DNA from: Chitinophagales bacterium
Lineage (GTDB): Bacteria > Bacteroidota > Bacteroidia > Chitinophagales > JADIYW01
DNA: 64,000 nucleotides
Assembly (NCBI GenBank): GCA_020636535.1
Contig: JACJXT010000011.1
Location: 1,202,151-1,266,150 of the forward strand
Reading direction: 5' to 3'
Positions 1 through 64,000 of the stretch are shown piece by piece. The notes beneath the pieces are model-generated. The model saw only the letters and a program-made list of their open reading frames with translations. It was not told where the DNA came from and searched no databases. The position numbers were made by a program, and so were the translations under genes. Numbering within the stretch: the first letter of the stretch is position 1; each line of letters begins with the position of its first letter.

Positions 1-570
1 AGTTAAAACTATGCACTTTAGTGCATTTCGCTTTAGCTTCTAAAAATGTTTACTTTTGTAGTATGGAATACCAAAGAGTCAATGGTCATAGCGTATCACG
101 GCTTACAGTACATATTGTATGGGCTACAAAATATAGATATGCAGTATTGGAAGGAGATATAAAAGTAAGGTGTAGAAGTCTTTTGATACAAATATGTGAA
201 GCAGAAGATATTTTAATATTGAAAGGAGTGGTATCCAAAGATCATATTCATATGCATATAGAATATCGTCCATCACAATCAATAAGTAGCATGGTAAAAT
301 TATTGAAAGGACGCAGTTCACGAAAATTACAGATAGAGTTTCCAGAGTTAAAGAAGAGATATTGGGGGCGTCATTTTTGGGCAATAGGTTATGGTTGCTG
401 GAGTACAGGTAATATAACAGATGAAATGGTAAATGAATACTTAGAACATCATAGGAATCCAAATACGAACTCAAATGATAATTTTATAATTGAATAGAGA
501 AGTACTGTCCGAAATAGGACTTTCAGTCCGTAACAAAACTATGGACTTTTAGTCCATAGTGGTTTATTTG
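1..570 (+). mobile_element. IS200/IS605-family insertion sequence, copy 1 (left edge coincides with window start, so true left end unknown)
   Basis: 1-570 matches 13771-14340 at about 98% identity (about 10 substitutions). Subterminal hairpins: atgcac-ttta-gtgcat (11-26), ggact-ttc-agtcc (517-529), atggact-ttt-agtccat (541-557). Left and right hairpins are both preceded by aaaact. Carries a single Y1-transposase gene. Confidence 0.85.
63..497 (+). CDS. tnpA: IS200/IS605 family Y1 (HUH) transposase TnpA
   Basis: About 144 aa with the IS200 pattern: HIVWATKYRY, then the HUH-like KDHIHMHIEY, then FWAIGYGCWSTG. I start at the ATG at 63 (MEYQRVNGHS) because 21-62 overlaps the left-end hairpin. 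Confidence 0.85.
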   Translation: MEYQRVNGHSVSRLTVHIVWATKYRYAVLEGDIKVRCRSLLIQICEAEDILILKGVVSKDHIHMHIEYRPSQSISSMVKLLKGRSSRKLQIEFPELKKRYWGRHFWAIGYGCWSTGNITDEMVNEYLEHHRNPNTNSNDNFIIE

Positions 571-789
571 TATTAATAAACAGGTTAAAGATTGGTTTCC
601 AACTAACGATAAAGCATATTCTTCAGAATTTACAATAGATTTTTCCGAAAAAGAGAAAAATTATAAAATCGAATTTAAAAATGGGAAATTAAATGACTGT
701 ACCAATTACTATGCATGATATAGCAATCAAAGAAGTACTAGTAAGGAGAGTGTACTATTTAATTAAATTAAAAAAATAATCATGCTAAA

Positions 790-1449
790 ATGAATATTCC
801 AAGAGTTAAAATTTGTTGTATCAGTAGTATAGAAGAAGCTAAAATGGCTATAGCTTGTGGTGCTGCTGCATTGGGTTTAGTTGGACATATGCCAAGTGGT
901 CCAGGAGTAATAAAAGACGAGTTAATTGCCGAGATTGTTAAAATAGTTCCGCCACCTATTGCAACATTTTTATTAACAAGTGAAACAAATTCAAGAAACA
1001 TTATCAATCATTATAAAAAAACAAATACTACTACCATTCAAATTGTAGATGAATTAGAAGAACGAGCATACGATTTGCTACGAAAAGAATTGCCTAATGT
1101 AAAACTGGTGCAAGTAATTCATGTTATTGATGAACATTCAGTAAAGGAAGCAATTGAAATATCTAAGTTTGTAGATGCCATATTATTAGATAGTGGCAAT
1201 CCGAATTTATCGGTTAAAGAATTAGGAGGTACAGGCAGAACACACGACTGGGAACTCAGTACGCAAATTAGAAATTCAATTGCTATTCCAATTTTTCTTG
1301 CAGGCGGACTAAATAAAGACAATGTAAAAGAAGCCATTACAAAAGTACAACCATTTGGATTAGATTTGTGTAGTAGTGTACGCACCAATGGCAAACTCGA
1401 CAATCAAAAGTTAACAGCATTCTTTAATGCAATCGAAGCAATAAAATAA
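790..1449 (+). CDS. trpF: phosphoribosylanthranilate isomerase-like (TrpF family)
   Basis: VKICCISS N-terminus, LDSG...GGTGRTHDW and FLAGGLNKDNV motifs typical of PRAI. No other trp genes are nearby. Confidence 0.65.
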   Translation: MNIPRVKICCISSIEEAKMAIACGAAALGLVGHMPSGPGVIKDELIAEIVKIVPPPIATFLLTSETNSRNIINHYKKTNTTTIQIVDELEERAYDLLRKELPNVKLVQVIHVIDEHSVKEAIEISKFVDAILLDSGNPNLSVKELGGTGRTHDWELSTQIRNSIAIPIFLAGGLNKDNVKEAITKVQPFGLDLCSSVRTNGKLDNQKLTAFFNAIEAIK

Positions 1450-1598
1450 TTACTAATACTTTTACAACTGCTTTCAAATACTTGGAAAATAGTTTAATTG
1501 TCTCACTATTTTTAGTGATTTTTTAGTACTTCTTAACTATTTAGAAACATTTTAGCTCGTTTTTGCGTAGAAACCAATGAACTAAACTTTGTTATTTT

Positions 1599-2474
1599 AT
1601 GAAACAACTTAAAATAAACACTAGAATTACATCTAGAGATAGCGTATCTGTAGATAAATATTTGAACGAAATTTCCAAACTTTCTTTACTTAATGAAGAG
1701 CAAGAAGTTGCTTTAGCAAAAAGAGTGAGGCAAGGTGATGCAAAAGCTTTAAATGATTTAATTAAAGCCAATTTGCGTTTTGTGGTTTCTGTTGCCAAAC
1801 AATATCAAAGTCAAGGTTTGTCGTTAAACGATTTAATTAATGAAGGCAATATTGGGTTGATAAAAGCAGCCTCCAAATTTGATGAAACCAAAGGATTTAA
1901 ATTTATTTCTTATGCTGTTTGGTGGATTCGTCAGTCAATTTTACAAGCATTAATAGAGCAACCAAGAGTAGTGCGTTTGCCAATGAACAAAGCTACTTTT
2001 TATAATAAAATTTTGGTAGCTTCTCAAGAGTTCGAGCAAAAAAACGAGCGAGAACCATCTAATATGGAATTAGCAGAAATTTTAAATGTAGATGCTACCG
2101 ACTTAGCTTTCTTAAGAAGTACGCTAGCTTATCACTTGTCAATAGATTCGCCATTAGATAATAATAGTGATGAAGATAGTTCAACGACCAACTTAGATTT
2201 AATGCAAGATTATAATGTAGAAAATCCAGATGATGAATTAATGAAACAATCAATGCGTCATGAAATAGAAAATGCCTTGCATCAGCTTACAGATAGAGAA
2301 AGAGAAATTTTAGAACTCTATTTTGGTATCAACAATAACAAATTGGCATATAGCTTAGATGAAATTGGTAGCAAATTAAGCTTAACAAGAGAAAGAGTAC
2401 GACAACTTAAAGACAAAGCACTTAGAAAAATTAAAAGACACGCTAAAAATAACAGCTTAAATGTTTATTTGTAG
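1599..2474 (+). CDS. rpoD: RNA polymerase sigma-70 family factor (primary sigma, Bacteroidota short type)
   Basis: Region 2 (NLRFVVSVAKQY...GNIGLIKAASKFD...FISYAVWWIRQSI) and region 4 (LTDREREILELYFG...LDEIGSKLSLTRERVRQLKDKALRKI). Confidence 0.85.
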   Translation: MKQLKINTRITSRDSVSVDKYLNEISKLSLLNEEQEVALAKRVRQGDAKALNDLIKANLRFVVSVAKQYQSQGLSLNDLINEGNIGLIKAASKFDETKGFKFISYAVWWIRQSILQALIEQPRVVRLPMNKATFYNKILVASQEFEQKNEREPSNMELAEILNVDATDLAFLRSTLAYHLSIDSPLDNNSDEDSSTTNLDLMQDYNVENPDDELMKQSMRHEIENALHQLTDREREILELYFGINNNKLAYSLDEIGSKLSLTRERVRQLKDKALRKIKRHAKNNSLNVYL

Positions 2475-2498
2475 CAAAAGAAAACTTTTATAATCTAG

Positions 2499-2638
2499 TT
2501 GTGCATTTAGATACAAAAAAAAGTAAAAATCGTCATTCTCAACTTGATTGGGAATCTTTTTTACGATTTTTACGACAGATTCCAGATAAATTTCTCCGTT
2601 ATACTACGAAATTTTCTGGAATGACGCCCAATGCACAA
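2499..2638. repeat. compound palindromic element between convergent rpoD and thioesterase genes
   Basis: Outer inverted repeat ttgtgcatt (2499-2507) / aatgcacaa (2630-2638). It encloses an 11-bp stem gtaaaaatcgt/acgatttttac (2523-2533 / 2563-2573) and a 15-bp bulged stem attccagataaatttc/gaaattttctggaat (2579-2594 / 2608-2622). Confidence 0.6.
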
Positions 2639-2645
2639 CAGGTTT

Positions 2646-3074
2646 TTATACATACTGATTAAAAGCATCAATTAGTTTATCTGTCCAAGGAATAGATTGT
2701 TTGCCATTAGTAGCTACAATAATGCCTTCACCATGTGCTGCAATTTCATTATTTTTACTACAATTTTTTACCACATGATGTACTATTAAACTCGTATTAC
2801 CTACTTTTTTTATAGCAACGCTTATTTCAATCTCATTAGGATATTTTACTTCTCTAACAAAATTGCATTCTAGTTTGGCTACTACAATTTTTATTTGCTC
2901 AGCAGCCAACAGTTTCCAAATACCGCTTTCATTAAAAAAGGTAATTCTGCCAGTTTCAAAATATCTAAAATATTGTACATTATTAATGTGATTAAAAGCA
3001 TCCATTTCGCCCCAATAAACTTGCTGTTTTATAGGAAACGGAAATTGCAACTGGTCTAATTCTTGAATTTGCAT
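2646..3074 (-). CDS. acyl-CoA thioesterase (4HBT/YbgC-like hotdog fold)
   Basis: 142 aa. N-terminal VYWGEMDAFNHINNVQYFRYFE is typical of 4HBT thioesterases. Confidence 0.65.
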   Translation of the reverse strand: MQIQELDQLQFPFPIKQQVYWGEMDAFNHINNVQYFRYFETGRITFFNESGIWKLLAAEQIKIVVAKLECNFVREVKYPNEIEISVAIKKVGNTSLIVHHVVKNCSKNNEIAAHGEGIIVATNGKQSIPWTDKLIDAFNQYV

Positions 3075-3142
3075 GTGCGAAGATAAAAAAAATAGTCATT
3101 TGATTAATGATTACAAATACTCAAACAACTATTTTATAGAAT

Positions 3143-3904
3143 CTAAAATTCTTCTTTATCCACATCTTTAGCTAAGTTTTCTATAGCTTCTTTATTGAGT
3201 AATATTTCTAGTGTGTCATCAGGCAAAGTATCGGTTGGCTCATTTATAATAGCTTTATCTTCTTTTTGATATTTTTTATATTTTCTTTCCTTATATTTTT
3301 CTTTGCGTTTTTCTAAGGCAGCTTTGCGTTTCGCTCTTTGCTCTGCTTGTTTTAACTTTTTCAACTCAAGCTGTGCTTCTAACTCTTTTTGTTTTTCTGC
3401 TCGTCTTAAAGCTTTGGCTTGTTTTTCTTCTTCGGTCATTGGTTCAACCATTTTCACTTGATGTGGTTTAACTTCAAATCTATCGTCAACAGGAACTTCA
3501 AATGTCCACCATAAAAATTGTATTAAACATGTACCAACACTACGCATTTGCACACTAAACGACAATAAATGATTGAGTGCTTGAAAAAAAGCAGAGATAT
3601 TACTTAGATGAGTTGTAGTTTTAAAAATTTCGGTACTATTGCCTTTAATTTTTTTAGGATAATGGTAATTCATTCTTCCTATAACTAAATCAGAACTATT
3701 ATATACATCAGTTTCTATAGATAAAATTTTTATAGGCAAAAAAAACGAATTAGTAATTCGTATATCTGTTTCAGTTTCAACTTGTGTTAAGCCAATTTTT
3801 TTAGTGCGTACTTCAATAATATCTACCATAGGTCTAGACTGTGCTTTTTTAATCACAATCTTGTGTATCCATCTTTTAATAAATCCAAACATATTGATTA
3901 TCAA
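3143..3904 (-). CDS. hypothetical protein with Lys/Glu-rich C-terminal half
   Basis: Long ORF. The C-terminal ~100 aa are a low-complexity K/E/A coiled region. No motif recognised. Confidence 0.4.
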   Translation of the reverse strand: MIINMFGFIKRWIHKIVIKKAQSRPMVDIIEVRTKKIGLTQVETETDIRITNSFFLPIKILSIETDVYNSSDLVIGRMNYHYPKKIKGNSTEIFKTTTHLSNISAFFQALNHLLSFSVQMRSVGTCLIQFLWWTFEVPVDDRFEVKPHQVKMVEPMTEEEKQAKALRRAEKQKELEAQLELKKLKQAEQRAKRKAALEKRKEKYKERKYKKYQKEDKAIINEPTDTLPDDTLEILLNKEAIENLAKDVDKEEF

Positions 3905-3976
3905 TTATCTGTTAAAATAAAGCAAATTATTTTATAAATTCCTATGCATTAGTTAATTTCAAGATAAATTATAACT

Positions 3977-5215
3977 ATGGAAACAATTATTGCAATTCCT
4001 GTTTTTGTATTATTACTTTTGTTGGAGTTTTTTTATATGCGAAAAAAACAGAAACATTATTATCGATTGAATGATGCCATTACTAATTTGAATATAGGTA
4101 TTGGTCATGTTATTTCTAAAGTTGTAGTAGGTCTTTTGCTTATTGGCGTATATGATTTTGTGTATACACATCGAATAATTACCTTACCTAATAATATATT
4201 AACTATTTTATTTTGTTTAGTAGCTTACGATTTCTTTTTTTATTGGGCACACAGAATTGGTCATGAAATGAACTTTTTTTGGGGAGCTCATGGTGTACAT
4301 CATCAAAGCGAAGATTATAATTTAAGCGTAGCATTAAGACAGTCTTGGTTACATGCATCTATTGCTTTTTTTATATTTTTGCCAATTCCATTTGTAGGTG
4401 TTTCGGCAGAAGTTTTTTTTCCAGTATTAGCAATTAATTCTTTTTATCAATTTTGGATACATACCGATGTTATTAATAGAATGCCAAAGTGGTTTGAAGC
4501 AATTTTTAATTCGCCTACGCATCACAGAGTGCATCATGGTAGAAATCCCAAATACATCGACAAAAATCATGCTGGTATGTTTATTATTTGGGATAAACTA
4601 TTTGGAACATTTCAAGAAGAAGAAGAAAAACCAACTTATGGTATTACTAAACCTCTCAATTCTTGGAATCCGTTTTATGCAAATATAGAATACTATTTAA
4701 GTATGTTTAAAGCATCAAAACAAATGAAATGGAAAGATAAACTGAAATTTATTTTTGCAAAACCAGGTTGGCAACCAGATTATTTAGGTGGAGAAATTCC
4801 TGTGCCATCAATAGAAAATGAAACGATAAAGTATGATGTAAAACCAAGAACAAACGGAATAAACATATATGTTTTAGTGCAGTTTATTTTTATTATTATT
4901 GGATTGATGGCATATCTTTATTACTACGATACACTACCATTATTTCATAAAATATTTTGGTTTGCAATGGTTATGCTCTCTATTTTTTCAAGTAGTGCTA
5001 TAATTGAACAAAAAAAATGGGCAAGGTATGTAGAGATTATTCGACTGATTATTATTGTTGTAGGATTAAATATCTTATATTTTTCTAATTATTATAATTG
5101 GGCAATAGTTACAGCTGTAATCTCTATTCCAATAACCATTTATTTCATAGTATGGTATCTATTAAATTTAAAAGACAAATACATTTTTGGATTTATGTCA
5201 AAACAAACAGCATAA
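3977..5215 (+). CDS. fatty acid hydroxylase / sterol desaturase family membrane protein
   Basis: Three histidine boxes (HRIGHE, HGVHHQ, HHRVHH) in a polytopic N-terminal domain, plus an extra hydrophobic C-terminal domain. Confidence 0.75.
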   Translation: METIIAIPVFVLLLLLEFFYMRKKQKHYYRLNDAITNLNIGIGHVISKVVVGLLLIGVYDFVYTHRIITLPNNILTILFCLVAYDFFFYWAHRIGHEMNFFWGAHGVHHQSEDYNLSVALRQSWLHASIAFFIFLPIPFVGVSAEVFFPVLAINSFYQFWIHTDVINRMPKWFEAIFNSPTHHRVHHGRNPKYIDKNHAGMFIIWDKLFGTFQEEEEKPTYGITKPLNSWNPFYANIEYYLSMFKASKQMKWKDKLKFIFAKPGWQPDYLGGEIPVPSIENETIKYDVKPRTNGINIYVLVQFIFIIIGLMAYLYYYDTLPLFHKIFWFAMVMLSIFSSSAIIEQKKWARYVEIIRLIIIVVGLNILYFSNYYNWAIVTAVISIPITIYFIVWYLLNLKDKYIFGFMSKQTA

Positions 5216-5258
5216 TGTGATTTTTTTGAAAAGATTCAGAATTTATTTTAAAATCTCT

Positions 5259-5277
5259 TTCTGAACTTGTTTCAGAA
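5259..5277. terminator. hairpin between convergent genes (possible bidirectional terminator)
   Basis: ttctgaa-cttgt-ttcagaa stem-loop flanked by T/A runs. It lies between the 3' ends of 3977-5215 (+) and 5338-5736 (-). Confidence 0.4.
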
Positions 5278-5337
5278 TCTCTTTTTAAATTTATCATTGG
5301 AAAGATAGAATTGCTAAGTCTCTACAATAAATTCATA

Positions 5338-5736
5338 CTATTTCATTTTCTGACACAACTCAATCAATACACCATTAGCACTTTTTGGATGTACAAAACA
5401 AACCAATTTATTCATTGCACCTTTATAAGGTTGTTCGCTTAGCAATTTAAAACCTTCTTCTTTTAAACGATGCATTTCCGCATAAATATCTTCCACTTCA
5501 AAACATACATGATGCATACCATCACCTTTTTGTAAAAACTTATGTATTGCACTCTTTTCAGATAAAGAACTAATTAATTCCACTTTGGTATCTTCTAATT
5601 CATAAAACAATACTTTTAAATGCTGTGCTTCCATGGTTTCTTCATGAAAAGGTTGTTTATTTAATAATTTATTATATAATTGTTCTGCAGTATTTAAATC
5701 ATTCACAGCAATACCAATATGGTCTATTTTTTTCAT
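5338..5736 (-). CDS. mce: methylmalonyl-CoA epimerase (VOC/glyoxalase fold)
   Basis: 132 aa. IDHIGIAVNDL start and HHVCFEVEDI metal-binding pattern are typical of the epimerase subgroup. Confidence 0.65.
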   Translation of the reverse strand: MKKIDHIGIAVNDLNTAEQLYNKLLNKQPFHEETMEAQHLKVLFYELEDTKVELISSLSEKSAIHKFLQKGDGMHHVCFEVEDIYAEMHRLKEEGFKLLSEQPYKGAMNKLVCFVHPKSANGVLIELCQKMK

Positions 5737-5785
5737 TGTTGTAATCTATTTTTTACAAAGCTAAATATAATTACTAATTTTACTG

Positions 5786-6907
5786 ATGATTTATCTAGAT
5801 TATAACGCTACAACACCAGTCGACGAAAAGGTACTTCAAGCAATGTTACCTTATTTTACTACACATTTTGGCAATGCTGCTAGTGCAACTCATACATTTG
5901 GTTGGATTGCAAAAGATGTGGTAGAAACTGCACGCAACAATATTGCTCAACATTTAAATTGTAGCGAAAGCGAAATCATATTTACTTCTGGTGCTACCGA
6001 AAGTTTAAATTTAGCAATTAAAGGTATTTATGAAAGATATCAAACCAAAGGCAATCACATTATAACATGTAAAACAGAACACAATGCAGTACTCGATACT
6101 TGTAAATATTTAGAAACAAAAGGTGCTACTATTTCGTATTTATCTGTTGATGAAAATGGACTAATCAATCTTGATGAATTAGAAAAATGCATTACAGATA
6201 AAACAATATTAGTAGCTATAATGTTGGCAAATAACGAAACTGGAGTAATACAACCGATTCAAGACATTGCCAAAATTACACATCAAAAAAATACTATTTT
6301 ATGTTGCGATGCTACACAAGCACTAGGTAAAATTCCAGTAGATGTACAACAACTAAATGTAGATGTAATGGCATTTTCTGGACATAAAATGTATGCACCA
6401 AAAGGCATTGGAGCTTTGTATATTAGAAGAAGAAATCCAAGAGTAACACTTACGCCTTTATTACATGGTGGAGGTCATGAAAAATCGTATCGTAGTGGTA
6501 CGCTAAATGTTCCAGCAATTGTTGGCTTGTCAAAAGCAGTTGATATTATTTCGTTTGATAATCAGCTAGCTACAATGCGTAATGATTTAGAAAATAAGTT
6601 ATTAGATAAATTTGGTGATAAAATAAAAATCAATGGAATTAATGCACCAAGACTTCCCAATACAAGCAATATATTGTTTCCAATAGATGCAGTAGATATC
6701 ATCAAACAAATAAAAATGAAAGTAGCAGTATCAACTGGTTCTGCTTGTACATCAGCAGAAAACAAACCATCTCATGTATTAACTGCTATGCACTTAACAG
6801 AACAAGAAGCAAAAAAATGCATTCGATTTAGCTTTGGTAAATACAATACTATGGAAGATGTAGAACAAGTACTCACAATATTGAGCAATACAATCAATAT
6901 TGATTAA
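5786..6907 (+). CDS. cysteine desulfurase (NifS/IscS class V aminotransferase)
   Basis: IYLDYNATTP start, PLP-lysine motif FSGHKMYAPKGIG, catalytic loop STGSACTS. Confidence 0.85.
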   Translation: MIYLDYNATTPVDEKVLQAMLPYFTTHFGNAASATHTFGWIAKDVVETARNNIAQHLNCSESEIIFTSGATESLNLAIKGIYERYQTKGNHIITCKTEHNAVLDTCKYLETKGATISYLSVDENGLINLDELEKCITDKTILVAIMLANNETGVIQPIQDIAKITHQKNTILCCDATQALGKIPVDVQQLNVDVMAFSGHKMYAPKGIGALYIRRRNPRVTLTPLLHGGGHEKSYRSGTLNVPAIVGLSKAVDIISFDNQLATMRNDLENKLLDKFGDKIKINGINAPRLPNTSNILFPIDAVDIIKQIKMKVAVSTGSACTSAENKPSHVLTAMHLTEQEAKKCIRFSFGKYNTMEDVEQVLTILSNTINID

Positions 6908-7096
6908 TAATTAAAATTATATATATTAATAAAAATATTTTACATTTCGAACATTCTCTAATTTTGAAGTATGAGAAATGTACCGAATCTATTTATTCGA
7001 AGAGAATACCTGAGGATCTGCCTCGGAGTGAAAGAGGAAAAGTATGAAAAACGGATGGTTTTTCATAACACTTTGAAAAAAGTGTAGCTTTGAGTT

Positions 7097-7632
7097 ATGG
7101 ATGACCACATTAAAAAACGGCATAACAAAACCTTACTTCTATATCATATTGTTTTCCCAGTGAAATATAGGAAATCTGTGATTACAAAAGAGTTTAGCAA
7201 TGGCTTGAAGGAGATATGTCTTGATATATCGGAACGATATGAAATTAACTTTATAGAGATTGGCTATGAAGAGAACCATGTTCATTTTTAGTACAGAGAG
7301 TTCCTTTAATGTCGGTTAGCTAAATATGTATGAAGGTAAAAAGTATAACAGCAAAAGAAATATTCAGACGTTTACCTGAAGTAAAAACTAAATTGTGGGG
7401 AGGGAATTTTTGGACAAGTGGTTATTATACAAATACAGTTGGACAGTATGGAAATAAAGATGTTATAAAAAAGTATATTGAAAACAAAGGAAAAGAAAAG
7501 GAATACAAAAAAGTTTATGAAGATCAACTCACACTTTTTGGGACAGTATACCCAAACCAGAAAAACAGCCATAAAAGCAATAGAAATAAGCCAAAAAACA
7601 CTAAAAAACACCATAAAAAGCTTAATCTTTAA
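7097..7632 (+). pseudogene. decayed IS200-like Y1 transposase gene (a different lineage from the two intact copies)
   Basis: 7097-7291 encodes YHIVFPVKYRK...HVHF, then a stop. Shifting one base in the T-run at about 7283-7288 gives LVQRVPLMSVS, then a TAA at about 7320. The same frame continues as MKVKSITAKEIF...LWGGNFWTSGYYTNTVGQ (7330-7632). That is one frameshift plus one nonsense. A 10-bp stem tatgaaaaac/gtttttcata lies upstream at about 7043-7067. Confidence 0.7.
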
Positions 7633-7959
7633 CATTTGTGTACCAGTAAGCTACTAAAAGTACCACACAAAAATATTATGCCTTATAAAATACTGTTTAT
7701 CAAAAATTTAAATTTAAACGAATCTTAAAAGGTGATACAGCTACGCTGTATTTTATAAATTTTTCTATCCTTTCTATTAAGGTTGAAGTGCTACGCACTT
7801 ATTAAGTTAATAAAATAATTTAATATAATAGATCCCGTATATTTTTCGTTTCTCAAAATTACAGAAAGACGAAAACACAGTTACTAAAAACCTACTTTTA
7901 CTTTATCTTGTCCTTATAAATGCACAATAGATAGAATATAGTAAGCTTCTTATAAATTA

Positions 7960-9324
7960 TTAAAGCAATGTGCCTTTTAGCAATAAAGTGGCTACTGTAA
8001 AATAGATGAGTAATCCTGTAACATCTACTATAGTTGCTACAAATGGAGCTGAACTTGTAGCTGGATCAAAACCAACTCTTTTTAGTACAAATGGCAACAT
8101 TGAGCCAATAAATGTTCCAAGCAATACAATTCCTACTAATGTTATTCCTACTGTTAATCCAATTAAAACTGCATTATCACCATAAACTCCACTCATTTCA
8201 TTCCATATAAAAACACGCATAAATCCTAATGCACCTAAAATTCCGCCTAACATTAAGCCCGACAAAAATTCTCGTTTCATTACATACCACCAATCTTCTA
8301 ATTTAATTTCGGCAATGGCTAATGAACGAATAATTAGTGTTGCTGCTTGCGAACCAGAATTTCCTCCACTAGAAATAATTAAAGGAATAAAGGTAGCGAG
8401 AACGACTGCTTTTGCAATTTCATCTTCAAAAAAAGCCATTGCTGTTGCAGTTAATAATTCGCCCAAGAAAAGAATGACTAACCAACCTGCTCTTTTCTTT
8501 ACCATTTCTAATAATGGTGTTTCTTCATAGGTTGTTTCTAAAGAATCCATACCACCAAATTTTTGCATGTCTTCGGTAGTTTCTTCTTCTTCAATATCCA
8601 TGATATCATCGAATGTTATAATACCAACTAGCACTTGGTCGCCAGCTAAAACTGGTAGTGCTTGTCTATCATATTGTTTAAATGTTTGAACTACTTCTTC
8701 TATATCATCATTTACATTTACATATATGAATCGTTCGTCCATTAAATCTTTGACCATAGTATTTGGTTCAGCAAATAAAAAATGACCTATTCTAATATCA
8801 TCAATTAGTCTGCCTTTGTTGTCTACCACATAAATCATGTTGACAGTTTCACTTTTCTTGCCAAATTTTCTAATATGGTCGAACACTTGTTGCACTGTCC
8901 AATCTTGTTTTACTGCAACATAGTAAGGAGTCATATATCTACCGACAGAATACTCTGGATAACCTAATAATTCGGTAGCAATTTTTCTTTCTTCATCCGA
9001 CAATAAATTCATTGTCTTTCTTAAAACTTTGCTTGGCAACTCTTCTAGTAACTGAGTTCTGTCATCTGGCGACATTCGATTTAAGATGTCGGTCATTTTT
9101 GCCTGACCTAACAACTTTAACATTTCTACTTGCGTATTTAGATCGATGTCTTCGAAAGTTCTAGCAGCCATTTTTAATGGCAAGATTCTAAAAACGACTA
9201 CTTGGTCTTCTACTTCTAGTGATTCGATAAATTCGGCAACTTCACTAGGATGCATAGCGGTTAGCTCTGTTCTAAGCTGAAACCATTGCTCCTCGTTTAG
9301 TAATTGCTCCAATTTATCAAACAT
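7960..9324 (-). CDS. mgtE: magnesium transporter MgtE
   Basis: N-domain, two CBS-like segments and a C-terminal 5-TM domain with the GGNSGSQAATL and PFVATIVDVTGL motifs. Confidence 0.9.
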   Translation of the reverse strand: MFDKLEQLLNEEQWFQLRTELTAMHPSEVAEFIESLEVEDQVVVFRILPLKMAARTFEDIDLNTQVEMLKLLGQAKMTDILNRMSPDDRTQLLEELPSKVLRKTMNLLSDEERKIATELLGYPEYSVGRYMTPYYVAVKQDWTVQQVFDHIRKFGKKSETVNMIYVVDNKGRLIDDIRIGHFLFAEPNTMVKDLMDERFIYVNVNDDIEEVVQTFKQYDRQALPVLAGDQVLVGIITFDDIMDIEEEETTEDMQKFGGMDSLETTYEETPLLEMVKKRAGWLVILFLGELLTATAMAFFEDEIAKAVVLATFIPLIISSGGNSGSQAATLIIRSLAIAEIKLEDWWYVMKREFLSGLMLGGILGALGFMRVFIWNEMSGVYGDNAVLIGLTVGITLVGIVLLGTFIGSMLPFVLKRVGFDPATSSAPFVATIVDVTGLLIYFTVATLLLKGTLL

Positions 9325-9531
9325 GGTGCAAAGATAGGCAAATTTTGGTCTATTCGTTACTAGTCATGGCTAAAGAATCACTTCTTGTGTATTCAGTCGC
9401 TATAGTTTATCAGTGTTTCTATTACTAGTTTTATACTAGGATTTTATGTATCACATTATAATGCTGTAATGATACTCAAACTTAAGCTATTAATAGATAC
9501 TAATCAATTGATATTTTAATATCTTTATTGA

Positions 9532-10023
9532 ATGAAACAACAAGAATGGAAAAGTATTTATACCATGTATGAAACTTTAGAGGAATTGCCAGTGCATTTG
9601 CAAGCATTAATTTTAGCAGCACAAAAAGCACAGTTGGCAAGCTATGCACCTTATTCTAATTTTTATGTAGGTGCGGCAATTTTGTTAGACAACGGACAAA
9701 TAATAGAAGGTAGCAATCAAGAAAATGCATCTTATCCAATTGGTTTGTGTGCAGAAAGAACAGTTTTAAGTGCAAAGGTTGCTGTAGCACCAAATCAAAA
9801 AATACAAACAATAGCTATTGTTGCTAAGTCAGATTTTATACAAGTAGAAAAGCCAGTTGCACCTTGTGGTATTTGCAGACAAACGCTTTTAGAAACAGAA
9901 TTACAACAAGAACAAGCTATTCAAATAGTATTGTACGGAAATAATGGAACTTCTTTTGTATTTAATAGCGTAAAAGAAATTTTGCCATTACATTTCGACG
10001 CATCAGAAACATTTAAACTATAA
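9532..10023 (+). CDS. cdd: cytidine deaminase
   Basis: Zinc motifs CAERTVL and PCGICRQ. Size 163 aa. Confidence 0.8.
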   Translation: MKQQEWKSIYTMYETLEELPVHLQALILAAQKAQLASYAPYSNFYVGAAILLDNGQIIEGSNQENASYPIGLCAERTVLSAKVAVAPNQKIQTIAIVAKSDFIQVEKPVAPCGICRQTLLETELQQEQAIQIVLYGNNGTSFVFNSVKEILPLHFDASETFKL

Positions 10024-10028
10024 CAAAT

Positions 10029-10412
10029 ATGAAAAAAGTTACAGGAATTGGTGGCATTTTTTTTAAATGTAACGACTCAAAAGCAGTAAAAGATTGGTAC
10101 AAAGAGCATTTAGGTTTTAATACAGACGACTATGGTGCTTCTTTTCAATTTATAGATGCAGATAAAAAGACCAAAGCAATTTTACAATGGAGCCCGTTTG
10201 CAAAAGATACTAAGTATTTCCAACCATCAGAAAAAGAATTTATGATTAACTACAGAGTAGAAAACATAGAAGCTTTAGTAGAAGAATTAAAAGCCAATGG
10301 CGTTACTGTTTTAGATGAAATTGCAAGCTATGACTATGGTAAATTTGTACATATCTTAGACTTAGAAAATAACAAAATAGAACTTTGGGAACCAATAGAT
10401 GAAGTCTTATAA
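10029..10412 (+). CDS. VOC (glyoxalase/bleomycin-resistance) family protein
   Basis: 127 aa. GIGGIFFKCND start and a KIELWEP end are typical of small VOC proteins. Confidence 0.55.
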   Translation: MKKVTGIGGIFFKCNDSKAVKDWYKEHLGFNTDDYGASFQFIDADKKTKAILQWSPFAKDTKYFQPSEKEFMINYRVENIEALVEELKANGVTVLDEIASYDYGKFVHILDLENNKIELWEPIDEVL

Positions 10413-10435
10413 TAAATGAGTTAAAATAATATACT

Positions 10436-11254
10436 ATGAGAAATTTTTATTTACTACTAATAGTGATGTTTTTTATAACAGCATGTACACCTGATGATAT
10501 TGCAACTCAAGTTGATAATAGAATTAAATCTTTAACTATAATTTCTGGTGTAGATTCAGTCAAATATGATTTTTTATACAATAACAACCAAGTAGTACAA
10601 GTATTAAAAAATAATAACTTATATGCAGATGTAAATTATGGAAATCTAAATGCTACAATTATTAAATACTATCCATATACCGACACATTTTTAGTAAGTT
10701 ATACTATAAACAATTATATAAATACAATTATTGGCGAAAATAGAATAAAAAGCTTTTATAGAAACAATACAGAAGAACTTGATTCTATACGAAATATTGA
10801 CAATAGTATTTCTTTATATCATAATAATATTTCATTAGAAAAAAATAATATTATATATTATAATCAATTATTACCGTACACTTGTGGTTTTTATAATACT
10901 TGTTATTCAGATTCAAGAGATACAATTTTGTATACAAACTATGCCATACAAACTAATCTTCCAGAGCAATTTATTAGTGTGCCAATAAGTGAAGGTATTA
11001 GTTTGTTTGAATTAAATCCTATTTATATTATGCAATTAAGTGGTATCTTATCGTATAAACCATGTAAGAACTTAAGAGCAGAATGGAAAACTCGATATTC
11101 TATTTTAATTACACAATCAACTCCAAACAGATTTCATTTTAAATATGAATACCTATATGATAATATTAATAGAGTAACTAAAATCAATATTTTTAATATT
11201 GCAAATAACGAAAATTATTTGTTTAAAACTTATTTGATTTCATATTTTTTATAA
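10436..11254 (+). CDS. hypothetical lipoprotein
   Basis: Signal peptide with lipobox (FFITAC). Asn/Tyr-rich. No motif recognised. Confidence 0.4.
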   Translation: MRNFYLLLIVMFFITACTPDDIATQVDNRIKSLTIISGVDSVKYDFLYNNNQVVQVLKNNNLYADVNYGNLNATIIKYYPYTDTFLVSYTINNYINTIIGENRIKSFYRNNTEELDSIRNIDNSISLYHNNISLEKNNIIYYNQLLPYTCGFYNTCYSDSRDTILYTNYAIQTNLPEQFISVPISEGISLFELNPIYIMQLSGILSYKPCKNLRAEWKTRYSILITQSTPNRFHFKYEYLYDNINRVTKINIFNIANNENYLFKTYLISYFL

Positions 11255-11352
11255 AAAGATAGGATTTCAGTTTTGATACATTATTTATACTGTTTAAAAA
11301 TATTTTTCTCCATTTAGTAAACATTTTAGCTACTCTGTTGTTCTCTTTGTCG

Positions 11353-13734
11353 ATGAAGCAATTATTTTTTCTAATAAGTCAATTTACTTTAATTAGTTTA
11401 TTTGCACAAACAGGTGTTATTACTGGTACTATATACGATGAAATTAATAATGAACCATTAATTGGAGCTAATATTTTAATTCAAAATACCAATTATGGAG
11501 CCATTACAGATGTAGATGGAAACTATACCATCGAAAATTTACCTACTGGTTTGTATAATGTACAAGTAACTTATATAGGATATCAAACACAAACTCGTTT
11601 TGAAGTAGAAGTAACCAATGCAAAGCCAGTCATCATCAACTTTGCAATGGCAGAAGAAACTATGTTTTTAGATTCTATCGTAATTAAAGCTAATCCATTT
11701 GAAAAAAAATCAGAATCACCTTTGTCATTTGTAGAAATTGGTATTGATGAAATTCAAAGAAATCCAGGTGGAAATAGAGATATTTCTAGAGCCATACAAA
11801 ACTTACCAGGCGTAGCAACTGGCGTAGGTTATAGAAACGATTTATTAGTAAGAGGTGGTGCTCCAAGCGAAAATAAATTTTTGTTAGATGATATAGAAAT
11901 TCCTACAATAAATCACTTTGCAACTCAAGGAGCTTCTGGTGGCTCTAACGGAATTTTAAATGTAGATTTTATTAATAATGCAAGTTTTTATACTGGAGCA
12001 TTTCCTGCCAATTATAGCAATGCCATGAGTTCTGTGCTTAAATTAACTCAAAAAGAAGGTAGAAAAGACAAGCTAGGCATGAACTTTACTTTAGGTGCTA
12101 GCGAAGCTGGAATTACACTAGAAGGTCCTTTAACCAAGAAAAAGAAAACTACTTTCTTACTAAATGGTCGCTATTCTTATTTACAAGGATTATTTAAGTT
12201 GATTGGTTTGCCATTTCTTCCATCTTATACTGATGTGCAAACTAAAGTAATGCATAAGTTCAACAATAAACACGACATTACATTTATAGGTGTTGGTGCT
12301 TTTGATAAATTGAGATTAAATAAAAACCTTACAGAAACAGCAGACCAACGATATTTACTTAGAACTTTACCACAACAAGAACAGTGGAATTATACTATTG
12401 GTGCTAGATATAGATACTATAAAGACAATAGCAATATGTTATTTGTTTTGAGCAGAAGTAGTTTTGGAAATCATATTTATAAATATAACAATAATATTGA
12501 AACTAATAATGAATTATATGATTTGAATGCTAAAGAAAGCGAAAATAAATTTAGATTTGAACATACTTATAGAGTCAATAGCTATAAAATTGCGTATGGA
12601 TTAAATGCAGAATATAATTATTATAACACTACTACCAGTAATTTTGTATTAATAGATTCCAATTTAGTCGATATTAACTACAAGTCTAATTTAAACTTAG
12701 CAAAGTATGGTTTATTTGCTCAAGTAAGTAGAAGTTTTATAGATGATAAGTTGAGTTTATCTTTTGGCGTTCGTCTCGATGGATTATCGTACAATAAAAA
12801 AATGGCAAATCTGTTGAATCAAATTTCACCAAGATTTTCTTTAAGCTATGCTATATTACCACAACTCAGTTTTAATTTTAATACAGGAATTTATTATCAA
12901 ACACCACAATACACAACACTTGGCTATAGAGATAACAACAATAATTTAGTCAATAAAAATCAATTAGAATATATTAGAAACTACCAAGTAGTAGCAGGTT
13001 TCTCTTCTTCCTTCACAAGTAATACCAAAGTATCTGTAGAAGCATTTTATAAGTATTATAATCAATATCCATACTTAATTGAAAAAGGCATTGCATTAGC
13101 TAATTTAGGTGGCAATTATGGTTGGGTAGGCGATGAGCCAACTACATCTACAGCAAAAGGAAAAACTTATGGTATAGAAGTTGCTGTTCAACAAAAACTG
13201 TGGAAAGGAATTTATGGTATTGCTTCTTACACTTGGTTTAGAAGTTTATTTACCGATAAAACACAAAGCTATCAGCCAAGTAGTTGGGACGCAAGACATG
13301 TTTTAAACATTACAACAGGTTATAAATTTAAACGCAATTGGGAAATTGGCATTAGATTTAATGTACAAGGTGCTTTGCCATACACACCATACGATACTAC
13401 TAATTTGGCTTTAATAGATGTTTGGAATGCAAGTAATGGTTTGCCTTTTTATAATTATGATGAAATTAATGCTATGCGACTTAAAGTACAGCATTCATTA
13501 AATTTAAGAGTAGATAAAAAATGGTTCTTTCAAAAATGGAATTTTAATATATACTTAGATATACAAAATTTGTACGCTAGTAAATTTCCAAATCAACCAA
13601 ATATAGATGTAGTACGAGATGCTAATGATACACCAATAGCCAATCCTAGCAATCCAAATAGTTATCAGTTGATATATTTAGAAAATAATAGTGGTAGTAC
13701 TATTCCATCAATAGGATTAGTCATTGGATTTTAG
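11353..13734 (+). CDS. TonB-dependent receptor with N-terminal carboxypeptidase-regulatory-like domain
   Basis: Signal peptide from the ATG at 11353 (the track ORF starts at an upstream TTG). GVITGTIYDE...GANILIQNTNYGAITDVDGNYTIENLPTGLYNVQVTYIGY is a CarboxypepD_reg domain. A plug region and an aromatic-terminal beta-barrel follow (ends ...GLVIGF). Confidence 0.8.
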   Translation: MKQLFFLISQFTLISLFAQTGVITGTIYDEINNEPLIGANILIQNTNYGAITDVDGNYTIENLPTGLYNVQVTYIGYQTQTRFEVEVTNAKPVIINFAMAEETMFLDSIVIKANPFEKKSESPLSFVEIGIDEIQRNPGGNRDISRAIQNLPGVATGVGYRNDLLVRGGAPSENKFLLDDIEIPTINHFATQGASGGSNGILNVDFINNASFYTGAFPANYSNAMSSVLKLTQKEGRKDKLGMNFTLGASEAGITLEGPLTKKKKTTFLLNGRYSYLQGLFKLIGLPFLPSYTDVQTKVMHKFNNKHDITFIGVGAFDKLRLNKNLTETADQRYLLRTLPQQEQWNYTIGARYRYYKDNSNMLFVLSRSSFGNHIYKYNNNIETNNELYDLNAKESENKFRFEHTYRVNSYKIAYGLNAEYNYYNTTTSNFVLIDSNLVDINYKSNLNLAKYGLFAQVSRSFIDDKLSLSFGVRLDGLSYNKKMANLLNQISPRFSLSYAILPQLSFNFNTGIYYQTPQYTTLGYRDNNNNLVNKNQLEYIRNYQVVAGFSSSFTSNTKVSVEAFYKYYNQYPYLIEKGIALANLGGNYGWVGDEPTTSTAKGKTYGIEVAVQQKLWKGIYGIASYTWFRSLFTDKTQSYQPSSWDARHVLNITTGYKFKRNWEIGIRFNVQGALPYTPYDTTNLALIDVWNASNGLPFYNYDEINAMRLKVQHSLNLRVDKKWFFQKWNFNIYLDIQNLYASKFPNQPNIDVVRDANDTPIANPSNPNSYQLIYLENNSGSTIPSIGLVIGF

Positions 13735-13770
13735 TATATAGGTATATTCATATTTATTGGTCTCAAAAAT

Positions 13771-14340
13771 AGTTAAAACTATGCACTTTAGTGCATTTCG
13801 CTTTAGCTTCTAAAAATGTTTACTTTTGTAGTATGGAATACCAAAGGGTCAATGGTCATAGCATATCACGGCTTACAGTACATATTGTTTGGGCTACAAA
13901 ATATAGATATGCAGTATTGGAAGGAGATATAAAAGTAAGGTGTAGAAGTCTTTTGATGCAAATATGTGAAGCAGAAGATATTGTAATATTGAAAGGAGTA
14001 GTATCCAAAGATCATATTCATATGCATATAGAATATCGTCCATCACAATCAATAAGTAGCATGGTAAAATTATTGAAAGGACGCAGTTCACGAAAAATAC
14101 AGATAGAGTTTCCAGAGTTAAAGAAGAGATATTGGGGTCGTCATTTTTGGGCAATAGGTTATGGTTGCTGGAGTACAGGTAATATAACAGATGAAATGGT
14201 AAATGAATATTTAGAACATCATAGGAATCCAAATACGAACTCAAATGATAATTTTATAATTGAATAGAGAAGTACTGTCCGAAATAGGACTTTCAGTCCG
14301 TAACAAAACTATGGACTTTTAGTCCATAGTGGTTTATTTG
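13771..14340 (+). mobile_element. IS200/IS605-family insertion sequence, copy 2
   Basis: Same orientation and hairpins as copy 1. Identity with 1-570 ends exactly at ggtttatttg (14340 / 570). Confidence 0.85.
13833..14267 (+). CDS. tnpA: IS200/IS605 family Y1 transposase TnpA
   Basis: 4 aa differences from copy 1 (V/I, I/M, L/V, L/I). Same motifs. Confidence 0.85.
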   Translation: MEYQRVNGHSISRLTVHIVWATKYRYAVLEGDIKVRCRSLLMQICEAEDIVILKGVVSKDHIHMHIEYRPSQSISSMVKLLKGRSSRKIQIEFPELKKRYWGRHFWAIGYGCWSTGNITDEMVNEYLEHHRNPNTNSNDNFIIE

Positions 14341-14384
14341 ATTTTTATCATCAGTTAAAATCAATAAAATATTTATATTTGTAC

Positions 14385-15176
14385 ATGCAAAAACTGACTG
14401 TAGTAAAAATTGGTGGTAATGTAATAGATGACGAAACTCAATTACAACAGTTTTTACAAGTGTTTAGCACTATTCCAAATCCAAAAATACTAATTCATGG
14501 TGGAGGAAAGCTAGCTACTGCTATGGCAAAGCAACTCAATATTGCAAGTCAATTAGTAGATGGCAGAAGAATTACCGATGCAGCAACACTAAAAGTAGTA
14601 ACTATGGTATATGCTGGATTAATCAATAAAAATATAGTAGCAACACTACAAGCACAACAAAATAATGCAATTGGATTAACTGGTGCTGATGCTAATCTAA
14701 TACAAGCTCACAAAAGAGAAAATGCAAGTATTGATTATGGTTATGTTGGAGATATAGATATTGTTAATAGTAATTTTTTGAATGATTTATTGACTCAAAA
14801 TATAGTTCCAGTAATTGCTCCAATTACGCATAATAAACAAGGACAGCTACTCAATACCAATGCAGATACCATTGCTTCTTCTATTGCAATTGCATTATCC
14901 AATCAATATCAAGTGAGTTTGTTTTATTGTTTTGAAAAAAAAGGATTGCTTTACGATGTAGCTAATGATGAAAGCATCATCTCAAATATTACTTTAAGTG
15001 AAATAGAGGAATTGATTGACAAACAGATTATTACAGATGGCATGATTCCCAAAGTAAAAAACATAGAAAAAGCTATCAACAATGGTGTGCAAAAAATTAT
15101 TCTGTGTAATGCACACGATTTATTTTTAGTTAACGAGGATAATGCTATTTTTGGCACAACATTTTCAAAGGCATGA
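14385..15176 (+). CDS. argB: acetylglutamate kinase
   Basis: VVKIGGN start, HGGG motif, NTNADT motif. I use the ATG at 14385 rather than the upstream TTG. Confidence 0.85.
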   Translation: MQKLTVVKIGGNVIDDETQLQQFLQVFSTIPNPKILIHGGGKLATAMAKQLNIASQLVDGRRITDAATLKVVTMVYAGLINKNIVATLQAQQNNAIGLTGADANLIQAHKRENASIDYGYVGDIDIVNSNFLNDLLTQNIVPVIAPITHNKQGQLLNTNADTIASSIAIALSNQYQVSLFYCFEKKGLLYDVANDESIISNITLSEIEELIDKQIITDGMIPKVKNIEKAINNGVQKIILCNAHDLFLVNEDNAIFGTTFSKA

Positions 15177-16228
15177 ATGTAAACGAAGAACATATTATCA
15201 ACCTACTCAAATCACTTATAGAAACACCTTCTTATAGTAAAGAAGAAAAAGTGGCTGCTAAAATCGTTAGAGACTTTCTAAAACAAAATAAAATTGCTTT
15301 TGAAACTTCTGAAAATAATACTTGGAGCAAAAACAAACACTTTGATGTATCTAAACCTACAATTCTACTAAACTCTCATATTGATACAGTAAAACCAGTA
15401 AGTACTTGGAAAAAAAATCCACATAAAGCGACTAGTACTAAAGAAAAATTGTATGGCTTAGGTAGTAATGATGCTGGTGCTGCTTTAGTTTGTTTGCTAG
15501 GTACATTTTTACATTTTTACGACAAAGAAGATTTAAAATACAATTTAATATTTGCAGCTACTGCCGAAGAAGAAATTTCTGGTGCTAATGGTGTTGCATT
15601 ATTAGAAGAAGTAATAAAGTCGTGTAGCTTTGCCATAGTAGGTGAGCCAACAGAAATGAAAATGGCTGTAGCAGAAAAAGGTTTAATGGTAATTGATGCA
15701 GTAGTAAAAGGAAAATCTGGTCACGCTGCAAGAAATGAAGGCATTAATGCAATTTATAAAACAATGACTGATTTAGATTGGATTCAGAATTATCAATTTA
15801 AAAAGATAAATTCAGTATTAGGACCTATAAAAATGACGGTTACACAAATTAATGCAGGCACACAACACAATGTTATTCCAGATACTTGTAACTATGTAAT
15901 TGATATTCGTTCAATTCCTGAGTATACACATGAGCAAATTTTAGAAATTTTAACTGGAAATTTAAAAGCAGAAATAAAACCTCGTTCTACTAGATTAAAT
16001 CCATCAGCAATAGCAGAAGATCATCCAATTGCAGTTGCAGCAGATAAATTAGCCATAGAAAAATTTGGCTCTTCTACTTTGTCAGATCAAGCACTATTAA
16101 GTATTCCAAGTGTAAAAATTGGTCCAGGAAAATCAGAAAGATCACATACCGCTGATGAATATATTGAGTTTGCAGAAATCAAACAAGGATTAAAAATATA
16201 CACTAAACTCTTAGAGCAATTACTTTAA
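15173..16228 (+). CDS. argE: M20-family deacylase (acetylornithine deacetylase-like)
   Basis: LNSHIDTV, GSNDAGAA and AEEE metal-ligand motifs. The ATGA start overlaps the argB stop. Confidence 0.7.
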   Translation: MNVNEEHIINLLKSLIETPSYSKEEKVAAKIVRDFLKQNKIAFETSENNTWSKNKHFDVSKPTILLNSHIDTVKPVSTWKKNPHKATSTKEKLYGLGSNDAGAALVCLLGTFLHFYDKEDLKYNLIFAATAEEEISGANGVALLEEVIKSCSFAIVGEPTEMKMAVAEKGLMVIDAVVKGKSGHAARNEGINAIYKTMTDLDWIQNYQFKKINSVLGPIKMTVTQINAGTQHNVIPDTCNYVIDIRSIPEYTHEQILEILTGNLKAEIKPRSTRLNPSAIAEDHPIAVAADKLAIEKFGSSTLSDQALLSIPSVKIGPGKSERSHTADEYIEFAEIKQGLKIYTKLLEQLL

Positions 16229-16444
16229 TTTTTTCCAACAATATATTGGATAATGATAGCCAATATCATCAATTACTTCAAATTGACTACCACAATTAGT
16301 GCAAGAAATGTAGTATTTGGTATAATATTCTTGCTCGTAAACTACTCTTTTGTCAATGGTAATTTTACCTTCGTTTTCTAAATTCGTAGGAAATCTATTT
16401 ACGAAACCACCACCACTATCAAAGCTATCACAGTAACAACTCAT
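16220..16444 (-). CDS. small hypothetical protein, possible 4-Cys zinc ribbon
   Basis: 74 aa with CYC...CTNC cysteine pairs. Its 3' end overlaps the argE 3' end by 9 bp (convergent). Confidence 0.3.
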   Translation of the reverse strand: MSCYCDSFDSGGGFVNRFPTNLENEGKITIDKRVVYEQEYYTKYYISCTNCGSQFEVIDDIGYHYPIYCWKKLK

Positions 16445-16449
16445 GCTAT

Positions 16450-16908
16450 TTACTTTCCACCAAACAAATTGCCAAAATTGCCAAATAAGTCTTTGGCTTT
16501 TTCTTGTAAATCGTTGAGGTCTATTTTTTGCATAATTTTCTGAAAATCGAAATTGCCATTTTCATCAGTTAATTCTTTTTGTAAATTATCAAATAAAGAA
16601 TTTACCTGAAAGTCTTTTAGTTTGCTAGCAACATCTTCTGGCAATCCAACTTTAGTTTGTAAATCGTTAAATAAATTTTCTTTTAAATTATTTATTTTAG
16701 GATTATCTTTTATACTTTGAATGCCATTGCTAAGCAAATCGGTTACATTAGCAATGTTGCCTTTTAAAATATCATCTTTAAAGAAGTTTCTAAAATTATC
16801 AAACAAAACATTAACACTTTGCGTAGTTTGGTCGCTGTTCAATCCAAATTTATCTTGTACTTGCTGTTGTATAGTAGACTCTATATTCTTAAATAATTCC
16901 TCAATCAT
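16450..16908 (-). CDS. hypothetical protein
   Basis: 152-aa acidic, helical-looking ORF ending in a GNFGNLFGGK tail. No motif recognised. Confidence 0.4.
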   Translation of the reverse strand: MIEELFKNIESTIQQQVQDKFGLNSDQTTQSVNVLFDNFRNFFKDDILKGNIANVTDLLSNGIQSIKDNPKINNLKENLFNDLQTKVGLPEDVASKLKDFQVNSLFDNLQKELTDENGNFDFQKIMQKIDLNDLQEKAKDLFGNFGNLFGGK

Positions 16909-16966
16909 AAAAATCTTTTTAAATTCGTTATAAATTTAATACTTTAATTGCAATTAAAACAAGAAT

Positions 16967-18358
16967 ATGCAGATACAATTTTGTGGAGCAGCTAAAACAG
17001 TAACAGGTAGTTGTCATTTATTAACGCTAGATAATGGTAAAAAAATATTATTAGATTGTGGTTTATATCAAGGAAGTTCAATTGAAATGAGAGATTTTAA
17101 TAGTATATGGTATTTTAATCCTGCGGAAATTGATACCATTATATTGTCTCATGCACACATCGATCATTCTGGCAGAATTCCAAAATTGGTAAAAGATGGT
17201 TTTAGAGGAAAAATTTACTGTACTTCTGCTACACGAGATTTATGTGCTATTATGTTGTTAGATAGTGCTTTTATTCAAGAAAGTGAAGCTAGACAGCAAT
17301 CGAAAAGAGAACACAAAGAAATAAAACCATTGTATACAGAAGATGATGTGAAGCTAACCTTAAAACTATTTAGAACTGTAGAATATGATAAACATTTTTA
17401 TATAGAAAATAATGTAAAAGTTTGTTTTAGAGATGCAGGTCATATTTTAGGAAGTGCTACAGTTACACTAGATATTGAAACTGAAAATAAAAATATAAGA
17501 ATTGGTTTTACTGGAGATGTTGGACGATACGACAGACCTATTTTAAAAGATCCAACACCAATGCCAATTTGCGATTATCTTATTTCTGAGTCGACTTATG
17601 GTGGTGTAACACATGAAGAAAGTCCGGTAGAAAATGATAAGCTAGTAAAAATTATATATGAAACATGTATAGATAATAAAGGGAAATTAATTATTCCAGC
17701 TTTTAGTGTAGGAAGAACACAAGAAATTTTACATCGATTAGATCAATTAGAACACGATGGTATTTTGCCTAATATTCCAGTGTATGTAGATAGTCCGTTG
17801 GCAATAAATGCTACAGAAATTTTTAGAATACATCCAGAATGTATGGACGATGATATGCACAAATATATGTTGCACGATGATAATCCATTTGGTTGGAACA
17901 ATATGAAATATGTAAAAAATAGCGAACGATCTAAAGCAATTAATCAGTCAGATGAAGCTTGTATTATCATAGCAGCATCAGGAATGGCAGAAGCTGGTAG
18001 AGTGAAGCATCATATATTTCATCAAATAGAGAATGCAAACAATACTATTTTAATAGTGGGTTATTGTGCCGAAAATACACTAGGAGCTAAGTTGGTGAAA
18101 AAGCCAGATGAAGTTAAAATTTTTGGTATATTAAAAAAGGTAAATGCTAGAATTGAAGTTTTAGGTAGTATGAGTGCACATGCAGATACACCAGAACTAC
18201 TACGATTTTTTGAAAGTCAAAATAAAAGTAGCATGAAGCAATTTTTCTTAGTGCATGGCGAAGAAAAACGACAAGTACGATTGAAAAACATTTTAGAAGA
18301 ACAAGGATATCACGATATTGTTATTCCAGAGCTAGGAGAGAGTTTTGTTATTGAGTAA
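16967..18358 (+). CDS. MBL-fold metallo-hydrolase of the beta-CASP (RNA-metabolising) type
   Basis: HAHIDHSG zinc motif, a later DAGHILGS, SESTYG, and a C-terminal SAHAD...VHGE pattern as in beta-CASP nucleases. Confidence 0.8.
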   Translation: MQIQFCGAAKTVTGSCHLLTLDNGKKILLDCGLYQGSSIEMRDFNSIWYFNPAEIDTIILSHAHIDHSGRIPKLVKDGFRGKIYCTSATRDLCAIMLLDSAFIQESEARQQSKREHKEIKPLYTEDDVKLTLKLFRTVEYDKHFYIENNVKVCFRDAGHILGSATVTLDIETENKNIRIGFTGDVGRYDRPILKDPTPMPICDYLISESTYGGVTHEESPVENDKLVKIIYETCIDNKGKLIIPAFSVGRTQEILHRLDQLEHDGILPNIPVYVDSPLAINATEIFRIHPECMDDDMHKYMLHDDNPFGWNNMKYVKNSERSKAINQSDEACIIIAASGMAEAGRVKHHIFHQIENANNTILIVGYCAENTLGAKLVKKPDEVKIFGILKKVNARIEVLGSMSAHADTPELLRFFESQNKSSMKQFFLVHGEEKRQVRLKNILEEQGYHDIVIPELGESFVIE

Positions 18359-18367
18359 ATTACAGTC

Positions 18368-18932
18368 TTCCTTCTAAAAATCTATTAAATTATTTTTTAT
18401 AGTATATTTTACTATATTTATGCCATGGTTCGTGTCTCACGAAACAAATATGAAGTAAAAATTTTCGTAATAAATTTCTAATGCTTAGGTATATTCAAGC
18501 AATTTTTCTTAGTGCATGGAGAAGAAAAAAGACAAGTACTTTCTTCTAAAAATCTATTAAATTATTTTTATAGCATATTTTACTATATTTATGCCATGGT
18601 TCGTGTCTCACGAAACAAATATGAAGTAAAAATTTTCGTAATAAATTTCTAATGCTTAGGTATATTCAAGCAATTTTCTTTATTACACGGCGAAGAAAAA
18701 CAACAAGTACTTTCTTCTAAAAATCTATTAAATTATTTTTTATAGCATATTTTACTATATTTATGCCATGGTTCGTGTCTCACGAAACAAATATGAAGTA
18801 AAATTTTTCACAATAAGTTTCTAATACTTAGGTATATTCAAGCAATTTTCTTTATTACACGGAGAAGAAAAACAACAAGTACTTTCTTCTAAAAATCTAT
18901 TAAATTATTCTTTATAGCATATTTTACTATAT
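18368..18932. repeat. tandem array, 3 full units of 171-172 bp plus a terminal partial unit
   Basis: Units start at 18368, 18540, 18711 and 18883. Each unit has three parts. B (50 nt) is a copy of the last 14 codons, stop and 6 nt of the response-regulator gene. C (79 nt) carries the hairpin ttcgtg-tct-cacgaa. A (43 nt) is a copy of 18236-18278 inside the MBL gene. The last B is the real 3' end of 18889-19530. Confidence 0.9.
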
Positions 18933-19530
18933 CCAGAGTTGTGCTAACACCTAGTTTATCAAAGATTTTGTATTTGTGAGTGTCTACTGTACTCGTAGAT
19001 AGATTAAGCGTATTGGCAATTTCTTTGTACGACATACCTTCTGCAAACAGTCGTACTATTTCTAATTCTCTATCAGTAAGTATTTTGTCTTTATATAAAT
19101 TCGGATTGATATCTTGTTCTGCTTTAATATTTTGTATTTGTGCTACAATATCACTAGAAAAATAAGATTGATGATTTAATACAGTTGCTATAGCAATCAG
19201 TAATTCATCGTTAGAAGAAGATTTGCTTACAAAACCATCGAAACCAATTTTAGTACATTGTGCAAGCGTATGATCATCAGTAGAAGAGGAGAGTCCTATA
19301 ATTTTTATACTTAGATTGTCTTTTTTAATTTGTTTAGCAATATAAATACCAGAATCACCACCTAAACGAATATCTAATAATATAATATGTATTTCATTAT
19401 TGTTTAATGCATCTTCTAAAGCCATCAAATCACTAACCATTGCTATAACTTTGTATTGGCTACCTAAAAGCAATGCTTTAATTCCTTGTGCTACAATTTT
19501 ATGGTCTTCAACAATAATTACACTATACAT
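18889..19530 (-). CDS. LuxR/NarL-family response regulator (REC + HTH)
   Basis: REC domain (IIVEDH...ILLDIRLGGDSG...), then LTDRELEIVRLFAEGMSYKEIANTLNLSTSTVDTHKYKIFDKLGV. It starts 1 nt after the kinase stop. Confidence 0.85.
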   Translation of the reverse strand: MYSVIIVEDHKIVAQGIKALLLGSQYKVIAMVSDLMALEDALNNNEIHIILLDIRLGGDSGIYIAKQIKKDNLSIKIIGLSSSTDDHTLAQCTKIGFDGFVSKSSSNDELLIAIATVLNHQSYFSSDIVAQIQNIKAEQDINPNLYKDKILTDRELEIVRLFAEGMSYKEIANTLNLSTSTVDTHKYKIFDKLGVSTTLDIVKYAIKNNLIDF

Positions 19531-19531
19531 A

Positions 19532-21544
19532 TTACATATTGAAAATAATATAAAAATCGCTACCTTGTTTTATCTCACTGTTAAAACCAACATTAGCGTT
19601 CATTTTTTCTGCTAGCTCTTTACATAAAATCAAACCTAAACCAGTACCTTTTTCGCTAGAATTACCAACAGTGCTAGTATCTGCTTCTATATTAAAAATT
19701 TTTTGTTGGTCATTTTCACTAATACCAATTCCATTGTCTTTTACACCAACTTTAATTTTTTTATCATTTAAAATTTCAGAATATAATAAAATAGTACCAT
19801 TGTTTGGTGTAAACTTTATAGCATTAGATATATAATTTCGTATAATAGTTTCAATTATATTATCATCTATATTGGCTTGTATGGTATTGTCAATAGTATT
19901 ATTGATAGTAATGTTCTTTTCTGCTGCATTGTATTGAAGTGCATCAACTGCTTTTTGACTTATAGGTAAAATTGCTTGTTCTTGAAGATTAACTTTTATA
20001 TTATTGGTTTGCGATAAAGACCATTTTAGCATATTTTGTAGTAGTTCAAATAGTTTGTTAGAGGAATCATTTATTGTAAGCAGAAATTCATTAATTTCTT
20101 CTTTAGATAAATTGAATATTTGTTTTTGTAATGCATTAGTGATATTTCTAAAAGCAGACAATGGATTTTTTAAATCGTGAGCTACTATAGAAAAGAGTTT
20201 GTCTTTTGTAGCATTAAGTGTTTTTAATTGTTGATTTTTTTCTTGTAGTATAGCATTGGTCTCTGTTTTAAATTGATTGCTTTTTCTAAGTACATTTACT
20301 AGATATAGAAGTAGTAAAGAAAGTAATGCAATAGCAATTAAAATAATCATATTGCGTTTTAACTTACTTTGTTTTAATAGGTTGTCTTTTTCTAATAAAT
20401 TAATTTGTGTTTCTTTTTTTTCTGTTTCATAGTATTCATCTAAGTAATAAATGTCAGAAGCTAATGCAGCATTGGCAATAGAGTCTTCTATGGTTTTGTA
20501 TCTTTTATAATACTCCAAACTTAATTTATAGTTTTCTTTGTCATTATTCAATAAATATAAATTGTATAGATTGTCTTTTAATCCATCATAATCTTCAAAA
20601 GCTTCTAATGCATTCTTACATTTTAATAAATATTGTTCAGCAGTAGAAAACTCTTTTTTAACTCTATAAATATTGCCTTTAATATCGTAGCAATAAGCTA
20701 AAGCAAAATCATCATTAATAGATCTAAAATAATTAATAGCCGAGTCAATATATTGATTCGCTAAATTTATTTGATTGGTTTCTGCTAAAAAGTTAGCATA
20801 ACTAATATAAGTGTTATTTAATTTATAAGTAAAATCACTTTTTTTGTCTAAGGTCATACTTTTATCAAAGTATTTTTTTGCATTTGAATAATCTTTGCTT
20901 TCTAAATAATTTATAGACAAATTATTTAATAGACTACTTTTTATAGAAGGAATACTAGCAACAGCTAAACCTTTTTTAATATATTTATTAGAAGTTTCGT
21001 ATTGTTTTAAATTAGCATAGTTAATACTTAAACTATTATAAAAATAAGGCAGCACTTCTGCATTTATACTGTCTTTATGTTGTTCGTAATATTTTATAGC
21101 ATCTAATAAGTATTTGCTAGATAACTTATAGGCACTTAAATCAGAATAGGTTAAACCAAGATCACCTAAAATACTGGTAATTTTTAAATGGTCATTAATT
21201 GCATAAGCAATATCAAGTGCTCTATTAAAATATACTAAAGCAGAATCTTGTTTCTCTAACGATACAAAAGCGAGACCTTTAGTTCTAAGTGCTACACAAT
21301 TTTGAAATGAATTTTGCTTTAATTTATTGATTTTAAAAATATTATTTATAATAATAATAGAAGAATCAGGATTATATTTCCAATACAGCTCTGCTAACTT
21401 TAATTGTGCATCAATTTTCTTATCTGTTGATTTACTTTGCCGAATAACTTTATTCAAGCTATCAATTGTAGTATTAGCATTTAATTGTGAACTAAATAAA
21501 CAAAAAAGTAAAAACCATATGTAGTTTAACTTCAAAGATTTCAA
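19532..21544 (-). CDS. sensor histidine kinase with extracytoplasmic TPR-like repeat domain
   Basis: Signal peptide, ~370 aa of TPR-like repeats, one TM (MIILIAIALLSLLLLYLV), the H-box FSIVAHDLKNPL, and N and G boxes (GTGLGLILCKELAEKM). Apparent TTG start. Confidence 0.85.
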   Translation of the reverse strand: MKSLKLNYIWFLLFCLFSSQLNANTTIDSLNKVIRQSKSTDKKIDAQLKLAELYWKYNPDSSIIIINNIFKINKLKQNSFQNCVALRTKGLAFVSLEKQDSALVYFNRALDIAYAINDHLKITSILGDLGLTYSDLSAYKLSSKYLLDAIKYYEQHKDSINAEVLPYFYNSLSINYANLKQYETSNKYIKKGLAVASIPSIKSSLLNNLSINYLESKDYSNAKKYFDKSMTLDKKSDFTYKLNNTYISYANFLAETNQINLANQYIDSAINYFRSINDDFALAYCYDIKGNIYRVKKEFSTAEQYLLKCKNALEAFEDYDGLKDNLYNLYLLNNDKENYKLSLEYYKRYKTIEDSIANAALASDIYYLDEYYETEKKETQINLLEKDNLLKQSKLKRNMIILIAIALLSLLLLYLVNVLRKSNQFKTETNAILQEKNQQLKTLNATKDKLFSIVAHDLKNPLSAFRNITNALQKQIFNLSKEEINEFLLTINDSSNKLFELLQNMLKWSLSQTNNIKVNLQEQAILPISQKAVDALQYNAAEKNITINNTIDNTIQANIDDNIIETIIRNYISNAIKFTPNNGTILLYSEILNDKKIKVGVKDNGIGISENDQQKIFNIEADTSTVGNSSEKGTGLGLILCKELAEKMNANVGFNSEIKQGSDFYIIFNM

Positions 21545-21599
21545 TATTCATAGTTTTGATATGATAAATTTACCTTTTTTTATTGAGTTAAAAAAATTA

Positions 21600-21646
21600 T
21601 AGTGAAAAATCACTATGGTACAAAAAGAAGCATCATTATACCTTTA
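21600..21646 (+). promoter_or_regulatory. island cis element P1: palindrome TAGTGAAAAATCACTA + fixed-distance CTTTA
   Basis: Perfect 6-4-6 inverted repeat at 21600-21615. CTTTA at 21642-21646, 28 nt after the T of TATGG. 22 nt lie between CTTTA and the ATG at 21669. The site sits in the divergent region shared with the kinase gene. Confidence 0.6.
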
Positions 21647-21668
21647 CATTAACAAAAACAAAAACATT

Positions 21669-22130
21669 ATGAAAACAATCACATTCATTTTAGTTAGCTT
21701 ACTAGGTTTTGCTAGCTACGCACAAGACAACTTTGCTTTTTATCAAGCACAACACAACAACAGTTCGTATCAAAATCAAATGGTAACCATTTATGATATA
21801 GCTGATGCGTCGTTATTAAAATCTACTATTGATTTTAGTAATAAAGAACAATCGTACAAAAATTTTATCGCAAAGAATTACAACGAAACAAGTATTCAGT
21901 TTTATGTAAATACTTTAGACCAAAATGTAGGTATTGATATTAAAGGCAATCAACTAAACCATTACATTACTAAAATTATGGATGCTAATGGAGCTGTACT
22001 ATCTCAATTACCAGCAACTGATAATTTAAATGCAAAGCTATGTACTAAAAATTGGGACAAAGGTACTTATCTCATTCAAATTGTAGATACTAACTATGAG
22101 GTACTAGCAACAGCAATGGTAGAAAAATAA
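21669..22130 (+). CDS. small secreted protein with probable T9SS C-terminal sorting domain
   Basis: Signal peptide MKTITFILVSLLGFASYAQ (I use the ATG at 21669, not 21615). The C-terminus ...KGTYLIQIVDTNYEVLATAMVEK resembles the type A CTD of 24586-25062. Confidence 0.6.
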   Translation: MKTITFILVSLLGFASYAQDNFAFYQAQHNNSSYQNQMVTIYDIADASLLKSTIDFSNKEQSYKNFIAKNYNETSIQFYVNTLDQNVGIDIKGNQLNHYITKIMDANGAVLSQLPATDNLNAKLCTKNWDKGTYLIQIVDTNYEVLATAMVEK

Positions 22131-22159
22131 CAAGAGTTCTTTATGTATCAACCTTTTTT

Positions 22160-22189
22160 GAGAGGTATTATATAATGCCTCTCTTTTTT
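22160..22189 (+). terminator. rho-independent terminator after 21669-22130
   Basis: gagaggtattatataatgcctctc near-perfect palindrome followed by a tttttt run. Confidence 0.6.
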
Positions 22190-22284
22190 AAATTATATTA
22201 TTTCTATAGATAAATTTTCATAGTTTTTGGTGAGTAGTCTTATTAATGTTCTAAAATATTTTTAGGACTGCTTTTTATAAAAAT

Positions 22285-22331
22285 TAGCGAAAAAATACTA
22301 TGGAATATTTATTTAAAAACAATCAACTTTA
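22285..22331 (+). promoter_or_regulatory. island cis element P2
   Basis: TAGCGAAAAAATACTA (degenerate, 5-nt spacer) at 22285-22300. CTTTA at 22327-22331, the same 28-nt offset from TATGG. 33 nt to the ATG at 22365. Confidence 0.5.
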
Positions 22332-22364
22332 AATTATTAATCAATAAATAAAAACAAAAAAATC

Positions 22365-22808
22365 ATGAAAAATATAATTAAAATTACGCTACTACTTTTT
22401 GCATGTACTTTACTACTAAATGCTTGTAAAAAAGAAAACATCATTTTTAAAAATGAGTTTATGCACACTTGGTATCTTCAAAAATATGAAGAAAATGGAG
22501 TAGACAAAACACAAGAGTTTGACTCAGTTTACCATAACTATACGCTAACATTTGATAATGTAAAAAACTATGCTACAGATGAATATGATGATATTTTTAT
22601 AGAATCTTTTTATCATCACGGAACATTGTTCGTAGAATATTATGGCTTTTTTCAGTTCTTACGACCAGACAAACTAAAGCTACAATATAGTGGTAGTACA
22701 TATAATACAAAAGCATTTACAATAGAATTTGTAAACAAAGGTAGCGACGAATTTATCATCAATGAGGTGAGTGGTATTACTACCAAACGCTATTCCTTTA
22801 GAAAATAA
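22365..22808 (+). CDS. hypothetical lipoprotein
   Basis: Signal peptide with lipobox LLNAC. 147 aa, beta-rich. No motif recognised. Confidence 0.5.
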   Translation: MKNIIKITLLLFACTLLLNACKKENIIFKNEFMHTWYLQKYEENGVDKTQEFDSVYHNYTLTFDNVKNYATDEYDDIFIESFYHHGTLFVEYYGFFQFLRPDKLKLQYSGSTYNTKAFTIEFVNKGSDEFIINEVSGITTKRYSFRK

Positions 22809-22872
22809 ATATTCAAATATAAGATAATATAAAATATTTTTTACCGACATAAAGAAGCGTAAAAAGTAAAAT

Positions 22873-22919
22873 TAGCGAAAAATTACTATGGTAAAGTCGT
22901 ATAGCATTTATAAGCTTTA
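22873..22919 (+). promoter_or_regulatory. island cis element P3
   Basis: TAGCGAAAAATTACTA at 22873-22888. CTTTA at 22915-22919 (same offset). 27 nt to the ATG at 22947. Confidence 0.5.
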
Positions 22920-22946
22920 TACTATTATAAATTTAAACAAAAAATT

Positions 22947-24575
22947 ATGAAAACAATTTTAAAAACAAGTTTCTTTTTAGTGGTATTATTAATTACTACA
23001 ACTATTGTAGCACAAACACCACAATCATTCTCTTATCAAACTGTAATAAGAGATAACACAGGTAATCCATTAGCTAATCAAAGTATAAGCTTAAAAATAA
23101 GTATACTAAAAGGAGAATCAAATGGAACTACTGTTTATTCAGAAACACATAATAAAACAACTAATGCTTTTGGGTTAGTCAATTTAAATATTGGAGATGG
23201 TAGTGTTGTAAGTGGCAACTTTGCTAACATTAATTGGGGAAACGACATCTATTTTGTTAAAACAGAATTAGATGCTACTGGTGGAAACAATTTTACAGTA
23301 ATGGGCGTGCAACAGTTATTATCAGTTCCTTATGCATTACATGCCAAAACTGTAGCAATAGATAATGTAAACGATGCAGATGCCAATCCAACAAATGAAT
23401 TACAAGATTTATCTTTCAATAATTCAACTGGAGTATTAAGTATTAGCAACGGAAATTCTGTTACATTACCAACAACTTCTGGTGGTGATAATTGGGGAAC
23501 ACAAACCGTACAACACAATACAACACTAAGTGGAAACGGAACAACAGCAAGTCCATTACAAGTGGTAGGCGATTTAACCGACGACCAAACACTTTCATTG
23601 AGTGGGAATAACTTATCTATTAGCGGAGGAAATTCAGTTAATTTAAATAGTATAGATAATCAAATACTTACATTAAGTGGCGATAATTTAACTATAAGTA
23701 ATGGTAATACTGCAAATTTAAGTAGTATCGATAATCAAACGCTTTCGTATAATAGCGTATCTGGTCAGTTGAGTATTGTTAATGGAAATAGTGTTACCAT
23801 TCCATCTTCTGCGGATAATTGGGGTAGTCAAACAGTACAACACAATACAACACTAAGTGGAAATGGAACAACAGCAAGTCCATTACAAGTGGTAGGCGAT
23901 TTAACTGATGATCAAACACTTGCACTAAGTGGAAATACCTTAAGTATAAGTGACGGAAATAATGTAGATATGTCTGGTATATCATCTTTTATTTATAGAC
24001 AAATAAATTTAGATCCAAGTTATCCTGAGTTAGATGATGTCAATCAAATTGTATACTTAAATGGTACTACAAGTACAGTAGCACTGCCTTCAGATCCAAC
24101 AATAGGTAGAATTGTATATTTAACTTCCTCTGCTTCTGCAACTAAAATTTCATCGAACGGTAAAGCTTTACGAAAAGATGGAACTACTTATTTAGGAGAT
24201 ACTATTATTACTATGCAAAATTTAGCTAATGGAACTGGAATAATTGGTTTAATATATACAGGCAATCAATGGATGCTATTTTCTAATGAATCAAATGCTG
24301 GATTGAAAACTAAAGTTCAAGGTAAAGTAGATGCAACTGGTTTTGCAGGAGCATTCTATGTTTCTAAACCTGTTGTTGGTACTAAGGTCAGTACTGGCAC
24401 TTATAGATTAAGTATAGATTCAGAAAATATGAATATATATAACTGCATGGTAACTACAAAAACAGAAGGAACAATTGCATCCGTTTCTAATAGTGCAGAC
24501 TATATAACTATTTATATATATGATATATTTACAAATTTGAAAGTAGATTCTGAATTTAATTTTATCCTATATTAA
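22947..24575 (+). CDS. secreted repeat protein (fibre/adhesin-like), function unknown
   Basis: Signal peptide. Multiple short D(N/D)QxLSLSGNxLSISxGNSVxL-type repeats. A ~109-aa internal duplication. No T9SS CTD seen. Confidence 0.55.
   Translation: MKTILKTSFFLVVLLITTTIVAQTPQSFSYQTVIRDNTGNPLANQSISLKISILKGESNGTTVYSETHNKTTNAFGLVNLNIGDGSVVSGNFANINWGNDIYFVKTELDATGGNNFTVMGVQQLLSVPYALHAKTVAIDNVNDADANPTNELQDLSFNNSTGVLSISNGNSVTLPTTSGGDNWGTQTVQHNTTLSGNGTTASPLQVVGDLTDDQTLSLSGNNLSISGGNSVNLNSIDNQILTLSGDNLTISNGNTANLSSIDNQTLSYNSVSGQLSIVNGNSVTIPSSADNWGSQTVQHNTTLSGNGTTASPLQVVGDLTDDQTLALSGNTLSISDGNNVDMSGISSFIYRQINLDPSYPELDDVNQIVYLNGTTSTVALPSDPTIGRIVYLTSSASATKISSNGKALRKDGTTYLGDTIITMQNLANGTGIIGLIYTGNQWMLFSNESNAGLKTKVQGKVDATGFAGAFYVSKPVVGTKVSTGTYRLSIDSENMNIYNCMVTTKTEGTIASVSNSADYITIYIYDIFTNLKVDSEFNFILY
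23487..23977 (+). repeat. internal direct duplication inside 22947-24575
   Basis: About 165 nt starting at 23487 (gataattggggaacacaaaccgtacaacacaat...) recur at 23814, an offset of 327 nt, with few substitutions. Confidence 0.8.
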
Positions 24576-24585
24576 ACTAAAAAAC

Positions 24586-25062
24586 ATGAAAAATATACTA
24601 TTTATAATCATATTTTTATTTACTATTAAAGCTTACACACAAGAAGTAATTGCTACAACTGGAAATCATTATAGCAATACCAATTATAGCATGAGTTTTA
24701 CTATTGGCGAACCTATTATTACTACTTATACTACTAGTAATATTATAATGACACAAGGTTTTCATCAAACAAAATTGACAGATATTGCTAGTTTTATTAA
24801 AAACTTTTATAGTGATGCGACTATTAGTGTGTTTCCAAATCCAGCAGTAAACAGTGTACAAATTAATTTGAAGAGTGATAAACTAATTCAATACAAAACC
24901 AATGTATATGATATTAGTGGAAAATTAATTTACCAAACAGCATTATTAAATGCCACTCAACAACAAATAGAAGTTAGTCATTGGTCTGTTGGTACTTATA
25001 TTATACAAGTAGTCGATGATAAAAACCAAGCACTAGCAACTGCAAAAATTATTAAACAATAA
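24586..25062 (+). CDS. small T9SS C-terminal-target-domain protein
   Basis: Signal peptide. The GEPIITT...MTQGFHQ motif is common in small Bacteroidota secreted proteins. Clear type A CTD: VFPNPAVNSVQINL...GTYIIQVVDDKNQALATAKIIKQ. Confidence 0.75.
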   Translation: MKNILFIIIFLFTIKAYTQEVIATTGNHYSNTNYSMSFTIGEPIITTYTTSNIIMTQGFHQTKLTDIASFIKNFYSDATISVFPNPAVNSVQINLKSDKLIQYKTNVYDISGKLIYQTALLNATQQQIEVSHWSVGTYIIQVVDDKNQALATAKIIKQ

Positions 25063-25066
25063 AATT

Positions 25067-26104
25067 ATGAAAAATATATTTTTATTAGTTATGATTTTGT
25101 TGAGTACTCAATTTGTAATTCAAGCAGAAGAAAATCAAGTGTGCGAAAAACAAATGGCAACACTTTATAACGAACTGTCTGATATTGATGGCATAAGCAA
25201 TATTTATGAAGAAAATAAAAGTGATTACGACTATTACGAGTTGCGAGATCAATACATTACTATTATAGATAATTGTAATTATGGCGACATATGTAAAAAC
25301 GATAAACTTTTTGCCAGACACTTATTTTGGTCGCAACTCTATTTAGCTAATTTGGCATTAGAAGCAGAACGATTTGGTGAAGCTGAACAATTTATTACCA
25401 ATACTTTAGATAATTATAGACTAATTAATAATGATATAGCATTAACTGAAGATGAAAAAAAAGAAATTTTTACTATACAAAATAATGCCATTGATTTACT
25501 TAAAATGTATAATACAAATGCAGATGTAAATTATATGATTAATACAATGTATATCAATGCAAAAAACTATACAGATAATAGCATTTTTACAGATGTTGGT
25601 TTGTCATGTGTCAATATGAAATTACCAACAAGCGTTCCTTTTTCTAAATTAATGAATATAAAATCAGTATTTAGTAATGATGATATGCTTTTATTAGATG
25701 ATTATGCAATGTATATTATTAAAAATAAAATTTATGAATATACTTCTGTCGATTTATCTTATAAAGAAGTACTAGTATATACTTTGGTTTATAGTGCTTT
25801 TAATAAAATACAAAACAATTCATTAGATAGTGTTGCTCAATATATTCAACCATTAAACGAAATTTGTGTTGGTTTACCTTATATGTTTCCAGCAATCACT
25901 TCTGTTTACTTATTTCAAATCGAATATTATTTACAACAAAAAGATTATTTAAAAGCATATTCATTTTTAAGTCAAATTATATTGTATTTTAATTATTTCG
26001 ATGCAGAAAAATACGAGTTAGATTTAATTAAAAACTACATTTTTAGCAATTACAATCTCTGTGTAGAAAAGCTCAACAGAAAGGATTTAATCACTAATAA
26101 ATAA
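25067..26104 (+). CDS. secreted hypothetical protein (paralog of 26111-27178)
   Basis: Signal peptide ending with AEEN. The C-terminus ...QQKDYLKAYSF...NYNLCVEKLNRKDLITNK aligns with the next gene. Confidence 0.5.
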   Translation: MKNIFLLVMILLSTQFVIQAEENQVCEKQMATLYNELSDIDGISNIYEENKSDYDYYELRDQYITIIDNCNYGDICKNDKLFARHLFWSQLYLANLALEAERFGEAEQFITNTLDNYRLINNDIALTEDEKKEIFTIQNNAIDLLKMYNTNADVNYMINTMYINAKNYTDNSIFTDVGLSCVNMKLPTSVPFSKLMNIKSVFSNDDMLLLDDYAMYIIKNKIYEYTSVDLSYKEVLVYTLVYSAFNKIQNNSLDSVAQYIQPLNEICVGLPYMFPAITSVYLFQIEYYLQQKDYLKAYSFLSQIILYFNYFDAEKYELDLIKNYIFSNYNLCVEKLNRKDLITNK

Positions 26105-26110
26105 AATATT

Positions 26111-27178
26111 ATGAAATACTTATGCTTACTATTTAGCTTGATTTGTATAAATACTTATGCAGAAGAAAATTCGTATAACGATTGCTTTGCAAAGATAGGT
26201 CTACTTCATGAAGAAGTGTTGTATAATTTAGCACACAACGATCCAGATTTTCCAGAATACTACAAAGGTGTTTATGCAAACCAAAATTATTTAAACTACG
26301 ATTCACTATTAATACTTTACAATAAAACATATAAAACTTGCATATTTGTAGATGAAGTAAATTCAATTGCTGAATACAAAGATTATATGTTTCAACTACA
26401 AATAGATTTAGGAAATCTATCTATCATTAACAAAAACTATAAAAATGCATTATTAATTTTAGATAGAAATTTTGTTTTACTAGACCATTTAAATCAAGAT
26501 GACCTATTTAATGAAGAAGCATTATTCGATTTTTTTGAATATTATATTAATTGTTTAACAGCAAAAGATACTAGTACTTATGTTGACCAATATGAAGTGC
26601 AAATACTTGAAAAACTAATACAGTATGTAGATAAAATTCAAATAGATAATAAAATAAAACTCAAAGCAGAAGTTTTAAATTTAATTTGTAGATATATATC
26701 ACAAATAAAAACATTTAACCTTAATAAACTACATGATGTTAATAGTAATTATTCAAATTTTGAACTTACTTTTTTTAATAACTATGCACAATTTATTATA
26801 GATAATAATTTAATTGCTTACGATTACGACAATTATGACTACTACACAGCAATAGCTTTTCCATTCATTATAAATGCACAAAAAGCACTACAAAATAAAG
26901 ATATAAAAACAGCAGAAAACTACATACACTATTTTGATAAATTGAGTATTGCAGGAAAATATTTAAGAATACCAATTAATTATATATATATTACTTATGC
27001 TGATTATTATATTCAACAACAAGATTATTTAAGTGCTTTTATTTATATAGGTACATTTGTAAAATATGCATATCTATTTAAAAATGCTGGAGATATTGCT
27101 ACTTATAATTATCTAATAGACAATTATAATTTCTGTGCAGAAAAGCTCAACAGAAAAGATTTACTACTACAAAAATAG
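26111..27178 (+). CDS. secreted hypothetical protein (paralog of 25067-26104)
   Basis: Signal peptide ending with AEEN. The C-terminus ...QQQDYLSAFIY...NYNFCAEKLNRKDLLLQK. Confidence 0.5.
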   Translation: MKYLCLLFSLICINTYAEENSYNDCFAKIGLLHEEVLYNLAHNDPDFPEYYKGVYANQNYLNYDSLLILYNKTYKTCIFVDEVNSIAEYKDYMFQLQIDLGNLSIINKNYKNALLILDRNFVLLDHLNQDDLFNEEALFDFFEYYINCLTAKDTSTYVDQYEVQILEKLIQYVDKIQIDNKIKLKAEVLNLICRYISQIKTFNLNKLHDVNSNYSNFELTFFNNYAQFIIDNNLIAYDYDNYDYYTAIAFPFIINAQKALQNKDIKTAENYIHYFDKLSIAGKYLRIPINYIYITYADYYIQQQDYLSAFIYIGTFVKYAYLFKNAGDIATYNYLIDNYNFCAEKLNRKDLLLQK

Positions 27179-27222
27179 CGAAAAATCACTATGGTATATC
27201 CAATCAAAAACATTCAACTTTA
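27176..27222 (+). promoter_or_regulatory. island cis element P4
   Basis: TAGCGAAAAATCACTA at 27176-27191 (one mismatch from a perfect palindrome). It overlaps the stop codon of 26111-27178. CTTTA at 27218-27222. 30 nt to the ATG at 27253. Confidence 0.55.
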
Positions 27223-27252
27223 AACTATTACAAAACAATTAAAACAAAAATT

Positions 27253-27903
27253 ATGAAAACAATTATTAAAATCGCAATGTGTTTATCTTTCTTTCTTGTA
27301 CTAAGCTGTACTAAAGATAACGAAGTAACACCAGAAGAAAACCAACCAATTCAACCAACAGAAACAACAACTTATACTATAAAACCATTTCAAAGTTTAT
27401 GGACAGATAAACAAGAAATACAACAAGTTGCCAATATGCATGTTGCAGGTAGTTACGAAGCTGGTAATCTGTTGTACTTTACTACATCAGGTAAAATTAC
27501 TCAATTAGGTGTTTTTGCTGGTGAAGCAGGTAAATTTAGAGTTACTCTTTGGGATGTAACTACGCAATCTGTTATTCGTTCTATACTTATAGATGCACCA
27601 ACTGCTAACAATACTTATTATGCTAATATAGATGCAGTTGATGTTATAGCAAATAAACAGTATATTTTATCAACTAATAATAAAAACTTTGAAGATAATA
27701 CTACAACTACACAACCTTACATTTATAAATTAGAAAACGGAGAACGAGTTTATGATCCAATCTATCCAATTACTTATGATAAAGTTACTTATATAAATGC
27801 AGTAGAAAAAGTTGGAGATGCTTTAAGTTATCCAACACCAAGTTCATTAGTTAATAATAAATTTATGGGTGTACCAGATTTAGTTTTTGTATATGAAGAA
27901 TAA
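27253..27903 (+). CDS. hypothetical lipoprotein
   Basis: Lipobox LVLSC. 216 aa. No motif I can name with confidence. Confidence 0.5.
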   Translation: MKTIIKIAMCLSFFLVLSCTKDNEVTPEENQPIQPTETTTYTIKPFQSLWTDKQEIQQVANMHVAGSYEAGNLLYFTTSGKITQLGVFAGEAGKFRVTLWDVTTQSVIRSILIDAPTANNTYYANIDAVDVIANKQYILSTNNKNFEDNTTTTQPYIYKLENGERVYDPIYPITYDKVTYINAVEKVGDALSYPTPSSLVNNKFMGVPDLVFVYEE

Positions 27904-27921
27904 CTAAGTAAACATTTTCCT

Positions 27922-27949
27922 CGCAGAGTCTCTCTTAGAGGACTCTGCG
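27922..27949. repeat. GTCTCTC-loop hairpin element
   Basis: cgcagagtc-tctcttagag-gactctgcg, a 9-bp stem right after the stop of 27253-27903. No T-run follows. Homologous to 40402-40427. Confidence 0.6.
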
Positions 27950-27978
27950 AAATCTGAAACAACTAAAAACAAAAAATC

Positions 27979-28470
27979 ATGAAAACAATTAAAATACTAA
28001 GTTTGCTTTTTTCTACGATACTATTTGTACATCAAAGTTTTGCAGGAAACAAACTCAATGAAGACATCTTTCTAGGAACATTAAATCGTAATGAATTTAA
28101 TAGCACTATTAATTTTATGATACTAGCCGATAGTAAATTAAATTTTGTAGTAGGAGATACTTTAGATTTATATCGCTTAAATATAACTTATAATGATAAA
28201 TCAAGTCAAGAAGAAGTGGAAACCTGTTGGCAAAATAATATAGCTAATAAAAATCAAAGTAAAATAGCAAGAGTACGAATCACAGGTTTCAATCAAAATA
28301 TAATTTTTATTACATTAATAAGAGATTATTTTTTAAATCTTAAGCCAACAAGCCATTATTTTAATTATCAAATACTATTTGAAAAACCTATTTTTTTCAA
28401 TGCACAACAAGCAAAAGAAGTAAATCAAATGTATAATAATTTAAAAAAACCATTATTAAAAAAACCATAG
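27979..28470 (+). CDS. secreted hypothetical protein
   Basis: Signal peptide (...HQSFAG). 163 aa. Confidence 0.45.
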   Translation: MKTIKILSLLFSTILFVHQSFAGNKLNEDIFLGTLNRNEFNSTINFMILADSKLNFVVGDTLDLYRLNITYNDKSSQEEVETCWQNNIANKNQSKIARVRITGFNQNIIFITLIRDYFLNLKPTSHYFNYQILFEKPIFFNAQQAKEVNQMYNNLKKPLLKKP

Positions 28471-28474
28471 AACT

Positions 28475-29110
28475 ATGAAAAATACAATTTTAATCTTAGT
28501 AATTATTGCAACTATAGTAAGTTGCACAAAAGAAAACAATACAACAAACACTACACCATTACCAACACCACGCGATTTAAAAATTCGTTCTAACGATGTA
28601 TTAGATACAGTCCGACAAATCTTTTACATTGATGTCCCAAACCAAATAGCAGAAACACAAGGTCTAATAGATGAATATGGTAGTTCTATGTTTTCTATGA
28701 CAGCTATTTTTATAACAGCTCTACAACGCTATCAAACCAATAAAAGTATAGGCATTAAAGATGTAATAGCTTGTTGTCATACTACGCTACTCATTAATTC
28801 ATCAAGTGCAGACAGCTACAATGGCTACGATTTAACTTCTGGCGGAAAAAGTACACTCAGCACACAAATTTCAAGCTATCCAAAAACACCATATATTTAT
28901 ATGAAAGGTGCAACACCAAGCAATAACTATACACCAACACTACCAATTACTATCGAAATGTATGCCGATCCAATAAATACAACAACTACATATGCTAAAA
29001 TATTTATTTACACACAAGGAGCAGACTCACCACGACCATTACATTTAAAGAAAGAAAATGGCATTTGGAAAGTATCTAACTTTAGTAGCTTATTAACAGG
29101 TTATAGATAA
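28475..29110 (+). CDS. hypothetical lipoprotein
   Basis: Lipobox IVSC. 211 aa. Confidence 0.5.
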   Translation: MKNTILILVIIATIVSCTKENNTTNTTPLPTPRDLKIRSNDVLDTVRQIFYIDVPNQIAETQGLIDEYGSSMFSMTAIFITALQRYQTNKSIGIKDVIACCHTTLLINSSSADSYNGYDLTSGGKSTLSTQISSYPKTPYIYMKGATPSNNYTPTLPITIEMYADPINTTTTYAKIFIYTQGADSPRPLHLKKENGIWKVSNFSSLLTGYR

Positions 29111-29123
29111 ATACATCATAGAT

Positions 29124-29161
29124 AATATTGTCAAAGTTTTAAACTTTGACAATATTTTTAT
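29124..29161 (+). terminator. strong rho-independent terminator after 28475-29110
   Basis: aatattgtcaaagttt / aaactttgacaatatt arms of up to 16 bp, followed by ttttta. Confidence 0.7.
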
Positions 29162-29172
29162 ATGCTCTGTAC

Positions 29173-29234
29173 ATCAATGTTCTACAAAGTGGATATTGAT
29201 GTTTCCCAACTAGAATAACACAAAAACTGCGTAG
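29173..29234 (+). repeat. about 62-bp direct repeat, copy 1
   Basis: atcaatgttctacaaagtggatattgatgtttcccaactagaataacacaaaaactgcgtag. It contains a stem acatcaat/attgatgt. It recurs at 29497-29560 with a few changes. Confidence 0.8.
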
Positions 29235-29428
29235 GTGTATGATTTTTCCTATAATTAAATAGTTTGTCTTTTAATGAATAATATTAAAAAATAATTATTG
29301 GCTAAAGAAGCGTAGGAAGAAAAAATGCGGCAGCTGAGCGTAGGCAATAAGCGTGGAGCGATCATTTTTTCTTGACTTTTTTGTTACTTTTTGTGTCAAG
29401 ACAAAAAGTAAAATTAAAATCTATGCCT

Positions 29429-29449
29429 TGTTTCGTGTCTCACGAAACA
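29429..29449 (+). repeat. copy of the cgtgtctcacg hairpin element
   Basis: tgtttcgtg-tct-cacgaaaca, a 9-bp stem. The flanks (ctatgcc...aata) match the copies in the 18.4-18.8 kb array. Confidence 0.75.
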
Positions 29450-29496
29450 ATACTTTTGTGTCATGTCAAGTGTTTTCCACTTGACAACTTACTTAA

Positions 29497-29560
29497 ATCA
29501 ATATCTCACAAAGTGGATATTGATGTTAGCCAATACTAGAATAACACAAAAACTGCGTAG
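29497..29560 (+). repeat. about 62-bp direct repeat, copy 2
   Basis: atcaatatctcacaaagtggatattgatgttagccaatactagaataacacaaaaactgcgtag. Confidence 0.8.
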
Positions 29561-29850
29561 CAGTTTATAATTAATATTGAGTAATAGCATTGTAAACAAA
29601 GTCTAATATCTAATAATCTTGATTCTAGAAATCTTACAACAAAAAGTCTTATTACTCACTACTATTTACCTAAATACTACAAAAAAAACTGACCGTTTAA
29701 TGATATCGGTCGGTGTCCTCACCGAAAGAAATATTATTTAACTATAGCCAAATCTATATAAAATATCATTCCTTCAAAAGAAGGAATCTATAAATTTATT
29801 CAATATTGGTTTTTTTATGTTATGACAAATTATTGAGATGCTACACCATA

Positions 29851-29867
29851 TTTCGTGTCTCACGAAA
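29851..29867 (+). repeat. copy of the cgtgtctcacg hairpin element
   Basis: tttcgtg-tct-cacgaaa with conserved flanks (ctacaccata ... caaatat). Confidence 0.75.
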
Positions 29868-30044
29868 CAAATATTATAGTACTCTTGTATTAAATAAAAT
29901 CTTAATATATTTATTTATTCGTTCTAAAATTGACCGTTCACTCAATATTTCGTCCGTTCACTCATTATTTTTGACTTTCTATATATAATCGTCTAAGTTG
30001 CAAAAGATATAAACGATTTATTATAATGAATCATTTTTAAATAA

Positions 30045-30091
30045 TAGTGAATTTTCACTATGGTATAAAACGCTTCACTTATTGAACTTTA
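30045..30091 (+). promoter_or_regulatory. island cis element P5 (in front of the giant gene)
   Basis: Perfect inverted repeat TAGTGA-ATTT-TCACTA at 30045-30060. CTTTA at 30087-30091 (same 28-nt offset). 22 nt to the ATG at 30114. Confidence 0.6.
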
Positions 30092-30113
30092 TACCAAGCA
30101 AAATTATAAAACT

Positions 30114-33100
30114 ATGAAAAACATTTTTACACTACTTTTTTTAATGGTAATGGCATATGTATTACCAAAAAATGCAAATGCACAAGCATTCATTACTACT
30201 TGGAAAACAGATAATGCAGGTTCGTCTTCTAGTACATCTATAACCATTCCAACTCTTGCTGGCGAAACATACAACTACGATGTAGACTGGAACAACGATG
30301 GTATTTTCGATGAATTTGGCTTAACAGGCGATGTTACACACGACTTTGGAGTTGCTGGTACTTACACCATTCGCATACAAGGTACTTTTCCACGCATCTA
30401 TTTCAATAACACAGGAGATAGACAAAAAATACTAAGTATAGACCAATGGGGTAATATTGCTTGGACAAGCATGCATAGTGCTTTCCATGGTTGTACCAAC
30501 CTAAATCTAACAGCCATTGATGCACCAGATTTGTCCAATGTAACTTCATTAGGTTATATGTTTAATAGTTGTACTAACTTTAATGCAAACATCAATCATT
30601 GGGATGTTAGTAACATAACAGATATGATAGCTATGTTTGATAGTGCTTATGTGTTCAATCAGCCATTAAATGATTGGAATGTAAGTAATGTTACCAATAT
30701 GGCCGAAATGTTTTATTGGGCAGTATCGTTCAATCAGCCATTAAATAATTGGGATGTAAGTAATGTTACACAAATGGCAAAAATGTTTTATAATGCAAAT
30801 AAATTTGATCAATCATTAAATAATTGGGATGTTAGTAGTGTAACGAATATGTCATATATGTTCTGTAATGCAAATAAATTTAATCAACCATTAAATAATT
30901 GGAATGTCAGTAATATAAAATATATGGCATATATGTTCGCATCTGCTTCAACTTTTAATCAACCGCTAAATAATTGGGATGTTTCTAATGTAGGCGTTAT
31001 GGAAGGGATGTTTTATTATGCTATATCATTTAATCAACCATTAAATAATTGGGATGTGTCTAATGTAATACGAATGAATAGTATGTTTTCACATGCAACA
31101 TCCTTTAATCAACCTTTATTTTTATGGAATGTAAGTAAAGTACAATATATAGACTATATGTTTTACTATGCATCTTCTTTTAACCAAAATTTAGGTAATT
31201 GGAATATTAAGAATACTATTTACAGTACTAATAAATTAAAATATATGCTATCTTACTCTGGTTTAGATTGTATCAATTATTCGGCAACTTTAATAGGTTG
31301 GAGTAACAATACTTCAACTCCAAATGGGCTACAACTTTCTGCTCAAAATCTACAATATGGTACAAATGCGCTTACTGCTAGGAATAAATTACTGGCAAAA
31401 GGTTGGACAATTATTGGAGACAGCCCAAGTGGCACAGGTTGTTCTTTACCATTCATTACTACATGGAAAACAGATAATACAGGTGTATCATCTAGTACTT
31501 CTATTACAATTCCAACCACAGGTACTGGCTACTACTATGATGTAGATTGGAACAATGATGGCATTTTTGACAATTTTGGTGTTACTGGTAGTATTACACA
31601 CAATTATGGAGTAGCAGGTAGTTATCAAGTAGCTATTAGAGGAGATTTTCCTAGAATTTACTTTAACAATACAGGTGATAAGCAAAAAATACTAAGTATA
31701 GACCAATGGGGAGATATTCAATGGTCTTCTATGGAAAATGCTTTTTATGGTTGTAGAAATTTAAACTTTTCTTTAATACCAGCACCATATCTTGGTAATG
31801 TAACCTCATTAAAAAGTATGTTTTTTGCTTGTTTTAATCTTAATGCTAATCTTAATCATTGGAATACTAGTACTATTACAGATATGTCTAACTTATTTAA
31901 TTTAGCCAATTCATTTAACCAACCATTAAACAATTGGAATGTCAGTAATGTAACCAATATGTCAAAAATGTTCGCGAGTATACCTTTGTTTAATCAACCA
32001 CTAAATGATTGGGATGTAAGTAGCGTAACAGATATGTCTAGTATGTTTAATACAGTACAAGCATTCAACCAACCATTAAATAATTGGGATGTTAGTAATG
32101 TAACAAATATGAGATATATGTTTTTTAATGAAACTTCCTTTAACCAACCATTAGATAATTGGACAGTAAGTAGTGTAACAGATATGTATGGTATGTTTAA
32201 TTCTGCATCATCATTCAACCAAAGCTTGGCTACTTGGTCATTAAATCCAATAGTAAATATGTCTATAATGCTTAATTATTCTGGCTTAGATGTTAGTAAC
32301 TATGATGCTACGCTAATCGGTTGGGAAGCTCAAGGTATTTCAAACAGAACATTAGGTGCTACAAACTTAAATTATTGTAATGCAGCATTACAAAGAAGTA
32401 ATTTAATTACTACTTATGGATGGACAATCACTGGAGATACTAAAATTTGTGGAGCATCTTTCATTACTACTTGGAAAACAGACAATGCAGGTTCGTCTTC
32501 TAGTACTTCAATAACTATTCCAACTTTTGTTGGCGAATCGTACAACTATGATGTAGACTGGAATAACGATGGTATTTTTGACGATTTTGGAGTTACTGGA
32601 GATATTACACACGACTATGGAGTGGCAGGTACTTATCAAGTAGCTATTAGAGGAGGCTTTCCAAGAATTTATTTTAATGCTACTGGCGATAGACTAAAAA
32701 TATTAAGTGTAGACCAATGGGGAGATATTACTTGGTCTTCTATGGAAAGTGCTTTCAATAGTTGTAGCAATTTAAACATTACAGCTATAGATGCACCAGA
32801 CTTAAGTGGAGCCACTTCGCTTAGAAGAATGTTTGCTGGTTGTTCTAGTCTAAATGCCAATATCAATCATTGGAATACTACTACTATTACAGATATGTCT
32901 TATCTATTTAATGGAGCCAATACATTTAATCAGCCATTAAATAATTGGAATGTTAGTAATGTAACTAATATGTATGCTATATTTTCTGGTGCAACCGCTT
33001 TTAATGGCAACATCACTTCTTGGGATGTAAGTAAAGTACAATTATTTACTTTAGCGTTTAATGCAGCTACAAACTTTAATCAAGATATTGCTGCTTGGAA

Positions 33101-36100
33101 TACCGTAGCAGCAAATTCTTTTCAAAATATGTTTAGAAATGCAATAAATTTTAATCAAAATTTAGCCAATTGGACATTAAAACCAACAGTAAATATGTTA
33201 CTAATGCTCGATAATGCTGGCTTAGATGTCAATAACTACGATGCTACACTTATTGGTTGGGAAGCTCAAGGCATTACTGGTAGAAATTTGGGTGCTTTAA
33301 ACTTAAAATATTGTGCTGCAGCACTACAAAGAAATAATTTAATTACTACTTATGGTTGGACAATTACTGGAGATAGTAGAGATTGTGGTGATCCTTTTAT
33401 TACTACTTGGAAAACAGACAATACAGGTATTTCTTCTAGTACTTCTATTACAATTCCAACTACAGGTACTGGCTACTACTACGATGTAGATTGGAACAAC
33501 GATGGTATTTTCGATGAATTTGGTATTACTGGCGATGTTACGCACGATTTTGGTGTTGCTGGTACTTATACTATTCGCATACAAGGTGCTTTTCCTAGAA
33601 TCTATTTCAACAATAGTGCTAGTTCAGATAAAGCAAAACTACTAGAAGTCAATCAATGGGGAGATGTTGTTTGGACAAGTATGAACGGTGCTTTCGCTGG
33701 CTGTACCAACTTAAGGGTTTTTGCTACAGATGCACCAGACTTATCTAGCGTTACAGATATGACTTCAATGTTTGCAAGATGTAGCTATATGAATGATAAT
33801 ATCAATCATTGGGATGTAAGCAATGTTACCAATATGACTTATTTATTCCTTTTTGCTTCACGATTTAACCAGCCATTAAATGATTGGAATGTAAGTAATG
33901 TAAATAATATGACAGGTGTTTTTCAATATGCATCAAAATTTAATCAAGACATAAGCGATTGGGAGGTAGATAATGTTATACGCTTTAGTTCTATGTTTAG
34001 GTATGCACCAGTGTTTAATCAACCACTAAATACATGGAATGTAAGTAATGGAATCTACTTTACAAATATGTTTAATGGAGCATATGCTTTTAATCAACCA
34101 TTAAGTACATGGAATATAAGCAATACAACAAGTTTAAAAGAAATGTTTTACTATGCTACTAGCTTTAATCAAAATCTAAGTAATTGGAATATAGCAGGAG
34201 TTACAGATATGACAAATATGTTATCTTATTCAGCTTTAGATGTTGCTAATTACGATGTTACACTTATTGGTTGGGAAGCACAAACAGTTCAAAATAATGT
34301 TCCTTTAGGTGCTATTAATTTAAGATATTGTGCAGCAGAGATACAAAGAAGCAATTTAATCACTACAAATACATGGACAATTACTGGAGATGCTAGAGCT
34401 TGTGGTAATCCATTTGTCACTACATGGAAAACAGACAATGCAGGTACTTCATCTAGTACTTCTATTACAATTCCAACTACAGGAACAGGTTACTACTATG
34501 ATGTAGATTGGAACAATGACGGTATTTTTGATGAATTTGGCTTAACTGGTGATGTAACTCATAATTTTGGTACAGCAGGTACTTACCAAATTGCTATCAG
34601 AGGTGATTTTCCTAGAATATATTTTAATAATGCTGGCGATAAAGATAAAATACTAAGTATAGACCAATGGGGAGACATTGAATGGACTTCAATGGAAAAT
34701 GCTTTCCATGGTTGTACTAATTTAATATCTTCAGCTATAGATGCACCAGATTTAAGCATCTGTACCATTTTAGATGGAATGTTTGCTCGTTGTACTAATT
34801 TTAATGCTAGCATTAATCATTGGAATGTAATTACTATTACTGATATGTCGGCTATGTTTTATCTAGCATATGCTTTTAATCAACCATTAGATAATTGGAA
34901 TGTAAGTAATGTAACAGATATGCATAGAATGTTTAGTGCCGCAATAGCATTTAATCAACCATTAAATAATTGGGATGTAAGTAATGTAATAGATATGTCA
35001 TATATGTTTTACAATACAGATGTTTTTAATCAATCACTAAACAATTGGAATACAAGTAGCGTAATCAATATGTCATATATGTTTTCTTATTCTAATGTTT
35101 TTGATCAGCCACTAAATAATTGGAATACTAGTAGTGTAATAGATATGTCAGAGATGTTTCATAATGCAGATGCTTTTAATCAACTATTAAATAATTGGAA
35201 TGTTAGTAGTGTTACTAATATGTCAGCTATGTTTTTTTCGGCAAACGCCTTTAATCAACCATTAAATACTTGGAATGTAAGTAGCGTAACTAATATGTCA
35301 GAGATGTTTATATACGCATCATCATTTAATCAACCATTAAATACTTGGAATGTAAGTAGCGTAACTAATATGTCATATATGTTTAATCATGCAACAGTAT
35401 TCAATCAATCATTAGCTAACTGGAATATTACAGCTGTAACAGATATGACAGATATGTTGTCTTTCTCTGGTTTAGATGTGGATAATTACGATAATACACT
35501 AATTGCTTGGGAAGCTCAAACAGTACAAAACAATGTGCCTCTCGGTGCTACATATCTTAAATATTGTGCAGCAGATGTGCAAAGAAGCAACTTAATAAGC
35601 ACTTATGGCTGGACAATTACTGGAGATAATAAAATTTGCGGTGAGCCATTCATCACTACATGGAAAACAGATAATGCAGGTGTTTCTTCTAGTACTTCTA
35701 TTACCATACCTACAACAGGCACTGGTTACAATTACGATGTAGATTGGAACAACGATGGTATTTTTGATGAATTTAATATTACTGGCAATGTTACACACGA
35801 CTTTGGCGTTGCTGGTACTTATACCATTCGCATACAAGGTGCTTTTCCTAGAATATATTTTCATGCTACTGGCGATAAAGACAAAATATTAAGCGTAAAT
35901 AAATGGGGCGATATTCAATGGTCTTCTATGGAATATGCTTTTGGGGATTGTAGCAATTTAAATGTTATCGCAACAGATGCTCCAGATTTATCTAATGTAA
36001 CTTCTCTTCATTCTATGTTTTCAAATTGCACTAATTTCGATGCTAATATTAATCATTGGGATGTTAGTAATGTAACCAATATGTCATATATGTTTTCAAG

Positions 36101-38147
36101 AGCAGATGCTTTTAATCAACCATTAAATAACTGGAATGTAAGTAGTGTAATTGATTTGTCAGGTATGTTTTATAATGCAATTGCATTTAATCAACCATTA
36201 AATAATTGGGATGTTAGTAGTGTAACAGATATGTCATATATATTTAATAATGCAACTCTATTTAATCAACCATTAAATAACTGGAATGTAAGTAATGTAA
36301 CTAATATGTCATTTATGTTTAATAACGCGAGTGAATTCAATCAATCTTTAAATACATGGAATGTAAGTAATGTAACAGAGATGATTTGGATGTTAAATTA
36401 TAGTGGCTTAGATATTCTCAATTACGATGCTACACTTATTGGCTGGGAAGCACAAACTGTACAAAATAATGTTTCATTAGGAGCTATTAATTTAAGATAT
36501 TGTGCAGCAGATATACAAAGAAATAATTTAATTACTACAAATGGTTGGATAATTAATGGCGATGGCAAAGCTTGTGGGGAGCCATTTATTACCACTTGGA
36601 AAACAGATAATGCAGGTTCATCTTCTAATACATCTATTACAATTCCAGCTTCAAGTACTGGTTTCGGATACGATGTAGACTGGAACAATGATGGTGTTTT
36701 TGATGAATTGGGTATTGGAAGCAGTATTACTCATGATTTTGGTGTGGCTGGCACATATACTATTCGTATACGAGGTAACCTCTCAATGCTTTATTTTAAT
36801 AATACGGATGATAAAGATAAAATTTTAAGTGTAGACCAATGGGGAGATATTGAGTGGACAAGTATGTATTTTGCATTTAATGGCTGTAGTAACTTAAATG
36901 TAACAGCAATAGATGCTCCAGATTTAAGTGGCGTAACTTCTTTAAGAGGTATGTTTTATAAATGTACAAGTTTAAATGCCAACATTAATCATTGGGATGT
37001 AAGTACTATTACTGATATGGCATCAATATTTTATGAAGCAACTGCATTTAACCAACCATTAAATAATTGGAATGTAAGCAATGTAACCGATATGTTAGCT
37101 ATGTTTTATAATACAAGTTCCTTTAACCAAGATTTATCTTCGTGGAATGTAAGTAAGGTAACTAGTATGGCATATATGTTTAATGGAGCTAGTAGTCAGC
37201 AATTAAGAACTGCTAATAATAACACTTTACAGAATAATTTCTCAGCTTTAAATATAAGTTCGTGGGATGTAAGTAATGTTACAAACATGTTTGCTATGTT
37301 TAGAAATGCTACGGCTTTTAATGGAAATATTAGTACTTGGAATACGAGTAGCGTAACAGATATGGCTTTAATGTTTGAAAATGCAAGTTCATTTAACCAA
37401 AATTTAGGAACTTGGGATATCTCCAATGTTGCAGATATGACCAATATGTTAGACAACACCGCATTATCTTTAGCTAACTACGATAATATATTAATAGGAT
37501 GGGAAGCACAAACAGTACAAAATAATGTTTCGCTTGGTGCTTTAAACTTAAATTATTGTGCTGGTGCTACTGCAAGACAAAATTTAATTGACAATAGCTC
37601 GTGGACAATTACCGGCGATAATTTAATGTGTGTGTTGCCAGTAGAGTTGCTTTCATTTACAGCAACAGAAAATAATAATGAAGTAATACTAAATTGGGAA
37701 ACTGCTACAGAAATCAACAATAAAGGTTTTGAAATTGAGTACAGTACAGATGCTATTAATTGGATTACTATAGGTTTTGTAGAAGGACAAGGCAACGCTT
37801 CATTTAATACTTCTTATGATTTTACACATCAAACACCAGAAAATGGCAACAACTACTATCGCTTAAAACAAATAGATTTAGATGAAACATTTACTTATTC
37901 TGATATAGCAATAGTTAATATAGAAAACAATCATCATGTGGAGGAATTTAGTATTTATCCAAATCCAGTAATCAATATTTTAAATATTAAAGGAAAAGAT
38001 AATTTTAATGCTACTATTATAAATGAAATTGGACAAATAATTAAGCAGTTTGCTAACATAAAACAAATAGATGTAAGCAATTTTGCCAAAGGCATGTATA
38101 TTATTCAGTTTGATGATGCTAGTACAATTAAGTTTATTAAAAATTAA
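30114..38147 (+). CDS. giant (2677 aa) T9SS-secreted BspA-family / DUF285-type repeat surface protein
   Basis: Signal peptide. Seven modules, each made of three parts: an N-terminal (A/P)F(I/V)TTWKTDN...YDVDWNNDGIFDEF...FPRIYF domain; a variable number of ~23-aa FNQPLNNWDVSNVTNMxxMF repeats (the DUF285/BspA LRR-like pattern); and a YDATLIGWEAQ...WTITGD cap. A VLPVELLSF...YYRLKQIDLD domain and a type A T9SS CTD follow (FSIYPNPVINILNI...GMYIIQFDDASTIKFIKN). Confidence 0.85.
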   Translation: MKNIFTLLFLMVMAYVLPKNANAQAFITTWKTDNAGSSSSTSITIPTLAGETYNYDVDWNNDGIFDEFGLTGDVTHDFGVAGTYTIRIQGTFPRIYFNNTGDRQKILSIDQWGNIAWTSMHSAFHGCTNLNLTAIDAPDLSNVTSLGYMFNSCTNFNANINHWDVSNITDMIAMFDSAYVFNQPLNDWNVSNVTNMAEMFYWAVSFNQPLNNWDVSNVTQMAKMFYNANKFDQSLNNWDVSSVTNMSYMFCNANKFNQPLNNWNVSNIKYMAYMFASASTFNQPLNNWDVSNVGVMEGMFYYAISFNQPLNNWDVSNVIRMNSMFSHATSFNQPLFLWNVSKVQYIDYMFYYASSFNQNLGNWNIKNTIYSTNKLKYMLSYSGLDCINYSATLIGWSNNTSTPNGLQLSAQNLQYGTNALTARNKLLAKGWTIIGDSPSGTGCSLPFITTWKTDNTGVSSSTSITIPTTGTGYYYDVDWNNDGIFDNFGVTGSITHNYGVAGSYQVAIRGDFPRIYFNNTGDKQKILSIDQWGDIQWSSMENAFYGCRNLNFSLIPAPYLGNVTSLKSMFFACFNLNANLNHWNTSTITDMSNLFNLANSFNQPLNNWNVSNVTNMSKMFASIPLFNQPLNDWDVSSVTDMSSMFNTVQAFNQPLNNWDVSNVTNMRYMFFNETSFNQPLDNWTVSSVTDMYGMFNSASSFNQSLATWSLNPIVNMSIMLNYSGLDVSNYDATLIGWEAQGISNRTLGATNLNYCNAALQRSNLITTYGWTITGDTKICGASFITTWKTDNAGSSSSTSITIPTFVGESYNYDVDWNNDGIFDDFGVTGDITHDYGVAGTYQVAIRGGFPRIYFNATGDRLKILSVDQWGDITWSSMESAFNSCSNLNITAIDAPDLSGATSLRRMFAGCSSLNANINHWNTTTITDMSYLFNGANTFNQPLNNWNVSNVTNMYAIFSGATAFNGNITSWDVSKVQLFTLAFNAATNFNQDIAAWNTVAANSFQNMFRNAINFNQNLANWTLKPTVNMLLMLDNAGLDVNNYDATLIGWEAQGITGRNLGALNLKYCAAALQRNNLITTYGWTITGDSRDCGDPFITTWKTDNTGISSSTSITIPTTGTGYYYDVDWNNDGIFDEFGITGDVTHDFGVAGTYTIRIQGAFPRIYFNNSASSDKAKLLEVNQWGDVVWTSMNGAFAGCTNLRVFATDAPDLSSVTDMTSMFARCSYMNDNINHWDVSNVTNMTYLFLFASRFNQPLNDWNVSNVNNMTGVFQYASKFNQDISDWEVDNVIRFSSMFRYAPVFNQPLNTWNVSNGIYFTNMFNGAYAFNQPLSTWNISNTTSLKEMFYYATSFNQNLSNWNIAGVTDMTNMLSYSALDVANYDVTLIGWEAQTVQNNVPLGAINLRYCAAEIQRSNLITTNTWTITGDARACGNPFVTTWKTDNAGTSSSTSITIPTTGTGYYYDVDWNNDGIFDEFGLTGDVTHNFGTAGTYQIAIRGDFPRIYFNNAGDKDKILSIDQWGDIEWTSMENAFHGCTNLISSAIDAPDLSICTILDGMFARCTNFNASINHWNVITITDMSAMFYLAYAFNQPLDNWNVSNVTDMHRMFSAAIAFNQPLNNWDVSNVIDMSYMFYNTDVFNQSLNNWNTSSVINMSYMFSYSNVFDQPLNNWNTSSVIDMSEMFHNADAFNQLLNNWNVSSVTNMSAMFFSANAFNQPLNTWNVSSVTNMSEMFIYASSFNQPLNTWNVSSVTNMSYMFNHATVFNQSLANWNITAVTDMTDMLSFSGLDVDNYDNTLIAWEAQTVQNNVPLGATYLKYCAADVQRSNLISTYGWTITGDNKICGEPFITTWKTDNAGVSSSTSITIPTTGTGYNYDVDWNNDGIFDEFNITGNVTHDFGVAGTYTIRIQGAFPRIYFHATGDKDKILSVNKWGDIQWSSMEYAFGDCSNLNVIATDAPDLSNVTSLHSMFSNCTNFDANINHWDVSNVTNMSYMFSRADAFNQPLNNWNVSSVIDLSGMFYNAIAFNQPLNNWDVSSVTDMSYIFNNATLFNQPLNNWNVSNVTNMSFMFNNASEFNQSLNTWNVSNVTEMIWMLNYSGLDILNYDATLIGWEAQTVQNNVSLGAINLRYCAADIQRNNLITTNGWIINGDGKACGEPFITTWKTDNAGSSSNTSITIPASSTGFGYDVDWNNDGVFDELGIGSSITHDFGVAGTYTIRIRGNLSMLYFNNTDDKDKILSVDQWGDIEWTSMYFAFNGCSNLNVTAIDAPDLSGVTSLRGMFYKCTSLNANINHWDVSTITDMASIFYEATAFNQPLNNWNVSNVTDMLAMFYNTSSFNQDLSSWNVSKVTSMAYMFNGASSQQLRTANNNTLQNNFSALNISSWDVSNVTNMFAMFRNATAFNGNISTWNTSSVTDMALMFENASSFNQNLGTWDISNVADMTNMLDNTALSLANYDNILIGWEAQTVQNNVSLGALNLNYCAGATARQNLIDNSSWTITGDNLMCVLPVELLSFTATENNNEVILNWETATEINNKGFEIEYSTDAINWITIGFVEGQGNASFNTSYDFTHQTPENGNNYYRLKQIDLDETFTYSDIAIVNIENNHHVEEFSIYPNPVINILNIKGKDNFNATIINEIGQIIKQFANIKQIDVSNFAKGMYIIQFDDASTIKFIKN
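30189..37632 (+). repeat. seven tandem coding modules within the giant gene
   Basis: Module starts (the TTWKTDN-encoding ttcattactacttggaaaaca and variants) at 30189, 31449, 32459, 33393, 34410, 35646 and 36582. Module lengths are about 934-1260 nt. Confidence 0.85.
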
Positions 38148-38152
38148 TAACA

Positions 38153-39019
38153 ATGAATAAAAAGTATTTAATAATAGCATTGTTTTTATTTCTTTTTGCT
38201 ACTTTAAAAAGTCAAGAATTACCACAAATAAAATCAATTACAGTTTTGGCAGATAAAGCAATGTATCATACTCAAGGTTTTCAAGTGCAAATAATTTTTA
38301 CTAAGTCATTAAGCACTTATATAACTGAATTCAATAATGCACCATTGCAAATAGAAGTATATCCAAAATATAGAAAAAAGAAAAATAAATTTGTGAGAAT
38401 TGAAAATCCTAAATGGTTTGATGATTTACGAAACTCATTTAGTATCAGTAGAATTACTTCTGATACAGCAGTAATAGATTTCTCTTATATTAATTTTACA
38501 CAATTTTCAAATAAAAATATAGACCTTCTATTTGATGTTGAACTCAAACAGTCTGATTATAAAAATCCATTAAATAATAAGTATTTTGTGTTAGATGCTA
38601 GTAATCAAATTGTAAACAGTGTGGCAATTCCAAAATTATATAATTTAAATTTATTAGTTAATGAATATAATGTTTCAAAAATTAATACCGATGTAAAAAT
38701 TTTGGGTTATGGCAACAAAAAACCAGATTCCTATTTTATTATAAAATATCCTGCATTTCAAGAATTTAAATCAAAGGTTTTTAAAAATACACTTCAAGTA
38801 GAAAATACTGAATCTAGTAATGGTACACTTACATCAAACGATTCAATAAAAATTCTATTTTATGATAGAGATAAAATAACATTTGATGATTTTTTAGATA
38901 AATATGAGTTTTCTATAAATGAATTGCTGTTAAATAAATCTTCAGTTATAAATGTTAACTTAGATGCTATTAATAACTTGGAGATAACATACACTATAAA
39001 AGAAGCAACAAAAAAGTAA
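38153..39019 (+). CDS. secreted hypothetical protein
   Basis: Signal peptide (...ATLKSQE). Starts 5 nt after the giant gene's stop. Confidence 0.5.
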   Translation: MNKKYLIIALFLFLFATLKSQELPQIKSITVLADKAMYHTQGFQVQIIFTKSLSTYITEFNNAPLQIEVYPKYRKKKNKFVRIENPKWFDDLRNSFSISRITSDTAVIDFSYINFTQFSNKNIDLLFDVELKQSDYKNPLNNKYFVLDASNQIVNSVAIPKLYNLNLLVNEYNVSKINTDVKILGYGNKKPDSYFIIKYPAFQEFKSKVFKNTLQVENTESSNGTLTSNDSIKILFYDRDKITFDDFLDKYEFSINELLLNKSSVINVNLDAINNLEITYTIKEATKK

Positions 39020-39688
39020 ATGGAGAATAAAGTCGAAAAAAATAAGGTTTTAAAAGATACAGCAATACCATCATTATTTAGTATTGTTTTAGACTTAATA
39101 TTTTTTGTACTAATACCGTTTATTGTAGTAGCAAGTATAGTGTTAATTATTAGTGGCTTTTATTTTACAGTAAAAGGCAATAATTATTTTAACGGTAAAA
39201 ATCCAATTTTAGATTTTATATTCTTTTTACACATTATATTTTATTTGTTTATTTTAATTATATATCCAACCGTAAAAATTGCAGGCACTATAGATTACTA
39301 TGGAGAAATTGATGAACAACCAACTACTCAAAAACTATTGTTTATTATTGGATTATTACTGCCTTTTGTAGCTGTTTTATTAATTAATTCCTTAGAAGAA
39401 TTTAACTTTAAAATATTTGTTTTAGAAGTCTTTTTTATAGATGTAATAGGTTTAGTACTTGGAGCAGTAGCATCTTCTGTAATAAGTTATAAATCTTCAA
39501 ATGCTAATGATGAAAGTAATTTTATTTTTTCTTATGGTTTGTTTTTTACAATTCCAACTATGATGATAGTATATATAAAAATAATATCATTAACTACATT
39601 TATGCCAAATATAGGTTTTATTTTATTAGCTATATTAGCCATTACAACTTATAATAATTATAAAATAATGAAAGTAGTATGTTTATGA
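39020..39688 (+). CDS. polytopic membrane protein (about 6 TM), unknown function
   Basis: Starts immediately after the previous stop. Several long hydrophobic segments. Confidence 0.5.
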   Translation: MENKVEKNKVLKDTAIPSLFSIVLDLIFFVLIPFIVVASIVLIISGFYFTVKGNNYFNGKNPILDFIFFLHIIFYLFILIIYPTVKIAGTIDYYGEIDEQPTTQKLLFIIGLLLPFVAVLLINSLEEFNFKIFVLEVFFIDVIGLVLGAVASSVISYKSSNANDESNFIFSYGLFFTIPTMMIVYIKIISLTTFMPNIGFILLAILAITTYNNYKIMKVVCL

Positions 39689-40371
39689 TGAAGATAAATA
39701 TAATAATATTATTTAATATGCTTTTTTCTTTGTCGTGCAAGCAGAAAACTAGTATTCAAGATAAAGTTAAAACTAGTATTGTTGATACAATGCCAAACCA
39801 AACTAAAAAAAATGTATTAAAAGACACCAATGAAATTAAAAAATATTTTAAAATCTATGATGCAAATTTATTTCTTCTGCAAGATGTAAACTTCGATGGT
39901 ATAAAAGATGCAATGACTATAGTTATAGATACTATTCTTAATGAAGATAACATAGTTACCAGTGTCGCCATTTTTGAAGGTAATAAAAACCAAACATTCA
40001 ACCAACCAAAATTCTTTTATTCAGATGATGATAATCAAACCTTTTCAGTTAATAAAAAAGGTGTTATAGCAATAAGCTATCAAGCAATGCGTAACGATGT
40101 AACACTTAAAATAAGATATGATGCTAAGTACAATAACTACATGGTTATTGGAAAAGATATTTTATATTACCAAAGTGGAGATTGCGATTATAATAAGTAT
40201 AGCATGAACTATTTAACAGGAAAAGCTATACATGAAGAAAGTTGTTGGGATGTTACAATTCAAAATCAAAAAGTAAATACAGATACAATAAATTTTAAAC
40301 CAACGCTATATTCATTCGAAGATATTCCAAACTTTGACGACTTTTTATATGAAACACCTTTTTATAATTAA
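39679..40371 (+). CDS. hypothetical lipoprotein
   Basis: Lipobox FSLSC. Overlaps the previous gene by 10 nt. The start could also be 39685 or 39688. Confidence 0.5.
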   Translation: MFMMKINIIILFNMLFSLSCKQKTSIQDKVKTSIVDTMPNQTKKNVLKDTNEIKKYFKIYDANLFLLQDVNFDGIKDAMTIVIDTILNEDNIVTSVAIFEGNKNQTFNQPKFFYSDDDNQTFSVNKKGVIAISYQAMRNDVTLKIRYDAKYNNYMVIGKDILYYQSGDCDYNKYSMNYLTGKAIHEESCWDVTIQNQKVNTDTINFKPTLYSFEDIPNFDDFLYETPFYN

Positions 40372-40401
40372 AAAATTAAATAAATTATGTATATATTCTT
40401 A

Positions 40402-40427
40402 GCAGTGTCTCTCGAAGAGGACGCTGC
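40402..40427. repeat. GTCTCTC-loop hairpin element
   Basis: gcagtgtc-tctcgaagag-gacgctgc (one G:T pair) right after the stop of 39679-40371. Homologous to 27922-27949. Confidence 0.6.
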
Positions 40428-40496
40428 GTTTAATGATAACTATATTACACAAATATCAATTGTTTTCATTTGATGGAACTTTTAAAACAAATAAAA

Positions 40497-41090
40497 ATGA
40501 AAAAAATACTATATATAACACTCATAATCTTAACTTCTTCTTGCACAGTACTCAATACGCTAAGTCAGAAAGAAGAAAAAATATTTTTGAAAGAAGCAGA
40601 ACCAATTAAAATTTCTATAGACGAAGGCGAATTGCCAAACGAATATATGATAAGTTTTGATGATGGCTTAGCAGAAAACTTAAACGAATTTGTCTATACT
40701 GAAGAATTATACAAAGATGATGCTATTGCTATTGCTGCACTTTGGATGTTAGCAGTACGAGAGTATAATGTAGACAATAGTTGGTACTTATCATATTTTG
40801 CTACAATTTTAGATAATGATTTTTTTAACTATAACAAGGGTAGGAAAGGAGAATTAAAAGAAACAACTAAAACAAAACTCAATTCGTATTTAAAAAACAC
40901 TAATTTTTCTAACTATAAACTATCATGTTGGCAAAAACAATACAGTTTAAATTTTTGTTTATGGATGGCAATAGTTGATGGAGTAAACACTGGCGAGTTT
41001 ATTGTAAGAATACGAGACAAAAACTTCAAATACAAAACACTAGTACTCAACAATACAAAAAATGGATATAAAGTAATTGATTTTTTATAA
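40497..41090 (+). CDS. hypothetical lipoprotein
   Basis: MKKILYITLIILTSSC lipobox from the ATG at 40497. The track ORF begins at an upstream TTG. Confidence 0.5.
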   Translation: MKKILYITLIILTSSCTVLNTLSQKEEKIFLKEAEPIKISIDEGELPNEYMISFDDGLAENLNEFVYTEELYKDDAIAIAALWMLAVREYNVDNSWYLSYFATILDNDFFNYNKGRKGELKETTKTKLNSYLKNTNFSNYKLSCWQKQYSLNFCLWMAIVDGVNTGEFIVRIRDKNFKYKTLVLNNTKNGYKVIDFL

Positions 41091-41323
41091 TATATAAATA
41101 ACTACTAATCAATTGTCATTAACTTCTAACTAACTAAATCTTCTAAAAATGATTTGTCCATTTTTACAGTAGCTTTTAGTTGATATAAGATAGCGTACAT
41201 ACCAAAAAATGTTCGATGCAAATAAATAGCATCTCTATTACCACGAATGGCTTTTGGTTTTCTAAACTCTTTGTTCGTACTCAATTGTTCGCCTTCTCGA
41301 TTCAGTTGATTGGTATATTCTTC
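40973..41323. repeat. left copy of the ~350-bp target-site duplication flanking the IS1634-family element
   Basis: Base-for-base identical, as far as I can read, to 43155-43505. It abuts the IS left inverted repeat. Confidence 0.85.
41126..41323 (-). pseudogene. duplicated 3' piece of the ABC1/UbiB-kinase gene fragment (part of the target duplication)
   Basis: Encodes ...EEYTNQLNREGEQLSTNKEFRKPKAIRGNRDAIYLHRTFFGMYAILYQLKATVKMDKSFLEDLVS. Identical to 43308-43505. Confidence 0.8.
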
Positions 41324-43154
41324 TCGAGTTTGACACCTTTTCATAAAATATGACTGAGAACGCCTTATTTTATTGAGTTTTGTTTTTATTTTTTCAAATT
41401 TGTAGTGAGCCGATTTTTTTTTGGTTGCTTTTATAATTAGTTTATCCGCTCTATTTTTGCAGTATGTCATTTTTGCGGATAGAGAAAAAATCATCAGGCA
41501 CGTATTTGCGTATCTTAGAAAGCTATCGAAATGATGAGGGCAAATCAAAGCACAAAATATTACACACACTTGGCAAAGTAGAAGATTATAAACCAGCCCA
41601 ATTGCGAGCCATCGGTATCCAATTATTTGAGTTAGGTGGTGGCGAAGTAAAGGCATTGCTAACTGGCGATTTGTTAGAATTAGGCAGATACAATTATGGC
41701 TATCAATACCTCTACCAAAAAGTATTACAGCATTATGGTTTGCAAGATGTGTTTCGCAGAATAGCCTCAAAAAACAAACTACAATTTAATTTTTCGGATG
41801 CTGTTTTGTTGATGCTTTTAGAGCGATTACAAGATCCGTGTAGTAAACATCAAAATTATCTACATCAGTCGGAATATCTTAATTTGCCTACTGTTTCGCT
41901 ACATCACTTGTATCGAACTTTAGATAAATTAGCCGACAATCAATCGCTCATTCAACAACAAATTTTCCAAACAGGCAGAGATTTATTTAATCAAAAATTG
42001 GATGTTGTATTTTATGATGTAACCACTTTGTATTTTGAAAGTGAAGTAGAACAACAAGGCAAACTTAGGCAAAAAGGATTTAGTAAAGATGGCAAAATAG
42101 GAAACACACAAATCTTGTTTTGTATGCTCATAGATACTGATAAAAATCCGATTGGTTATCAAATTTTTGAAGGCAATACCTACGAAGGACATACTTTTGA
42201 AAAAGCATTAATCGATTTAAAAAAACAATATCAAATAGAAAAAATAATTATGGTAGCAGATAGAGGTATGTTATCGAAACATAACATCGAAATTACCAAA
42301 AACAATGGCTACGAATTTATACTTGGCGAACGCATCAAAAGTTTACCTAAAACATTACAAACCGAGCTTACCGATTTAGCTTCTTTTACCAAACAATGGA
42401 TATACCATGATACAACTGGCGAAGCCATTGTAATTACATATAAAACCGTAGAACACGATGGTAAAACAATCATCGTAACACACAGCCAAAAACGAGCAAA
42501 AAAAGACAAACAAGATAGAGAAGACAAAGAAGCTACAGCTAAAATACTATTAAAAAATACAGCTCTAATTACCAAAAAAGCAAGTAGGTTTTATATACAA
42601 CAAAACCCAAAAGGCAGCTATGAACTGAATGAACAAAAACTAATAAACGATGCAAAGTACGATGGCATTTTGGCTATTAGCACCAACAACAAAACCCTTA
42701 CAGCAACACAAGTATTAGAACAATACAAACAACTTTATAAAATAGAACACACCTTTAGAACCTTTAAAGCACACTTAGAAATAAGACCCATGTTTCATTG
42801 GACAGACAAACGAATTAAAGGACATATTTGTTTATGCTATATCGCTTATACACTATTAAACTACACACTACAAAGAACCAATAAAAGCGGACTAAAACTC
42901 ACAGAGAATACGCTAAGAACTACGCTAAATAAAATGCAAGTAAGCTTGTTACAACACAATAAAGAGCAAATCTATGTACGTTCAAGACCAACAGAAAACG
43001 AAATTGCACTTCAAAGAGCAATAGGTTTAATGCCATTACAACCCATCATTCCAAAAGACAAACTAACACTATAAAATCCAATTTGTAGTGAGCCAATCCA
43101 ATAACACTATTGTTGATAATCAATTAATTAACTCAATATCGTGTCAAACTTGAG
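41324..43154 (+). mobile_element. IS1634-family (IS4-related DDE) insertion sequence, about 1.83 kb
   Basis: Terminal inverted repeats (tc)tcgagtttgacac at the left end and gtgtcaaacttgag(a) at the right end. Subterminal direct copies of aatttgtagtgagcc at 41397-41411 and 43080-43094. Single transposase ORF. Ends are uncertain by +/-2 nt. Confidence 0.8.
41464..43074 (+). CDS. IS1634-family DDE transposase
   Basis: 536 aa. The N-terminus MSFLRIEKKSSGTYLRILESYRNDEGKSKHKILHTLGK is characteristic of IS1634-type transposases. DDE-like segments: FYDVTTLYFES, MVADRGMLS, YKQLYKIEHTFRTFK. Confidence 0.8.
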   Translation: MSFLRIEKKSSGTYLRILESYRNDEGKSKHKILHTLGKVEDYKPAQLRAIGIQLFELGGGEVKALLTGDLLELGRYNYGYQYLYQKVLQHYGLQDVFRRIASKNKLQFNFSDAVLLMLLERLQDPCSKHQNYLHQSEYLNLPTVSLHHLYRTLDKLADNQSLIQQQIFQTGRDLFNQKLDVVFYDVTTLYFESEVEQQGKLRQKGFSKDGKIGNTQILFCMLIDTDKNPIGYQIFEGNTYEGHTFEKALIDLKKQYQIEKIIMVADRGMLSKHNIEITKNNGYEFILGERIKSLPKTLQTELTDLASFTKQWIYHDTTGEAIVITYKTVEHDGKTIIVTHSQKRAKKDKQDREDKEATAKILLKNTALITKKASRFYIQQNPKGSYELNEQKLINDAKYDGILAISTNNKTLTATQVLEQYKQLYKIEHTFRTFKAHLEIRPMFHWTDKRIKGHICLCYIAYTLLNYTLQRTNKSGLKLTENTLRTTLNKMQVSLLQHNKEQIYVRSRPTENEIALQRAIGLMPLQPIIPKDKLTL

Positions 43155-43505
43155 AGTTGATGGAGTAAACACTGGCGAGTTTATTGTAAGAATACGAGAC
43201 AAAAACTTCAAATACAAAACACTAGTACTCAACAATACAAAAAATGGATATAAAGTAATTGATTTTTTATAATATATAAATAACTACTAATCAATTGTCA
43301 TTAACTTCTAACTAACTAAATCTTCTAAAAATGATTTGTCCATTTTTACAGTAGCTTTTAGTTGATATAAGATAGCGTACATACCAAAAAATGTTCGATG
43401 CAAATAAATAGCATCTCTATTACCACGAATGGCTTTTGGTTTTCTAAACTCTTTGTTCGTACTCAATTGTTCGCCTTCTCGATTCAGTTGATTGGTATAT
43501 TCTTC
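43155..43505. repeat. right copy of the ~350-bp target-site duplication
   Basis: Identical to 40973-41323. It includes a second copy of the last 118 nt of lipoprotein gene 40497-41090. Confidence 0.85.
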
Positions 43506-43589
43506 ATCACCAAAATAAAAAGTGTCATGTTTTAGTGGTTCAGTAATAATATTAATTAATTTTTTAGCTGTACTATAAAATAAATACAT
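43308..43589 (-). pseudogene. 3'-terminal fragment of an ABC1/UbiB-family kinase gene (diverged duplicate of the end of 45939-47252)
   Basis: 43312-43594 aligns without gaps to 45943-46225 (283 nt, about 92% identity). The 93 encoded residues differ at only 4 positions from the C-terminus of the full-length gene. No N-terminal kinase part is present. Confidence 0.85.
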
Positions 43590-43615
43590 ATCTTTGAGTT
43601 CTAAGAAAATAATAG

Positions 43616-45019
43616 ATGTTATTTAATAGTTTTTCATTTGTTGGATTAGTATTAATCACAATGCTGATTTATTATATTCCTAAACTATCTAAATATCAAG
43701 TGAATATTCTTATTATATCAAGTTTGATTTTCTATTCATGGAATAATATTGCTCTTGTTACCTTATTGTTGTTTTCTGCAGGTATTAATATATTAAGTAG
43801 TTATTATATATTTTCAGAAAAAACTAAAAATAAAAAATTAGTTGCTTGGATTGGTGTTAGTTCAAATCTTCTTATTTTAGCTTTTTATAAGTATGCTGGA
43901 TTAATATCTTTTACCTTTTTTAAGGATACCGATCTTAGTGATTTTCTTATTACAATTCCTTTGCCCATTGGCATTTCATTTTTTACATTTCAAGGAATTA
44001 GTTTAGTAGTAGATGTCTATAAAGGAATTAACTCTAATGAAGATAAGATTATTTCAGAATCATTATATCAGCATGCAAAGAATACACTTTTTTTTATTTC
44101 ATTCTTTCCACAGTTAGTTGCTGGCCCGATAGTAAAAGCACATGAATTTTATCCTCAAATAAAAGAAAAGAAATTTAGTGCAATAAATTGGGAGAAGAGT
44201 TTTAAGGAAATAGTCTTGGGATATTTTCTTAAAGTCGTAGTAGCTGATAATTTAAAAGACTTTACTTTTTGGATTGAGTATCCTTATTTTCAAAATCAAG
44301 ATAGCTATAGTTTAATAATGATGTTATTTGGATATTCTTGTCAAATTTATGCTGATTTTGCTGGATATTCGTTAATAGCTATAGGAATAGCAAGACTATT
44401 TGGTTATAACTTAAGTGACAACTTTAATTTTCCATATATTTCAACTTCTTTTAAAGAATTTTGGAAAAGGTGGCATATTTCTCTTTCTTCCTTTTTGCAA
44501 GAATATTTATATATTCCTTTAGGTGGAAATAAAAAAGGAAAAGCAAGGACATATATAAATCTAATGATGACAATGATTCTCGGAGGTCTTTGGCATGGTG
44601 CATCTTGGAGTTATGCTGTATGGGGGGCTTTTCATGGATTGGTTCTAGCAATTGAAAGGTTTTTCATGAAAGAAGAACAGATAGAAAGAAGCTTTATAGT
44701 AACTGGTATTAGAATGCTATTTGTATTTTTTATGGTATCACTTGCATGGTTACTATTTAAACTACCTGAATTTAGTCATGTAGTTGACTATATAAAATGT
44801 ATATTTACAAATACATACAAAAGCCCTAATATTCAATTAATTTCTAATATATTTATTTTTTCATTGCCTGTTATTTTGCACCACTTGTTTTATTTGTATA
44901 CTTTTTACTTTAATAGTAGATTAATTAAAAAATATCAATTTGTTTTTTACGGAATGTTATTGTTCCTAATAATAACAAATGCTGGAGTCCCTGGAAGTTT
45001 TATTTATTTTCAATTTTAA
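43616..45019 (+). CDS. MBOAT-family membrane O-acyltransferase (AlgI/DltB-like)
   Basis: Polytopic. Conserved FWKRWHISLSSFLQEYLYIPLGGN and GLWHGASW motifs, including the catalytic His. Confidence 0.85.
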   Translation: MLFNSFSFVGLVLITMLIYYIPKLSKYQVNILIISSLIFYSWNNIALVTLLLFSAGINILSSYYIFSEKTKNKKLVAWIGVSSNLLILAFYKYAGLISFTFFKDTDLSDFLITIPLPIGISFFTFQGISLVVDVYKGINSNEDKIISESLYQHAKNTLFFISFFPQLVAGPIVKAHEFYPQIKEKKFSAINWEKSFKEIVLGYFLKVVVADNLKDFTFWIEYPYFQNQDSYSLIMMLFGYSCQIYADFAGYSLIAIGIARLFGYNLSDNFNFPYISTSFKEFWKRWHISLSSFLQEYLYIPLGGNKKGKARTYINLMMTMILGGLWHGASWSYAVWGAFHGLVLAIERFFMKEEQIERSFIVTGIRMLFVFFMVSLAWLLFKLPEFSHVVDYIKCIFTNTYKSPNIQLISNIFIFSLPVILHHLFYLYTFYFNSRLIKKYQFVFYGMLLFLIITNAGVPGSFIYFQF

Positions 45020-45023
45020 TTGT

Positions 45024-45920
45024 ATGATAAGAAAGACTATAATATTTACAATATTTCTTTTGCTCACTTGGAGTATCTTCCTTAGATATAATTCATTTAG
45101 TATATCTCAACATCAATGGCAAGCCAATATAGTGAATGCAGAAAAGTTTATTTACGATACAGACAGTTTTGATAATGTAATAGTTGGTTCTTCATTAGCT
45201 CAAAGACTTCAGATGGATAGCTTGCCTAACTTTTATAATCTTTCACTTAGCGGTCAATGTATATTTGATGGCTTAAATATTATAAAAAACAAAAACAAAC
45301 TACCAAAAAATATTTACATAGAAATAAATGTCATCAATCGTGAAGAGAATAAAAACTTTAATGAGATAATATCTTCTCCTATACTAAATGTGCTTAAAAA
45401 GAATTTTTTGATTTTTAGAACTGACAAACATCCACTTTCTTATGTAGAAAATAGATTTTTCTATCCAGTCACAAATTTTATTTTAGATATATTACATTAT
45501 GGTTTAAAAAATAGAATTAAATTATTTTTTGATTTAAAAAATAAAGAAAATATAGCTGATAACTCAGTTTTTTATAAAATGTTAAACCTACAAATAAATT
45601 ATTATTCAGAAAAAACTGACACAATGAAGATGGATAAATTATTTAATAAGCTTAAAAATAATATTGAGTTTTTGGAATCCAAGGGTTCAAAAGTTATCTT
45701 TTTTGAAATGCCTGTAAATCCTAAACTAGTACAATTAACCAGAGCATGTTATTTGCGTAATAGAATAGCAAATGATTTTCCTAATAATTTATTTATTAAA
45801 CTTCCAAGTAATATTAAACTTTATAAAACAAGCGATGGTGTACATTTAACACCTAATGAGGCAAAGATATATTCTGATTACTTAAAAGACAAGATAATTT
45901 CTTTATCTCTTGATAATTAA
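45024..45920 (+). CDS. MBOAT partner protein, possibly SGNH/DltD/AlgJ-like
   Basis: N-terminal membrane anchor from the ATG at 45024. VIVGSSLAQ (block I-like) and a C-terminal SDGVHLT (DxxH block V-like). The assignment is weak. Confidence 0.4.
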   Translation: MIRKTIIFTIFLLLTWSIFLRYNSFSISQHQWQANIVNAEKFIYDTDSFDNVIVGSSLAQRLQMDSLPNFYNLSLSGQCIFDGLNIIKNKNKLPKNIYIEINVINREENKNFNEIISSPILNVLKKNFLIFRTDKHPLSYVENRFFYPVTNFILDILHYGLKNRIKLFFDLKNKENIADNSVFYKMLNLQINYYSEKTDTMKMDKLFNKLKNNIEFLESKGSKVIFFEMPVNPKLVQLTRACYLRNRIANDFPNNLFIKLPSNIKLYKTSDGVHLTPNEAKIYSDYLKDKIISLSLDN

Positions 45921-45938
45921 AAAAAAGAATATTTATAT

Positions 45939-47252
45939 TTATCTAACTAAATCTTCTAAAAATGATTTGTCCATTTTTACAGTAGCTTTTAGTTGATATA
46001 AGATAGCGTACATACCAAAAAATGCTCGATGTAAATAAATAGCATCTCTATTACCACGAATAGCTTTTGGTTTTCTAAACTCTTTGTTAGTACTCAATTG
46101 TTCACCTTCTCGATTCAATTGATTGGTATATTCTTCATCACCAAAATAAAAAGTATCGTGCTTTAAAGGTTCAGTAATTATATCAATTAATTTCTTTGCT
46201 GTACTATAAAACAATTGCATATCTTCCTTGCTGTCATCAGCTCTAAGCATGTCTAATTTTATCAACTGTTCTTTAATTTTAGCTTCATCTTGTTGTAGAT
46301 TTTCATCGGCTAAAGAAAAATAAGTTTTATAAAAATCTTCTGAAATACTTTTCATACAACCAAAATCAAGCACAACCAATTTGTAATCATTAGTTACTAA
46401 AAAATTTCCTGGATGTGGATCTGCATGAAATCGCTTTGCATGATGTATTTGTTGAAATACAAAATCTACCAAAGTTTGTCCAATTTTATTTTTAATAGCT
46501 TGACTAACATCAGAATTAATAAAATCTTGCAATGGCATTCCTTCAATCCAATCCATTGTCAATACTCTATCAGAAGATAATTCTTTATAGTAATTCGGAA
46601 TCACTACATTGTCTAATGACTGACAAAGTGCAGCTACTTCCAAACCATTTTGCAACTCTAAATTGTAGTCGCACTCTTCTGTTAATCTTGCTTCAAACTC
46701 TTCTGCGTAATAATCTAAAAACGAAGTAGGCACACCAATTAGTCGAGCAGCCAAAGGTTTTACCATATTAATATCGTTGTGAATAGCATCAGCAACGCCA
46801 GGATATTGAATTTTTACAGCCAACTTTTTACCATCTTTATACGCTTCATGAACTTGACCAATAGAAGCAGCGTGTTTTGCAGTAGCATCAAATTCATCGT
46901 AAATAGCATTGGGTGCTTTGCCAAATTGCTTGATAAAAGTATTGGTAATTAATGGACCAGACAAAGCCATGGCATTGTTCTGTGCTTGTGCAAACTTTTC
47001 GGCATACTCTTTTGGTAACAAGCCAGTGTCCATGCTCATCATCTGAGCTACTTTTAAGGCACTTCCTTTTAGTTGATTGAGCAATTCAAAAATTTCGTCG
47101 GCATTTTTTTTGTCTAAATCTGCTTTATTGGTTTCTGAAACCATAGATTTTGCAGCATATTTTACATAGTTGCTACCAACTTTAACACCAGTTTTTAAAA
47201 ATCTAGATGCTCTTTGCACTTTGGAAGTAGGAATTTTGTTTTGCTCTTTCAT
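45939..47252 (-). CDS. ABC1/UbiB-family atypical kinase (AarF domain)
   Basis: 437 aa. AASIGQVH, KIQYPGV and FHADPHPGNF motifs of ABC1 kinases. Confidence 0.85.
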   Translation of the reverse strand: MKEQNKIPTSKVQRASRFLKTGVKVGSNYVKYAAKSMVSETNKADLDKKNADEIFELLNQLKGSALKVAQMMSMDTGLLPKEYAEKFAQAQNNAMALSGPLITNTFIKQFGKAPNAIYDEFDATAKHAASIGQVHEAYKDGKKLAVKIQYPGVADAIHNDINMVKPLAARLIGVPTSFLDYYAEEFEARLTEECDYNLELQNGLEVAALCQSLDNVVIPNYYKELSSDRVLTMDWIEGMPLQDFINSDVSQAIKNKIGQTLVDFVFQQIHHAKRFHADPHPGNFLVTNDYKLVVLDFGCMKSISEDFYKTYFSLADENLQQDEAKIKEQLIKLDMLRADDSKEDMQLFYSTAKKLIDIITEPLKHDTFYFGDEEYTNQLNREGEQLSTNKEFRKPKAIRGNRDAIYLHRAFFGMYAILYQLKATVKMDKSFLEDLVR

Positions 47253-47254
47253 CT

Positions 47255-47737
47255 TTACTTATTGTTTAACTGAATCAAAAACTTTGCCAAATCAAAACCA
47301 GAGTCAAATGCATTTGGAGCAATAGAATCGTAAGCAAAATGTACTGCTTTTTCAATCATCACATCAGTATCTTCTTGTTGATTTGATGCATCTTTCGACC
47401 AAGTTTGTAGCACTACAATAAAACTCCACCATAACACTTCTATATACGATTTTTCTACGAAAGCTCTTTTTTGCACTTCGCCAGTGTGTAGTGCATCTTC
47501 TAATATTGGATGCATTACATCAACATAAGCCGTTTTTAATTGCTTTACATCATCATCTAAAAATATTAAAAATAAGTTTTTACTAAATATAGGTTTAAAC
47601 TGTTCAGCATATTGATTGATTTGTTGAATAAAAGTAAAATAGAAAGCTAGTGTTTTTTCTCTAGAACTGTATTCAAAAAAAGCAACATCTTCGTGGCAAA
47701 TAGCAATACTTTGTTCTGTTATTGTTTTAAAATTCAT
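47255..47737 (-). CDS. hypothetical protein (operonic with the ABC1 kinase gene)
   Basis: 160-aa helical ORF ending 3 nt before the kinase start. No motif recognised. Confidence 0.4.
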   Translation of the reverse strand: MNFKTITEQSIAICHEDVAFFEYSSREKTLAFYFTFIQQINQYAEQFKPIFSKNLFLIFLDDDVKQLKTAYVDVMHPILEDALHTGEVQKRAFVEKSYIEVLWWSFIVVLQTWSKDASNQQEDTDVMIEKAVHFAYDSIAPNAFDSGFDLAKFLIQLNNK

Positions 47738-47822
47738 AGTGATTCAATTCGTTATCTAAAATTATTATAGAATATGCAATTATAGTTTACCAAAAGGTTT
47801 AATTTTGTTAGAAATAGTTAAG

Positions 47823-48797
47823 ATGTTATTAATTGATGATTTGCGAAGCGTTTTTTTAGATTATTTACAAGCACAACAACTGCCTACAACACCAAATGAA
47901 TTATATGAACCCAATACTTATTTTTTAAATATTGGTGGAAAAAGACTGCGACCGATTCTATTATTATTAGCCAATCAATTATACAAAGGAAATGTAAATG
48001 ATGCATTACCAGCAGCTTTAGCCATAGAGTATTTTCATAATTTTACATTAATTCATGATGATGTAATGGATGATGCACCTTTGCGAAGAAATCAGCAAAC
48101 AGTACATGAAAAATACAATATCAATACAGCAATTTTAAGTGGCGATGTTCTGTTGATTAAAGCTTACGAATTACTATCAAAAATAGATAATGAAAAATTA
48201 ACTTTAGTATTTAAAATATTTAATCAAACAGCAATAGAAGTTTGTGAAGGTCAGCAATACGATATAAATTTTGAAACGCAAACTGTAGTAACTGAAGCAG
48301 ATTATATTTATATGATTACATTAAAAACTTCAGTTTTAATTGCAGCAGCTATGCAAATTGGTGCTTTACTTGGAAATGCTACAACAGAAGATGCGAATTT
48401 ATTATACGATTATGCATTGAACTTAGGTATTGCCTTTCAAATACAAGACGATATTTTAGATTGTTATGGTGATAATAAACAAGTTGGTAAACAAATTGGT
48501 GGCGACATCATTCAAAATAAAAAAACATTGTTAATGATTAAAGCATTAGCAGACAGTAGTATTAAAGATGATAGTGAATTATCTGATATTTTATTATCAA
48601 ATACTATTAATAATGATGATAAAATAAATCAAGTATTGACTATTTTTGAATGCTACAACATCAAAGCGAAAGTAATAAAAACCAGAGACAGTTATATTGC
48701 AAAAGCCAAAACAAACTTAGCACAATTAAATTTAGACAATACTAACAAAGCTATTTTAGAAAGCTTAATCCATCATTTGGTATTGAGAGCGTATTGA
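47823..48797 (+). CDS. polyprenyl diphosphate synthase (trans-isoprenyl diphosphate synthase family)
   Basis: FARM motif LIHDDVMDD and SARM motif FQIQDDILD. I use the ATG at 47823 rather than the upstream TTG. Confidence 0.85.
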   Translation: MLLIDDLRSVFLDYLQAQQLPTTPNELYEPNTYFLNIGGKRLRPILLLLANQLYKGNVNDALPAALAIEYFHNFTLIHDDVMDDAPLRRNQQTVHEKYNINTAILSGDVLLIKAYELLSKIDNEKLTLVFKIFNQTAIEVCEGQQYDINFETQTVVTEADYIYMITLKTSVLIAAAMQIGALLGNATTEDANLLYDYALNLGIAFQIQDDILDCYGDNKQVGKQIGGDIIQNKKTLLMIKALADSSIKDDSELSDILLSNTINNDDKINQVLTIFECYNIKAKVIKTRDSYIAKAKTNLAQLNLDNTNKAILESLIHHLVLRAY

Positions 48798-48863
48798 AAA
48801 GTGCGTGCTGATAATTAACCTTTCTTAACACAGCTAATATTTTATTTATAATCACCTTTGTAT

Positions 48864-49613
48864 ATGGAAACTTTAAATAAAGTAGCTAAAATAACCTTGC
48901 TCTTTTGGTTAATGAAAATAGTAGCTACAACACTCGGAGAAACGCTTGGCGATTTTATTTCAATGACACTTAACTTAGGTTACGCCACTGGAATTGGTAT
49001 AACACTTATATTTTTTATTATCGTATTAATAGCTCAATTAAATGTAAAAAAGTATATTCCATATATATATTGGTTAGTCATTATAGGTACAACTACACTT
49101 GGTACAGAAATATCAGATTTTATAGATCGAAGCTTACATTTAGGTTATGCTTATGGTAGTCTATTATTAACTATAGGTTTGGCTGTTACCTTATTACTGT
49201 GGTACAAAAAATTTAAAAATTTAGAAGTATATCCAATCATCAATAAACAAAAAGAAATATATTATTGGATAGCTATTTTGTTTTCTAATAGTTTAGGTAC
49301 AGCTTTTGGTGATTTTTTAAGTGATAATATTGGATTGAGCTATCTTAATGGTGCAATAGTAACTGGAGTAATTATTCTTATCGTTATTTTATTACATTAT
49401 TTTACCAAGCTAAATGAAATACTATTGTTTTGGATAGCATTTATTTTTACTAGACCATTTGGTGCAACTTTTGGCGATTTCCTAACAAAACCACACGCAA
49501 AAGGTGGACTAGACTTAGGTACATTAACAGCTTCATTAGTTGCTATTATTTTGATGGTAGTACTTATTTATTTTTCTAATAAAGAACATCAAAAGTCAAT
49601 TAATAACACATAA
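48864..49613 (+). CDS. membrane protein with four internal repeats
   Basis: Four repeats of TM-TxLG(E/T/A)xxGDF(I/L)-x-LG(Y)-TM (GETLGDFIS, GTEISDFID, GTAFGDFLS, GATFGDFLT). I use the ATG at 48864. Confidence 0.55.
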   Translation: METLNKVAKITLLFWLMKIVATTLGETLGDFISMTLNLGYATGIGITLIFFIIVLIAQLNVKKYIPYIYWLVIIGTTTLGTEISDFIDRSLHLGYAYGSLLLTIGLAVTLLLWYKKFKNLEVYPIINKQKEIYYWIAILFSNSLGTAFGDFLSDNIGLSYLNGAIVTGVIILIVILLHYFTKLNEILLFWIAFIFTRPFGATFGDFLTKPHAKGGLDLGTLTASLVAIILMVVLIYFSNKEHQKSINNT

Positions 49614-49646
49614 TTTTTAATTTAGATAAACATTATATCATAATAA

Positions 49647-50069
49647 ATGAAAACATATCAGTTTTATGCAGTTATTTCCATGTTTTTTGCAGGAGTTACA
49701 GCTGTTATTGCTAAAGCTGGACTTAAAAATGTAAGTGCAGATACAGGTTTGGCTATTAGAACTTGTTTTGTGTTCTTATTTGTTTGGATAAATATTTTTG
49801 TATTCAATCCACTTAAAGATTTTTCCAACTTAACAACAAAAGATATTAGTTACTTAGGAATTTCTGCATTAACAACAACACTTTCTTGGATTTTTTACTA
49901 CAGAGCAATAAAAATTGGAAATGTATCTGAAGTTGCTTTAATAGATAAAGCGAGTATTATTGTAACACTTATACTTTCTTTTTTATTTTTAAATGAACAG
50001 TTTACTTGGCGTATTGCATTAGGTGCTACATTAATGCTAAGTGGATTTTTAGTTTTAACAGTTAAATGA
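49647..50069 (+). CDS. EamA-like (DMT superfamily) small transporter
   Basis: 140 aa with 4-5 TM segments and the single EamA domain pattern (ISALTTTLSWIFYYRAIKIGNVSEVALIDKASI). Confidence 0.65.
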   Translation: MKTYQFYAVISMFFAGVTAVIAKAGLKNVSADTGLAIRTCFVFLFVWINIFVFNPLKDFSNLTTKDISYLGISALTTTLSWIFYYRAIKIGNVSEVALIDKASIIVTLILSFLFLNEQFTWRIALGATLMLSGFLVLTVK

Positions 50070-50111
50070 TTAAGTTATTTTCAATTTTAACTAATTTATA
50101 TTATAATAAAA

Positions 50112-50599
50112 TTAGATTATTGATTCGTTGTGTAGCTCAAGTAATTTATTTAATAGATTTATAGAATAGTATCTATTTCTTTCTAGTAAAGTTTGAAAAA
50201 TTGGTCTTAATTCTTTTATAATATTTTTGTCTTTAGCTGTTGATAGAATTCCTAAAGTACCTATGCATTATATATTAAAATTTTCTGCAATTTTTCTTGC
50301 TTTTTTATCATCAATGAGTAAAAAGTTAGCATTTAATTCTTTATATAGAATTATTGATTCAGATTCTCCATAGTCCATTATAAATGATAAATCATTAAAT
50401 CCTTTAATTGAAACAATTCTCGATTCAAAAAAGAATTTTATTGTATTATAAAACTCAGTGCTTTTATCTAAAGTTATTTCTTCCCAAACTGCTTTTGAGA
50501 TTTTTTTTCATCAAAAAGTTGATTTAATAAATCTAATTTATCAATTATTGCTAATGAAAAAATTGGTCCAGCATCTGCAATTAAAAGCCCATTTTTCAT
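50112..50599 (-). pseudogene. decayed DUF3368/PIN-like toxin gene
   Basis: ATG at 50599-50597 overlaps the antitoxin stop (TAATG). It reads MKNGLLIADAGPIFSLAIIDKLDLLNQLFDEKK, then shifts frame in the run of 8 T (+ strand 50501-50508). The shifted frame continues ISKAVWEEITLDKS...ARKIAENFNI, hits an in-frame TAA at about 50267-50269, then GTLGILSTAKDKNIIKELRPIFQTLLE... to a stop at 50112. Confidence 0.7.
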
Positions 50600-50859
50600 T
50601 ATTTCAATTTTTCAATATCGTTTAAAACATCTTCTTCGTTTAAGTTTGAAATTGAAATTTTATTATTAGAAAGTTCTTTTTCAAACTCAAATCGAGACAT
50701 TTCAGATAGTTGAGCAGCTTTTCCAATGGTTAACTTTTGCAAGTCATAAAGTTGTATTGCTAAAATTAGCTTAATGCGTTTTTTTAGTTCATTTTCAGAC
50801 TCATTTAATGCTAAAAGAATATCATTTGGTAAGTCTAACGATATTTTTCGAGTTGTCAT
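50599..50859 (-). CDS. UPF0175-family antitoxin-like protein
   Basis: 86 aa. AIQLYDLQKLTIGKAAQLSEMSRFEFEKELSNNKISI matches the UPF0175 pattern. Confidence 0.7.
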   Translation of the reverse strand: MTTRKISLDLPNDILLALNESENELKKRIKLILAIQLYDLQKLTIGKAAQLSEMSRFEFEKELSNNKISISNLNEEDVLNDIEKLK

Positions 50860-50943
50860 TTTGATATGCTTTTATCAAATTTAATACTTTTTCATGAAGT
50901 TTAGTTTGATTTATAATTTTCAATACAGTAAAATTAAACCTAA

Positions 50944-51783
50944 TCAATCTACTTGTCTATAAAAATTCCAAATATCAATACATTCTTTTGCTGCTTTTAC
51001 ATCGTGAACTCTTAAAATAGAAGCACCATTTTGTAATGCCAACATATGTGCAGCAGTACTTGCATTTAATGCATCTTGTGGTTCAATAGCTAATAGTTTA
51101 TACAACATACTTTTTCTAGAAATACCAACTAAAATCGGACAATTAAATACATTAAATTTAGTTATATGTTTTAGTAGTATATAATTTTGAGCTATCGTTT
51201 TGCCAAAACCAAATCCAACATCAAGTATAATATCTTTAATGCCTTTATTTCTTAACTCAATTATTTTGTTGTTAAAGAAATCCATAATATCCAACACTAT
51301 ATCATTATAATTAGGATTGTCTTGCATATTGCTTGGTGTATTTTGCATGTGCATAATAATATATGGTAATTTAGATTTTGCTACAACATCAATTAATTGT
51401 TCATCTATATTTCCAGCACTAATATCATTAATAATGTCAATACCTTCGTCAATTGCAACGCTTGCCACTTCGCTTCTATAAGTATCAATAGAAATAAAAA
51501 TATTCGGAAATGCTTGTCTAATCTTTTTTAATGTAGGAATTACTCGATTAATTTCTGCTTCAACACTAATTTCTTGTGCATTCGGTCGAGAACTCATACC
51601 ACCAATATCAATAATCGTAGCACCATCATTAACCATTTGTTCTACATGTTTTAAAATAATTGCATCATTATTATACTGTCCACCATCAAAAAAAGAATCT
51701 GGTGTAAGGTTTAAAATTCCCATAATAATTGGCGTTTCACTATACAATAACTTACCATTGGCGTTGATACAAATGTTGTTCAT
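50944..51783 (-). CDS. folP: dihydropteroate synthase
   Basis: IMGILNLTPDSFFDGG, IIDIGGMSSRP and GISRKS motifs. Confidence 0.9.
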   Translation of the reverse strand: MNNICINANGKLLYSETPIIMGILNLTPDSFFDGGQYNNDAIILKHVEQMVNDGATIIDIGGMSSRPNAQEISVEAEINRVIPTLKKIRQAFPNIFISIDTYRSEVASVAIDEGIDIINDISAGNIDEQLIDVVAKSKLPYIIMHMQNTPSNMQDNPNYNDIVLDIMDFFNNKIIELRNKGIKDIILDVGFGFGKTIAQNYILLKHITKFNVFNCPILVGISRKSMLYKLLAIEPQDALNASTAAHMLALQNGASILRVHDVKAAKECIDIWNFYRQVD

Positions 51784-51840
51784 TAGAATATTTATCTTAA
51801 AATAAACTTATAAAAGTACAATTTCTTTATTTTTGTAGCA

Positions 51841-52395
51841 ATGTCTAGCCAAATTGAAATAACAATTAAACAATACGATGCTGTTTTTGACGCTTGTAGA
51901 GCCGTGTTTATAAAAAAAACAAAAGATTATGGCACTTCGTGGCGAATGTTGAGAGCAAGGTCAATTACCGACCAATTATATATTAAAGCCAAACGCATTA
52001 GAACGATTGACGAAAAAGGTGAACAGAAAATTGGCGACAGTATGGAAGACGAGTTTTTAGCTTGTGTAAACTATGGTATTATTGCATTGATACAACTAGA
52101 AATTCAGAACGACAATAGCATTAGCTATGAATTAACAGAAACAGAAGCTTTAGTATATTACAATAAATACTATACAATTATAAAAGATTTAATGATTGCT
52201 AAAAATCACGATTATGGCGAAGCTTGGCGAGATATGCGTATTAGTTCCTTCACCGATTTAATTTTGAGTAAACTACATCGTATCAAACAGATAGAAGACA
52301 ACCAAGGCAAAACCATAGCTTCCGAAGGAATTGATGCGAACTACATGGACATAGTCAACTACGCCATTTTTGCATTAATACAGATTGATAATTAG
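51841..52395 (+). CDS. DUF1599-type protein (two tandem domains)
   Basis: Two KxxDYG(T/E)(S/A)WR...S(I/F)TD(Q/L) repeats. Divergent from folP, as is common in Bacteroidota. Confidence 0.55.
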   Translation: MSSQIEITIKQYDAVFDACRAVFIKKTKDYGTSWRMLRARSITDQLYIKAKRIRTIDEKGEQKIGDSMEDEFLACVNYGIIALIQLEIQNDNSISYELTETEALVYYNKYYTIIKDLMIAKNHDYGEAWRDMRISSFTDLILSKLHRIKQIEDNQGKTIASEGIDANYMDIVNYAIFALIQIDN

Positions 52396-52461
52396 CTAAT
52401 TACATAATTAATCAATTAGCTAATTAATAAATTCACTTATCTTTAGACTTAGTTTGCATAT

Positions 52462-53184
52462 ATGAAGAACCTTTTAAACATATTACAAGAAGAAAAAAAT
52501 AGTAGATTAAAAGGTGGTATCTATCATCAAACACAAATTAAGTTGTCGTATAATACGAATAGAATTGAAGGAAGTCAGTTAACAGAAGAACAAACTAGAT
52601 ATATTTACGAAACGAATACTTTGTTTACAGAAGATGGCATTAACCATACTAATATAGATGACATATTAGAAACAGTTAATCACTTTGCTTGTTTCGATTA
52701 TATGTTAGATATTGCTAGTGAACCATTATCAGAAGCACATATAAAACAATTTCATTTGTTGCTTAAAAATAACACTTCTGATGCTAAAAAAACTTGGTTT
52801 AATATTGGAGATTATAAAACAAAACCTAATATAGTTGGTGGAATTGAGACTTCAAAACCGAAAAATGTTGCTAATGATATGAAGCAGTTGCTAGAAACAT
52901 ATCATAATATTGAACCTATTAAGATAAATGATATTATAGATTTCCATTATCAATTCGAGAAAATCCATCCATTTCAAGACGGCAATGGCAGAGTTGGAAG
53001 ATTGATACTATTTAAAGAATGTTTAACCAATGATATAGTACCATTTATTATAGAAGACGACCATAAGTTTTTCTATTATAGAGGATTAACAGAGTATCCA
53101 ACAATAAAAGAATATTTAATAGATACTTGTCTTCCAGCACAAGATAATTATCAATTGATGATAGATTACTTTTTTTCTAAATAA
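52462..53184 (+). CDS. Fic-family protein (AMPylase-type)
   Basis: Canonical HPFQDGNGRVGR motif. N-terminal TNRIEG matches the (S/T)xxxE(G/N) auto-inhibitory helix. Confidence 0.85.
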   Translation: MKNLLNILQEEKNSRLKGGIYHQTQIKLSYNTNRIEGSQLTEEQTRYIYETNTLFTEDGINHTNIDDILETVNHFACFDYMLDIASEPLSEAHIKQFHLLLKNNTSDAKKTWFNIGDYKTKPNIVGGIETSKPKNVANDMKQLLETYHNIEPIKINDIIDFHYQFEKIHPFQDGNGRVGRLILFKECLTNDIVPFIIEDDHKFFYYRGLTEYPTIKEYLIDTCLPAQDNYQLMIDYFFSK

Positions 53185-53264
53185 GCTTAATTACTTTTTA
53201 ATATGTATACCTTATAACCCTAAGTATTAAAATATTTTGTTATTTTGTTGCTGAAAAATAAACG

Positions 53265-54329
53265 ATGATACAATTTATAATCAAAAAGTTTTTTTATGGC
53301 ATCTTAGTTTTGCTAGGTGTCATCTTTGTCGTATTTGCCTTATTCAACATCTTACCTGTAGATCCTGCAAGACTAACACTTGGACAAAGAGCAGATGTTG
53401 AATCTGTAGAAGCTATTAATAAAGAGCTTGGTTTAGACAAACCATTTATGACTAAATTGGGTTTGTATTTAAACGACCTTTCGCCAATTTCTATCAATGA
53501 AAATACAGCAACAGCTAAAGAAAAATACCATTATACAAAATTGTTTGCTGTAGGAAAAGAGAATGCTTTAGTCATAAAAAAGCCATACTTAAGACGCTCT
53601 TATCAAAGTAAAGAACTAGTTAGTGAAAAAATAAAACGAGCATTACCTAAAACCATTTTGTTGGCTATTGCAGCAATGCTTATTGCTAGTTTAATTGGTG
53701 TTTTATTTGGTGTGTTAGCAGCTATCAAACAACATTCGTGGTTCGATACTATTGCTATGTCATTGTCTAATTTAGGTATTTCTGTACCGTCGTATTTCTC
53801 TGCTATAGTTTTAGGTTATATATTTGGAATTTTACTACATAATCTAACTGGTTTAGAACAAGTAGGCGATTTAACCACGATAGACGATTATGGAAATAAT
53901 GTCATCGTACTAAAAAATTTAATCTTACCAGCTATTGCATTAGGTACTCGTCCAATAGGAATTATTTTTCAGTTAACGCGTTCTGCCATGCTCGATGTAC
54001 TGTCGCAAGATTATATGCGTACTGCAAAAGCAAAAGGACTTTCTTTTAAAACCATTATGTTTAAACATGGATTACGCAATGCGATGAATCCAGTGGTAAC
54101 TACTATTTCTGGTTGGTTTGCTTCTTTACTTGCAGGTGCATTTTTTGTAGAAGTTATTTTCGATATCAAAGGATTAGGATATACTGCAGTTAATTCTTTA
54201 TTGAATTTTGATTTTCCAGTAACCATGGGTTGTGTATTATTTACAGCATTGGTATTTATTATTGTCAACTTTTTTGTAGATATTTTATACGGATTATTAG
54301 ATCCTAGAATTAGAATTGGTAAAGCTTAA
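53265..54329 (+). CDS. ABC transporter permease (peptide/nickel DppB-type)
   Basis: 6-TM BPD_transp_1 pattern with the EAA-like loop MLDVLSQDYMRTAKAKGLSFKTIMFKHGLRNA. Confidence 0.8.
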   Translation: MIQFIIKKFFYGILVLLGVIFVVFALFNILPVDPARLTLGQRADVESVEAINKELGLDKPFMTKLGLYLNDLSPISINENTATAKEKYHYTKLFAVGKENALVIKKPYLRRSYQSKELVSEKIKRALPKTILLAIAAMLIASLIGVLFGVLAAIKQHSWFDTIAMSLSNLGISVPSYFSAIVLGYIFGILLHNLTGLEQVGDLTTIDDYGNNVIVLKNLILPAIALGTRPIGIIFQLTRSAMLDVLSQDYMRTAKAKGLSFKTIMFKHGLRNAMNPVVTTISGWFASLLAGAFFVEVIFDIKGLGYTAVNSLLNFDFPVTMGCVLFTALVFIIVNFFVDILYGLLDPRIRIGKA

Positions 54330-54339
54330 ATTAATATAA

Positions 54340-54855
54340 ATGCTTATTTTTTTAATAGGATTTATGGGCTGTGGTAAATCGTATATTGGTAGAAACATTG
54401 CTCCAATATTGAATTACAATAATATCGACATGGATAAAGCTATTGAAGCAGAAATGCAATTATCTATCAGTGAGATTTTTGCACAATATGGAGAACAATA
54501 TTTTAGAACACTAGAACACAAATATATAGAATCGCTAGATATAAATGATAATTTAATTATTTCTACTGGTGGTGGTGCACCGTGTTTTAATAATAATATG
54601 GAATTGATGAATAGTAAAGGCATTACTGTTTACATTAATAGAAGTAAAGACAGAATTTTAGAACAATTGAAAAAAGGTATGCACAAACGACCTTTATTAC
54701 AAGGTTTAACCGAAGCAGAGCTGTCTGATTTTTACGATAAGAAATTAGCCGAACGAATAGATTTTTACAACCAAGCACAAATATTTACTAGCGATGCATC
54801 AGTAGAAACCATAGCAGAACAACTGAAAAGCAAAATTGAAGAATACTTTAGATAG
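54340..54855 (+). CDS. aroK: shikimate kinase
   Basis: Walker A GFMGCGKS, STGGG, RPLL motifs. 171 aa. Confidence 0.85.
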   Translation: MLIFLIGFMGCGKSYIGRNIAPILNYNNIDMDKAIEAEMQLSISEIFAQYGEQYFRTLEHKYIESLDINDNLIISTGGGAPCFNNNMELMNSKGITVYINRSKDRILEQLKKGMHKRPLLQGLTEAELSDFYDKKLAERIDFYNQAQIFTSDASVETIAEQLKSKIEEYFR

Positions 54856-55420
54856 TAGTAGTAGTGTAGTTTAATTTTCTTCTAAATACTAAATACAATA
54901 TTGATGCTATAAACAATCCGTAGCTAAAACCTACTAGAATATCGAATGGATAGTGTACGCCTACATAAATTTGTGCAAAGCCAACGAGTAATGCCCAATC
55001 TAAAATTAATGCTTTTATAAATATATTTTTACTAATATTCATATAGATTAATGCTGCTGATATTGCCATATGATTAGCAGCATGTGATGATGGAAAACTC
55101 CATTTTCCACCACAATGATTGAGTACTAAATTGACATATAACATTTCGTTATGACATGGTCGCAATCTATGAAAAAAAGGTTTTAATATATAATAATTTG
55201 TAAAGTCTGTTATAGCAAAACACAATGCTAAATAGGTAATAAAATAAATTGATTTTGATTTATGTTGTTTGATTAAACTGTAAAAAATAAAAAGATAAAC
55301 AGGAACCCAAGTATATCTGTTTCTTATAATTGGCATTATTAAATCGAAGAAACTATTGCTACAACTACTGTTTATTAGTGTGAACAATTTTTTATCTAAT
55401 AATTGCAATGTGTCTAGCAT
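54848..55420 (-). CDS. PAP2-family phosphatase
   Basis: Motifs KxxxxxxRP (KPFFHRLRP), PSSH (SFPSSHAAN) and VGVHYPFD. Confidence 0.8.
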   Translation of the reverse strand: MLDTLQLLDKKLFTLINSSCSNSFFDLIMPIIRNRYTWVPVYLFIFYSLIKQHKSKSIYFITYLALCFAITDFTNYYILKPFFHRLRPCHNEMLYVNLVLNHCGGKWSFPSSHAANHMAISAALIYMNISKNIFIKALILDWALLVGFAQIYVGVHYPFDILVGFSYGLFIASILYLVFRRKLNYTTTTI

Positions 55421-56070
55421 TACACCGCAATTTCAAATTCTAATCTATCAGTATACAATTGCCAAAATGCGTTGGCTATATTGGGTATATTCTCTTTATT
55501 GATATTGGTGATGTTGTTTACACACACAGTGCCTACAAATATATTTTTTTCTTTTAATGCATGATGTAAATTAATCACTATATTTCTAAGTGCCGCTTTA
55601 CTTGCAGATAATGCACCATAATTTATATCAGGATTTAATGCTTCGCTTGCTCCAGTTACCAAAATAGTACCTTCGTTTAGTGCTTCAAAATCAGACATTA
55701 CTTCGTGGTAAACTGTAAGCAAACCACTAGCATTTATTTTAAAATCTTTGGTTAAGCTGTCGTGTGTTTCGTCTAATATATTTACATTTTTTATTTTAGA
55801 AACATTATAGTGTAGTACACTAATGTCGCCTAATTTTTCATAAATGTCTTCAAAAGCATCTCTAACAGAAGCATCATCTGCAACATCGGCTAAAAATGGA
55901 AAAGCAATAATTTTATTTTTTTTCATATATTCTACCATAGCATCTAAATGTTTGTTGCTACGAGAAATGAGTGCAATTTTAAAACCTTTGCTACCAAATA
56001 ATTCTGCAACTGCATAGCTTATCGCATCGCCTGCACCTAAAATTGCCATTACTTTATTATTATTAGTCAT
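55420..56070 (-). CDS. SDR-like NAD(P)-binding oxidoreductase (atypical)
   Basis: Rossmann start AILGAGDAISYAVA and YGALSASKAAL. Short, at 216 aa. Confidence 0.5.
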   Translation of the reverse strand: MTNNNKVMAILGAGDAISYAVAELFGSKGFKIALISRSNKHLDAMVEYMKKNKIIAFPFLADVADDASVRDAFEDIYEKLGDISVLHYNVSKIKNVNILDETHDSLTKDFKINASGLLTVYHEVMSDFEALNEGTILVTGASEALNPDINYGALSASKAALRNIVINLHHALKEKNIFVGTVCVNNITNINKENIPNIANAFWQLYTDRLEFEIAV

Positions 56071-56812
56071 TGTTTAATTTTTTAGCAAGTAATATATATC
56101 TTGGTGATGTTTTAGCATTGAATTTGTTGAATTCATAGTCGCCAAATTCATCCACCAATGAAAAATGTGTATTGTTTAAAAACTGATGAAAATGATGTGG
56201 CATAAGTGCTTGTACTTCTTCTTTAAACAAATGTACTTCGTTTTCATCTTGTTCTATTTTAATGTGTTTAATGATTTTTCCGTCGTAAACTTCTCTACGA
56301 ATAAAAAAATCAATACCATCAATTTTCTTTTCTTCTCTTTCTACTAAGTTGTTGATTACTAGTTCTGTATTCATGAAATCAATGAGAAAATAGCCACCTT
56401 CTTTTAATCCAAGATGAACACTTTCAAATACTTTTTCATTGTCTTTTAAGTTTTTAAAATATCCTAAGCTAGTAAATAAATTCAAGACATAGTCGTAATA
56501 ATTTATTCTAAATGGCAAACGCATATCATGCACATAAAACTCTAAATTGTCTAGGTGATACATCTCGTTGGCAAAGTCAATACTATTTTCAGATAAATCA
56601 ATTCCAGTAACATCAAATCCTTTTTCTGCCAAGTAGTGTGCATGCCTTCCTTTTCCACAAGCTAAATCTAAAATAGTACCATATTCTACATTGGCTTTTT
56701 GTATAAGATTATCAATAAATGCAGTTGCTTCACCTACATTTCTGTTTTTATATAAAATGTGATAAAATGGAGAATTAAACCAAACTTCGAACCAAGACTT
56801 TTGTTTTTCCAT
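56063..56812 (-). CDS. class I SAM-dependent methyltransferase
   Basis: Motif I ILDLACGKGRHAHYLAEKGFDVTGIDLS. Confidence 0.8.
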   Translation of the reverse strand: MEKQKSWFEVWFNSPFYHILYKNRNVGEATAFIDNLIQKANVEYGTILDLACGKGRHAHYLAEKGFDVTGIDLSENSIDFANEMYHLDNLEFYVHDMRLPFRINYYDYVLNLFTSLGYFKNLKDNEKVFESVHLGLKEGGYFLIDFMNTELVINNLVEREEKKIDGIDFFIRREVYDGKIIKHIKIEQDENEVHLFKEEVQALMPHHFHQFLNNTHFSLVDEFGDYEFNKFNAKTSPRYILLAKKLNND

Positions 56813-56842
56813 AAAACGATATTCAGCACTAAAATATAAAAA

Positions 56843-58180
56843 TTAATCGTACGAAATGTATTTTTTCCAATGATTACTTCTTAAGTACCAAAGTGATAAA
56901 ATAAATAGTCCGAACCAATAAATAATTTCGCTTAGCCAAGAAACTAGCATGCCACTTCTTTTGTAATAGATGAAATACAAACAAAAGCTGATGTAAAAAA
57001 TAGACAATATAAATTCAAACAAAGCAGTAACCGTAGTTGCTCCTGTTCCAACAATACCTTGTGATAATACTAGTGTAAATGAAAAAATAAAAACACCTAT
57101 GCTTAATACATATTTACTTTGATTGAATAAGTCAATTACAATTTGGTCGTTGGTAAAAAAATGTAAGTATTGATTGCTGAAAATTAAGAACATTAAATTG
57201 GCAACCATAGTTAATGATACGCTTAGTATAATTACTTTTTTAATACTGTTTAGAATATCGTTACTTTTTCCTTGACCTATTAAGTTGCTGACTACCGTAC
57301 TTGCTGTTGCACCAAAACCCCAAACTGGAATTCCTATAAATATATAAATGCTTTTTAAAATACTAGAAGCAGCCAATTCATTTTGTCCGACTTTTTCTAT
57401 ACAAAGAAAAAATACTTGCCATGAACTAATGGCAATAATATTTTGTAGTACAATAGGCGAGGAGAGTTGTGTTATTCTTTTAAATAATTTTGTTTCTAAT
57501 GCTTTAAATTGAAATGCTTCAAACTGCTTTTGGTATTTTTGATAGATGAAGTATAATATATAAATCATCATCATTACAAATTCTGCTACAATACTAGAAA
57601 TTGCAGCACCTTTAATGCCTAATTTAGGAAACCCAAAATTTCCGAAAATAAATAAGTAACCAAAACCAATATTTACCAAAGCCATTATTACACTAGCATA
57701 AGTAATGATTTTTGTTTTAGCAATACCACTATAAAAAGCATTAAATCCGTAGCACATTAAAATAAAAGGAACACCAAATTTTCTAATTTGTAAGTAGTCT
57801 AATGATAAATCAACAATTTCAGTAGAATGCACTAGTTTTGGTATAATCCATTCTTCAGAAATATCTAATAAAATATAAATACTAAGTATGAGTAGTAAAG
57901 TTATTATTAGTAAATGGTCTATTGTTTTGCCAATTGCTTTTAAATTATTTTCGCCAGCTCTTTTAGCAATAATTACTTGGCAACCTCTAGTAAATCCAGT
58001 AGCTATAAAAGTAAGATTAAAGAAATATAATCCAGCTAAATTAGAAGCTCCTAAATTTGCAGTAGACACTCGTCCCATAAAAGCAGTATCAACCATTTGG
58101 TTAATGCTATGAGCAATGCTTCCTAGAATAATAGGATAGGCAATTTGCCAAATGGCTTTATACGAATTTTCTATCTGCAT
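56843..58180 (-). CDS. MATE-family efflux transporter
   Basis: 445 aa, 12-TM pattern, N-terminal WQIAYPIILGSIAHSINQMVDTAFMGR. Confidence 0.8.
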   Translation of the reverse strand: MQIENSYKAIWQIAYPIILGSIAHSINQMVDTAFMGRVSTANLGASNLAGLYFFNLTFIATGFTRGCQVIIAKRAGENNLKAIGKTIDHLLIITLLLILSIYILLDISEEWIIPKLVHSTEIVDLSLDYLQIRKFGVPFILMCYGFNAFYSGIAKTKIITYASVIMALVNIGFGYLFIFGNFGFPKLGIKGAAISSIVAEFVMMMIYILYFIYQKYQKQFEAFQFKALETKLFKRITQLSSPIVLQNIIAISSWQVFFLCIEKVGQNELAASSILKSIYIFIGIPVWGFGATASTVVSNLIGQGKSNDILNSIKKVIILSVSLTMVANLMFLIFSNQYLHFFTNDQIVIDLFNQSKYVLSIGVFIFSFTLVLSQGIVGTGATTVTALFEFILSIFYISFCLYFIYYKRSGMLVSWLSEIIYWFGLFILSLWYLRSNHWKKYISYD

Positions 58181-58183
58181 GAA

Positions 58184-58954
58184 TTACATCTTCCACTGGT
58201 CGCCCCACAATCTGTTCGCACCATCAACATACAAAGTTTCGCCATTAATATAACTTGCCATTGGCGAAGATAAAAACAAAACTGCCCAAGCAACTTCTTG
58301 CATGGTTCCCATTCTTTTTTCAGGAATTACATTAGTAACACCAGCTAAAAATTGTGGTGGATATTGGTCTAATCCAGAGCTTTCAATAATTCCTGGTGCA
58401 ACAGCATTTACTCTAAGATGAAATCTAGACCATTCTACTGCTAGTGTTTTAGTCAAATTATCAACGCCAGCTCTAGCAGCACCTGTATGTGCCATGCCTG
58501 GAAATCCTTTATAAATATTGGCAATAATGTTAACAATATTTCCAGATTGTTGTGGAATGAAAAATGTTTTAGCCATTACTTGTGTTACATTAAATGTACC
58601 TAATAAGTTGTTATTGACCACAGCTTTAAATCCGTTGAAAGAAATATTTTCGGCAGCAGATGGAAACTGTCCACCAGCATTATTGATTAAAATATCTAAT
58701 TTATCAGTATGTGCTTTTATTTTATCTGCTAGTGCTTGTACTTGTTCAGGTTCTCTAATGTCTGCAATTAGTCCGTGAACATTACCAAGTTGACTCAACT
58801 CACTACATGCTTTATCTATTTTTTCTTGATTTCGAGAAGCAATGAAAACCGTAGCACCTAATTTTAAATATTCGGTTGCAATAGTATAGCCAATACCACT
58901 TCCGCCACCAGTAACTAAAATTGTTTTATCTTGGAATAGATTCTCTTGAAACAT
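58184..58954 (-). CDS. SDR-family oxidoreductase (enoyl/dienoyl-CoA reductase-like)
   Basis: VTGGGSGIG, NNAGG and AAARAGVDNLTKTLAVEW patterns. Confidence 0.75.
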   Translation of the reverse strand: MFQENLFQDKTILVTGGGSGIGYTIATEYLKLGATVFIASRNQEKIDKACSELSQLGNVHGLIADIREPEQVQALADKIKAHTDKLDILINNAGGQFPSAAENISFNGFKAVVNNNLLGTFNVTQVMAKTFFIPQQSGNIVNIIANIYKGFPGMAHTGAARAGVDNLTKTLAVEWSRFHLRVNAVAPGIIESSGLDQYPPQFLAGVTNVIPEKRMGTMQEVAWAVLFLSSPMASYINGETLYVDGANRLWGDQWKM

Positions 58955-58987
58955 AATAGATTTTTTTCAAAAATAGGGAATTAAAAT

Positions 58988-59905
58988 TTAGCGTTTAGCT
59001 TTTGATTTAATATTTGCTTTGCTGATGAGTAAAATGCCTAGAATTACTAAAATAGTTCCTAGTAATTGCTGTAGTGTAAATGGTTCTTTTAAAAAATAAG
59101 TTGCCATAAAAATAGTAAGTATTGGTCCTATACTTGCTATGATTGACATATTGTTTGAACCAATGATTTTAATACCTTCTGCCATTATAAATGTAGGTAA
59201 TACGGTAGCAATAGTTGCTATAATAAAAGATAAAGCATATACTTGATATGGAAAATGAAATAAATCTAAACCATGAACAATACTGTAATGTATGATGACT
59301 ATAATGCTAGAAAAAATTAAAGAGTAGGCAGTAAATGGAATGCTACCAATTTTTATAATGGTGTTTTCGCTTTTAGACAAGTAGAATGCATAAGAAATAG
59401 CTGCTAAAAAAACGAGTATTGCACCTTTTACAGTTGCTTGATTATCGGTATAGTATTTTAAGTCAGATTGAAAAGCAATGGCAACACCAATATAAGTAAT
59501 AACTATTGCTACATATTGATAAGAGTAAGTTTTTCTTTTATATAATATTTTTCCGAATAATAAGACAATAGTTGGATAGATAAATAATATTAATCGTTCT
59601 AAGCTTGCTGAGATGAATTCTAAACCATAAAAATCTAAATAGCTAGCTAAGTAATAACCAAAGAAACCAGCAATTAAAATATCAGTATAGTCTTTTTTTG
59701 CAATACTGACTTTGTTTTTTCTGTTATACCAAAACAATATCACAATATAAAAAGGTAAAGAAAATAACATTCTTAAGCATAGAATTGTCAAGCCATCTAC
59801 ACCGTATGGAAAAATGAGTTTTGCAAAAATAGCTTTGGTAGAATATAGTGCAGCACCTAGTAATACTAGCACTATTCCTTTTAATTGTTGTTGCTCTTTT
59901 TGCAT
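58988..59905 (-). CDS. DMT/EamA-family transporter (10 TM)
   Basis: Two EamA-like halves. 305 aa. Confidence 0.75.
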   Translation of the reverse strand: MQKEQQQLKGIVLVLLGAALYSTKAIFAKLIFPYGVDGLTILCLRMLFSLPFYIVILFWYNRKNKVSIAKKDYTDILIAGFFGYYLASYLDFYGLEFISASLERLILFIYPTIVLLFGKILYKRKTYSYQYVAIVITYIGVAIAFQSDLKYYTDNQATVKGAILVFLAAISYAFYLSKSENTIIKIGSIPFTAYSLIFSSIIVIIHYSIVHGLDLFHFPYQVYALSFIIATIATVLPTFIMAEGIKIIGSNNMSIIASIGPILTIFMATYFLKEPFTLQQLLGTILVILGILLISKANIKSKAKR

Positions 59906-59954
59906 ACAACAAAATTAGACTTCTGTACTATTTAATTAGCGATGTGTTTATTAT

Positions 59955-59990
59955 TAAAACAAAAAATCCATCACTAAAAAATGATGGATT
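59955..59990 (-). terminator. rho-independent terminator of 60047-61042
   Basis: On the minus strand, the stem aatccatca/tgatggatt (59965-59973 / 59982-59990) is followed by ttttttgtttt. Confidence 0.65.
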
Positions 59991-60046
59991 TCAATATATA
60001 ATATAAGCAGTTTTGTGTCAATCGTTTTTTCTGCAAAAACAGAAAT

Positions 60047-61042
60047 CTATTTCAAAGTAAACGATGATTTACCAATCATAACACCTTCTTGATATACTTC
60101 TGTAGCATATTTACCAGCAGAGAAATTATAATTTTGATTCCAGTATGAACAAACTTGTTTTGTATCGCCATCAAATTTTGGAGTAATTGAATAGGTATAT
60201 GGAATAGATTTTCCTGTGTTTATATCTGTTAAAGTACCACTTCCTAAACTTGCAATTTGGATAGTAGAACCATCAGGACCCAAAAGTCTAACTTTTAATT
60301 CGGTAGCACCTTTTGGAGCAATTTTATTTTGTAATAAATCAAAACATACTTTTAATTTAGAAGCATCTTTCGCTTTTTTCACTTCTACTTCTTCACCTTT
60401 TTTATTGTTTTTTACTGGAGTTATAGAAAAATTAGCAGCAGTTAAAATTGATGCTTCATCAATTCTATTTTGCATTTGTTGTTTTAATTCTTCTATTTTA
60501 AGTTTTTCAGCAGAAATTTTATCTCTGTCTTCTTTAGTAGTCGTTAAATCATTATTTAAAGTAACATTATCGTCAAATAACTTTTGGTTTACTTGCATTA
60601 AAGAATCTAGTGTAGTTCTTAAATTTTCTTTTTCTTGCTGCAATTCTGCAATCAAAGCTTGAGCTTCTTTTAGTGCTTTACTGTCTTTATTTTTAGACAT
60701 TGCAACTTGTGCTAATAAACTTTCAATTTTTTGTTTCTTAGCATACAATTCATTTTCTTTTACATTCAACAAGCTATCTAAGCCAGCATTTTCTGCTTTA
60801 TAACTTTCAATATCAGCCAAAGCAGCATTAAATTTCATATCTAAATCATTCTTAGCAGCTTCAACTTCAGTTATTTTTTGTTCATTAACAACAATGGTAT
60901 CATTAGATTTTTTTAACTTTAATACAGTGAAAATTAGTCCACCAAGTAATAGAGCTAGCAATAACAATAACAACTTGTTTATTCCACCTTTTTTTTCTTG
61001 TTCTTGAACTTGTTGTTCGTTATTATCCTGATAATCTGACAT
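60047..61042 (-). CDS. membrane-anchored coiled-coil protein with C-terminal beta domain
   Basis: N-terminal TM (LLLLLALLLGGLIFTVL), about 170 aa of heptad-like coiled coil, then a ~130-aa beta-rich C-terminus. Confidence 0.5.
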   Translation of the reverse strand: MSDYQDNNEQQVQEQEKKGGINKLLLLLLALLLGGLIFTVLKLKKSNDTIVVNEQKITEVEAAKNDLDMKFNAALADIESYKAENAGLDSLLNVKENELYAKKQKIESLLAQVAMSKNKDSKALKEAQALIAELQQEKENLRTTLDSLMQVNQKLFDDNVTLNNDLTTTKEDRDKISAEKLKIEELKQQMQNRIDEASILTAANFSITPVKNNKKGEEVEVKKAKDASKLKVCFDLLQNKIAPKGATELKVRLLGPDGSTIQIASLGSGTLTDINTGKSIPYTYSITPKFDGDTKQVCSYWNQNYNFSAGKYATEVYQEGVMIGKSSFTLK

Positions 61043-61156
61043 AATAAAAGAGTTTAATTAGTTGTACTACAAAAATATGACTTATATTGCGTTTTTTTGA
61101 AGAAATGAGGAGTATCTCATATTAATTTTTAATTTTATAAGAAAATTTTAACAGTA

Positions 61157-61882
61157 ATGCTACAAGATATCAACATCAACAACTTATTAATCATAGATAT
61201 TGAAACGGTGCCATTTGCAAAAAGCTTTGATGAATTGAATAATTACGAACAAGAACTATGGGAAGAAAAGAAAGGAAAGCATAGAAACGAAGATGAAAAT
61301 AAGTCGGAATTTTATTTTAATAATGCAGGAATCCTAGCAGAGTTTGGAAAAATAGTTTGCATTTCTATTGCTACAATTACAAATGATGGTTTATTTAAAC
61401 AAATTAAATGTAATTCATTTTATGGTGATGATGAAAAACAAGTACTCATTCAATTTCAAGCATATTTAGAAAAAGTGTTTGCACAAAATTCAAGAACTTT
61501 ACTTTGTGGTCACAACATCAAAGAGTTTGATATACCATATATTTGCAGACGATTACTCATTAACGAAATGCAATTGAGCAGTCCTTTGTTAAACTTACAA
61601 TCTAAAAAACCTTGGGAAGTTGCTTTAGTTGATACTATGGATCAGTGGAAATTTGGCGATTATAAAAATTACATTTCACTTAAATTGTTAGCTTACTTAT
61701 TAAAAGTGCCATCGCCAAAAGACGATATTTCTGGTAAAGATGTAGGCAGAGTATATTGGCAGGAAAATGGTTTAGAACGCATTAAAAAATATTGCGAAAA
61801 AGATGTAGCTACAGTAGCACAAATTGTGTTAAAGTTAAAAGCCGACGACTTAATAGATGGAAATAATATTATTTTTTCCTAA
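61157..61882 (+). CDS. DnaQ/RNase H-fold 3'-5' exonuclease-like protein
   Basis: Exo I LLIIDIETVP, Exo II GHNIKEFDIPYI, Exo III YCEKDVATVAQI. Confidence 0.65.
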   Translation: MLQDININNLLIIDIETVPFAKSFDELNNYEQELWEEKKGKHRNEDENKSEFYFNNAGILAEFGKIVCISIATITNDGLFKQIKCNSFYGDDEKQVLIQFQAYLEKVFAQNSRTLLCGHNIKEFDIPYICRRLLINEMQLSSPLLNLQSKKPWEVALVDTMDQWKFGDYKNYISLKLLAYLLKVPSPKDDISGKDVGRVYWQENGLERIKKYCEKDVATVAQIVLKLKADDLIDGNNIIFS

Positions 61883-61904
61883 TTTGGCAGAATATAAGTC
61901 AACG

Positions 61905-63686
61905 ATGAGTAAATTATTAGAAGTACAAAATTTAGTTACCGAGTTTAATACCGAAAATGGTAATGTTAAAGCAGTTAACGATGTTTCTTTTCATATCAAT
62001 AAAAAGGAAGTAGTTGGTATAGTAGGTGAGTCAGGTTCTGGTAAATCAGTAACTTCTTTATCTATCATGCGATTGATTCCAAATCCACCAGGAAAAATTA
62101 CAAACGGTTCTATCATTTATCACGAAGCTGATGATAAATCGGTTGATTTAACTAAAATTTCTGACGAAGAAATGCGTAAGTACAGAGGTAATGAAATATC
62201 TATGATTTTTCAAGAACCAATGACTTCTTTAAATCCAGTGTTTACTTGTGGCAATCAAGTGATGGAAGCCATTATACTACATCAAAAATGTTCAAAAAAA
62301 GAAGCAGAAGAAAAAACATTGCAACTATTTGAACAAGTAAAATTACCTAATCCAGCAAGAATTTTAAAAGCATATCCACATCAATTATCTGGTGGTCAAA
62401 AGCAAAGAGTAATGATTGCTATGGCAATGTCATGTCAACCAAAAATATTAATTGCAGATGAACCAACAACAGCTTTAGATGTTACCGTTCAAAAAACCAT
62501 ACTAGAATTAATTGGCGATTTGAGCGAAGAAACAGGCATGTCTACCATTTTTATTACACACGATTTAGGTGTAATTGCAGAAATAGCAGATAGAGTTATT
62601 GTAATGTACAAAGGTAAAATTGTAGAGCAAGGTTCGGTTTTAGAAATCTTTTCAAATCCACAACATCCATACACCAAAGGACTTTTAGCTTGTCGTCCAC
62701 CATTAGGTAAAAGATTAAGAAAATTACCAGTTATTGCTGATTTCATGACAGTAGAACCAGATGGAACGCTAGTAGAAAAAGCAGCTAACATGGAAGAATT
62801 GATTGATGCTTTTGTAGTAACTGAAGCTCAAACCAAAGCACGATTGGAAGAATTACATCAAGGTAAAAAAATATTAGAAGTACAAAATTTGCAAACATGG
62901 TTTCCATCTAAAACGAATTTTTTTGGAAAAGCAACCGAGTATGTAAAAGCTGTAAATAATGTTTCTTTTGATGTTTACGAAGGTGAAACTTTAGGATTGG
63001 TTGGCGAATCTGGTTGTGGTAAAACAACTTTAGGTAGAACTATTTTGCGTTTGGTTGAACCAACAGCAGGAAAAGCTATTTTTGATGGTCAAGATATTTT
63101 TAATCTCGATAATAAATCGTTGAAAGCTTTACGCGAACACATGCAAATTATTTTTCAAGATCCATATTCTTCATTAAATCCAAGAATGACTATTGGCAAT
63201 GCCATTATGGAACCAATGATTGTGCATAATAAATACAGCAACGACAAAGAACGAAAGGAAAAAGTAATAGAGTTACTAGAAAAAGTAAACTTACAAGCTG
63301 ATCACTTTTTAAGATATCCTCACGAATTTTCTGGTGGTCAGCGACAAAGAATTTGTATAGCAAGAGCATTGGCATTAAATCCTAAATTTATTATTTGCGA
63401 TGAGTCGGTTTCTGCATTAGATGTTTCCGTTCAAGCACAAGTATTAAATCTATTGATTGAGTTGAGAAAAGAGTTTAAATTTACTTATATATTTATTTCT
63501 CACGATTTATCTGTAGTGAAATTTATGAGCGATAGAATGGTAGTAATGAACAAAGGCGAAATTGAAGAAATGGGTGCAGCTGATGAAATCTATAACAATC
63601 CACAAAAAGAATACACTAAGAAACTAATTGCAGCCATTCCAAAAGGTAACTTAGCAGATATTAAAGCAAGATTTTCAACCATCTAA
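61905..63686 (+). CDS. ABC transporter ATP-binding protein, two fused ATPase domains (peptide/nickel type)
   Basis: Two Walker A motifs (GESGSGKS, GESGCGKT), two signatures (LSGGQKQR, FSGGQRQR) and two Walker B motifs. I use the ATG at 61905 (MSKLLEVQNL). Confidence 0.85.
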   Translation: MSKLLEVQNLVTEFNTENGNVKAVNDVSFHINKKEVVGIVGESGSGKSVTSLSIMRLIPNPPGKITNGSIIYHEADDKSVDLTKISDEEMRKYRGNEISMIFQEPMTSLNPVFTCGNQVMEAIILHQKCSKKEAEEKTLQLFEQVKLPNPARILKAYPHQLSGGQKQRVMIAMAMSCQPKILIADEPTTALDVTVQKTILELIGDLSEETGMSTIFITHDLGVIAEIADRVIVMYKGKIVEQGSVLEIFSNPQHPYTKGLLACRPPLGKRLRKLPVIADFMTVEPDGTLVEKAANMEELIDAFVVTEAQTKARLEELHQGKKILEVQNLQTWFPSKTNFFGKATEYVKAVNNVSFDVYEGETLGLVGESGCGKTTLGRTILRLVEPTAGKAIFDGQDIFNLDNKSLKALREHMQIIFQDPYSSLNPRMTIGNAIMEPMIVHNKYSNDKERKEKVIELLEKVNLQADHFLRYPHEFSGGQRQRICIARALALNPKFIICDESVSALDVSVQAQVLNLLIELRKEFKFTYIFISHDLSVVKFMSDRMVVMNKGEIEEMGAADEIYNNPQKEYTKKLIAAIPKGNLADIKARFSTI

Positions 63687-63740
63687 TTTTTATCTAATGT
63701 ATAGGTTAGTATAAAATTAAAAACTTTATTTTTATAAATT

Positions 63741-64000
63741 ATGAAAGCAGATATTAAAAAAATATACGAAGCACATGTTGCTTTTGAATTAGCACAGTTT
63801 GAAGGAAAAACACTTCAAGAAAACATTAAAAATGAAGTAGAAGCTACTTGGTCTTGGTTTGAAAAAACAAAACTCAACGATATTTCTTCTGCTGATTATG
63901 TAATTAAATTTCTAGAAAGAAACTTAGAAGATAGAAAATTAACCAAACACCAAAAAGAATATTTGGTTGATTTAGGCATTGCTATTAGAGATTTAGCTGC
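63741..64000 (+). CDS. 5' part of an unidentified ORF running off the window
   Basis: ATG at 63741, then 86 open codons (MKADIKKIYEAHVAFELAQFEG...) to the window end. Confidence 0.35.
   Translation, partial: MKADIKKIYEAHVAFELAQFEGKTLQENIKNEVEATWSWFEKTKLNDISSADYVIKFLERNLEDRKLTKHQKEYLVDLGIAIRDLA

Follow-up and report, generated by a model that had tools for sequence, protein, structure and literature searches.

How do pieces of two convergent genes come to be repeated, in tandem, in the space between them? The question is raised by a locus in the metagenome-assembled genome (MAG) of a Chitinophagales bacterium, where a gene for a beta-CASP/MBL-fold hydrolase (MBL) and one for a response regulator (RR) run towards each other. 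The window referred to below is the whole 64,000-nucleotide stretch analysed around this locus, and its features are collected in Table 1. Tandem Repeats Finder delimits a single array, 18367-18932 (period 172, 3.3 copies, 95% matches, 0 indels, score 1013), and the 64-kb window holds no other non-coding array of comparable size. Together with the repeat register, this bears out the original prediction that 18236-18932 reads A-X-(B-C-A)x3-B (period 171/172, identity 95%), assembled from pieces of both flanking genes and a hairpin element. The hairpin, TTCGTG-TCT-CACGAA, is found in each C copy. The repeats are contiguous, like segments being separated by 122-129 nt; the junctions B|C, C|A and A|B are identical across all three units, and every A copy runs into B, never into an X-like gene end. 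Neither the 172-nt unit nor the 80-nt C occurs beyond the array in the 64-kb window. The sole ORF within the array spans 46 aa and has no record in the collection searched. The starts of X and B share an exact 11-nt inverted match, which is too short to support a model.

Table 1. Features of the array locus and of related sequences (window coordinates)
Feature	Position	Strand	Description
MBL gene (beta-CASP/MBL-fold hydrolase, 463 aa)	16967-18358	+	Pfam Beta-Casp 1e-38, Lactamase_B, RMMBL; contains A0, ends in X
MBL source segment of M1 (apparent)	18106-18175	+	Collinear alignment of 18448-18496
A0	18236-18277/8	+	Inside MBL gene; resident source of A copies; encodes KQFFLVHGEEKRQV
X	18279-18366	+	Final 80 nt of MBL gene plus 8 nt; lacking from array units
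B1	18367-18417	+	Copy of regulator-gene 3' end, 16 nt from MBL stop; would encode IVKYTIKNNLIDF*
C1	18418-18496	+	H palindromic element (18420-18449) plus M1 (18450-18496)
A'	18497-18538	+	2 differences from A0, both synonymous
Unit 2	18539-18709	+	B2 18539-18588 (1-nt deletion), C2 18589-18667, A'' 18668-18709
Unit 3	18710-18881	+	B3 18710-18760, C3 18761-18839, A''' 18840-18881
B4	18882-18932	-	Working regulator 3' end: 7-nt flank, stop codon, last ~14 codons
RR gene	18889-19530	-	Convergent with MBL gene; full length against homologs
NarL/LuxR-type RR (213 aa) and TPR histidine kinase (HK, 670 aa)	18889-21544	-	Pfam Response_reg and GerE; HisKA and HATPase_c; intact
H copy outside array	29423-29452	+	Palindrome match
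H copy outside array	29845-29872	+	Palindrome match
PAP2-SDR-methyltransferase block	54848-56812	-	Former downstream neighbours of MBL, now inverted, 38 kb off
MatE-methyltransferase spacer	56813-56842		Marks the other breakpoint together with the PAP2-SDR-methyltransferase block

The MBL gene is intact, being full length against 120 homologs, and its C-terminus is orthologous in L001 and further homologs; when GTDB genomes were scanned by peptide pattern for the MBL protein, no relative emerged. Segment B specifies the final helix of the GerE domain in its canonical form; regulator orthologs end in ...VKYAIKNNLIEL*. Segment A corresponds to the region of the conserved FLVHGE motif in MBL. The A copies do fall into two types, as originally described: A' lies close to A0, and A'' (which reads FSLLHGEEKQQV) and A''' are more divergent, although the earlier figure of about 8 of 43 differences for these two was slightly high, the measured values being 6 and 7 of 42 as against 2 for A'. 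The suggestion that they stem from a diverged MBL allele is not supported. Both encode S and L where F is found in 102/105 and V in 105/105 homologs (FLVHGE to SLLHGE), and it is because these invariant or nearly invariant residues are changed that A'' and A''' are classed as decayed copies rather than pieces of a working diverged allele.

Divergence is unevenly distributed along the units. C1 and C2 are exactly alike and C3 differs at 5/79 positions; between units 1 and 2, A differs at 8/42 positions and C at 0/79 (Fisher p = 1.3e-4). The array is thus no simple recent slippage product, in agreement with the original prediction, which had also read it as accreted junctions of repeated events; the three units share one junction set and do not represent independent events. 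Five of the six differences between A0 and A'' are clustered in 11 nt, which resembles one multi-base event rather than steady decay. A search across the window for a donor of the A''-type block found none. Templating of this block by a quasi-palindrome, from GTAATAAA in M1, was judged a weak candidate by eye and by folding: no more than 8 bp pair, with no complementarity in the flanks.

Segment C is bipartite: it consists of a palindromic element of ~30 nt, here called H, and of a right half that, as judged from alignment, is probably derived from the MBL gene upstream of A and since decayed. The stretch 18448-18496 aligns with MBL 18106-18175 with a score of 39.75, at about the 99.9th percentile of a window-chunk null; this is a post-hoc alignment, with p about 0.001-0.002. 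The flanks of other H copies do not match this part of MBL. H itself reads GCCWTGG-TTCGTG-TCT-CACGAA-ACAA, with a stem of 6-8 bp, a loop of 3 nt and the 5' flank GCCTTGG. Three copies lie in the array, all on one strand, 171-172 nt apart and without alternation, and each occupies the exact join of the regulator-derived and MBL-derived pieces. A search of the 64-kb window for further C elements gave a divided answer: the H core recurs twice, for a total of five copies, and C as such is found nowhere else. The repeat beside H at 29432 is a member of a separate repeat family of that intergenic region. A likeness between B and the flank of a hairpin at ~29.75 kb (just above the 99th percentile) was judged due to chance, because B is fixed by the conserved C-terminus of the regulator.

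In other genomes, the exact 19-mer of H has 25 matches, spread over 25 genomes and all in Bacteroidota, against ~4 expected over the whole collection. The flank CCTTG[GT], which was absent from the 19-mer query, is conserved at 17/25 of them. Nearly all are intergenic, and some fall within operons, for example in the rpsJ/rplC spacer. By its distribution, H is an interspersed, Bacteroidota-wide family of intergenic palindromes. No Rfam family corresponds to it, and literature searches yielded no papers for the H hairpin sequence and nothing specific on duplications with REP elements at their join-points.

The gene order around the array has itself been altered. The ancestral order 155aa-MBL-MT-SDR-PAP2 (MT, methyltransferase) is kept in L007-L012; the present genome has its orthologs of MT, SDR and PAP2 on the minus strand (56812-54872). 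More distant relatives have the methyltransferase gene next to MBL, an adjacency that is interrupted here precisely at the MBL stop codon; a rearrangement placed MBL and the regulator tail to tail. In the closest relative, synteny likewise runs to the MBL stop codon and is followed by different DNA, with a 57-nt x 3.5 tandem array of a different hairpin element, GTCATTCTGAGC...GAAGAATC, that contains no gene fragments. Since this relative nevertheless has the MatE-MT junction in common with the present genome, the 3' boundary of MBL has been broken at least twice, in line with the earlier view that it was rearranged more than once. Regulator orthologs, 61-67% identical, have different downstream neighbours. 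A single 38-kb inversion is not proven. The region of the second breakpoint (56.4-57.3 kb), compared with 18200-18960, contains no array-like sequence and no similarity above chance. A scheme that puts the inversion breakpoint inside MBL and makes A|B the primary junction was rejected: it would place X beside MT at 56.8 kb, where X is not found.

The reading that we favour, and hold with fair confidence, takes the array to be a non-coding minisatellite made unstable by recombination, the scar of a local duplication at a recurrent rearrangement breakpoint. The primary junction would have been A-X-B-RR, with the two stop codons 16 nt apart. A tandem duplication of a short segment over both gene ends (from about MBL 18106 through B) would then have followed, with a copy of H at the join; it would have been neutral, leaving one intact copy of each gene, because its ends fall within both convergent genes. 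The redundant copy may subsequently have decayed, a deletion at the imperfect microhomology AGT(A)C removing X and a further ~80 nt disappearing from within the MBL fragment, to give the 172-bp unit. Unequal crossing-over would have expanded this unit to three copies, and unequal crossing-over or gene conversion would keep reshuffling the variants. Such ongoing reshuffling may account for the identity of C1 and C2 while A' differs from A''. The array requires no function; at most, the H hairpins would act in a REP-like manner on the 3' ends of both transcripts. The closeness of A' to A0 calls for a recent origin, or for conversion over just 42 nt of homology. That a copy of H sits exactly at the join is left unexplained by the duplication model.

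Evidence of exchange comes from a second strain (L038), which is ~99.8% identical across the RR/HK flank. Its C is of the C1/C2 type (0/55 differences, as compared with 5/55 to C3), and its A is a hybrid that combines the 5' haplotype of A' with the 3' haplotype of A''' and is followed by B4. The array thus differs between near-identical strains through exchange among units. The mosaic of A types would be explained by such exchange, L038 carrying exactly a recombinant of this kind. This second-strain evidence spans 148 nt and, together with one genome, forms the basis of the order of events given above. For genomes 92-99% identical to the present one, the Logan samples SRR20002566 and SRR29564162 were the nearest encountered. 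A scan of JGI metagenomes for the A|B junction gave 0 matches. Two data sets bear on the assembly. The k=31 Logan contigs of SRR12358676 stop at window positions 18400 and 18880, which are the sites where B1- and B4-specific k-mers become shared k-mers, and the independent NCBI contig of the second strain, JAGQIA010001120.1, reads C-A-B4-RR.

Alternatively, H or the whole of C may be a small mobile or nick-prone element of the REP/MITE kind, whose insertion or processing yields the flanking duplication and the tandem copies. The agent would be a Y1/HUH enzyme or stalling of the replication fork, and the array a 'transduplication' of neighbouring gene ends. The interspersed distribution of H and its position at the regulator/MBL join would fit, as would the different hairpin array of the closest relative at the same MBL boundary and the presence of two IS200-like Y1_Tnp transposase genes in the window. 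These IS200-like elements were nonetheless rejected as a source of H, their terminal hairpins being unrelated to it. Direct repeats flank H neither at the 25 loci in other genomes nor at the 29852 copy, no target-site duplication is visible, and the array of the closest relative is devoid of gene fragments. We consider this explanation, including the proposed agents, rather unlikely. It is tempting to speculate more generally that Bacteroidota palindromes, such as H and the element of the closest relative, make a gene's 3' boundary a recurrent breakpoint and seed the tandem 'capture' of neighbouring gene ends: H is positioned precisely at the join, and the broken MBL boundary bears a hairpin array in two lineages, a different one in each. 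This idea is doubtful as it stands; if true, hairpins would drive rearrangement and give rise to new 3' gene sequence.

The array could also be kept for a function, either as a bidirectional insulator or a set of hairpins that stabilize mRNA 3' ends, or as silent A/B cassettes that recombine with MBL or the regulator. H is unchanged in all three units (0/34, against 5/45 in the rest of C3, a difference that is not significant), it is found inside operons elsewhere, as between rpsJ and rplC, and the array unit folds slightly better than shuffled sequences (z about -2.1 to -2.3). Against this, terminator-like sites are absent from the array, promoter-like sites are not above the level of shuffles, and an Rfam search at gathering and E-value thresholds found nothing credible, the best match reaching 24 bits where the gathering score is 80. 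As for cassettes, an exchange between A0 and an A copy would remove the conserved C-terminus of MBL, and the B variants are synonymous, carry one A-to-T change (Ala to Thr) or are frameshifted. With an array that also differs between near-identical strains, maintenance for function seems improbable.

Still less can be said for the original proposal of integration by an island. On this reading, an island that entered and left the MBL 3' end several times by site-specific recombination would have left the units behind as att-type junctions, and it would bring along a diverged surrogate 3' end in the manner of prophage e14 at icd. In its favour, the gene-internal segment A is directly repeated downstream of the gene in two haplotypes, and the boundary is a synteny breakpoint. 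Among the Pfam-scanned window ORFs of at least 120 aa, however, there is no integrase or recombinase, only IS transposases (Y1_Tnp, DDE_Tnp_1); GC content is uniform, at 23-34% throughout; and the genes between the two breakpoints include the housekeeping genes folP, polyprenyl synthase and shikimate kinase. The short distance between repeats leaves no room for a bracketed element, the junctions are the same in all units, an X-like gene end is lacking after every A copy, and A'' and A''' disrupt invariant or nearly invariant residues. The proposal is very improbable and largely refuted. Finally, an assembly artefact in which strain variants were collapsed or expanded in a long-read MAG is scarcely credible, even though two A haplotypes could mean mixed strains: on either side, the SRR12358676 contigs end exactly at the onset of the repeated k-mers; the independent assembly, that of L038, has the same C|A and A|B4 junctions; and its hybrid A is no de Bruijn chimera, because only ~12 nt are shared between the variant sites.

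Among known systems, the favoured minisatellite reading brings the array closest to bacterial minisatellites or VNTRs such as MIRU. The locus displays head-to-tail units with shared junctions, variation between strains, and a non-coding character with intact flanking genes. As in these systems, the units measure tens to hundreds of bp, lie between genes and overlap gene ends; unequal exchange alters them, and they vary among close strains. A two-component system adjoins here as well; the first description of MIRU repeats, reportedly by Supply et al. in 1997, came from the senX3-regX3 two-component operon of Mycobacterium. Unlike MIRU, which are dispersed over many loci, the 172-bp unit occupies a single place in the window and draws its pieces from the two genes beside it.

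Like the enterobacterial REP/BIME elements, which are often found at 3' ends and between convergent genes, H is a short palindrome dispersed in intergenic regions, although it has no sequence relationship with them and its copies in the array are all direct instead of alternating. REP-associated tandem duplications, said to have been described by Shyamala, Schneider and Ames in 1990, resemble the present case in having a palindromic element at the join-point. The classical REP duplication arises when two REPs already in place recombine, whereas the other end of the segment duplicated here carries no H. Integrating elements, too, are known to duplicate gene 3' ends, as e14 does at icd and islands do at tRNA/tmRNA genes. 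Here, as at icd, a partial, diverged copy of a gene 3' region forms a direct repeat downstream of the intact gene; in contrast to icd, there is no integrase, bracketed element or surrogate gene end, and the tandem copies include the 3' end of the neighbour. The locus also recalls the staggered-break model described for Drosophila inversions, in that pieces of genes are copied where a rearrangement broke the DNA and the genes themselves stay intact. That model would leave inverted copies at both ends of the inverted segment, whereas the 56.8-kb breakpoint has no array-like or inverted copy.

The array would then be a structural curiosity, in which a neutral duplication across convergent gene ends has decayed to a minisatellite that keeps recombining; it also dates and locates two or more rearrangements of a single gene boundary. 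Of wider interest is the Bacteroidota-wide palindrome H, which marks a breakpoint here and is present inside ribosomal-protein operons elsewhere. In practical terms, the array could serve as a strain-typing marker for this uncultured Chitinophagales lineage, and it carries a warning in that short-read assemblies break at it. A fragment of the array locus was encountered binned into a 'Romboutsia' MAG.

The array between the convergent genes for the beta-CASP/MBL-fold hydrolase (MBL) and the NarL/LuxR-type response regulator (RR) consists, as the original prediction described it, of pieces of both genes and a hairpin in the order A-X-(B-C-A)x3-B. This layout comes from reading the sequence directly and from the repeat registers. 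Tandem Repeats Finder places one array here, at 18367-18932 (period 172, 3.3 copies, 95% matches, score 1013), the remaining large arrays of the window being coding repeats of the 2677-aa DUF285 protein. Segment B codes for IVKYAIKNNLIDF, the final helix of the GerE domain, and a stop; RR orthologs (61-67% identical) terminate in ...VKYAIKNNLIEL and a stop. B is genuine regulator sequence, and A, which reads KQFFLVHGEEKRQV, is genuine MBL sequence. Since the MBL and RR proteins carry consecutive accessions, no gene is annotated between them. Over its first 22 nt (18280-18301), X shows 75-77% complementarity to the beginning of B (18369-18390, likewise in the other B copies), and 11 nt at the core pair exactly (TTTTAGAAGAA / TTCTTCTAAAA). 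X and B1 could therefore fold into a long, imperfect hairpin that surrounds the stop codon of MBL.

Features of the array and of the genes that flank it
Feature	Position	Strand	Description
MBL gene	16967-18358	+	full-length beta-CASP hydrolase
A0	18236-18278		resident MBL piece, before X
X	18279-18366		end of MBL gene, directly after A0
B1	18367-18417		unit 1
C1	18418-18496		unit 1
A'	18497-18538		unit 1
B2	18539-18588		unit 2
C2	18589-18667		unit 2
A''	18668-18709		unit 2
B3	18710-18760		unit 3
C3	18761-18839		unit 3
A'''	18840-18881		unit 3
B4	18882-18932		closes array; end of RR gene
RR gene	18889-19530	-	full-length NarL/LuxR-type, ends in B4; its TPR histidine kinase follows

The genome is a Chitinophagales MAG with the locus on a 2.15-Mb contig, and an assembly artefact had been envisaged as a refutation; two lines of evidence speak for a real array. 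Logan short-read contigs (k=31, SRR12358676), 100% identical to the window, end at 18400 and 18880, where the last B1- and B4-specific k-mers yield to k-mers common to the B copies. Moreover, an independent NCBI contig from a second strain, JAGQIA010001120.1, differs from the window at 2 positions over ~1.2 kb of RR and kinase sequence and continues 104 nt beyond the RR stop codon in the order ...C-A-B4. The array is real. This 1372-nt contig (GCA_020431585.1), 99% identical to the Chitinophagales locus, was almost certainly misbinned, as it sits in a 'Romboutsia sp.' MAG.

Divergence varies strongly along the unit. Between units 1 and 2, C is identical (0/79 differences) and A differs at 8/42 positions (Fisher p = 1.3e-4); between units 2 and 3 the differences number 5/79 for C and 1/42 for A. 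The earlier view that the array is not simple slippage was thus right, and exchange among units, which explains this mosaic, is directly supported by the second strain because it carries a unit 1/unit 3 recombinant. Beside B4, its C agrees with C1/C2 (0/55 differences) and not with C3 (5/55), and its A joins the 5' haplotype of A' to the 3' haplotype of A''', the expected product of unequal crossing-over or gene conversion between units 1 and 3. A de Bruijn assembly chimera is ruled out for this hybrid, since the variant sites lie just ~12 nt apart.

The divergence of A'' and A''' from A0 had also been noticed correctly, although the count of about 8 in 43 becomes 6 and 7 of 42 positions, respectively. 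The proposal that they represent a diverged MBL allele does not hold. Both carry S and L in place of the F and V of the FLVHGE motif, residues kept in 102/105 and 105/105 homologs, which marks them as decay products. A' shows two changes from A0, both synonymous; at one of them A' has AGA, as does the closest relative. Five of the six A'' differences are packed into 11 nt (18678-18688, and likewise 18850-18860; TCTTAGTGCAT to CTTTATTACAC), which suggests one multi-base event; these differences act as one haplotype block in the second strain, and no donor for the block was found anywhere in the window. TTTATTAC, the sequence that results, has its complement in GTAATAAA, which lies 39 nt further upstream within unit 2.

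Segment C has two parts. Its left ~30-34 nt (H) have the hairpin core TTCGTGTCTCACGAA, of which the window contains five copies (three in the array, then 29432 and 29852; ~0.02 expected by chance), and a profile built from all H copies matches these five alone in a window search. A search of the GTDB genome collection for the 19-mer TTCGTGTCTCACGAAACAA gives 25 exact hits, where chance would yield ~4 across all phyla. All 25 lie in Bacteroidota (Chitinophagaceae, Ferruginibacter, Cytophagales, Pedobacter, Marivirga), nearly all of them intergenic and without fixed orientation to adjacent genes; CCTTG[GT], outside the query, directly precedes 17 of them. Given this distribution, H belongs to a family of small intergenic palindromes that extends across the phylum. 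An Rfam search yielded no family for H, and the hairpin sequence is absent from the literature searched. In five MAGs assigned to different taxa (L018, L023, L026, L033, L034; e.g. L023 3784-3802) H lies between rpsJ and rplC, on the sense strand 41 nt upstream of rplC, with near-identical flanks (L026 one base off); there it may serve the S10 operon as an RNA-level element. The right 47-49 nt of C (M1) are collinear in three blocks with MBL 18106-18175, the segment just upstream of A (score 39.75, ~99.9th percentile of other window chunks and attained by 0.2% of shuffles); sequences following the two non-array H copies give no M1 match (30.0 and 20.5). This is suggestive of M1 having been copied from MBL. 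Each unit may thus be read as B, H and a decayed, internally deleted MBL 3' fragment (M1 + A).

The array lies at a synteny breakpoint. Two lineages (MBL 68-69% identical) have the order 155aa(-), MBL, methyltransferase, SDR, PAP2, with 1-6 nt between MBL and methyltransferase; the window orthologs of the last three lie at 56812-54872 on the minus strand. Gene order thus shows an inversion-type rearrangement, one breakpoint falling at the MBL stop codon and the other within the 30-nt spacer that separates MatE from the methyltransferase. The closest relative (MBL protein 91% identical; 86% nucleotide identity) is collinear to the MBL stop codon. Right after it, at the same breakpoint, lies a 57-nt x 3.5 tandem array (2928-3125) with a different hairpin element, GTCATTCTGAGCCATGCGAAGAATC, and without gene fragments, then unrelated genes. 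A second contig from the same sample shares the window's MatE-methyltransferase-SDR junction. Because this junction is common to both while the DNA after MBL differs, the MBL/methyltransferase break is older than the split of the two lineages, and at least one later rearrangement took place at the MBL 3' boundary in one of them. The original prediction of recurrent events at this boundary is borne out by synteny.

A-X-B1 looks like the primary rearrangement junction, since it is the tightest, with 16 nt between the two stop codons. A tandem duplication with ends inside both convergent genes would keep one intact copy of each and would therefore be neutral. It may have covered everything from ~MBL 18106 to B inclusive, H marking the join, and so have given A-X-B-H-[M1...A-X]-B-RR; X would then have dropped from the redundant copy at imperfect microhomology (...CAAGTAC / ...ACAGTC), and loss of ~80 nt inside the MBL fragment would have left the 172-bp unit, of which unequal crossing-over would have made three. 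Alternatively, H itself may have driven the duplication. Its position exactly at the join and the other hairpin array at the same place in the relative would fit this, but the 25 H loci of other genomes show no flank duplications. An inversion breakpoint inside MBL was rejected since X is missing from the other breakpoint, as was a staggered-break duplication, there being no copy at 56.8 kb.

With regard to function, the array contains no terminator-like sites and no recorded ORF, its promoter-like sites do not exceed the frequency seen in shuffles, and it folds only weakly better than these. We commit to an array without selected function; H could still exert a REP-like effect on the 3' ends of transcripts. 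The array behaves like a bacterial minisatellite (VNTR) derived from local duplication and, like the MIRU repeats of senX3-regX3, combines sequence from gene ends with a position next to a two-component system. It does not belong to a dispersed repeat family, the likeness of its hairpin to REP elements is confined to distribution, and it lacks every defining feature tested of att-site duplication by integrative elements.

While the observation behind the original prediction is confirmed, its interpretation is partly supported; it fails on the diverged allele and on the integration of an island. None of the window's scanned ORFs (120 aa or longer) is an integrase, GC is uniform (23-34%) and housekeeping genes lie between the breakpoints; nothing here points to an integrated island. 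The only mobile-element genes among the scanned ORFs encode two IS200-like Y1 transposases and one DDE transposase. The IS200-like elements (1-560 and 13771-14330) are 98% identical, encode a 158-aa Y1 transposase and have terminal hairpins of their own (ATGCACTTTAGTGCAT and ATGGACTTTTAGTCCAT), unrelated to that of the array. The DDE transposase gene (41464-43074) lies between 351-nt perfect direct repeats (40973-41323 and 43155-43505), with a third, partial copy 2.4 kb further on (45940-46136, 197 nt, 96%); the repeats could reflect either a tandem duplication (2182 bp, 1.16 copies) or the insertion of an IS into repeated sequence. Beside the kinase/regulator pair, 21615-40371 holds a cluster of T9SS-tailed (Por_Secre_tail) and unannotated proteins, including the 2677-aa protein with its 16 DUF285 repeats. 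Upstream of this DUF285/T9SS protein, a 1-kb gene-free stretch (29110-30114) is dense in different small palindromic repeats, namely H, present twice, a ~70-nt element that also occurs twice and ends in ...ACACAAAAACTGCGTAG, and the hairpins TCGGTGTCCTCACCGA and ATTCCTTCAAAAGAAGGAAT.

Follow-up and report, generated by a model that had tools for sequence, protein, structure and literature searches.

A lineage-specific cluster of secreted-protein genes with a predicted MAT-type fibre, its putative partner and a PARCEL-type adhesin beside a two-component system in Chitinophagales

The island described here comes from a Chitinophagales MAG and comprises about sixteen kilobases of secreted-protein genes beside a two-component regulator, in a window of 64 kb (the whole stretch of DNA that was analysed). 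Most of its small proteins are lineage-restricted. Fourteen genes, termed g1 to g14, are positioned on the plus strand, and the original prediction that they are co-oriented and all encode exported products was confirmed in both gene positions and export signals. The features are as follows, the operator/promoter elements being candidates.

18889..19530, minus strand: response regulator, Response_reg plus GerE/LuxR HTH
19532..21544, minus strand: sensor histidine kinase with signal peptide, TPR, one TM, HisKA and HATPase_c
21600..21620, plus strand: operator/promoter element 1, TAGTGAAAAATCACTATGGTA, 69 nt upstream of the g1 ATG
21669..22130, plus strand: g1, small secreted protein, degenerate T9SS type A sorting domain
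22285..22305, plus strand: operator/promoter element 2, 80 nt upstream of g2, 2 mismatches
22365..22808, plus strand: g2, 147-aa lipoprotein, lipobox LLNAC
22873..22893, plus strand: operator/promoter element 3, 74 nt upstream of g3
22947..24575, plus strand: g3, trimeric fibre of MAT type, non-S74, by profile matches
24586..25062, plus strand: g4, 158-aa fibre partner with leader, N-domain of ~50 aa, linker and T9SS type A sorting domain
25067..26104, plus strand: g5, secreted and helical, from a lineage-restricted family; paralogue of g6
26111..27178, plus strand: g6, g5 paralogue, with 31% identity to a relative's gene that follows the second palindrome there
27176..27196, plus strand: operator/promoter element 4, 77 nt upstream of g7, overlapping the last g6 codons
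27253..27903, plus strand: g7, 216-aa lipoprotein, lipobox VLSC
27979..28470, plus strand: g8, 163-aa secreted protein, signal-peptidase-I type leader
28475..29110, plus strand: g9, DUF6935 lipoprotein (PF22043, 96 bits), lipobox IVSC
30045..30065, plus strand: operator/promoter element 5, 69 nt upstream of g10, closing a 1003-nt non-coding gap
30114..38147, plus strand: g10, PARCEL/DUF285 (BspA-type) surface protein, 2677 aa, T9SS type A sorting domain
38153..39019, plus strand: g11, 288-aa secreted protein with two homologues in the relative's cluster
39020..39688, plus strand: g12, 222-aa polytopic membrane protein, by sequence reading
39679..40371, plus strand: g13, 230-aa lipoprotein, lipobox SLSC
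40470..41090, plus strand: g14, 206-aa lipoprotein, lipobox TSSC, last gene of the cluster

Five lipoboxes had been predicted, and all five were read from the sequence (g2, g7, g9, g13 and g14); the other products carry signal-peptidase-I type leaders, apart from the polytopic g12, again as anticipated. Among the three T9SS sorting domains that had been proposed, those of g4 (PF18962, 53 bits against a cutoff of 27; TIGR04183, 43.6 against 23) and g10 (35.5 and 28.5 bits) are clear, whereas that of g1, previously called probable, falls below threshold (23.8 bits against 27, and 21 against 23) and was picked up by a local sorting-domain HMM. The paralogy of g1 to g4 is confined to the leader and the sorting domain (25.8% identity). 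No T9SS core gene is present in the 64-kb window. The statement that none of the small proteins has a nameable motif had to be abandoned, as g3 is a MAT-type fibre, g4 a fibre partner and g9 a DUF6935 protein, beside the PARCEL/DUF285 protein g10.

The remaining products are largely nameless. The g5 and g6 proteins are 24% identical and belong to a family with three representatives in a set of 1.84e9 and with g5 homologues in loci L058 and L149, while a g5 search of 5.8e9 proteins found only g5 itself. For g11, neither a family match nor a PDB match was obtained, and g12 has no family match in Pfam or NCBIfam. Searches of Pfam, NCBIfam and PHROG returned no match for g2, g7 or g8, and family profiles gave none for g13 or g14; as these five have no detectable relatives, they are assigned to the cluster purely by operator and operon position. 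Downstream of g14, an ancestral ABC1 3' remnant begins at 41127, and the stretch of 41.1–45.9 kb consists of an IS1634 insertion and an MBOAT/DltD-like cassette between duplicated ABC1-kinase 3' ends. This stretch is separate, and the block of 18.4–45.9 kb suggested earlier for strain comparison is thus not a unit.

The shared upstream element that had been invoked for these genes proved to be real and statistically strong. It consists of a 16-bp palindrome (TAGYGA-N4-TYACTA) plus TGGTA, with a -10-like CTTTAnAyTA 23 nt further on; five matches with 0–2 mismatches, all on the plus strand, were found in the 64-kb window against 0.14 expected, and none lies in the window outside the island. The element is located 69–80 nt upstream of exactly those genes that are preceded by intergenic gaps, and so stands before each of five predicted transcription units, g1, g2, g3–g6, g7–g9 and g10–g14. 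Element 1 sits in a 124-nt divergent region common to g1 and the kinase operon, with 56 nt separating it from the start of the kinase on the opposite strand. Terminator-like hairpins follow g1 (22160–22183, with a T-run) and g9 (29124–29156, z = -6.6), and a strong hairpin in the g7/g8 gap (-20.6 kcal/mol, z = -5.25) is related to one upstream of g14. In several genes, the similarity between the upstream stretches continues into the opening codons (ATGAAAACAAT). Of the tight spacing originally noted, some is indeed found, but it is not uniform, with intergenic gaps of 234, 138, 74, 75, 1003 and 98 nt. Likewise, the idea of one functional unit survives in that the genes look co-regulated through the common palindromic element, one copy preceding each of the five units, but not in the sense of one operon.

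Comparison with a related organism revealed that much of this arrangement is conserved. Loci L058 and L149 overlap at 100% identity and were read together as one relative, in which the order is fibre, two unrelated genes, partner, one small gene, palindrome, g6-like gene, g9-like gene (70% identity to g9), two g11-like genes (30% and 24% identity to g11), g5/6-like gene and polytopic protein. Homologues of g3, g4, g6, g9, g11 and g5/6 are therefore kept together in the order of the island, which is the opposite of the scattering in relatives that the original prediction had named as evidence against itself; the membrane protein at the g12 position has no detectable similarity to g12. A perfect palindrome is found in the relative upstream of the fibre homologue (L058) and of the g6 homologue, and it has been kept at 31–70% protein identity while the surrounding non-coding sequence diverged. 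In L145, the closest available g4 relative, a MiaB-like housekeeping gene comes after the fibre pair, suggesting that the content of the cluster is fluid rather than fixed.

The g3 protein has a conserved N-terminal beta-sandwich (residues ~25–125), a shaft of D-x-D-x-x-N-E-L-Q repeats and a variable C-terminal tip. It matches NCBIfam Bdello_MAT_N at 8e-10, below the cutoff, and its family profile matches T4 gp37, MYRF and, weakly, the Bdellovibrio MAT structure 8ojn; more than 2664 homologues were found, many of which end in a C-terminal Peptidase_S74 domain. The N-domain is predicted with a pLDDT of 85–97 and has no fold relative in the PDB. For the MAT fibres of Bdellovibrio, Caulton et al. 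(2024, PMC10769870) state that the N-terminal domain does not vary and presumably attaches to a surface element yet to be identified. Like the Bdellovibrio bacteriovorus MAT (PMC10769870), g3 has a Sec leader and a conserved N-terminal domain, and its family shares the repetitive shaft, swappable C-terminal tips and division into S74 and non-S74 subfamilies. The two differ in that g3 belongs to a Bacteroidota host with a T9SS and its N-domain match remains under the NCBIfam cutoff, that a dedicated small partner with a sorting domain adjoins the fibre gene, which is not reported for Bdellovibrio, and that nothing in the island points to predation. At five fibre loci elsewhere (L098, L100, L114, L128 and L131), bAvd and reverse transcriptase genes come next, a likeness to DGR-diversified receptor-binding proteins that fits fibre tips binding ligands; no reverse transcriptase or Avd gene occurs in the 64-kb window, indicating that g3 is not a DGR target here.

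The g4 protein belongs to one conserved family with members of about 160 aa, built of a 50-aa TQGFHQ domain (the motif is invariant in 25/25 aligned partners) and a T9SS sorting domain, which is found next to such fibre genes across Bacteroidota. A partner is present in 58/80 fibre loci, directly upstream of the fibre gene in 51/79 and directly downstream in 5/51, with a median gap of 10 nt. The sorting domain was detected in 67/71 partners and in none of 226 members of the fibre family (0/106 fibre ORFs and 0/120 database homologues). While the fibre tips vary (S74, non-S74 and DGR-linked), the fibre N-domain and the TQGFHQ domain are invariant and co-occur. From these comparisons, the g3 fibre and g4 partner form the conserved core of the cluster; g4 probably docks the fibre on the cell surface, and we infer that it supplies export and anchoring of the fibre in trans. 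In Flavobacterium johnsoniae, the adhesin SprB is exported in a T9SS-dependent manner that requires the adjacent partner gene sprF, and type B sorting domains go with PorP/SprF-like proteins. The island resembles this system in that a small partner is encoded beside a large surface adhesin, but an SprB-type adhesin itself has the sorting domain and its partner is an outer-membrane PorP-like protein, whereas the island fibre lacks such a domain and the small partner has a type A one.

The second large surface protein, g10, is by its sequence a seven-module PARCEL/BspA-type adhesin. Its tandem modules of 312–421 aa (starting at residues 26, 447, 783, 1095, 1434, 1846 and 2158) precede a pre-tail beta domain, and 16–22 repeat stretches were detected. 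The very high family scores (DUF285, 1440 bits; TIGR02167, 404 bits) are those of PARCEL/DUF285/BspA proteins (Roske et al., 2010, PMC2996958), and its FITTWKTDN-type module starts are typical of Bacteroidota members; it differs in that it is no mycoplasma lipoprotein but strings seven whole modules in tandem before a T9SS tail.

The TPR-sensor kinase and LuxR-type regulator were correctly recognised in the original prediction, and their domains were confirmed (Response_reg, 75 bits; GerE, 59 bits; an extracytoplasmic TPR region at residues ~25–385 with one TM segment). They do not head the genes as claimed, being on the minus strand and transcribed divergently from the fourteen. The regulator reached no NCBIfam equivalog, and the best NCBIfam match of the kinase is FimS of Porphyromonas. 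FimS/FimR of Porphyromonas gingivalis controls surface-appendage (fimbrial) genes, and a TPR-motif sensor kinase is what the two systems have in common; in contrast, the match of 187 bits is far under the 600-bit equivalog cutoff, the partner regulator of the island is LuxR/GerE-type, and its candidate targets bear no relation to type V pili. Immediately upstream of the partner-fibre pairs in L101, L135, L138, L150–152, L084, L110 and L113 are TPR kinases with regulators of LytTR or LuxR type, LytTR in L101, L135, L138 and L150 and LuxR in L084 and L110; the L113 kinase, encoded 1.6 kb upstream of a fibre module, is 28.6% identical to that of the island over 590 aa. Two-component genes account for 13/168 ORFs near fibre modules against 3/119 distant ones (odds ratio 3.2, p = 0.07), an enrichment that is only suggestive and includes some loci that are near-duplicates of one another. 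From adjacency, the regulator beside the island is inferred to bind the palindrome.

The reading that we favour, with roughly even confidence, is that of a small regulon rather than one operon: a cell-surface gene cluster, specific to the lineage, that encodes a regulated fibre and adhesin system. The extracytoplasmic TPR domain of the kinase would sense a signal and the kinase phosphorylate the LuxR-type regulator, a dimer of which would bind the palindromes, centred near -50, and switch the five units together. The T9SS would export the g4 protein, which would lose its sorting domain by cleavage and become attached to the outer surface. There, the g4 N-domain would grip the fibre by the latter's invariant N-terminal domain, and it may carry the fibre out; held in this way, the fibre is proposed to point its variable tip outward. 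The adhesin g10 would be exported by the T9SS route under palindrome control.

For the fibre, a somewhat unlikely alternative is that g4 is a periplasmic assembly factor or an independent co-expressed secreted or surface peptide, and that the fibre takes another route or stays periplasmic. The g4 N-domain, which has no Pfam, PDB or PHROG match, is modelled at low confidence (pLDDT 40–60), 40% of fully flanked fibre genes (16/40) have no adjacent partner, and co-divergence with the fibre is no stronger for the partner N-domain than for the sorting domain, so that the mirror-tree test does not discriminate (rho 0.74 vs 0.77). Bdellovibrio, which is not known to have a T9SS, makes MAT fibres. Docking is favoured by the tight adjacency (45/55 pairs at 14 nt or less, apparently translationally coupled), by fibres that never have a sorting domain next to partners that have little besides it, and by two co-occurring domains that stay constant as the tips change. 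As to control, it is rather unlikely that the element serves as promoter or operator for another factor whose gene lies elsewhere (an alternative sigma factor, say, or a one-component regulator), the adjacent two-component system controlling something else. Only adjacency ties this regulator and the palindrome together, Bacteroidota very commonly have TPR kinases, the enrichment around fibre modules falls short of significance, and the regulators near fibre modules differ in their DNA-binding domain. Against this stand the palindrome copy in the region common with the kinase operon, the recurrence of TPR-sensor systems directly upstream of partner-fibre pairs, and the 6-4-6 inverted repeat, the kind of site bound by dimeric GerE/NarL-type regulators.

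That there is no system at all, and that the locus is a patchwork of unrelated lineage-specific genes whose upstream similarity was left by duplicated promoter-plus-leader cassettes, would account for the many small proteins without relatives, for similarity that reaches into coding sequence, and for the rearrangement scars and IS elements flanking the region. We consider it improbable, given the preservation of the palindrome in the diverged relative, the gene order kept for six families and the restriction of the element to transcription-unit starts. A remnant of a prophage, tailocin or mobile genomic island carrying a tail-fibre gene is highly improbable: the fibre family has the S74 intramolecular chaperone in common with phage tail fibres, there are weak viral fold matches, and duplicated gene ends occur at both borders, but 0/10 island proteins have a PHROG match, no integrase, tRNA or phage structural gene is present, and the fibre N-domain was found in 3 loci in 2.9 million viral contigs against at least 590 metagenome stretches.

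If the regulated fibre and adhesin system is real, the organism would have a switchable change of adhesive surface structures; and if g4 acts on the fibre as we propose, the sorting domain would be supplied to the fibre in trans.

The cluster at 18889-41090 comprises a two-component gene pair on the minus strand and, divergent from it, 14 plus-strand genes for exported proteins (g1-g14, with starts from 21669 to 40470), at whose core lie a gene for a predicted MAT-type trimeric fibre (g3) and a gene for its small partner (g4). All genes listed in the original prediction were found in place, including the 14 plus-strand genes, and direct reading of the sequence bore out the predicted export signals, with lipoboxes in five proteins, a polytopic topology in one and leaders of the signal-peptidase-I type in the others. 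The idea of one functional unit gained real support with respect to co-regulation; rather than an undifferentiated island, the genes make up a cluster that resembles a regulon and has a recognisable core. The G+C content of the window is ~29%. The cluster is flanked by argB, argE and a beta-CASP nuclease gene on the left and, to the right, by ABC1-kinase and polyprenyl synthase genes, and the intergenic gaps from kinase/g1 through g13/g14 measure 124, 234, 138, 10, 4, 6, 74, 75, 4, 1003, 5, 0, -10 and 98 nt. The products of g3, g4 and g5 are identical to deposited proteins of a 'MAG: Chitinophagales bacterium' (locus tags H6553_05625 and H6553_05635), and exact look-ups recovered nothing beyond short Logan contigs from this organism. 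The genes and elements at the two ends of the cluster are as follows.

18889-19530, minus strand: response regulator, receiver domain and GerE/LuxR HTH
19532-21544, minus strand: sensor kinase with leader, TPR region, one TM segment, HisKA and HATPase_c
from 41127: remnant of an ABC1-kinase 3' end, behind g14
41324-43154: IS1634-family element inside the ABC1 remnant, with its transposase at 41464-43074 (NCBIfam, 350 bits)

Alignment of the upstream regions of genes that lie behind a gap revealed a block common to g1, g2, g3, g7 and g10; one conserved palindromic element stands in front of each of five units (g1, g2, g3-g6, g7-g9 and g10-g14). With 0-2 mismatches allowed, TAGYGAAWWWTYACTATGGTA is matched at five sites, all of them on the plus strand (21600, 22285, 22873, 27176 and 30045) and 69-80 nt upstream of the respective start codons, compared with 0.14 expected from shuffles; the sole further match within the window has three mismatches. 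The core of the element is the inverted repeat TAGTGA-N4-TCACTA. At one mismatch or fewer, this 16-bp core occurs in the window at the five island sites and at three scattered ones, the latter being about the number expected by chance; a palindrome at 1513 (one mismatch) was dismissed, since the rest of the element is missing there. A conserved CTTTAnAyTA, which includes a -10-like hexamer, follows 23 nt past the TGG of the element, and if this hexamer is the -10, the leaders would be short and the palindrome would be centred near -50. Scans for sigma-70 promoters performed no better than shuffles (88 vs 91 matches, and 65 vs 64). The Bacteroidetes motif TAnnTTTG has three intergenic plus-strand matches (21551, 29451 and 29966), and was set aside because the other gaps hold none.

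The most economical reading of these sequence features is that the cluster forms five transcription units served by one DNA-binding factor. Transcription as a single operon is excluded by the five promoter/operator copies, by the 1003-nt gap before g10 and by terminator-like hairpins with T-runs behind g1 (22160-22183) and g9 (29124-29156). Strong, related hairpins lacking T-runs lie in the g7/g8 gap (27920-27950; z = -5.25) and the g13/g14 gap (40400-40430; z = -2.55); they have the sequence GCAGnGTCTCTC...GAGGACnCTGC, and may affect the processing or stability of the RNA or cause partial termination. A mobile genomic island or prophage was also rejected, as no integrase or recombinase, tRNA/att target or phage structural gene is present within 18.9-41.1 kb. 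Ten island proteins had no match in PHROGs, the Rfam search gave no match, and no tRNA genes were found. In a scan of the species-genome collection with the ABC1 kinase, identity reached at most 49%, so that none of these genomes is a near relative, and no island genes were present in them.

The block suggested for strain comparison had extended to 45.9 kb. The ABC1 remnant, the IS1634 element and an MBOAT cassette all lie beyond g14, and the end of the cluster is therefore placed at ~41.1 kb. On either side of the IS1634 element lies one copy of a perfect direct duplication of the target, 351 bp long (40973-41323 = 43155-43505), which agrees with the very long, variable target duplications for which this family is known. 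In addition, the ABC1-kinase gene has its 3' end in two copies (43309-43594 versus the true gene end at 45940-46225; 286 nt, 93% identity), and the 2.3-kb MBOAT (DltB-like) and DltD-like cassette between them has the look of an insertion that supplied a replacement for the gene end itself.

Several repeats were observed in and around the cluster. A 172-nt unit is present in 3.3 copies (95% matches) at 18367-18932, between the converging genes of the beta-CASP nuclease and the response regulator, and each unit contains an antisense copy of the last ~14 codons of the regulator, the hairpin GTTCGTGTCTCACGAAAC and a stretch of 43 nt similar to positions 18236-18278 of the nuclease gene. The 32-nt hairpin element of this repeat recurs at 29419-29450 and 29839-29870, in the 1-kb gap before g10, giving five copies in the window against none expected. 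The same gap holds a 79-nt direct repeat (29170-29244 / 29494-29572, 84% identical). These hairpin copies and gap repeats may be REP-like, with IS200-family transposases nearby; an IS200/IS605-family element occurs twice (1-589 and 13771-14359, 97.5% identical over 590 nt). The beta-CASP/MBL nuclease (16967-18358) has the type VII CRISPR protein Cas14 as its best NCBIfam match, and was rejected as a Cas14 member at 423 bits against a cutoff of 800; no CRISPR array was seen. Further away, an ORF of 609 aa (61857-63686) contains an internal direct repeat (62202-62677 / 63147-63619, 64% identity over ~480 nt).

The N-terminus of g3 (residues 13-88) has a sub-cutoff match to the Bdellovibrio MAT N-domain, NCBIfam NF053851 (E = 8e-10; 38.7 bits, cutoff 60). 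A monomer prediction gave a confident beta-sandwich for this domain (pLDDT 85-97), with pLDDT <50 in the shaft. A fold search with the model found no PDB match at E <=0.001, and its viral matches were of low TM score and came from low-confidence regions. The MAT N-domain has no significant PDB fold relative either, and it presumably binds an unidentified surface element (Caulton et al., PMC10769870). The first ~60% of g3 is common to >2664 proteins, many of which end in a Peptidase_S74 (PF13884) chaperone domain that g3 is without; the family, divided into S74 and non-S74 members, thus has the chimeric MAT architecture of a common shaft and variable tips. Its profile matches T4 gp37, MYRF and, weakly, the MAT structure 8ojn, and the fibre N-domain is nearly missing from viral contigs (three loci). 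In five other loci (L098, L100, L114, L128 and L131), bAvd-like and reverse transcriptase genes lie 3' of the MAT-type fibre, so that some Bacteroidota fibres appear to be DGR targets, in agreement with ligand-binding tips. For g3 itself this role was rejected, with reverse transcriptase, Avd and a template repeat all absent from the window.

Importantly, the T9SS sorting domain resides on the partner only. No fibre carries one by HMM search, either among 106 ORFs or among 120 database homologues, and the same HMM detects g1, g4 and g10 as positive controls. In the g4 product (158 aa), a leader and a ~50-aa domain are followed by a linker and a type A sorting domain (PF18962, 53.1 bits, threshold 27; TIGR04183, 43.6, threshold 23), and the gene starts 10 nt behind the g3 stop codon. 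We define the S family as proteins of ~160 aa with a leader, a ~50-aa TQGFHQ N-domain and a type A sorting domain, encoded beside a MAT-type fibre; g4 belongs to it with an N-domain HMM value of 1.9e-21 and every invariant residue present. Fibre and partner are conserved and tightly linked. Among 80 metagenome loci with the fibre N-domain, searched with an HMM of the g4 N-domain, a partner was found in 58 overall; it lies directly upstream of 51 of 79 fibre genes and directly downstream of 5 of 51, and the median gap of partner-to-fibre pairs is 10 nt. The fibre-then-partner order is the minority, seen in the window, L058, L061-L064 and L066. TQGFHQ was invariant in all 25 partners compared, and the sorting domain was present in 67 of 71. 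The partner N-domain has no relative in Pfam, PDB or PHROG; the g4 model is confident for the sorting domain only, and the N-domain alone was modelled poorly. A mirror-tree test did not separate the partner N-domain from the sorting domain. No description of a fibre-partner pair was found in the literature searched, and the pairing, which rests on genomic association, appears to be new to it.

Comparison with a related organism, represented by two contigs from other sequencing runs (L058 and L149) that are 100% identical where they overlap, revealed the following order, in which six island families are therefore kept together in the same order.

First operon: palindrome; fibre (47% to g3); two unrelated genes; partner (59% to g4); 111-aa gene
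Second operon: palindrome; g6-like gene (31%); DUF6935 gene (70% to g9); two g11-like genes (30% and 24%); g5/6-like gene; polytopic protein

A perfect palindrome, TAGTGAAAAATCACTA, stands at the head of both operons, and the adjacent non-coding sequence has diverged. This merged cluster contains nothing that corresponds to g7, g8, the giant g10, g13 or g14. The cluster of the window looks like an expanded version, each added unit having an operator copy of its own. A search upstream of other fibre modules gave no shared palindrome of this kind. At another locus (L145), which encodes a closer relative of g4 (72% identity), a MiaB-like gene follows the fibre-partner pair, so that only the pair itself is constant.

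Sorting domains had been predicted in three genes; those of g4 and g10 (PF18962, 35.5 bits, threshold 27; TIGR04183, 28.5, threshold 23) are clear, and that of g1 (21669-22130) is only sub-threshold (23.8 bits vs 27, and 21 vs 23), although the local sorting-domain HMM detects it. With a Sec leader as well as a Por_Secre_tail domain above the family threshold, g4 and g10 have the sequence features of T9SS type A cargo. No T9SS core genes lie inside the 64-kb window. The g10 product is a PARCEL/DUF285 protein, a class defined by multiple ~25-aa repeats above threshold, with seven tandem modules and a T9SS tail (PF03382, 1439.6 bits over 16 stretches; TIGR02167, 403.6 bits over 22 stretches). 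The g9 product is a DUF6935 protein, a family for which no description was found in the literature searched. The paralogues g5 and g6 share 24% identity, and their profile finds three family representatives in 1.84 billion proteins; a database search with g5 retrieved only g5 itself. For g2, g7, g8, g12, g13 and g14, no relatives were found in anything searched, and PDB sequence searches with g7 and g11 gave no match.

The divergent gene pair has the classical two-component composition of a HisKA and HATPase_c kinase with a regulator gene 1 nt away. The leader and TPR region of the kinase precede its single TM segment, which places the TPR part outside the cytoplasm. Assignment as a FimS equivalog was rejected (187 bits on NCBIfam NF053520, which needs 600). 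The 124-nt region between the kinase operon and g1 holds one palindrome site, and TPR kinases with LytTR/LuxR regulators recur directly 5' of partner-fibre pairs at unrelated loci (L101, L135, L138, L150-L152, L084, L110 and L113). These two points make the LuxR-type regulator, once the TPR kinase has phosphorylated it, a candidate binder of the palindromes. Relative to flanks further away, two-component genes show an enrichment near fibre modules that is no more than suggestive (odds ratio 3.2, p = 0.07). A TPR-His_kinase sensor, LytTR regulator, partner (40% identity with g4), fibre (44% with g3) and 610-aa LRR protein are encoded in that order at L150 4625-11203, and also in L151 and L152; this fibre module and repeat adhesin beside a TPR two-component system form the same combination as in the window.

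T9SS exports folded proteins with sorting domains, many of which are fixed to the cell surface once that domain is removed. The partner may supply fibre export and/or anchoring by binding the invariant fibre N-domain. In a more far-reaching reading, a g4-family protein would be a minimal T9SS cargo that serves solely to lend its sorting domain in trans. After binding the invariant fibre N-domain in the periplasm, it would escort the folded fibre trimer across the T9SS translocon and finally become covalently attached to the outer surface, where it would form the foot of the fibre. In this lineage, the system would form a five-promoter regulon, governed through the 16-bp palindrome by a TPR-sensor two-component switch. 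We regard it as possible, if rather doubtful, that the g4 family is both the missing surface receptor of MAT fibres and their carrier in Bacteroidota, with the regulon here switched in this way.

If true, T9SS would gain its first described piggy-back module dedicated to export and anchoring, and a sorting domain supplied by a partner would extend the T9SS rule that each cargo has one sorting domain. On Bdellovibrio cells, phage-like MAT fibres have recently been identified as recognition devices, and the attachment of their conserved N-terminal end to the cell is the gap addressed here. Bacteroidota have thousands of related fibres, none with a T9SS sorting signal, which raises the question of how these fibres reach the surface and stay there; tight pairing with a mini-protein made essentially of a sorting signal and a 50-residue domain offers a concrete, testable answer. 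Furthermore, the five-fold operator, next to the sensor-regulator pair, would define a small regulon and give a functional context to otherwise unnamed, lineage-specific proteins.

Follow-up and report, generated by a model that had tools for sequence, protein, structure and literature searches.

Five copies of a 47-bp element in the window (the whole stretch of DNA analysed here, 64 kb in length) are probably regulated promoters, in which an operator for a dimer of the adjacently encoded response regulator would activate weak sigma-A promoters. What the analysis shows is the motif itself, found only at these sites within the window, with exact spacing and with conservation beside orthologous two-component genes, as well as the family of the regulator and the off-consensus -7 boxes. 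As a regulon signal the element is solid but ordinary, and the kind of mechanism is not new. To our knowledge, operators of NarL-type response regulators are almost unknown in Bacteroidota, and in this phylum, whose -33/-7 promoters are unlike the textbook type, detailed analyses of activator-dependent promoters are few. The element offers a testable example with a defined operator, an exact operator-box spacing, a candidate regulator, and T9SS-secreted surface proteins as targets. It also provides a rule for annotating uncultured Chitinophagales and related genomes, in which the family-level pattern T-N4-GA-N4-TC-N-CTAT-N-G-N20-nAnCTTTR next to a TPR-kinase/GerE-regulator pair predicts the controlled genes.

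Layout and exclusivity of the motif

The original prediction proposed five sites of one architecture, and all five were recovered where it placed them, on the plus strand (Table 1). In a pattern scan of the 64-kb window, TAGYGA-N4-WYACTATGG-N23-CTTTA matched 5/5 sites with 0 mismatches, and no sixth match appeared on either strand when up to three mismatches were tolerated, in agreement with the claim that the motif is exclusive to these sites within the 64 kb. The chance expectation for the full motif was 0.06 (100 dinucleotide shuffles), and a count of five was reached in 0/100 shuffles. The 16-mer palindrome by itself, with two mismatches, is not enriched (28 in the window vs 27.9 expected), which means that the signal resides in the full bipartite architecture.

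The internal geometry was also as proposed: TGG(T/A)A directly follows the repeat in 5/5 sites, CTTTA starts 28 nt past the T of TATGG at every site, and the dimer-type palindrome sits approximately 35 nt upstream of the downstream box. The distance from the end of CTTTA to the ATG is 22, 33, 27, 30, and 22 nt for P1 to P5 in order, this ATG being in all five cases the start of a protein with a signal peptide or lipobox. The five exact motif copies all lie directly 5' of the first genes of the units, and the element is supported as a real promoter-associated cis element. The symmetry of the repeats had been somewhat overstated; P1 and P5 are indeed perfect and P3 and P4 stay within the one to two mismatched pairs claimed for P2 to P4, but P2 has three. 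In P1, P4, and P5 the flanking bases prolong the symmetry (A-TAGYGA...TCACTA-T), and the repeat is arguably 18 bp long. The first genes of the five units are not paralogues of each other and the N20 spacer is unconserved, so that the similarity of the sites reflects constraint on the boxes and not recent duplication.

The exclusivity of the motif refers to the 64-kb window and approximately 58 kb of relatives. Searches with the exact window-lineage pattern gave a chance-like 3 matches in species-representative genomes (596 Gb) and an equally chance-like 11 matches in JGI metagenomes; all of these outside matches were GC-richer, non-palindromic, and partly intragenic, so that only two organisms are known to have the motif in its window-lineage form. 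No description of the motif was found in the literature searched. A conserved GA 5' of the repeat, seen in a MAFFT alignment, was dismissed given that its distance varies (15-19 nt). Phase variation, an invertible promoter, and an integron cassette were likewise rejected, as the five copies are all direct, with no inverted partners and no recombinase nearby.

Table 1. Two-component genes, promoter elements, and target units in the window
Feature	Coordinates	Strand	Description
Response regulator	18889..19530	-	213 aa; receiver domain and GerE/LuxR helix-turn-helix; NarL/FixJ family; proposed binder of the 16-bp repeats
Sensor histidine kinase	19532..21544	-	N-terminal hydrophobic segment, ~375-aa TPR domain, one TM helix near residue 400, HisKA, HATPase_c
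P1	21600..21646	+	perfect 16-bp inverted repeat TAGTGAAAAATCACTA at 21600-21615
P1 core	21616-21618; 21639-21646		TGG at -33 position (21616-21618); -7-like box TACCTTTA (21639-21646); predicted start near 21651
Unit 1	21669..22130	+	153-aa secreted protein, T9SS C-terminal-domain-like tail
Intrinsic terminator	22160-22183		after unit 1
P2	22285..22331	+	degenerate repeat TAGCGAAAAAATACTA, 3 mismatched pairs; TGG; -7-like box CAACTTTA; predicted start near 22336
Unit 2	22365..22808	+	147-aa lipoprotein; no homologue except itself
P3	22873..22919	+	repeat TAGCGAAAAATTACTA, 2 mismatched pairs; TGG; -7-like box AAGCTTTA; predicted start near 22924
Unit 3	22947..27178	+	four genes: 542-aa fibre-like protein, 158-aa T9SS cargo, two paralogous secreted proteins (345, 355 aa)
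P4	27176..27222	+	repeat TAGCGAAAAATCACTA, 1 mismatched pair; TGG; -7-like box CAACTTTA; predicted start near 27227
Unit 4	27253..29110	+	three genes: 216-aa lipoprotein, 163-aa secreted protein, 211-aa DUF6935 lipoprotein
Terminator	29124-29156		after unit 4
P5	30045..30091	+	perfect repeat TAGTGAATTTTCACTA; TGG; -7-like box GAACTTTA; predicted start near 30096
Unit 5	30114..40371	+	2677-aa DUF285-repeat protein with T9SS sorting domain, then three small genes

The two-component system and its putative targets

A Pfam family search bore out the proposal that a REC+GerE (NarL/LuxR-type) regulator and a kinase are encoded beside P1, which itself is located between the divergently oriented kinase gene and unit 1. 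The regulator matches Response_reg (6e-21) and GerE (3e-16), and its closest solved homologues are VraR, RcsB, EvgA, DesR, and NarL. Alignment with the orthologues, VraR, and RcsB showed that the DD...D53...S/T81...K103 positions are kept, and among the orthologues (57-61% identical) the recognition helix is almost unchanged. The base-reading lysine K180 of RcsB aligns with a serine in the window regulator, so that geometry alone is common to the two proteins and not the read-out.

The kinase probably starts at the ATG at 21518, not at the TTG at 21544. Its best NCBIfam match is Porphyromonas FimS with 187 bits, under the 600-bit equivalog cut-off, and it is thus not a FimS orthologue; an NCBI protein from a Chitinophagales MAG is 100% identical to it. 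A minus-strand TAAATTTA box, considered for a possible autoregulation of the kinase operon from P1, lies 4 nt farther from the repeat than the boxes of P1 to P5 and is not kept in L023, the locus of the relative with 78% kinase identity.

Among the downstream products, the unit 1 protein is a paralogue of the clear CTD protein encoded at 24586-25062 (E=5e-14). The small proteins neighbouring the kinase in distant relatives are unrelated and have no detectable CTD. The first three bases of P4 (TAG) form the stop codon of the preceding gene (26111-27178).

Conservation at orthologous loci

Comparison with related loci supports a tie between the motif and the adjacent two-component system. In five distant loci, with kinases 45-47% and regulators 57-61% identical, the module recurs as TCAGGA-N4-TCCCTA-TTG-N20-CAACTTTG, its spacing unchanged, and in these relatives it precedes the small secreted-protein genes which flank the two-component genes. 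A divergent secreted-protein gene is kept at the kinase-regulator locus in five other lineages, and the promoter layout is the same. Overall the module adjoins the orthologous kinase-regulator pair, on one or both sides, in 6/6 other loci (78% and 45-47% kinase identity); across all these loci only the kinase, the regulator, and the small target genes are conserved, and the surroundings differ completely. The segment CTAT(T/G)(G/T)-N20-nAnnTTT(G/A) is of identical length in 13/13 sites from six lineages. In L023 the spacer of P1 has diverged, whereas its 25-nt operator/-33 block and its -7 block are unchanged. A search with the unit 2 protein for P2/P3 orthologues in this same relative returned only the protein itself.

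An inverted repeat of the GA-N4-TC type, with two short half-sites at dimer spacing, is present both in the window sites and in the relatives. The symmetry-related positions 4 and 13 change together, as a dimer site would predict: the window lineage has T/A and most of the relatives have G/C. Two extra sites, 13242(-) in locus L016 and 6089(-) in locus L024, had not been used to define the motif and were found blind, each in front of a small paralogous gene located beyond the regulator gene. With a matrix built from the window sites only, these extra sites rank first and second in their loci, and with a matrix built from the relatives only, P4, P5, and P2 are the top three of approximately 128,000 window positions, P4 being the highest. 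It should be noted that the reciprocal matrix scores (14.2, 9.5, and 8.7 bits) do not exceed the best of shuffled sequence (mean 11, maximum 18.7), so that the ranks alone are informative.

The core promoter

The sigma-A promoter of Bacteroidota is composed of a -33 TTTG and a -7 TAnnTTTG (PMC7366714, PMC9723704, PMC2483708), and in Flavobacterium psychrophilum the -7 box spans -12 to -5 (PMC9723704). The original prediction held that the element is not the Bacteroidota sigma-A consensus, a view which is not supported: CTTTA is the 3' part of nAnCTTTA, which is a G-to-A variant of the TAnnTTTG box and just one base off nAnnTTTG. In the orthologous promoters the same position is filled by the -7 boxes CAACTTTG, CAATTTTG, and CATCTTTG. 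The TGG of the window sites coincides with the position of the relatives' TTG, the -33 element, which is found exactly 20 nt upstream of the -7 box in 6/7 relative sites, TGG being the form of the window lineage. In a promoter of this class the -33 element is expected some 19-21 nt before the -7 box, and the -7 box some 20-50 nt before the start codon. The features apparently shared with the Bacteroidota sigma-A promoter are nAnCTTT(A/G) and T(G/T)G at -7 and -33, with a 20-nt spacer, and then an A-rich leader of 18-29 nt; the differences are a window -7 box which ends in A and not G and usually misses its first T, and a -33 element which reads TGG.

The island boxes match 4-5/6 consensus positions, with the final G absent in 5/5 and the first T in 4/5, and this apparent weakness would fit activator dependence. 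The core promoters of the distant relatives are close to consensus, which makes the argument for activation weaker there. Housekeeping genes in the window have full TAnnTTTG or TA(T/A)nTTTG boxes and promoters without a clear -33 TTG, so that T(T/G)G may belong to the operator and not to the core promoter. Sigma-A is itself encoded within the window, and an alternative sigma factor does not appear to be needed for the five promoters. A scan of the window for sigma-70-type promoters was uninformative (88 matches vs 88.6 expected).

Proposed mechanism and alternative readings

We propose that each 47-bp element is a complete regulated promoter, made up of the 16-bp (A)TAGYGA-AAAA-TYACTA(T) repeat, T(G)G at -33 and, 20 nt further on, a weakened -7 box nAnCTTTA. 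The histidine kinase, with its TPR domain predicted to be periplasmic, would phosphorylate the NarL/FixJ-type regulator, and the repeat would be the operator for a dimer of the latter. Placing the -7 box at -12 to -5 would put the operator at about -51 to -36, with its centre at about -43.5 and abutting the -33 element, from where the bound dimer would bring sigma-A RNA polymerase to core promoters too weak to be active unaided. An 18.7-kb island encoding T9SS-secreted and lipoprotein surface proteins, the 2677-aa adhesin-like protein among them, would in this way be expressed in a co-ordinated manner. Binding by the regulator, activation as opposed to repression, the transcription starts, and the sensed signal are the parts of this scheme that we infer.

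NarL-family regulators act as repressors as well as activators, and a site overlapping the -33 region is a classic repressor position too. The same operator and regulator might serve repression, the dimer at about -51 to -36 blocking polymerase at -33 and the island being turned on upon release. We consider this unlikely. The operator does abut or overlap the -33 position, and the near-consensus core of the distant relatives (TTG-N20-CAACTTTG) could be constitutive, but the operator-box spacing is base-exact in 13/13 sites from six lineages, a precision to be expected of a protein-polymerase contact but unnecessary for occlusion. Furthermore, all window-lineage -7 boxes are without the conserved G and 4/5 are without the T of TA, and the functionally closest characterised regulator, FimR, acts as an activator (PMC1974823).

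As the window represents only 3% of the genome, the operator might be real but bound by a factor encoded elsewhere, with the adjacent two-component system as a bystander. This is very unlikely, given that the motif adjoins the orthologous pair in 6/6 other loci despite wholly different surroundings and that a 16-bp 6-4-6 repeat suits a GerE-type dimer (PMC7913699).

We regard as highly improbable that the two boxes are the -35 and -10 of an alternative sigma factor, ECF-type or other, encoded elsewhere, with the palindrome incidental or serving a second factor. The co-ordinated departure at both boxes, TGG and TTTA in 6/6 window-lineage sites vs TTG and TTTG, would suit such a factor, and in F. 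psychrophilum and P. gingivalis T9SS genes are transcribed from alternative sigma motifs (PMC9723704). Against this, the orthologous promoters show, at precisely these positions, the TTG and nAnnTTTG of the sigma-A type, TATCTTTA boxes are also carried by two other genes of the window, and conservation is strongest in the palindrome, which co-varies symmetrically. In addition, the CGT-type -10 with a GGAAC-like -35 typical of ECF factors is absent at all five sites, no site has the GC 10 nt past GG of the sigma-54 promoter (TGGCAC-N5-TTGC), and no ECF sigma factor was found among the annotated window ORFs put through family searches.

It is extremely unlikely that the repeat is an RNA hairpin (attenuator, terminator, or processing site) or that the copies are functionless duplication remnants: as RNA, P1 and P5 would fold with -9.0 and -6.7 kcal/mol and P4 directly follows a stop codon, but P2 and P3 are unfolded (0 kcal/mol), substitutions are uncompensated (C4 vs invariant A13), there is no T-run 3' of the repeat, which lies upstream of the predicted start, and no Rfam family matches it, while the downstream genes are not paralogues, the spacers are unrelated, and the architecture is kept at 45% kinase identity.

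Comparison with known systems

The preferred reading, in which a regulator dimer activates sigma-A promoters from the repeat, can be compared with several known systems. The RcsB box, TN(G/A)GA-N4-TC(T/C)NA, has been structurally defined for dimers (PMC7913699), and the window repeat has the same xxGA-N4-TCxx geometry, i.e., two 5-6-bp half-sites 4 bp apart with a GA...TC core; its predicted reader, as for RcsB and NarL-type operators, is a GerE helix-turn-helix homodimer of a phosphorylatable regulator. The half-sites differ, being TAGTGA in the window lineage and TAGGGA or TCAGGA in relatives, and RcsB boxes occur at many distances whereas the window operator is found at one fixed promoter-proximal position, in a Bacteroidota host with -33/-7 promoters. 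NarL sites are of the 7-2-7 type and ComA sites of the 6-4-6 type.

Class II activator sites, which adjoin or overlap the upstream promoter element at fixed spacing, are centred near -41.5, and at lux-box/tra-box class II promoters (LuxR, TraR) the GerE-type dimer binds around -42.5, next to the upstream element of a weak promoter or in its place. The window operator has a similar predicted centre of about -43.5, as derived from the -7 box position in F. psychrophilum; in contrast, LuxR and TraR are ligand-binding and not phosphorylated, and act on sigma-70 -35/-10 promoters.

In the FimS/FimR system of P. gingivalis a large periplasmic TPR sensor kinase is paired with a regulator which directly activates surface-appendage promoters (PMC11053733, PMC1974823). 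The window kinase has the same domain layout of periplasmic TPR, one TM helix, HisKA, and HATPase (PMC11053733), whereas the window targets are T9SS cargo and lipoproteins and not type V pili. No FimR operator sequence is given in the cited FimS/FimR literature (PMC11053733, PMC1974823).

A two-component system is also linked to T9SS cargo in PorXY-SigP of P. gingivalis, where PorA, a small CTD cargo protein, is the ligand of the kinase (PMC12152298); in the window a 153-aa protein with a CTD-like tail occupies the conserved position beside the kinase and is placed under the motif. PorX differs in being outside the GerE-type family, and the PorXY cascade works via an ECF sigma factor. The module may be the core of a self-contained surface-remodelling circuit that was re-used in evolution, from what is mostly a 3-4-gene unit in relatives to a cassette which here fronts five non-homologous units and places an 18.7-kb T9SS adhesin island on one sensor. 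The TPR sensor would then have the 153-aa CTD-like protein of unit 1 as its periplasmic ligand, in the manner of PorA, with a positive feedback loop as the result; we regard this scenario as unlikely. The 3-4-gene unit of most relatives is composed of a small secreted protein, the TPR kinase, the regulator, and a second small secreted protein.

Five putative promoter sites in the window

All five sites were recovered on the plus strand without mismatch (Table), and no sixth match was found on either strand of the window with up to three mismatches allowed, as the original prediction had it; the scope of this exclusivity is 64 kb, or about 3% of the genome. The search pattern TAGYGA-N4-WYACTATGG-N23-CTTTA was found five times in the window (G+C content about 29%) versus 0.06 expected from 100 dinucleotide-preserving shuffles, whereas the 16-mer without the rest of the pattern showed no enrichment at two mismatches (28 versus 27.9 expected); the signal is the complete bipartite layout and not the 16-mer. 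The distances between repeat, CTTTA and ATG were correctly predicted, and the ATG behind each site does open the gene of a signal-peptide or lipobox protein. The one or two repeat mismatches claimed for P2 to P4 proved wrong for P2 (three mismatched pairs), the remaining details being correct. P4 starts with the stop codon of the gene before it. Exact-pattern scans of two large sequence collections (genomes and metagenomes) returned only chance-like matches, and no published description of the motif was found in the literature; its window-lineage form is known from two organisms and its family-level form from seven loci.

Features of the window and of the loci of distant relatives (L016, L019, L024, L025 and L026)
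Feature	Position	Strand	Remarks
IS200/IS605-family transposase gene	21-497		within 1-575
Primary sigma factor gene	1599-2474
IS200/IS605-family transposase gene	13791-14267		within 13771-14345
Regulator gene	18889-19530	-	left of P1; 213 aa; receiver domain, GerE helix-turn-helix
Kinase gene	19532-21544	-	left of P1; N-terminal hydrophobic segment, TPR domain of about 375 aa, one transmembrane helix, HisKA, HATPase_c
P1	21600-21646	+	predicted start ~21651
Unit 1	21669-22130		small protein, T9SS C-terminal-domain-like tail
Intrinsic terminator	22160-22183		after unit 1
P2	22285-22331	+	predicted start ~22336
Unit 2	22365-22808		orphan lipoprotein, 147 aa
P3	22873-22919	+	predicted start ~22924
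Unit 3	22947-27178		542-aa fibre-like protein at 22947-24575
P4	27176-27222	+	predicted start ~27227
Unit 4	27253-29110
Intrinsic terminator	29124-29156		after unit 4
P5	30045-30091	+	predicted start ~30096
Unit 5	30114-40371
Other island products			clear T9SS cargo protein; several secreted proteins and lipoproteins; 2677-aa DUF285-repeat protein with T9SS sorting domain
IS1634-family transposase	41464-43074	+	350 bits; right edge of island
Paralogous small secreted genes, L016	9265-9705; 12710-13165
Paralogous small secreted genes, L024	2093-2533; 5549-6010
Paralogous small secreted genes, L019, L025, L026			one in each

Putative sigma-A boxes

The published Bacteroidota consensus consists of a -7 box TAnnTTTG and a -33 element TTTG (PMC7366714, PMC2483708), and in the housekeeping genes of the window the -7 box TAnnTTTG stands 5-35 nt ahead of start codons. 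CTTTA together with its three preceding bases reads TACCTTTA, CAACTTTA, AAGCTTTA, CAACTTTA and GAACTTTA at the five sites, and judging from its sequence this nAnCTTTA block appears to be the same -7 box with the last G changed to A; TATCTTTA is the box of two ordinary window genes as well. In five distant relatives the matching position holds TCAGGAAAAATCCCTA-T-TG-N20-CAACTTTG with minor variants, and CTAT through the end of the box measures 34 nt in every one. Since these promoters align at equal length, the window TGG would be the counterpart of their TTG -33 element and nAnCTTTA that of their near-consensus -7 box, which would contradict the claim that the element is not of the sigma-A kind. 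On the scale of Flavobacterium psychrophilum, in which the -7 box covers -12 to -5 (PMC9723704), the repeat is predicted at about -51 to -36 (centre about -43.5) and T(G/T)G at -35 to -33, with starts about 5 nt past CTTTA and A-rich leaders of 18-29 nt. A candidate box for autoregulation from P1, a minus-strand TAAATTTA, lies 4 nt farther from the repeat than the boxes of P1 to P5 and is not kept in L023, the locus of the relative with a 78% identical kinase.

The -7 box begins only 12-13 nt ahead of the start codon at 7960-9324(-), 9532-10023(+), 41464-43074(+), 51841-52395(+) and 58988-59905(-), being TATCTTTA at 9532 and TAnnTTTG at the other four genes. Transcription would then start on or beside the ATG, so that several mRNAs of the source organism may be leaderless.

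Comparison with orthologous loci

The predicted LuxR/NarL-type regulator and its kinase are both present immediately left of P1. Six loci with kinase orthologues were compared, one 78% identical (L023) and five 45-47%. Regulator identity is 88% over the available part in L023 and 57-61% in the four distant loci with the gene on the contig, L026 holding its first 29 codons only. A divergent small signal-peptide gene lies upstream of the kinase in all six. In L023 the P1 element is unchanged from the repeat up to and including TGGTACAA and once more across the -7 block, while the spacer between these blocks has diverged.

A matrix scan of the relatives yielded two sites independent of the motif definition, one in L016 at 13242(-), 30 nt ahead of a 151-aa gene just past the regulator gene, the other in L024 at 6089(-), upstream of the equivalent 153-aa gene. 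With a matrix built from the five window sites only, the independent and kinase-side sites were the top two matches in both L016 and L024. For L025 the kinase-side site was the best match, as it was, weakly, for L026; the site in L019 was missed. Conversely, a matrix from five distant sites only placed P4, P5 and P2 first to third among some 128,000 window positions. Their scores (14.2, 9.5 and 8.7 bits) lie within the shuffled range (mean 11, maximum 18.7), so that the ranks alone are informative. In the distant relatives, the small target genes are paralogous to one another, unrelated to the unit 1 protein and without a recognisable domain; these cysteine-containing secreted proteins of 143-153 aa, of no recognised family, bracket the two-component genes, each with its own module. 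At the kinase-side sites of these relatives a second, less regular right half-site TCACTAC occurs 24 bp upstream, which is absent from the window sites. The remaining neighbourhood genes differ between loci, and only kinase, regulator and promoter module travel together; this is the main argument that the repeat is read by the adjacent regulator, the predicted binder, and not by a distant factor.

Positions 4 and 13, which are related by symmetry, change jointly across the 13 sites, being T/A in the window lineage and G/C in most relatives, the pattern that a symmetric dimer shifting its specificity would produce. Among proteins of solved structure, the regulator's closest homologues are VraR, RcsB, EvgA, DesR and NarL. 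The RcsB box known from crystal structures, TN(G/A)GA-N4-TC(T/C)NA (PMC7913699), has the GA-N4-TC geometry of the inner 14 bp of the window repeat; however, RcsB K180 aligns with a serine in the window regulator, so the read-out must differ in detail.

Proposed mode of action

The best reading is that the phosphorylated regulator activates weak sigma-A promoters, in a predicted mode like that of NarL/LuxR-family class II operator-promoters. The TPR kinase would sense a periplasmic, possibly proteinaceous, signal and phosphorylate the regulator, whose dimer would bind the repeat beside the -33 position and recruit sigma-A polymerase to turn the island on. We infer activation at the repeat; repression appears improbable, given that operator and box are equally far apart in 13 of 13 sites, that the -7 boxes are uniformly weakened in the window lineage and that FimR, as a precedent, acts as an activator (PMC1974823). 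An alternative sigma factor at P1 to P5 is unlikely, given the sigma-A-like sequences at the corresponding positions of the orthologous promoters; no ECF sigma factor was found among the window ORFs put to family searches. An RNA hairpin was rejected, as neither P2 nor P3 forms a stable RNA structure (0 kcal/mol) and no site compensates the C4/A13 mismatch; Rfam gave no family match across the window. Duplication alone is insufficient to account for the shared boxes because the five first genes lack mutual homology and the 20-nt spacers are unrelated.

The predicted system is similar to FimS/FimR in its architecture and would likewise control surface structures, but the kinase is no orthologue: Porphyromonas FimS is its top NCBIfam match, at 187 bits far under the 600-bit equivalog cut-off. 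The source bacterium is an uncultured member of the Chitinophagales, and its kinase is 100% identical to a Chitinophagales MAG protein at NCBI. Two features are mildly unusual: in this lineage a single operator-promoter module has been spread over five units that lack homology to one another, against one or two targets in the relatives, and both core elements have changed together lineage-wide (TTG to TGG and TTTG to TTTA).

Island genes and neighbouring repeats

About 14 genes lie downstream of P1 to P5. No terminator was found between units 2, 3 and 4, and P3 and P4 may therefore be internal promoters. A PorA-like feedback role (PMC12152298) of the small kinase-adjacent protein with the CTD-like tail is possible but unsupported. 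The unit 2 lipoprotein matched only itself among 5.8 billion clustered proteins. In the 542-aa protein of unit 3 the N-terminal 90 aa resemble, below the cut-off (E=8e-10), the N-domain of Bdellovibrio mosaic adhesive trimer fibre proteins (NF053851), and the middle consists of NxxLSISGGNSV-type repeats.

A 172-bp tandem unit (18367-18932; 3.3 copies, 95% identity) adjoins the regulator gene downstream and extends into its 3' end; within each copy lie, in antisense, the last regulator codons (KNNLIDF-stop) and the hairpin GGTTCGTGTCTCACGAAAC, which recurs at 29430 and 29850. The 930-bp non-coding gap before P5 (29110-30045) is full of paired repeats, a 40-nt pair at 29170/29494 with 83% identity and an identical 26-nt pair at 29209/29535, and holds two copies of the hairpin GTTTCGTGTCTCACGAAAC; its contents look like small mobile or REP-like elements. 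The IS1634 gene at the right edge and an IS200 copy on the left hint that the island region is an insertion hotspot. The two IS200/IS605 copies form a 300-nt direct repeat of 98% identity in the repeat finder, and both have the downstream hairpin ACTATGGACTTTTAGTCCATAG.

Follow-up and report, generated by a model that had tools for sequence, protein, structure and literature searches.

Long target duplications in the IS1634 family

Insertion sequences (IS) of the IS1634 family are 1500-2000 bp long, have ends fitting C-----YT, encode a transposase whose YREK motif is altered and usually lacks the arginine, and as a norm duplicate 5-6 bp of target in AT-rich sequence (PMC2266710). Long repeats had previously been reported in the family for only IS1634 and IS1549 (PMC2266710), with lengths of 8-514 bp for the two elements together (PMC2266710). 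IS1634 itself was described from Mycoplasma mycoides subsp. mycoides SC (Vilei et al. 1999, cited through PMC2266710 and PMC11004492). Long variable target duplications are rare and mechanistically unexplained among DDE transposons; as of 2008 no mechanistic model for the long repeats had been proposed (PMC2266710), and the searchable literature yielded neither a later mechanistic account of them nor an account of long repeats in IS1634-family elements of Bacteroidota.

The element described here lies in the window, i.e., the whole 64,000-nucleotide stretch analysed. It resembles IS1634 in belonging to the same NCBIfam family, in having a single ORF, a length of about 1.8-1.9 kb and short terminal inverted repeats, and, together with its relatives, in apparently producing long direct repeats of variable length upon insertion; on the other hand, the host phylum is different, and the two are likened through the family profile and the published description. 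Similarly, IS1549 of Mycobacterium smegmatis is an IS1634-family element described as having long variable repeats (PMC2266710), although its host, unlike that of the window element, is actinobacterial.

Structure of the insertion

The element and its repeats are arranged as follows.

40973..41322, no strand: direct repeat X1, 350 bp, 100% identical to 43155-43504, with edges placed according to the conserved ends of the IS
41323..43154, + strand: IS1634-family insertion sequence, 1832 bp, with a single transposase gene, delimited by other copies and by termini matching 70 relatives
41323..41336, + strand: left terminal inverted repeat CTCGAGTTTGACAC, fitting the family end consensus C-----YT (PMC2266710)
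41464..43074, + strand: transposase gene, 536 aa, intact, matching NF033559 and DDE_Tnp_1
43141..43154, + strand: right terminal inverted repeat GTGTCAAACTTGAG, from comparison of termini with other copies and relatives
43155..43504, no strand: direct repeat X2, 350 bp, 100% identical to X1

By comparing the window with itself, positions 40973-41323 and 43155-43505 were found to be identical at 351/351 nt, with the match stopping abruptly at either edge, so the identical flanking copies of about 350 bp in the original prediction are real; a perfect repeat of 350 nt cannot arise by chance. The inverted repeats named there (tctcgagtttgacac / gtgtcaaacttgaga) are also present and are 14/15 complementary. 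Termini taken from two independent copies (L001 and L002) and 70 relatives read C-N5-TTTGACA...TGTCAAA-N5-G, with terminal inverted repeats of 14 nt each, and on these termini the element occupies 41323-43154 and the duplication 40973-41322 = 43155-43504. Since the C that follows the duplication is also the first base of the IS and is thus common to both, duplications of 349, 350 or 351 bp are indistinguishable. X1 begins with AGTTGA, ends with ATTCTT, and contains the last 118 nt of a lipoprotein-like gene, a spacer of 35 nt and, from a kinase relic, the 197 nt at its 3' end, which is the content that had been predicted for the duplicated block; X2 runs unbroken into the remaining kinase relic.

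The same element occurs elsewhere as L001, at 99.9-100% identity and with different flanks, and its left end there, CTCAAGTTTGACAC, pairs perfectly with the right end. No repeat is present in the 168 + 122 nt of flank available for L001, from which a longer repeat would escape. L002 is a collapsed unitig of the element corresponding to window positions 41322-43155. The IS is also present in the public runs SRR12358675, SRR12358676 and ERZ27309125. Only one copy of the exact window IS is fully flanked, and it has the 350-bp repeat.

Transposase and family assignment

The transposase matches NF033559, the NCBIfam model of the IS1634 family, with 350.1 bits against a cut-off of 100 bits and covers positions 2-481 of the 483 in the profile, whereas its scores with the IS4 and IS701 models are far under their cut-offs. 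In addition, PF01609 (DDE_Tnp_1) matches with 47.9 bits, and D185, D266 and E428 are invariant across 22 homologues; the 162 residues from D266 to E428 give the long second D-to-E spacer of a DDE domain of the IS4 superfamily type. In the translation and its invariant columns the YREK motif is altered, with Y421, L424 replacing R, E428 and K435. The length of 1832 bp and both ends, CTCGAGTT on the left and CTCAAGTT for the reverse-complemented right end, fit the family description. Because the NF033559 score, size, termini and altered YREK motif agree, the element is placed in the IS1634 family, as had been proposed from the first reading. Its 350-bp duplication departs from the family norm of 5-6 bp, but this is no bar to membership because the accepted members IS1634 and IS1549 break the norm too (PMC2266710). 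The IS4 family (IS10, IS50, IS231 and others) likewise has a DDE_Tnp_1 transposase with a related catalytic core, but it carries the full YREK motif and makes 8-13 bp duplications (PMC2266710), whereas the window transposase lacks the R (L424).

Insertion point and neighbouring genes

The insertion involves the following genes and ORFs.

40497..41090, + strand: lipoprotein-like gene, an ORF that left flank and X1 together keep intact
41126..41770, - strand: chimeric ORF, antisense, running through the IS left end and transposase start and then the truncated kinase relic in X1
43308..43589, - strand: kinase 3'-end relic with a 93-aa ORF, 286 nt being 93% identical to 45940-46225
45939..47252, - strand: intact ABC1/UbiB-type kinase gene (PF03109, 194 bits)

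The right IS end was joined within the lipoprotein-like gene, at 40972/40973, and the left end within the kinase relic, at 41322/41323 of the original DNA. The lipoprotein-like ORF, whose product gave no match to family models, is continuous over the right junction point, and X1, by containing its 3' end, leaves it whole. X2 and the right flank are colinear with the intact kinase paralogue through the left junction point. The kinase-gene fragment is itself an older 286-bp duplicate of the 3' end of the ABC1 kinase gene, and for the left IS junction the 3' end of this intact paralogue can be taken as a partial empty site. Both outer junctions are native sequence, since left flank plus X1 make an intact ORF and X2 plus right flank are colinear with the paralogue. 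All three ORFs of the prediction exist: the lipoprotein-like gene, which stops at 41090, the chimeric ORF and the kinase-fragment ORF. The chimeric ORF was rejected as a gene, solely on its make-up; as an antisense reading of the transposase 5' region fused to a pseudogene relic, it most likely has no meaning.

Exact-protein look-ups with the kinase, the MBOAT protein, the lipoprotein-like protein and the product of the gene upstream of the latter gave no empty site, their sole yield being a 2.5-kb unitig with repeats at its bounds. The lipoprotein-like protein had no match in a metagenome scan, the closest kinase homologue (71% identity) lies in a non-syntenic context, and no IS-free relative of the locus was retrieved in these searches; an empty site was not found because the collections contain no close relative of the host, a Chitinophagales-like bacterium.

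Repeat lengths among related elements

A genome scan with the single transposase sequence returned no relative, and a scan with an alignment of homologues found them. Forty related copies from more than 15 Bacteroidota genomes are well flanked (at least 2 kb on either side), and direct repeats of 45-1365 bp, with a median of about 195 bp, exactly abut both ends in 30 of these 40, compared with 8-514 bp for IS1634 and IS1549 together (PMC2266710). Four long-read genomes (Imperialibacter, two Saprospiraceae and Polaribacter) and ten single-copy contigs, which include isolates of Emticicia and Aquimarina, supplied the copies with repeats. Repeat length varies even within single genomes (Imperialibacter 45-1365, Saprospiraceae 93-436 and Polaribacter 262-626 bp), and none of 33 events in the Bacteroidota clade is shorter than 45 bp.

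Ten well-flanked copies lack a repeat of their own. For five of them the repeat partner was found on another copy; for instance, L023 and L042 of Imperialibacter, which are inverted and about 20 kb apart, have swapped 129-bp and 217-bp repeats, as expected of recombination between IS copies. Such partners indicate flank exchange of this kind. The other five (L035, L057, L063, L081 and L083) have no repeat and no explanation. Short duplications of 3-30 bp were absent from all 34 repeat-less copies, short contigs included, and no duplication of at least 5 nt was hidden by boundary error when ±2 nt of slack was allowed at each end.

Inspection of other copies, the check attached to the original prediction, thus gave long repeats in 30/40 relatives and no short duplication, which supports reading the locus as a Bacteroidota example of IS1634-like behaviour; the opposite scenario, in which other copies have short duplications and a tandem repeat was already present here, gained no support, with no 3-30 bp duplications in these relatives and no IS-free relative of the locus retrieved. 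Long repeats are the rule across a large, widespread group of Bacteroidota relatives. The 33 repeat lengths, a sample small enough to hide one, show no 10.5-bp periodicity of the kind that DNA looping might give (Rayleigh p = 0.73), and IS orientation is not biased with respect to local flank GC skew as a possible link to replication (13/25 positive, a weak test).

Outside Bacteroidota, an Aliarcobacter plasmid element at 31% identity has a 682-bp repeat, whereas plasmid relatives at about 25% identity, those of Cereibacter and Rhodoferax (L089 and L086), have 6-bp duplications, GGGCAG and GGGCTC. Since the more distant members of the family, carried by proteobacterial plasmids, duplicate the ordinary 6 bp, the long-repeat habit is, by this sampling of sequences, apparently the property of a clade. 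L089, L086 and ISGka5 of Geobacillus kaustophilus (PMC8024623) share their transposase family with the window element, and the termini of such typical members are clearly related to its own (CCCAAGTTCGACA vs CTCAAGTTTGACA), but they duplicate 5-6 bp (ISGka5: 6 bp, PMC8024623) and the window element 350 bp. One family therefore contains both long-repeat and ordinary 6-bp inserters with near-identical termini, and comparing the two is a natural way to look for what determines the behaviour.

Origin of the duplication

The geometry is legible from the sequence: the stretch between 40972/40973 and 41322/41323 now stands on both sides of the IS. Very probably, an active IS1634-family IS transposed recently between the lipoprotein-like gene and the kinase relic, and the insertion itself duplicated 350 bp of target. 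It is extremely unlikely that a 350-bp tandem duplication came first and the IS landed later exactly on its junction. Nothing specific speaks for that order of events, apart from the older duplication history of the region seen in the 286-bp kinase repeat; it needs an exact-junction insertion without a duplication of its own, and this coincidence would have to recur at 30 further loci of unrelated genomes. Moreover, the two copies are 100% identical vs 93% for the older local duplicate, in line with the recent event that had been predicted. An assembler could in principle have copied the sequence beside the repeated element onto both its sides, as the IS is a difficult repeat, which short-read assemblies compress into contigs of about 1.8 kb. 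However, the same architecture, with other repeat lengths, occurs in independent long-read chromosomes and isolate assemblies, the IS termini meet their flanks with base precision, and Logan unitigs break at exactly the points that a two-copy X predicts, with L003 covering about 43494-45972, so that an artefact is scarcely credible.

A two-step origin, in which sister chromosomes received the IS independently, at points 350 bp from each other and each time with an ordinary short duplication, and unequal crossing-over between the two IS copies then gave X-IS-X, predicts the end sequence that is observed, and recombination between copies of related elements does occur, as the flank exchange shows. 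Nevertheless it is very improbable: two close hits and a crossover would be required at each locus, yet 30/40 copies show the architecture; neither a simple short-duplication state nor an IS-X-IS intermediate is seen among the related copies; and the repeats are perfect, with continuously variable lengths. The window case is an added example of the habit known from IS1634 and IS1549, a real and recent target duplication.

A separate point concerns single loci: at one locus alone, a two-step origin would yield an identical final sequence.

Target motif and implications

An A-rich pentamer, ARRAA when read outward, adjoins each IS end. Over 133 junctions the outward flank is A in 79%, A/G in 92%, A/G in 82%, A in 66% and A in 57% at the five successive positions; in the window, the left flank read outward is AAGAAT and the right one AGTTGA. 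The locus is a clean, recent example of a long duplication, to which the relatives add this five-base target motif at each end.

In DDE transposition the 3'-OH groups at the two ends of an element attack the target on opposite strands. If the window transposase acts like the others, its two ends would do the same, but the points of attack in this clade would lie 45-1365 bp apart, not 5-6 bp, each just 5' of ARRAA, and filling of the two long single-stranded gaps by the host would produce the long repeat. A bolder and rather doubtful proposal is that the Bacteroidota clade, with its Campylobacterota outlier, is an obligate long-stagger inserter whose ends capture separate ARRAA half-sites on opposite strands, about 45 bp-1.4 kb apart, always with duplicating and not deleting polarity. 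If so, target capture would differ from that of other DDE transposases, which use a single compact target site, RecA recombination between the flanking repeats could reverse every insertion, and the many natural insertions collected here would be a dataset constraining the unexplained IS1634/IS1549 mechanism.

Through its 350-bp repeats, the IS could be excised scarlessly by homologous recombination. In practical terms, such elements also duplicate gene ends and make fragment ORFs that confuse annotation, and the long repeats left behind can drive scarless excision or rearrangement.

An IS1634-family element between two copies of a 350-bp direct repeat

The original prediction described an insertion sequence bracketed by two identical copies of a block of about 350 bp. 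Repeat search and base-by-base extension of the window confirmed 351 nt of identity between 40973-41323 and 43155-43505, ending sharply at both outer edges, and the ORFs that had been named are all present in an ORF reading of the window. BLAST against the whole window returned only two full copies of the repeat and one further match, incomplete and diverged (45940-46136, 96%), which grows to 286 nt at 93% once the right-hand flank is included; the 1.83-kb segment between the two copies occurs once. With the IS termini as defined from related copies, the duplication is 350 bp, and lengths of 349-351 bp are indistinguishable because the base following the second copy is C, which is also the first IS base.

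Features of the locus (window coordinates)
30114-38147 (+): giant ORF, 2677 aa, about six long internal repeats, PARCEL (TIGR02167)
40497-41090 (+): lipoprotein-like gene
40973-41322 = 43155-43504: 350-bp duplication, left copy (X1) and right copy (X2)
41323-43154 (+): IS1634-family element, 1832 bp, ends set by 72 related copies
41464-43074 (+): transposase ORF, the single long one in the element, 536 aa
43308-43589 (-): kinase relic
43309-43594 and 45940-46225: older direct repeat, 286 bp, 93% identity, made of ABC1 kinase gene 3'-end sequence
43616-45019: MBOAT/DltB-like acyltransferase gene
44979-45920: second cassette ORF
45939-47252 (-): intact ABC1 kinase gene

The ends of the 1.83-kb segment are tcTCGAGTTTGACAC and GTGTCAAACTTGAGa, and comparison of the 72 related copies gives termini of C-N5-TTTGACA...TGTCAAA-N5-G. 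To the NCBIfam model NF033559 'IS1634 family transposase' (cut-off 100 bits), the 536-aa protein aligns over nearly its full length with a score of 350 bits, and the IS4 and IS701 models score far under their cut-offs. It carries the Pfam domain DDE_Tnp_1, and when it is aligned with 21 homologues its residues D185, D266 and E428 do not vary. At the IS4 'YREK' signature it has Y421-L424-E428-K435; absence of the arginine is the hallmark that sets the IS1634 family apart from IS4 (PMC2266710). The element also agrees with the family size of 1500-2000 bp and with ends of the form C-----YT (PMC2266710). Two public contigs carry a gene for the identical transposase. One, a Logan unitig, equals window 41322-43155 exactly, as expected when the copies of a repeat collapse into what they share. 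The other, an ENA contig, carries the element at 99.9% identity with a left end, CTCAAGTTTGACAC, that perfectly complements the right end; its flanks are wholly different from those in the window, and it therefore represents a second insertion site.

Long repeats at related copies

More than 3500 homologues were found; most sit on contigs of 1.8-2.3 kb and are therefore collapsed multicopy repeats. A profile-based scan covering one genome per species gave 80 loci, nearly all in Bacteroidota, at 42-68% protein identity. In four long-read genomes, IS ends were defined by copy comparison and both flanks of each copy were then compared. Direct repeats were present at 20 of 30 copies, running from the first base past the right end to the last base ahead of the left end, and were perfect except for one 480-bp Polaribacter repeat with a single mismatch.

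Direct repeats (bp) found by flank comparison in four long-read genomes
Imperialibacter: 44, 100, 123, 149, 198, 334, 1364
Saprospiraceae CBDFMR01: 93, 156, 167, 168, 190, 375, 389, 436
Polaribacter: 260, 480, 624
Saprospiraceae CBDCVP01: 446, 800

The same architecture is seen at ten elements that occur as single copies on long contigs, among them those of Emticicia fluvialis and Aquimarina isolates; their repeats measure about 50-704 bp, and some have decayed to 96-99% identity. The repeats of other copies had been proposed as a check on the window element; measured in its relatives under uniform end definitions, long repeats of 45-1365 bp (median about 195 bp) border 30 of the 40 well-flanked copies, among them the window copy. 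No duplication of 3-30 bp was detected at any of 34 repeat-less copies, those on short contigs included, with ±2 nt tolerated at each end, so that the opposite scenario, in which other copies have only short duplications and the 350-bp repeat predates the IS, is unsupported. In a large Bacteroidota clade, long repeats are the rule. This goes beyond what was known, as do repeat lengths of up to 1.4 kb and the half-site motif at each IS end.

In public short-read assemblies, this IS family is represented nearly exclusively by isolated contigs of 1.8-2.3 kb, and short-read contigs break at the flanking repeats of these copies; its long duplications therefore show up in long-read genomes and are systematically missed elsewhere.

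Origin of the duplication

At the window locus, the left flank and X1 form one unbroken lipoprotein-like ORF, and X2 and the right flank together align colinearly to the intact paralogue of the kinase, with no break at the point where, at X1, the left IS end is joined. The outer junctions are therefore both native sequence and the inner ones both joints with the IS, which is the arrangement that a target duplication would predict. No empty site was found by exact-protein look-ups with neighbouring genes, in a metagenome scan with the lipoprotein-like protein (no match), or at the nearest kinase homologues, which belong to Chitinophagales MAGs, share only about 70% identity and lack synteny.

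Two nearby insertions followed by unequal crossover would yield the same final sequence; this route would have to be repeated at 30 loci, each time with no trace of the simple intermediate. An IS landing exactly at the junction of a tandem repeat present beforehand would call for an equally exact hit at every locus. The structure is unlikely to be an assembly artefact, since the repeat-IS-repeat architecture recurs in independent long-read chromosomes, and a second Logan unitig, over the MBOAT cassette, ends inside the right-hand repeat copy and inside the kinase repeat, as repeated sequence should. The decisive evidence is the long repeats abutting the IS in relatives; the original interpretation, a recently active IS1634-family element that made a long target duplication, is supported.

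Target motif and proposed mechanism

The sequence shows that the first base of the duplicated target is joined to the right IS end and its last base to the left IS end. Across 133 independent junctions (from L001-L083, the numbered IS loci, and the window), the outward flank from either end is A 79%, A/G 92%, A/G 82%, A 66% and A 57%, and the commonest hexamers are AAGAAG and AAAAAA. Sites therefore resemble ...TTYYT|IS|ARRAA..., and the ARRAA bases, being in both repeat copies, belong to the target rather than the element. The window junctions read outward AAGAAT (left) and AGTTGA (right).

We infer that each 3'-OH end may attack its own strand just 5' of an ARRAA pentamer, that the two attacks would have a 5' stagger of 45-1365 bp, and that gap repair would thereafter duplicate the staggered interval. 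With reverse polarity, the interval would be lost and the copy would have no repeat; at most five candidates for such an insertion were found, suggesting that polarity is constrained or that deletions are selected against. Weak tests showed no bias of IS orientation relative to local GC skew and no helical periodicity in repeat length.

Comparison with known systems

The IS1634 family norm is a duplication of 5-6 bp (PMC2266710), and 6 bp was obtained experimentally with ISGka5 (PMC8024623). Repeats that are long and variable in length, 8-514 bp, had been known for IS1634 and IS1549 only (PMC2266710). Literature searches returned no report of this behaviour in Bacteroidota. Tblastn against plasmids gave no closer relatives, only matches under 35% identity, all annotated IS1634 family. 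The closest, on Aliarcobacter cryaerophilus plasmid pCNAC48 (Campylobacterota; 31% aa identity), has 14-nt inverted ends abutted by a 682-bp repeat (2208-2889 and 4625-5306) that copies part of a Crp/Fnr regulator gene, which is why this regulator is annotated twice, once on either side of the IS. Plasmid elements of Cereibacter and Rhodoferax (about 25% identity) have termini, CCCAAGTTCGACA, recognisably similar to those of the window element, whereas they duplicate an ordinary 6 bp (GGGCAG and GGGCTC) and the window element 350 bp. This mix of long-repeat and 6-bp members agrees with the family literature, and the similar-ended 6-bp elements offer a natural contrast for locating the determinant of stagger length.

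Host and neighbouring features

The host, which belongs to Bacteroidota, has a low GC content (29%), and the best matches to its kinase are in Chitinophagales MAGs. The 2677-aa PARCEL-repeat protein next to the locus has a C-terminal T9SS type A sorting domain and is probably a giant secreted surface protein. The kinase relic is an older event than the IS insertion. The older 286-bp repeats flank a 2.3-kb two-gene cassette (the acyltransferase gene and the second ORF) and resemble what an earlier insertion-duplication, or an integration by single crossover, would leave behind; their borders showed no IS ends. The chimeric ORF 41126-41770, antisense to the transposase start and terminating in the truncated kinase relic, was regarded as a by-product rather than a gene.

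Copies without repeats

Five of the ten repeat-less well-flanked copies are explained by repeat partners on other IS copies. Two Imperialibacter copies (L023 and L042; NZ_CP180355.1, about 3.33-3.36 Mb) hold each other's partners (129 and 217 bp), inverted and about 20 kb apart, an arrangement that reads as the signature of inversion via recombination between IS copies. A comparable chain links L028, L069 and L073 (594 and 369 bp). Such swapped partners indicate inversions or rearrangements by inter-IS recombination, and the long repeats can serve as barcodes for reconstructing these events. Three copies in Saprospiraceae CBDFMR01 (L051, L056 and L059) have a truncated or interrupted right end, beyond which lies a second repeated sequence of about 1.7-1.8 kb; at L051, the 168-bp flanking repeat picks up again 1778 bp further along.
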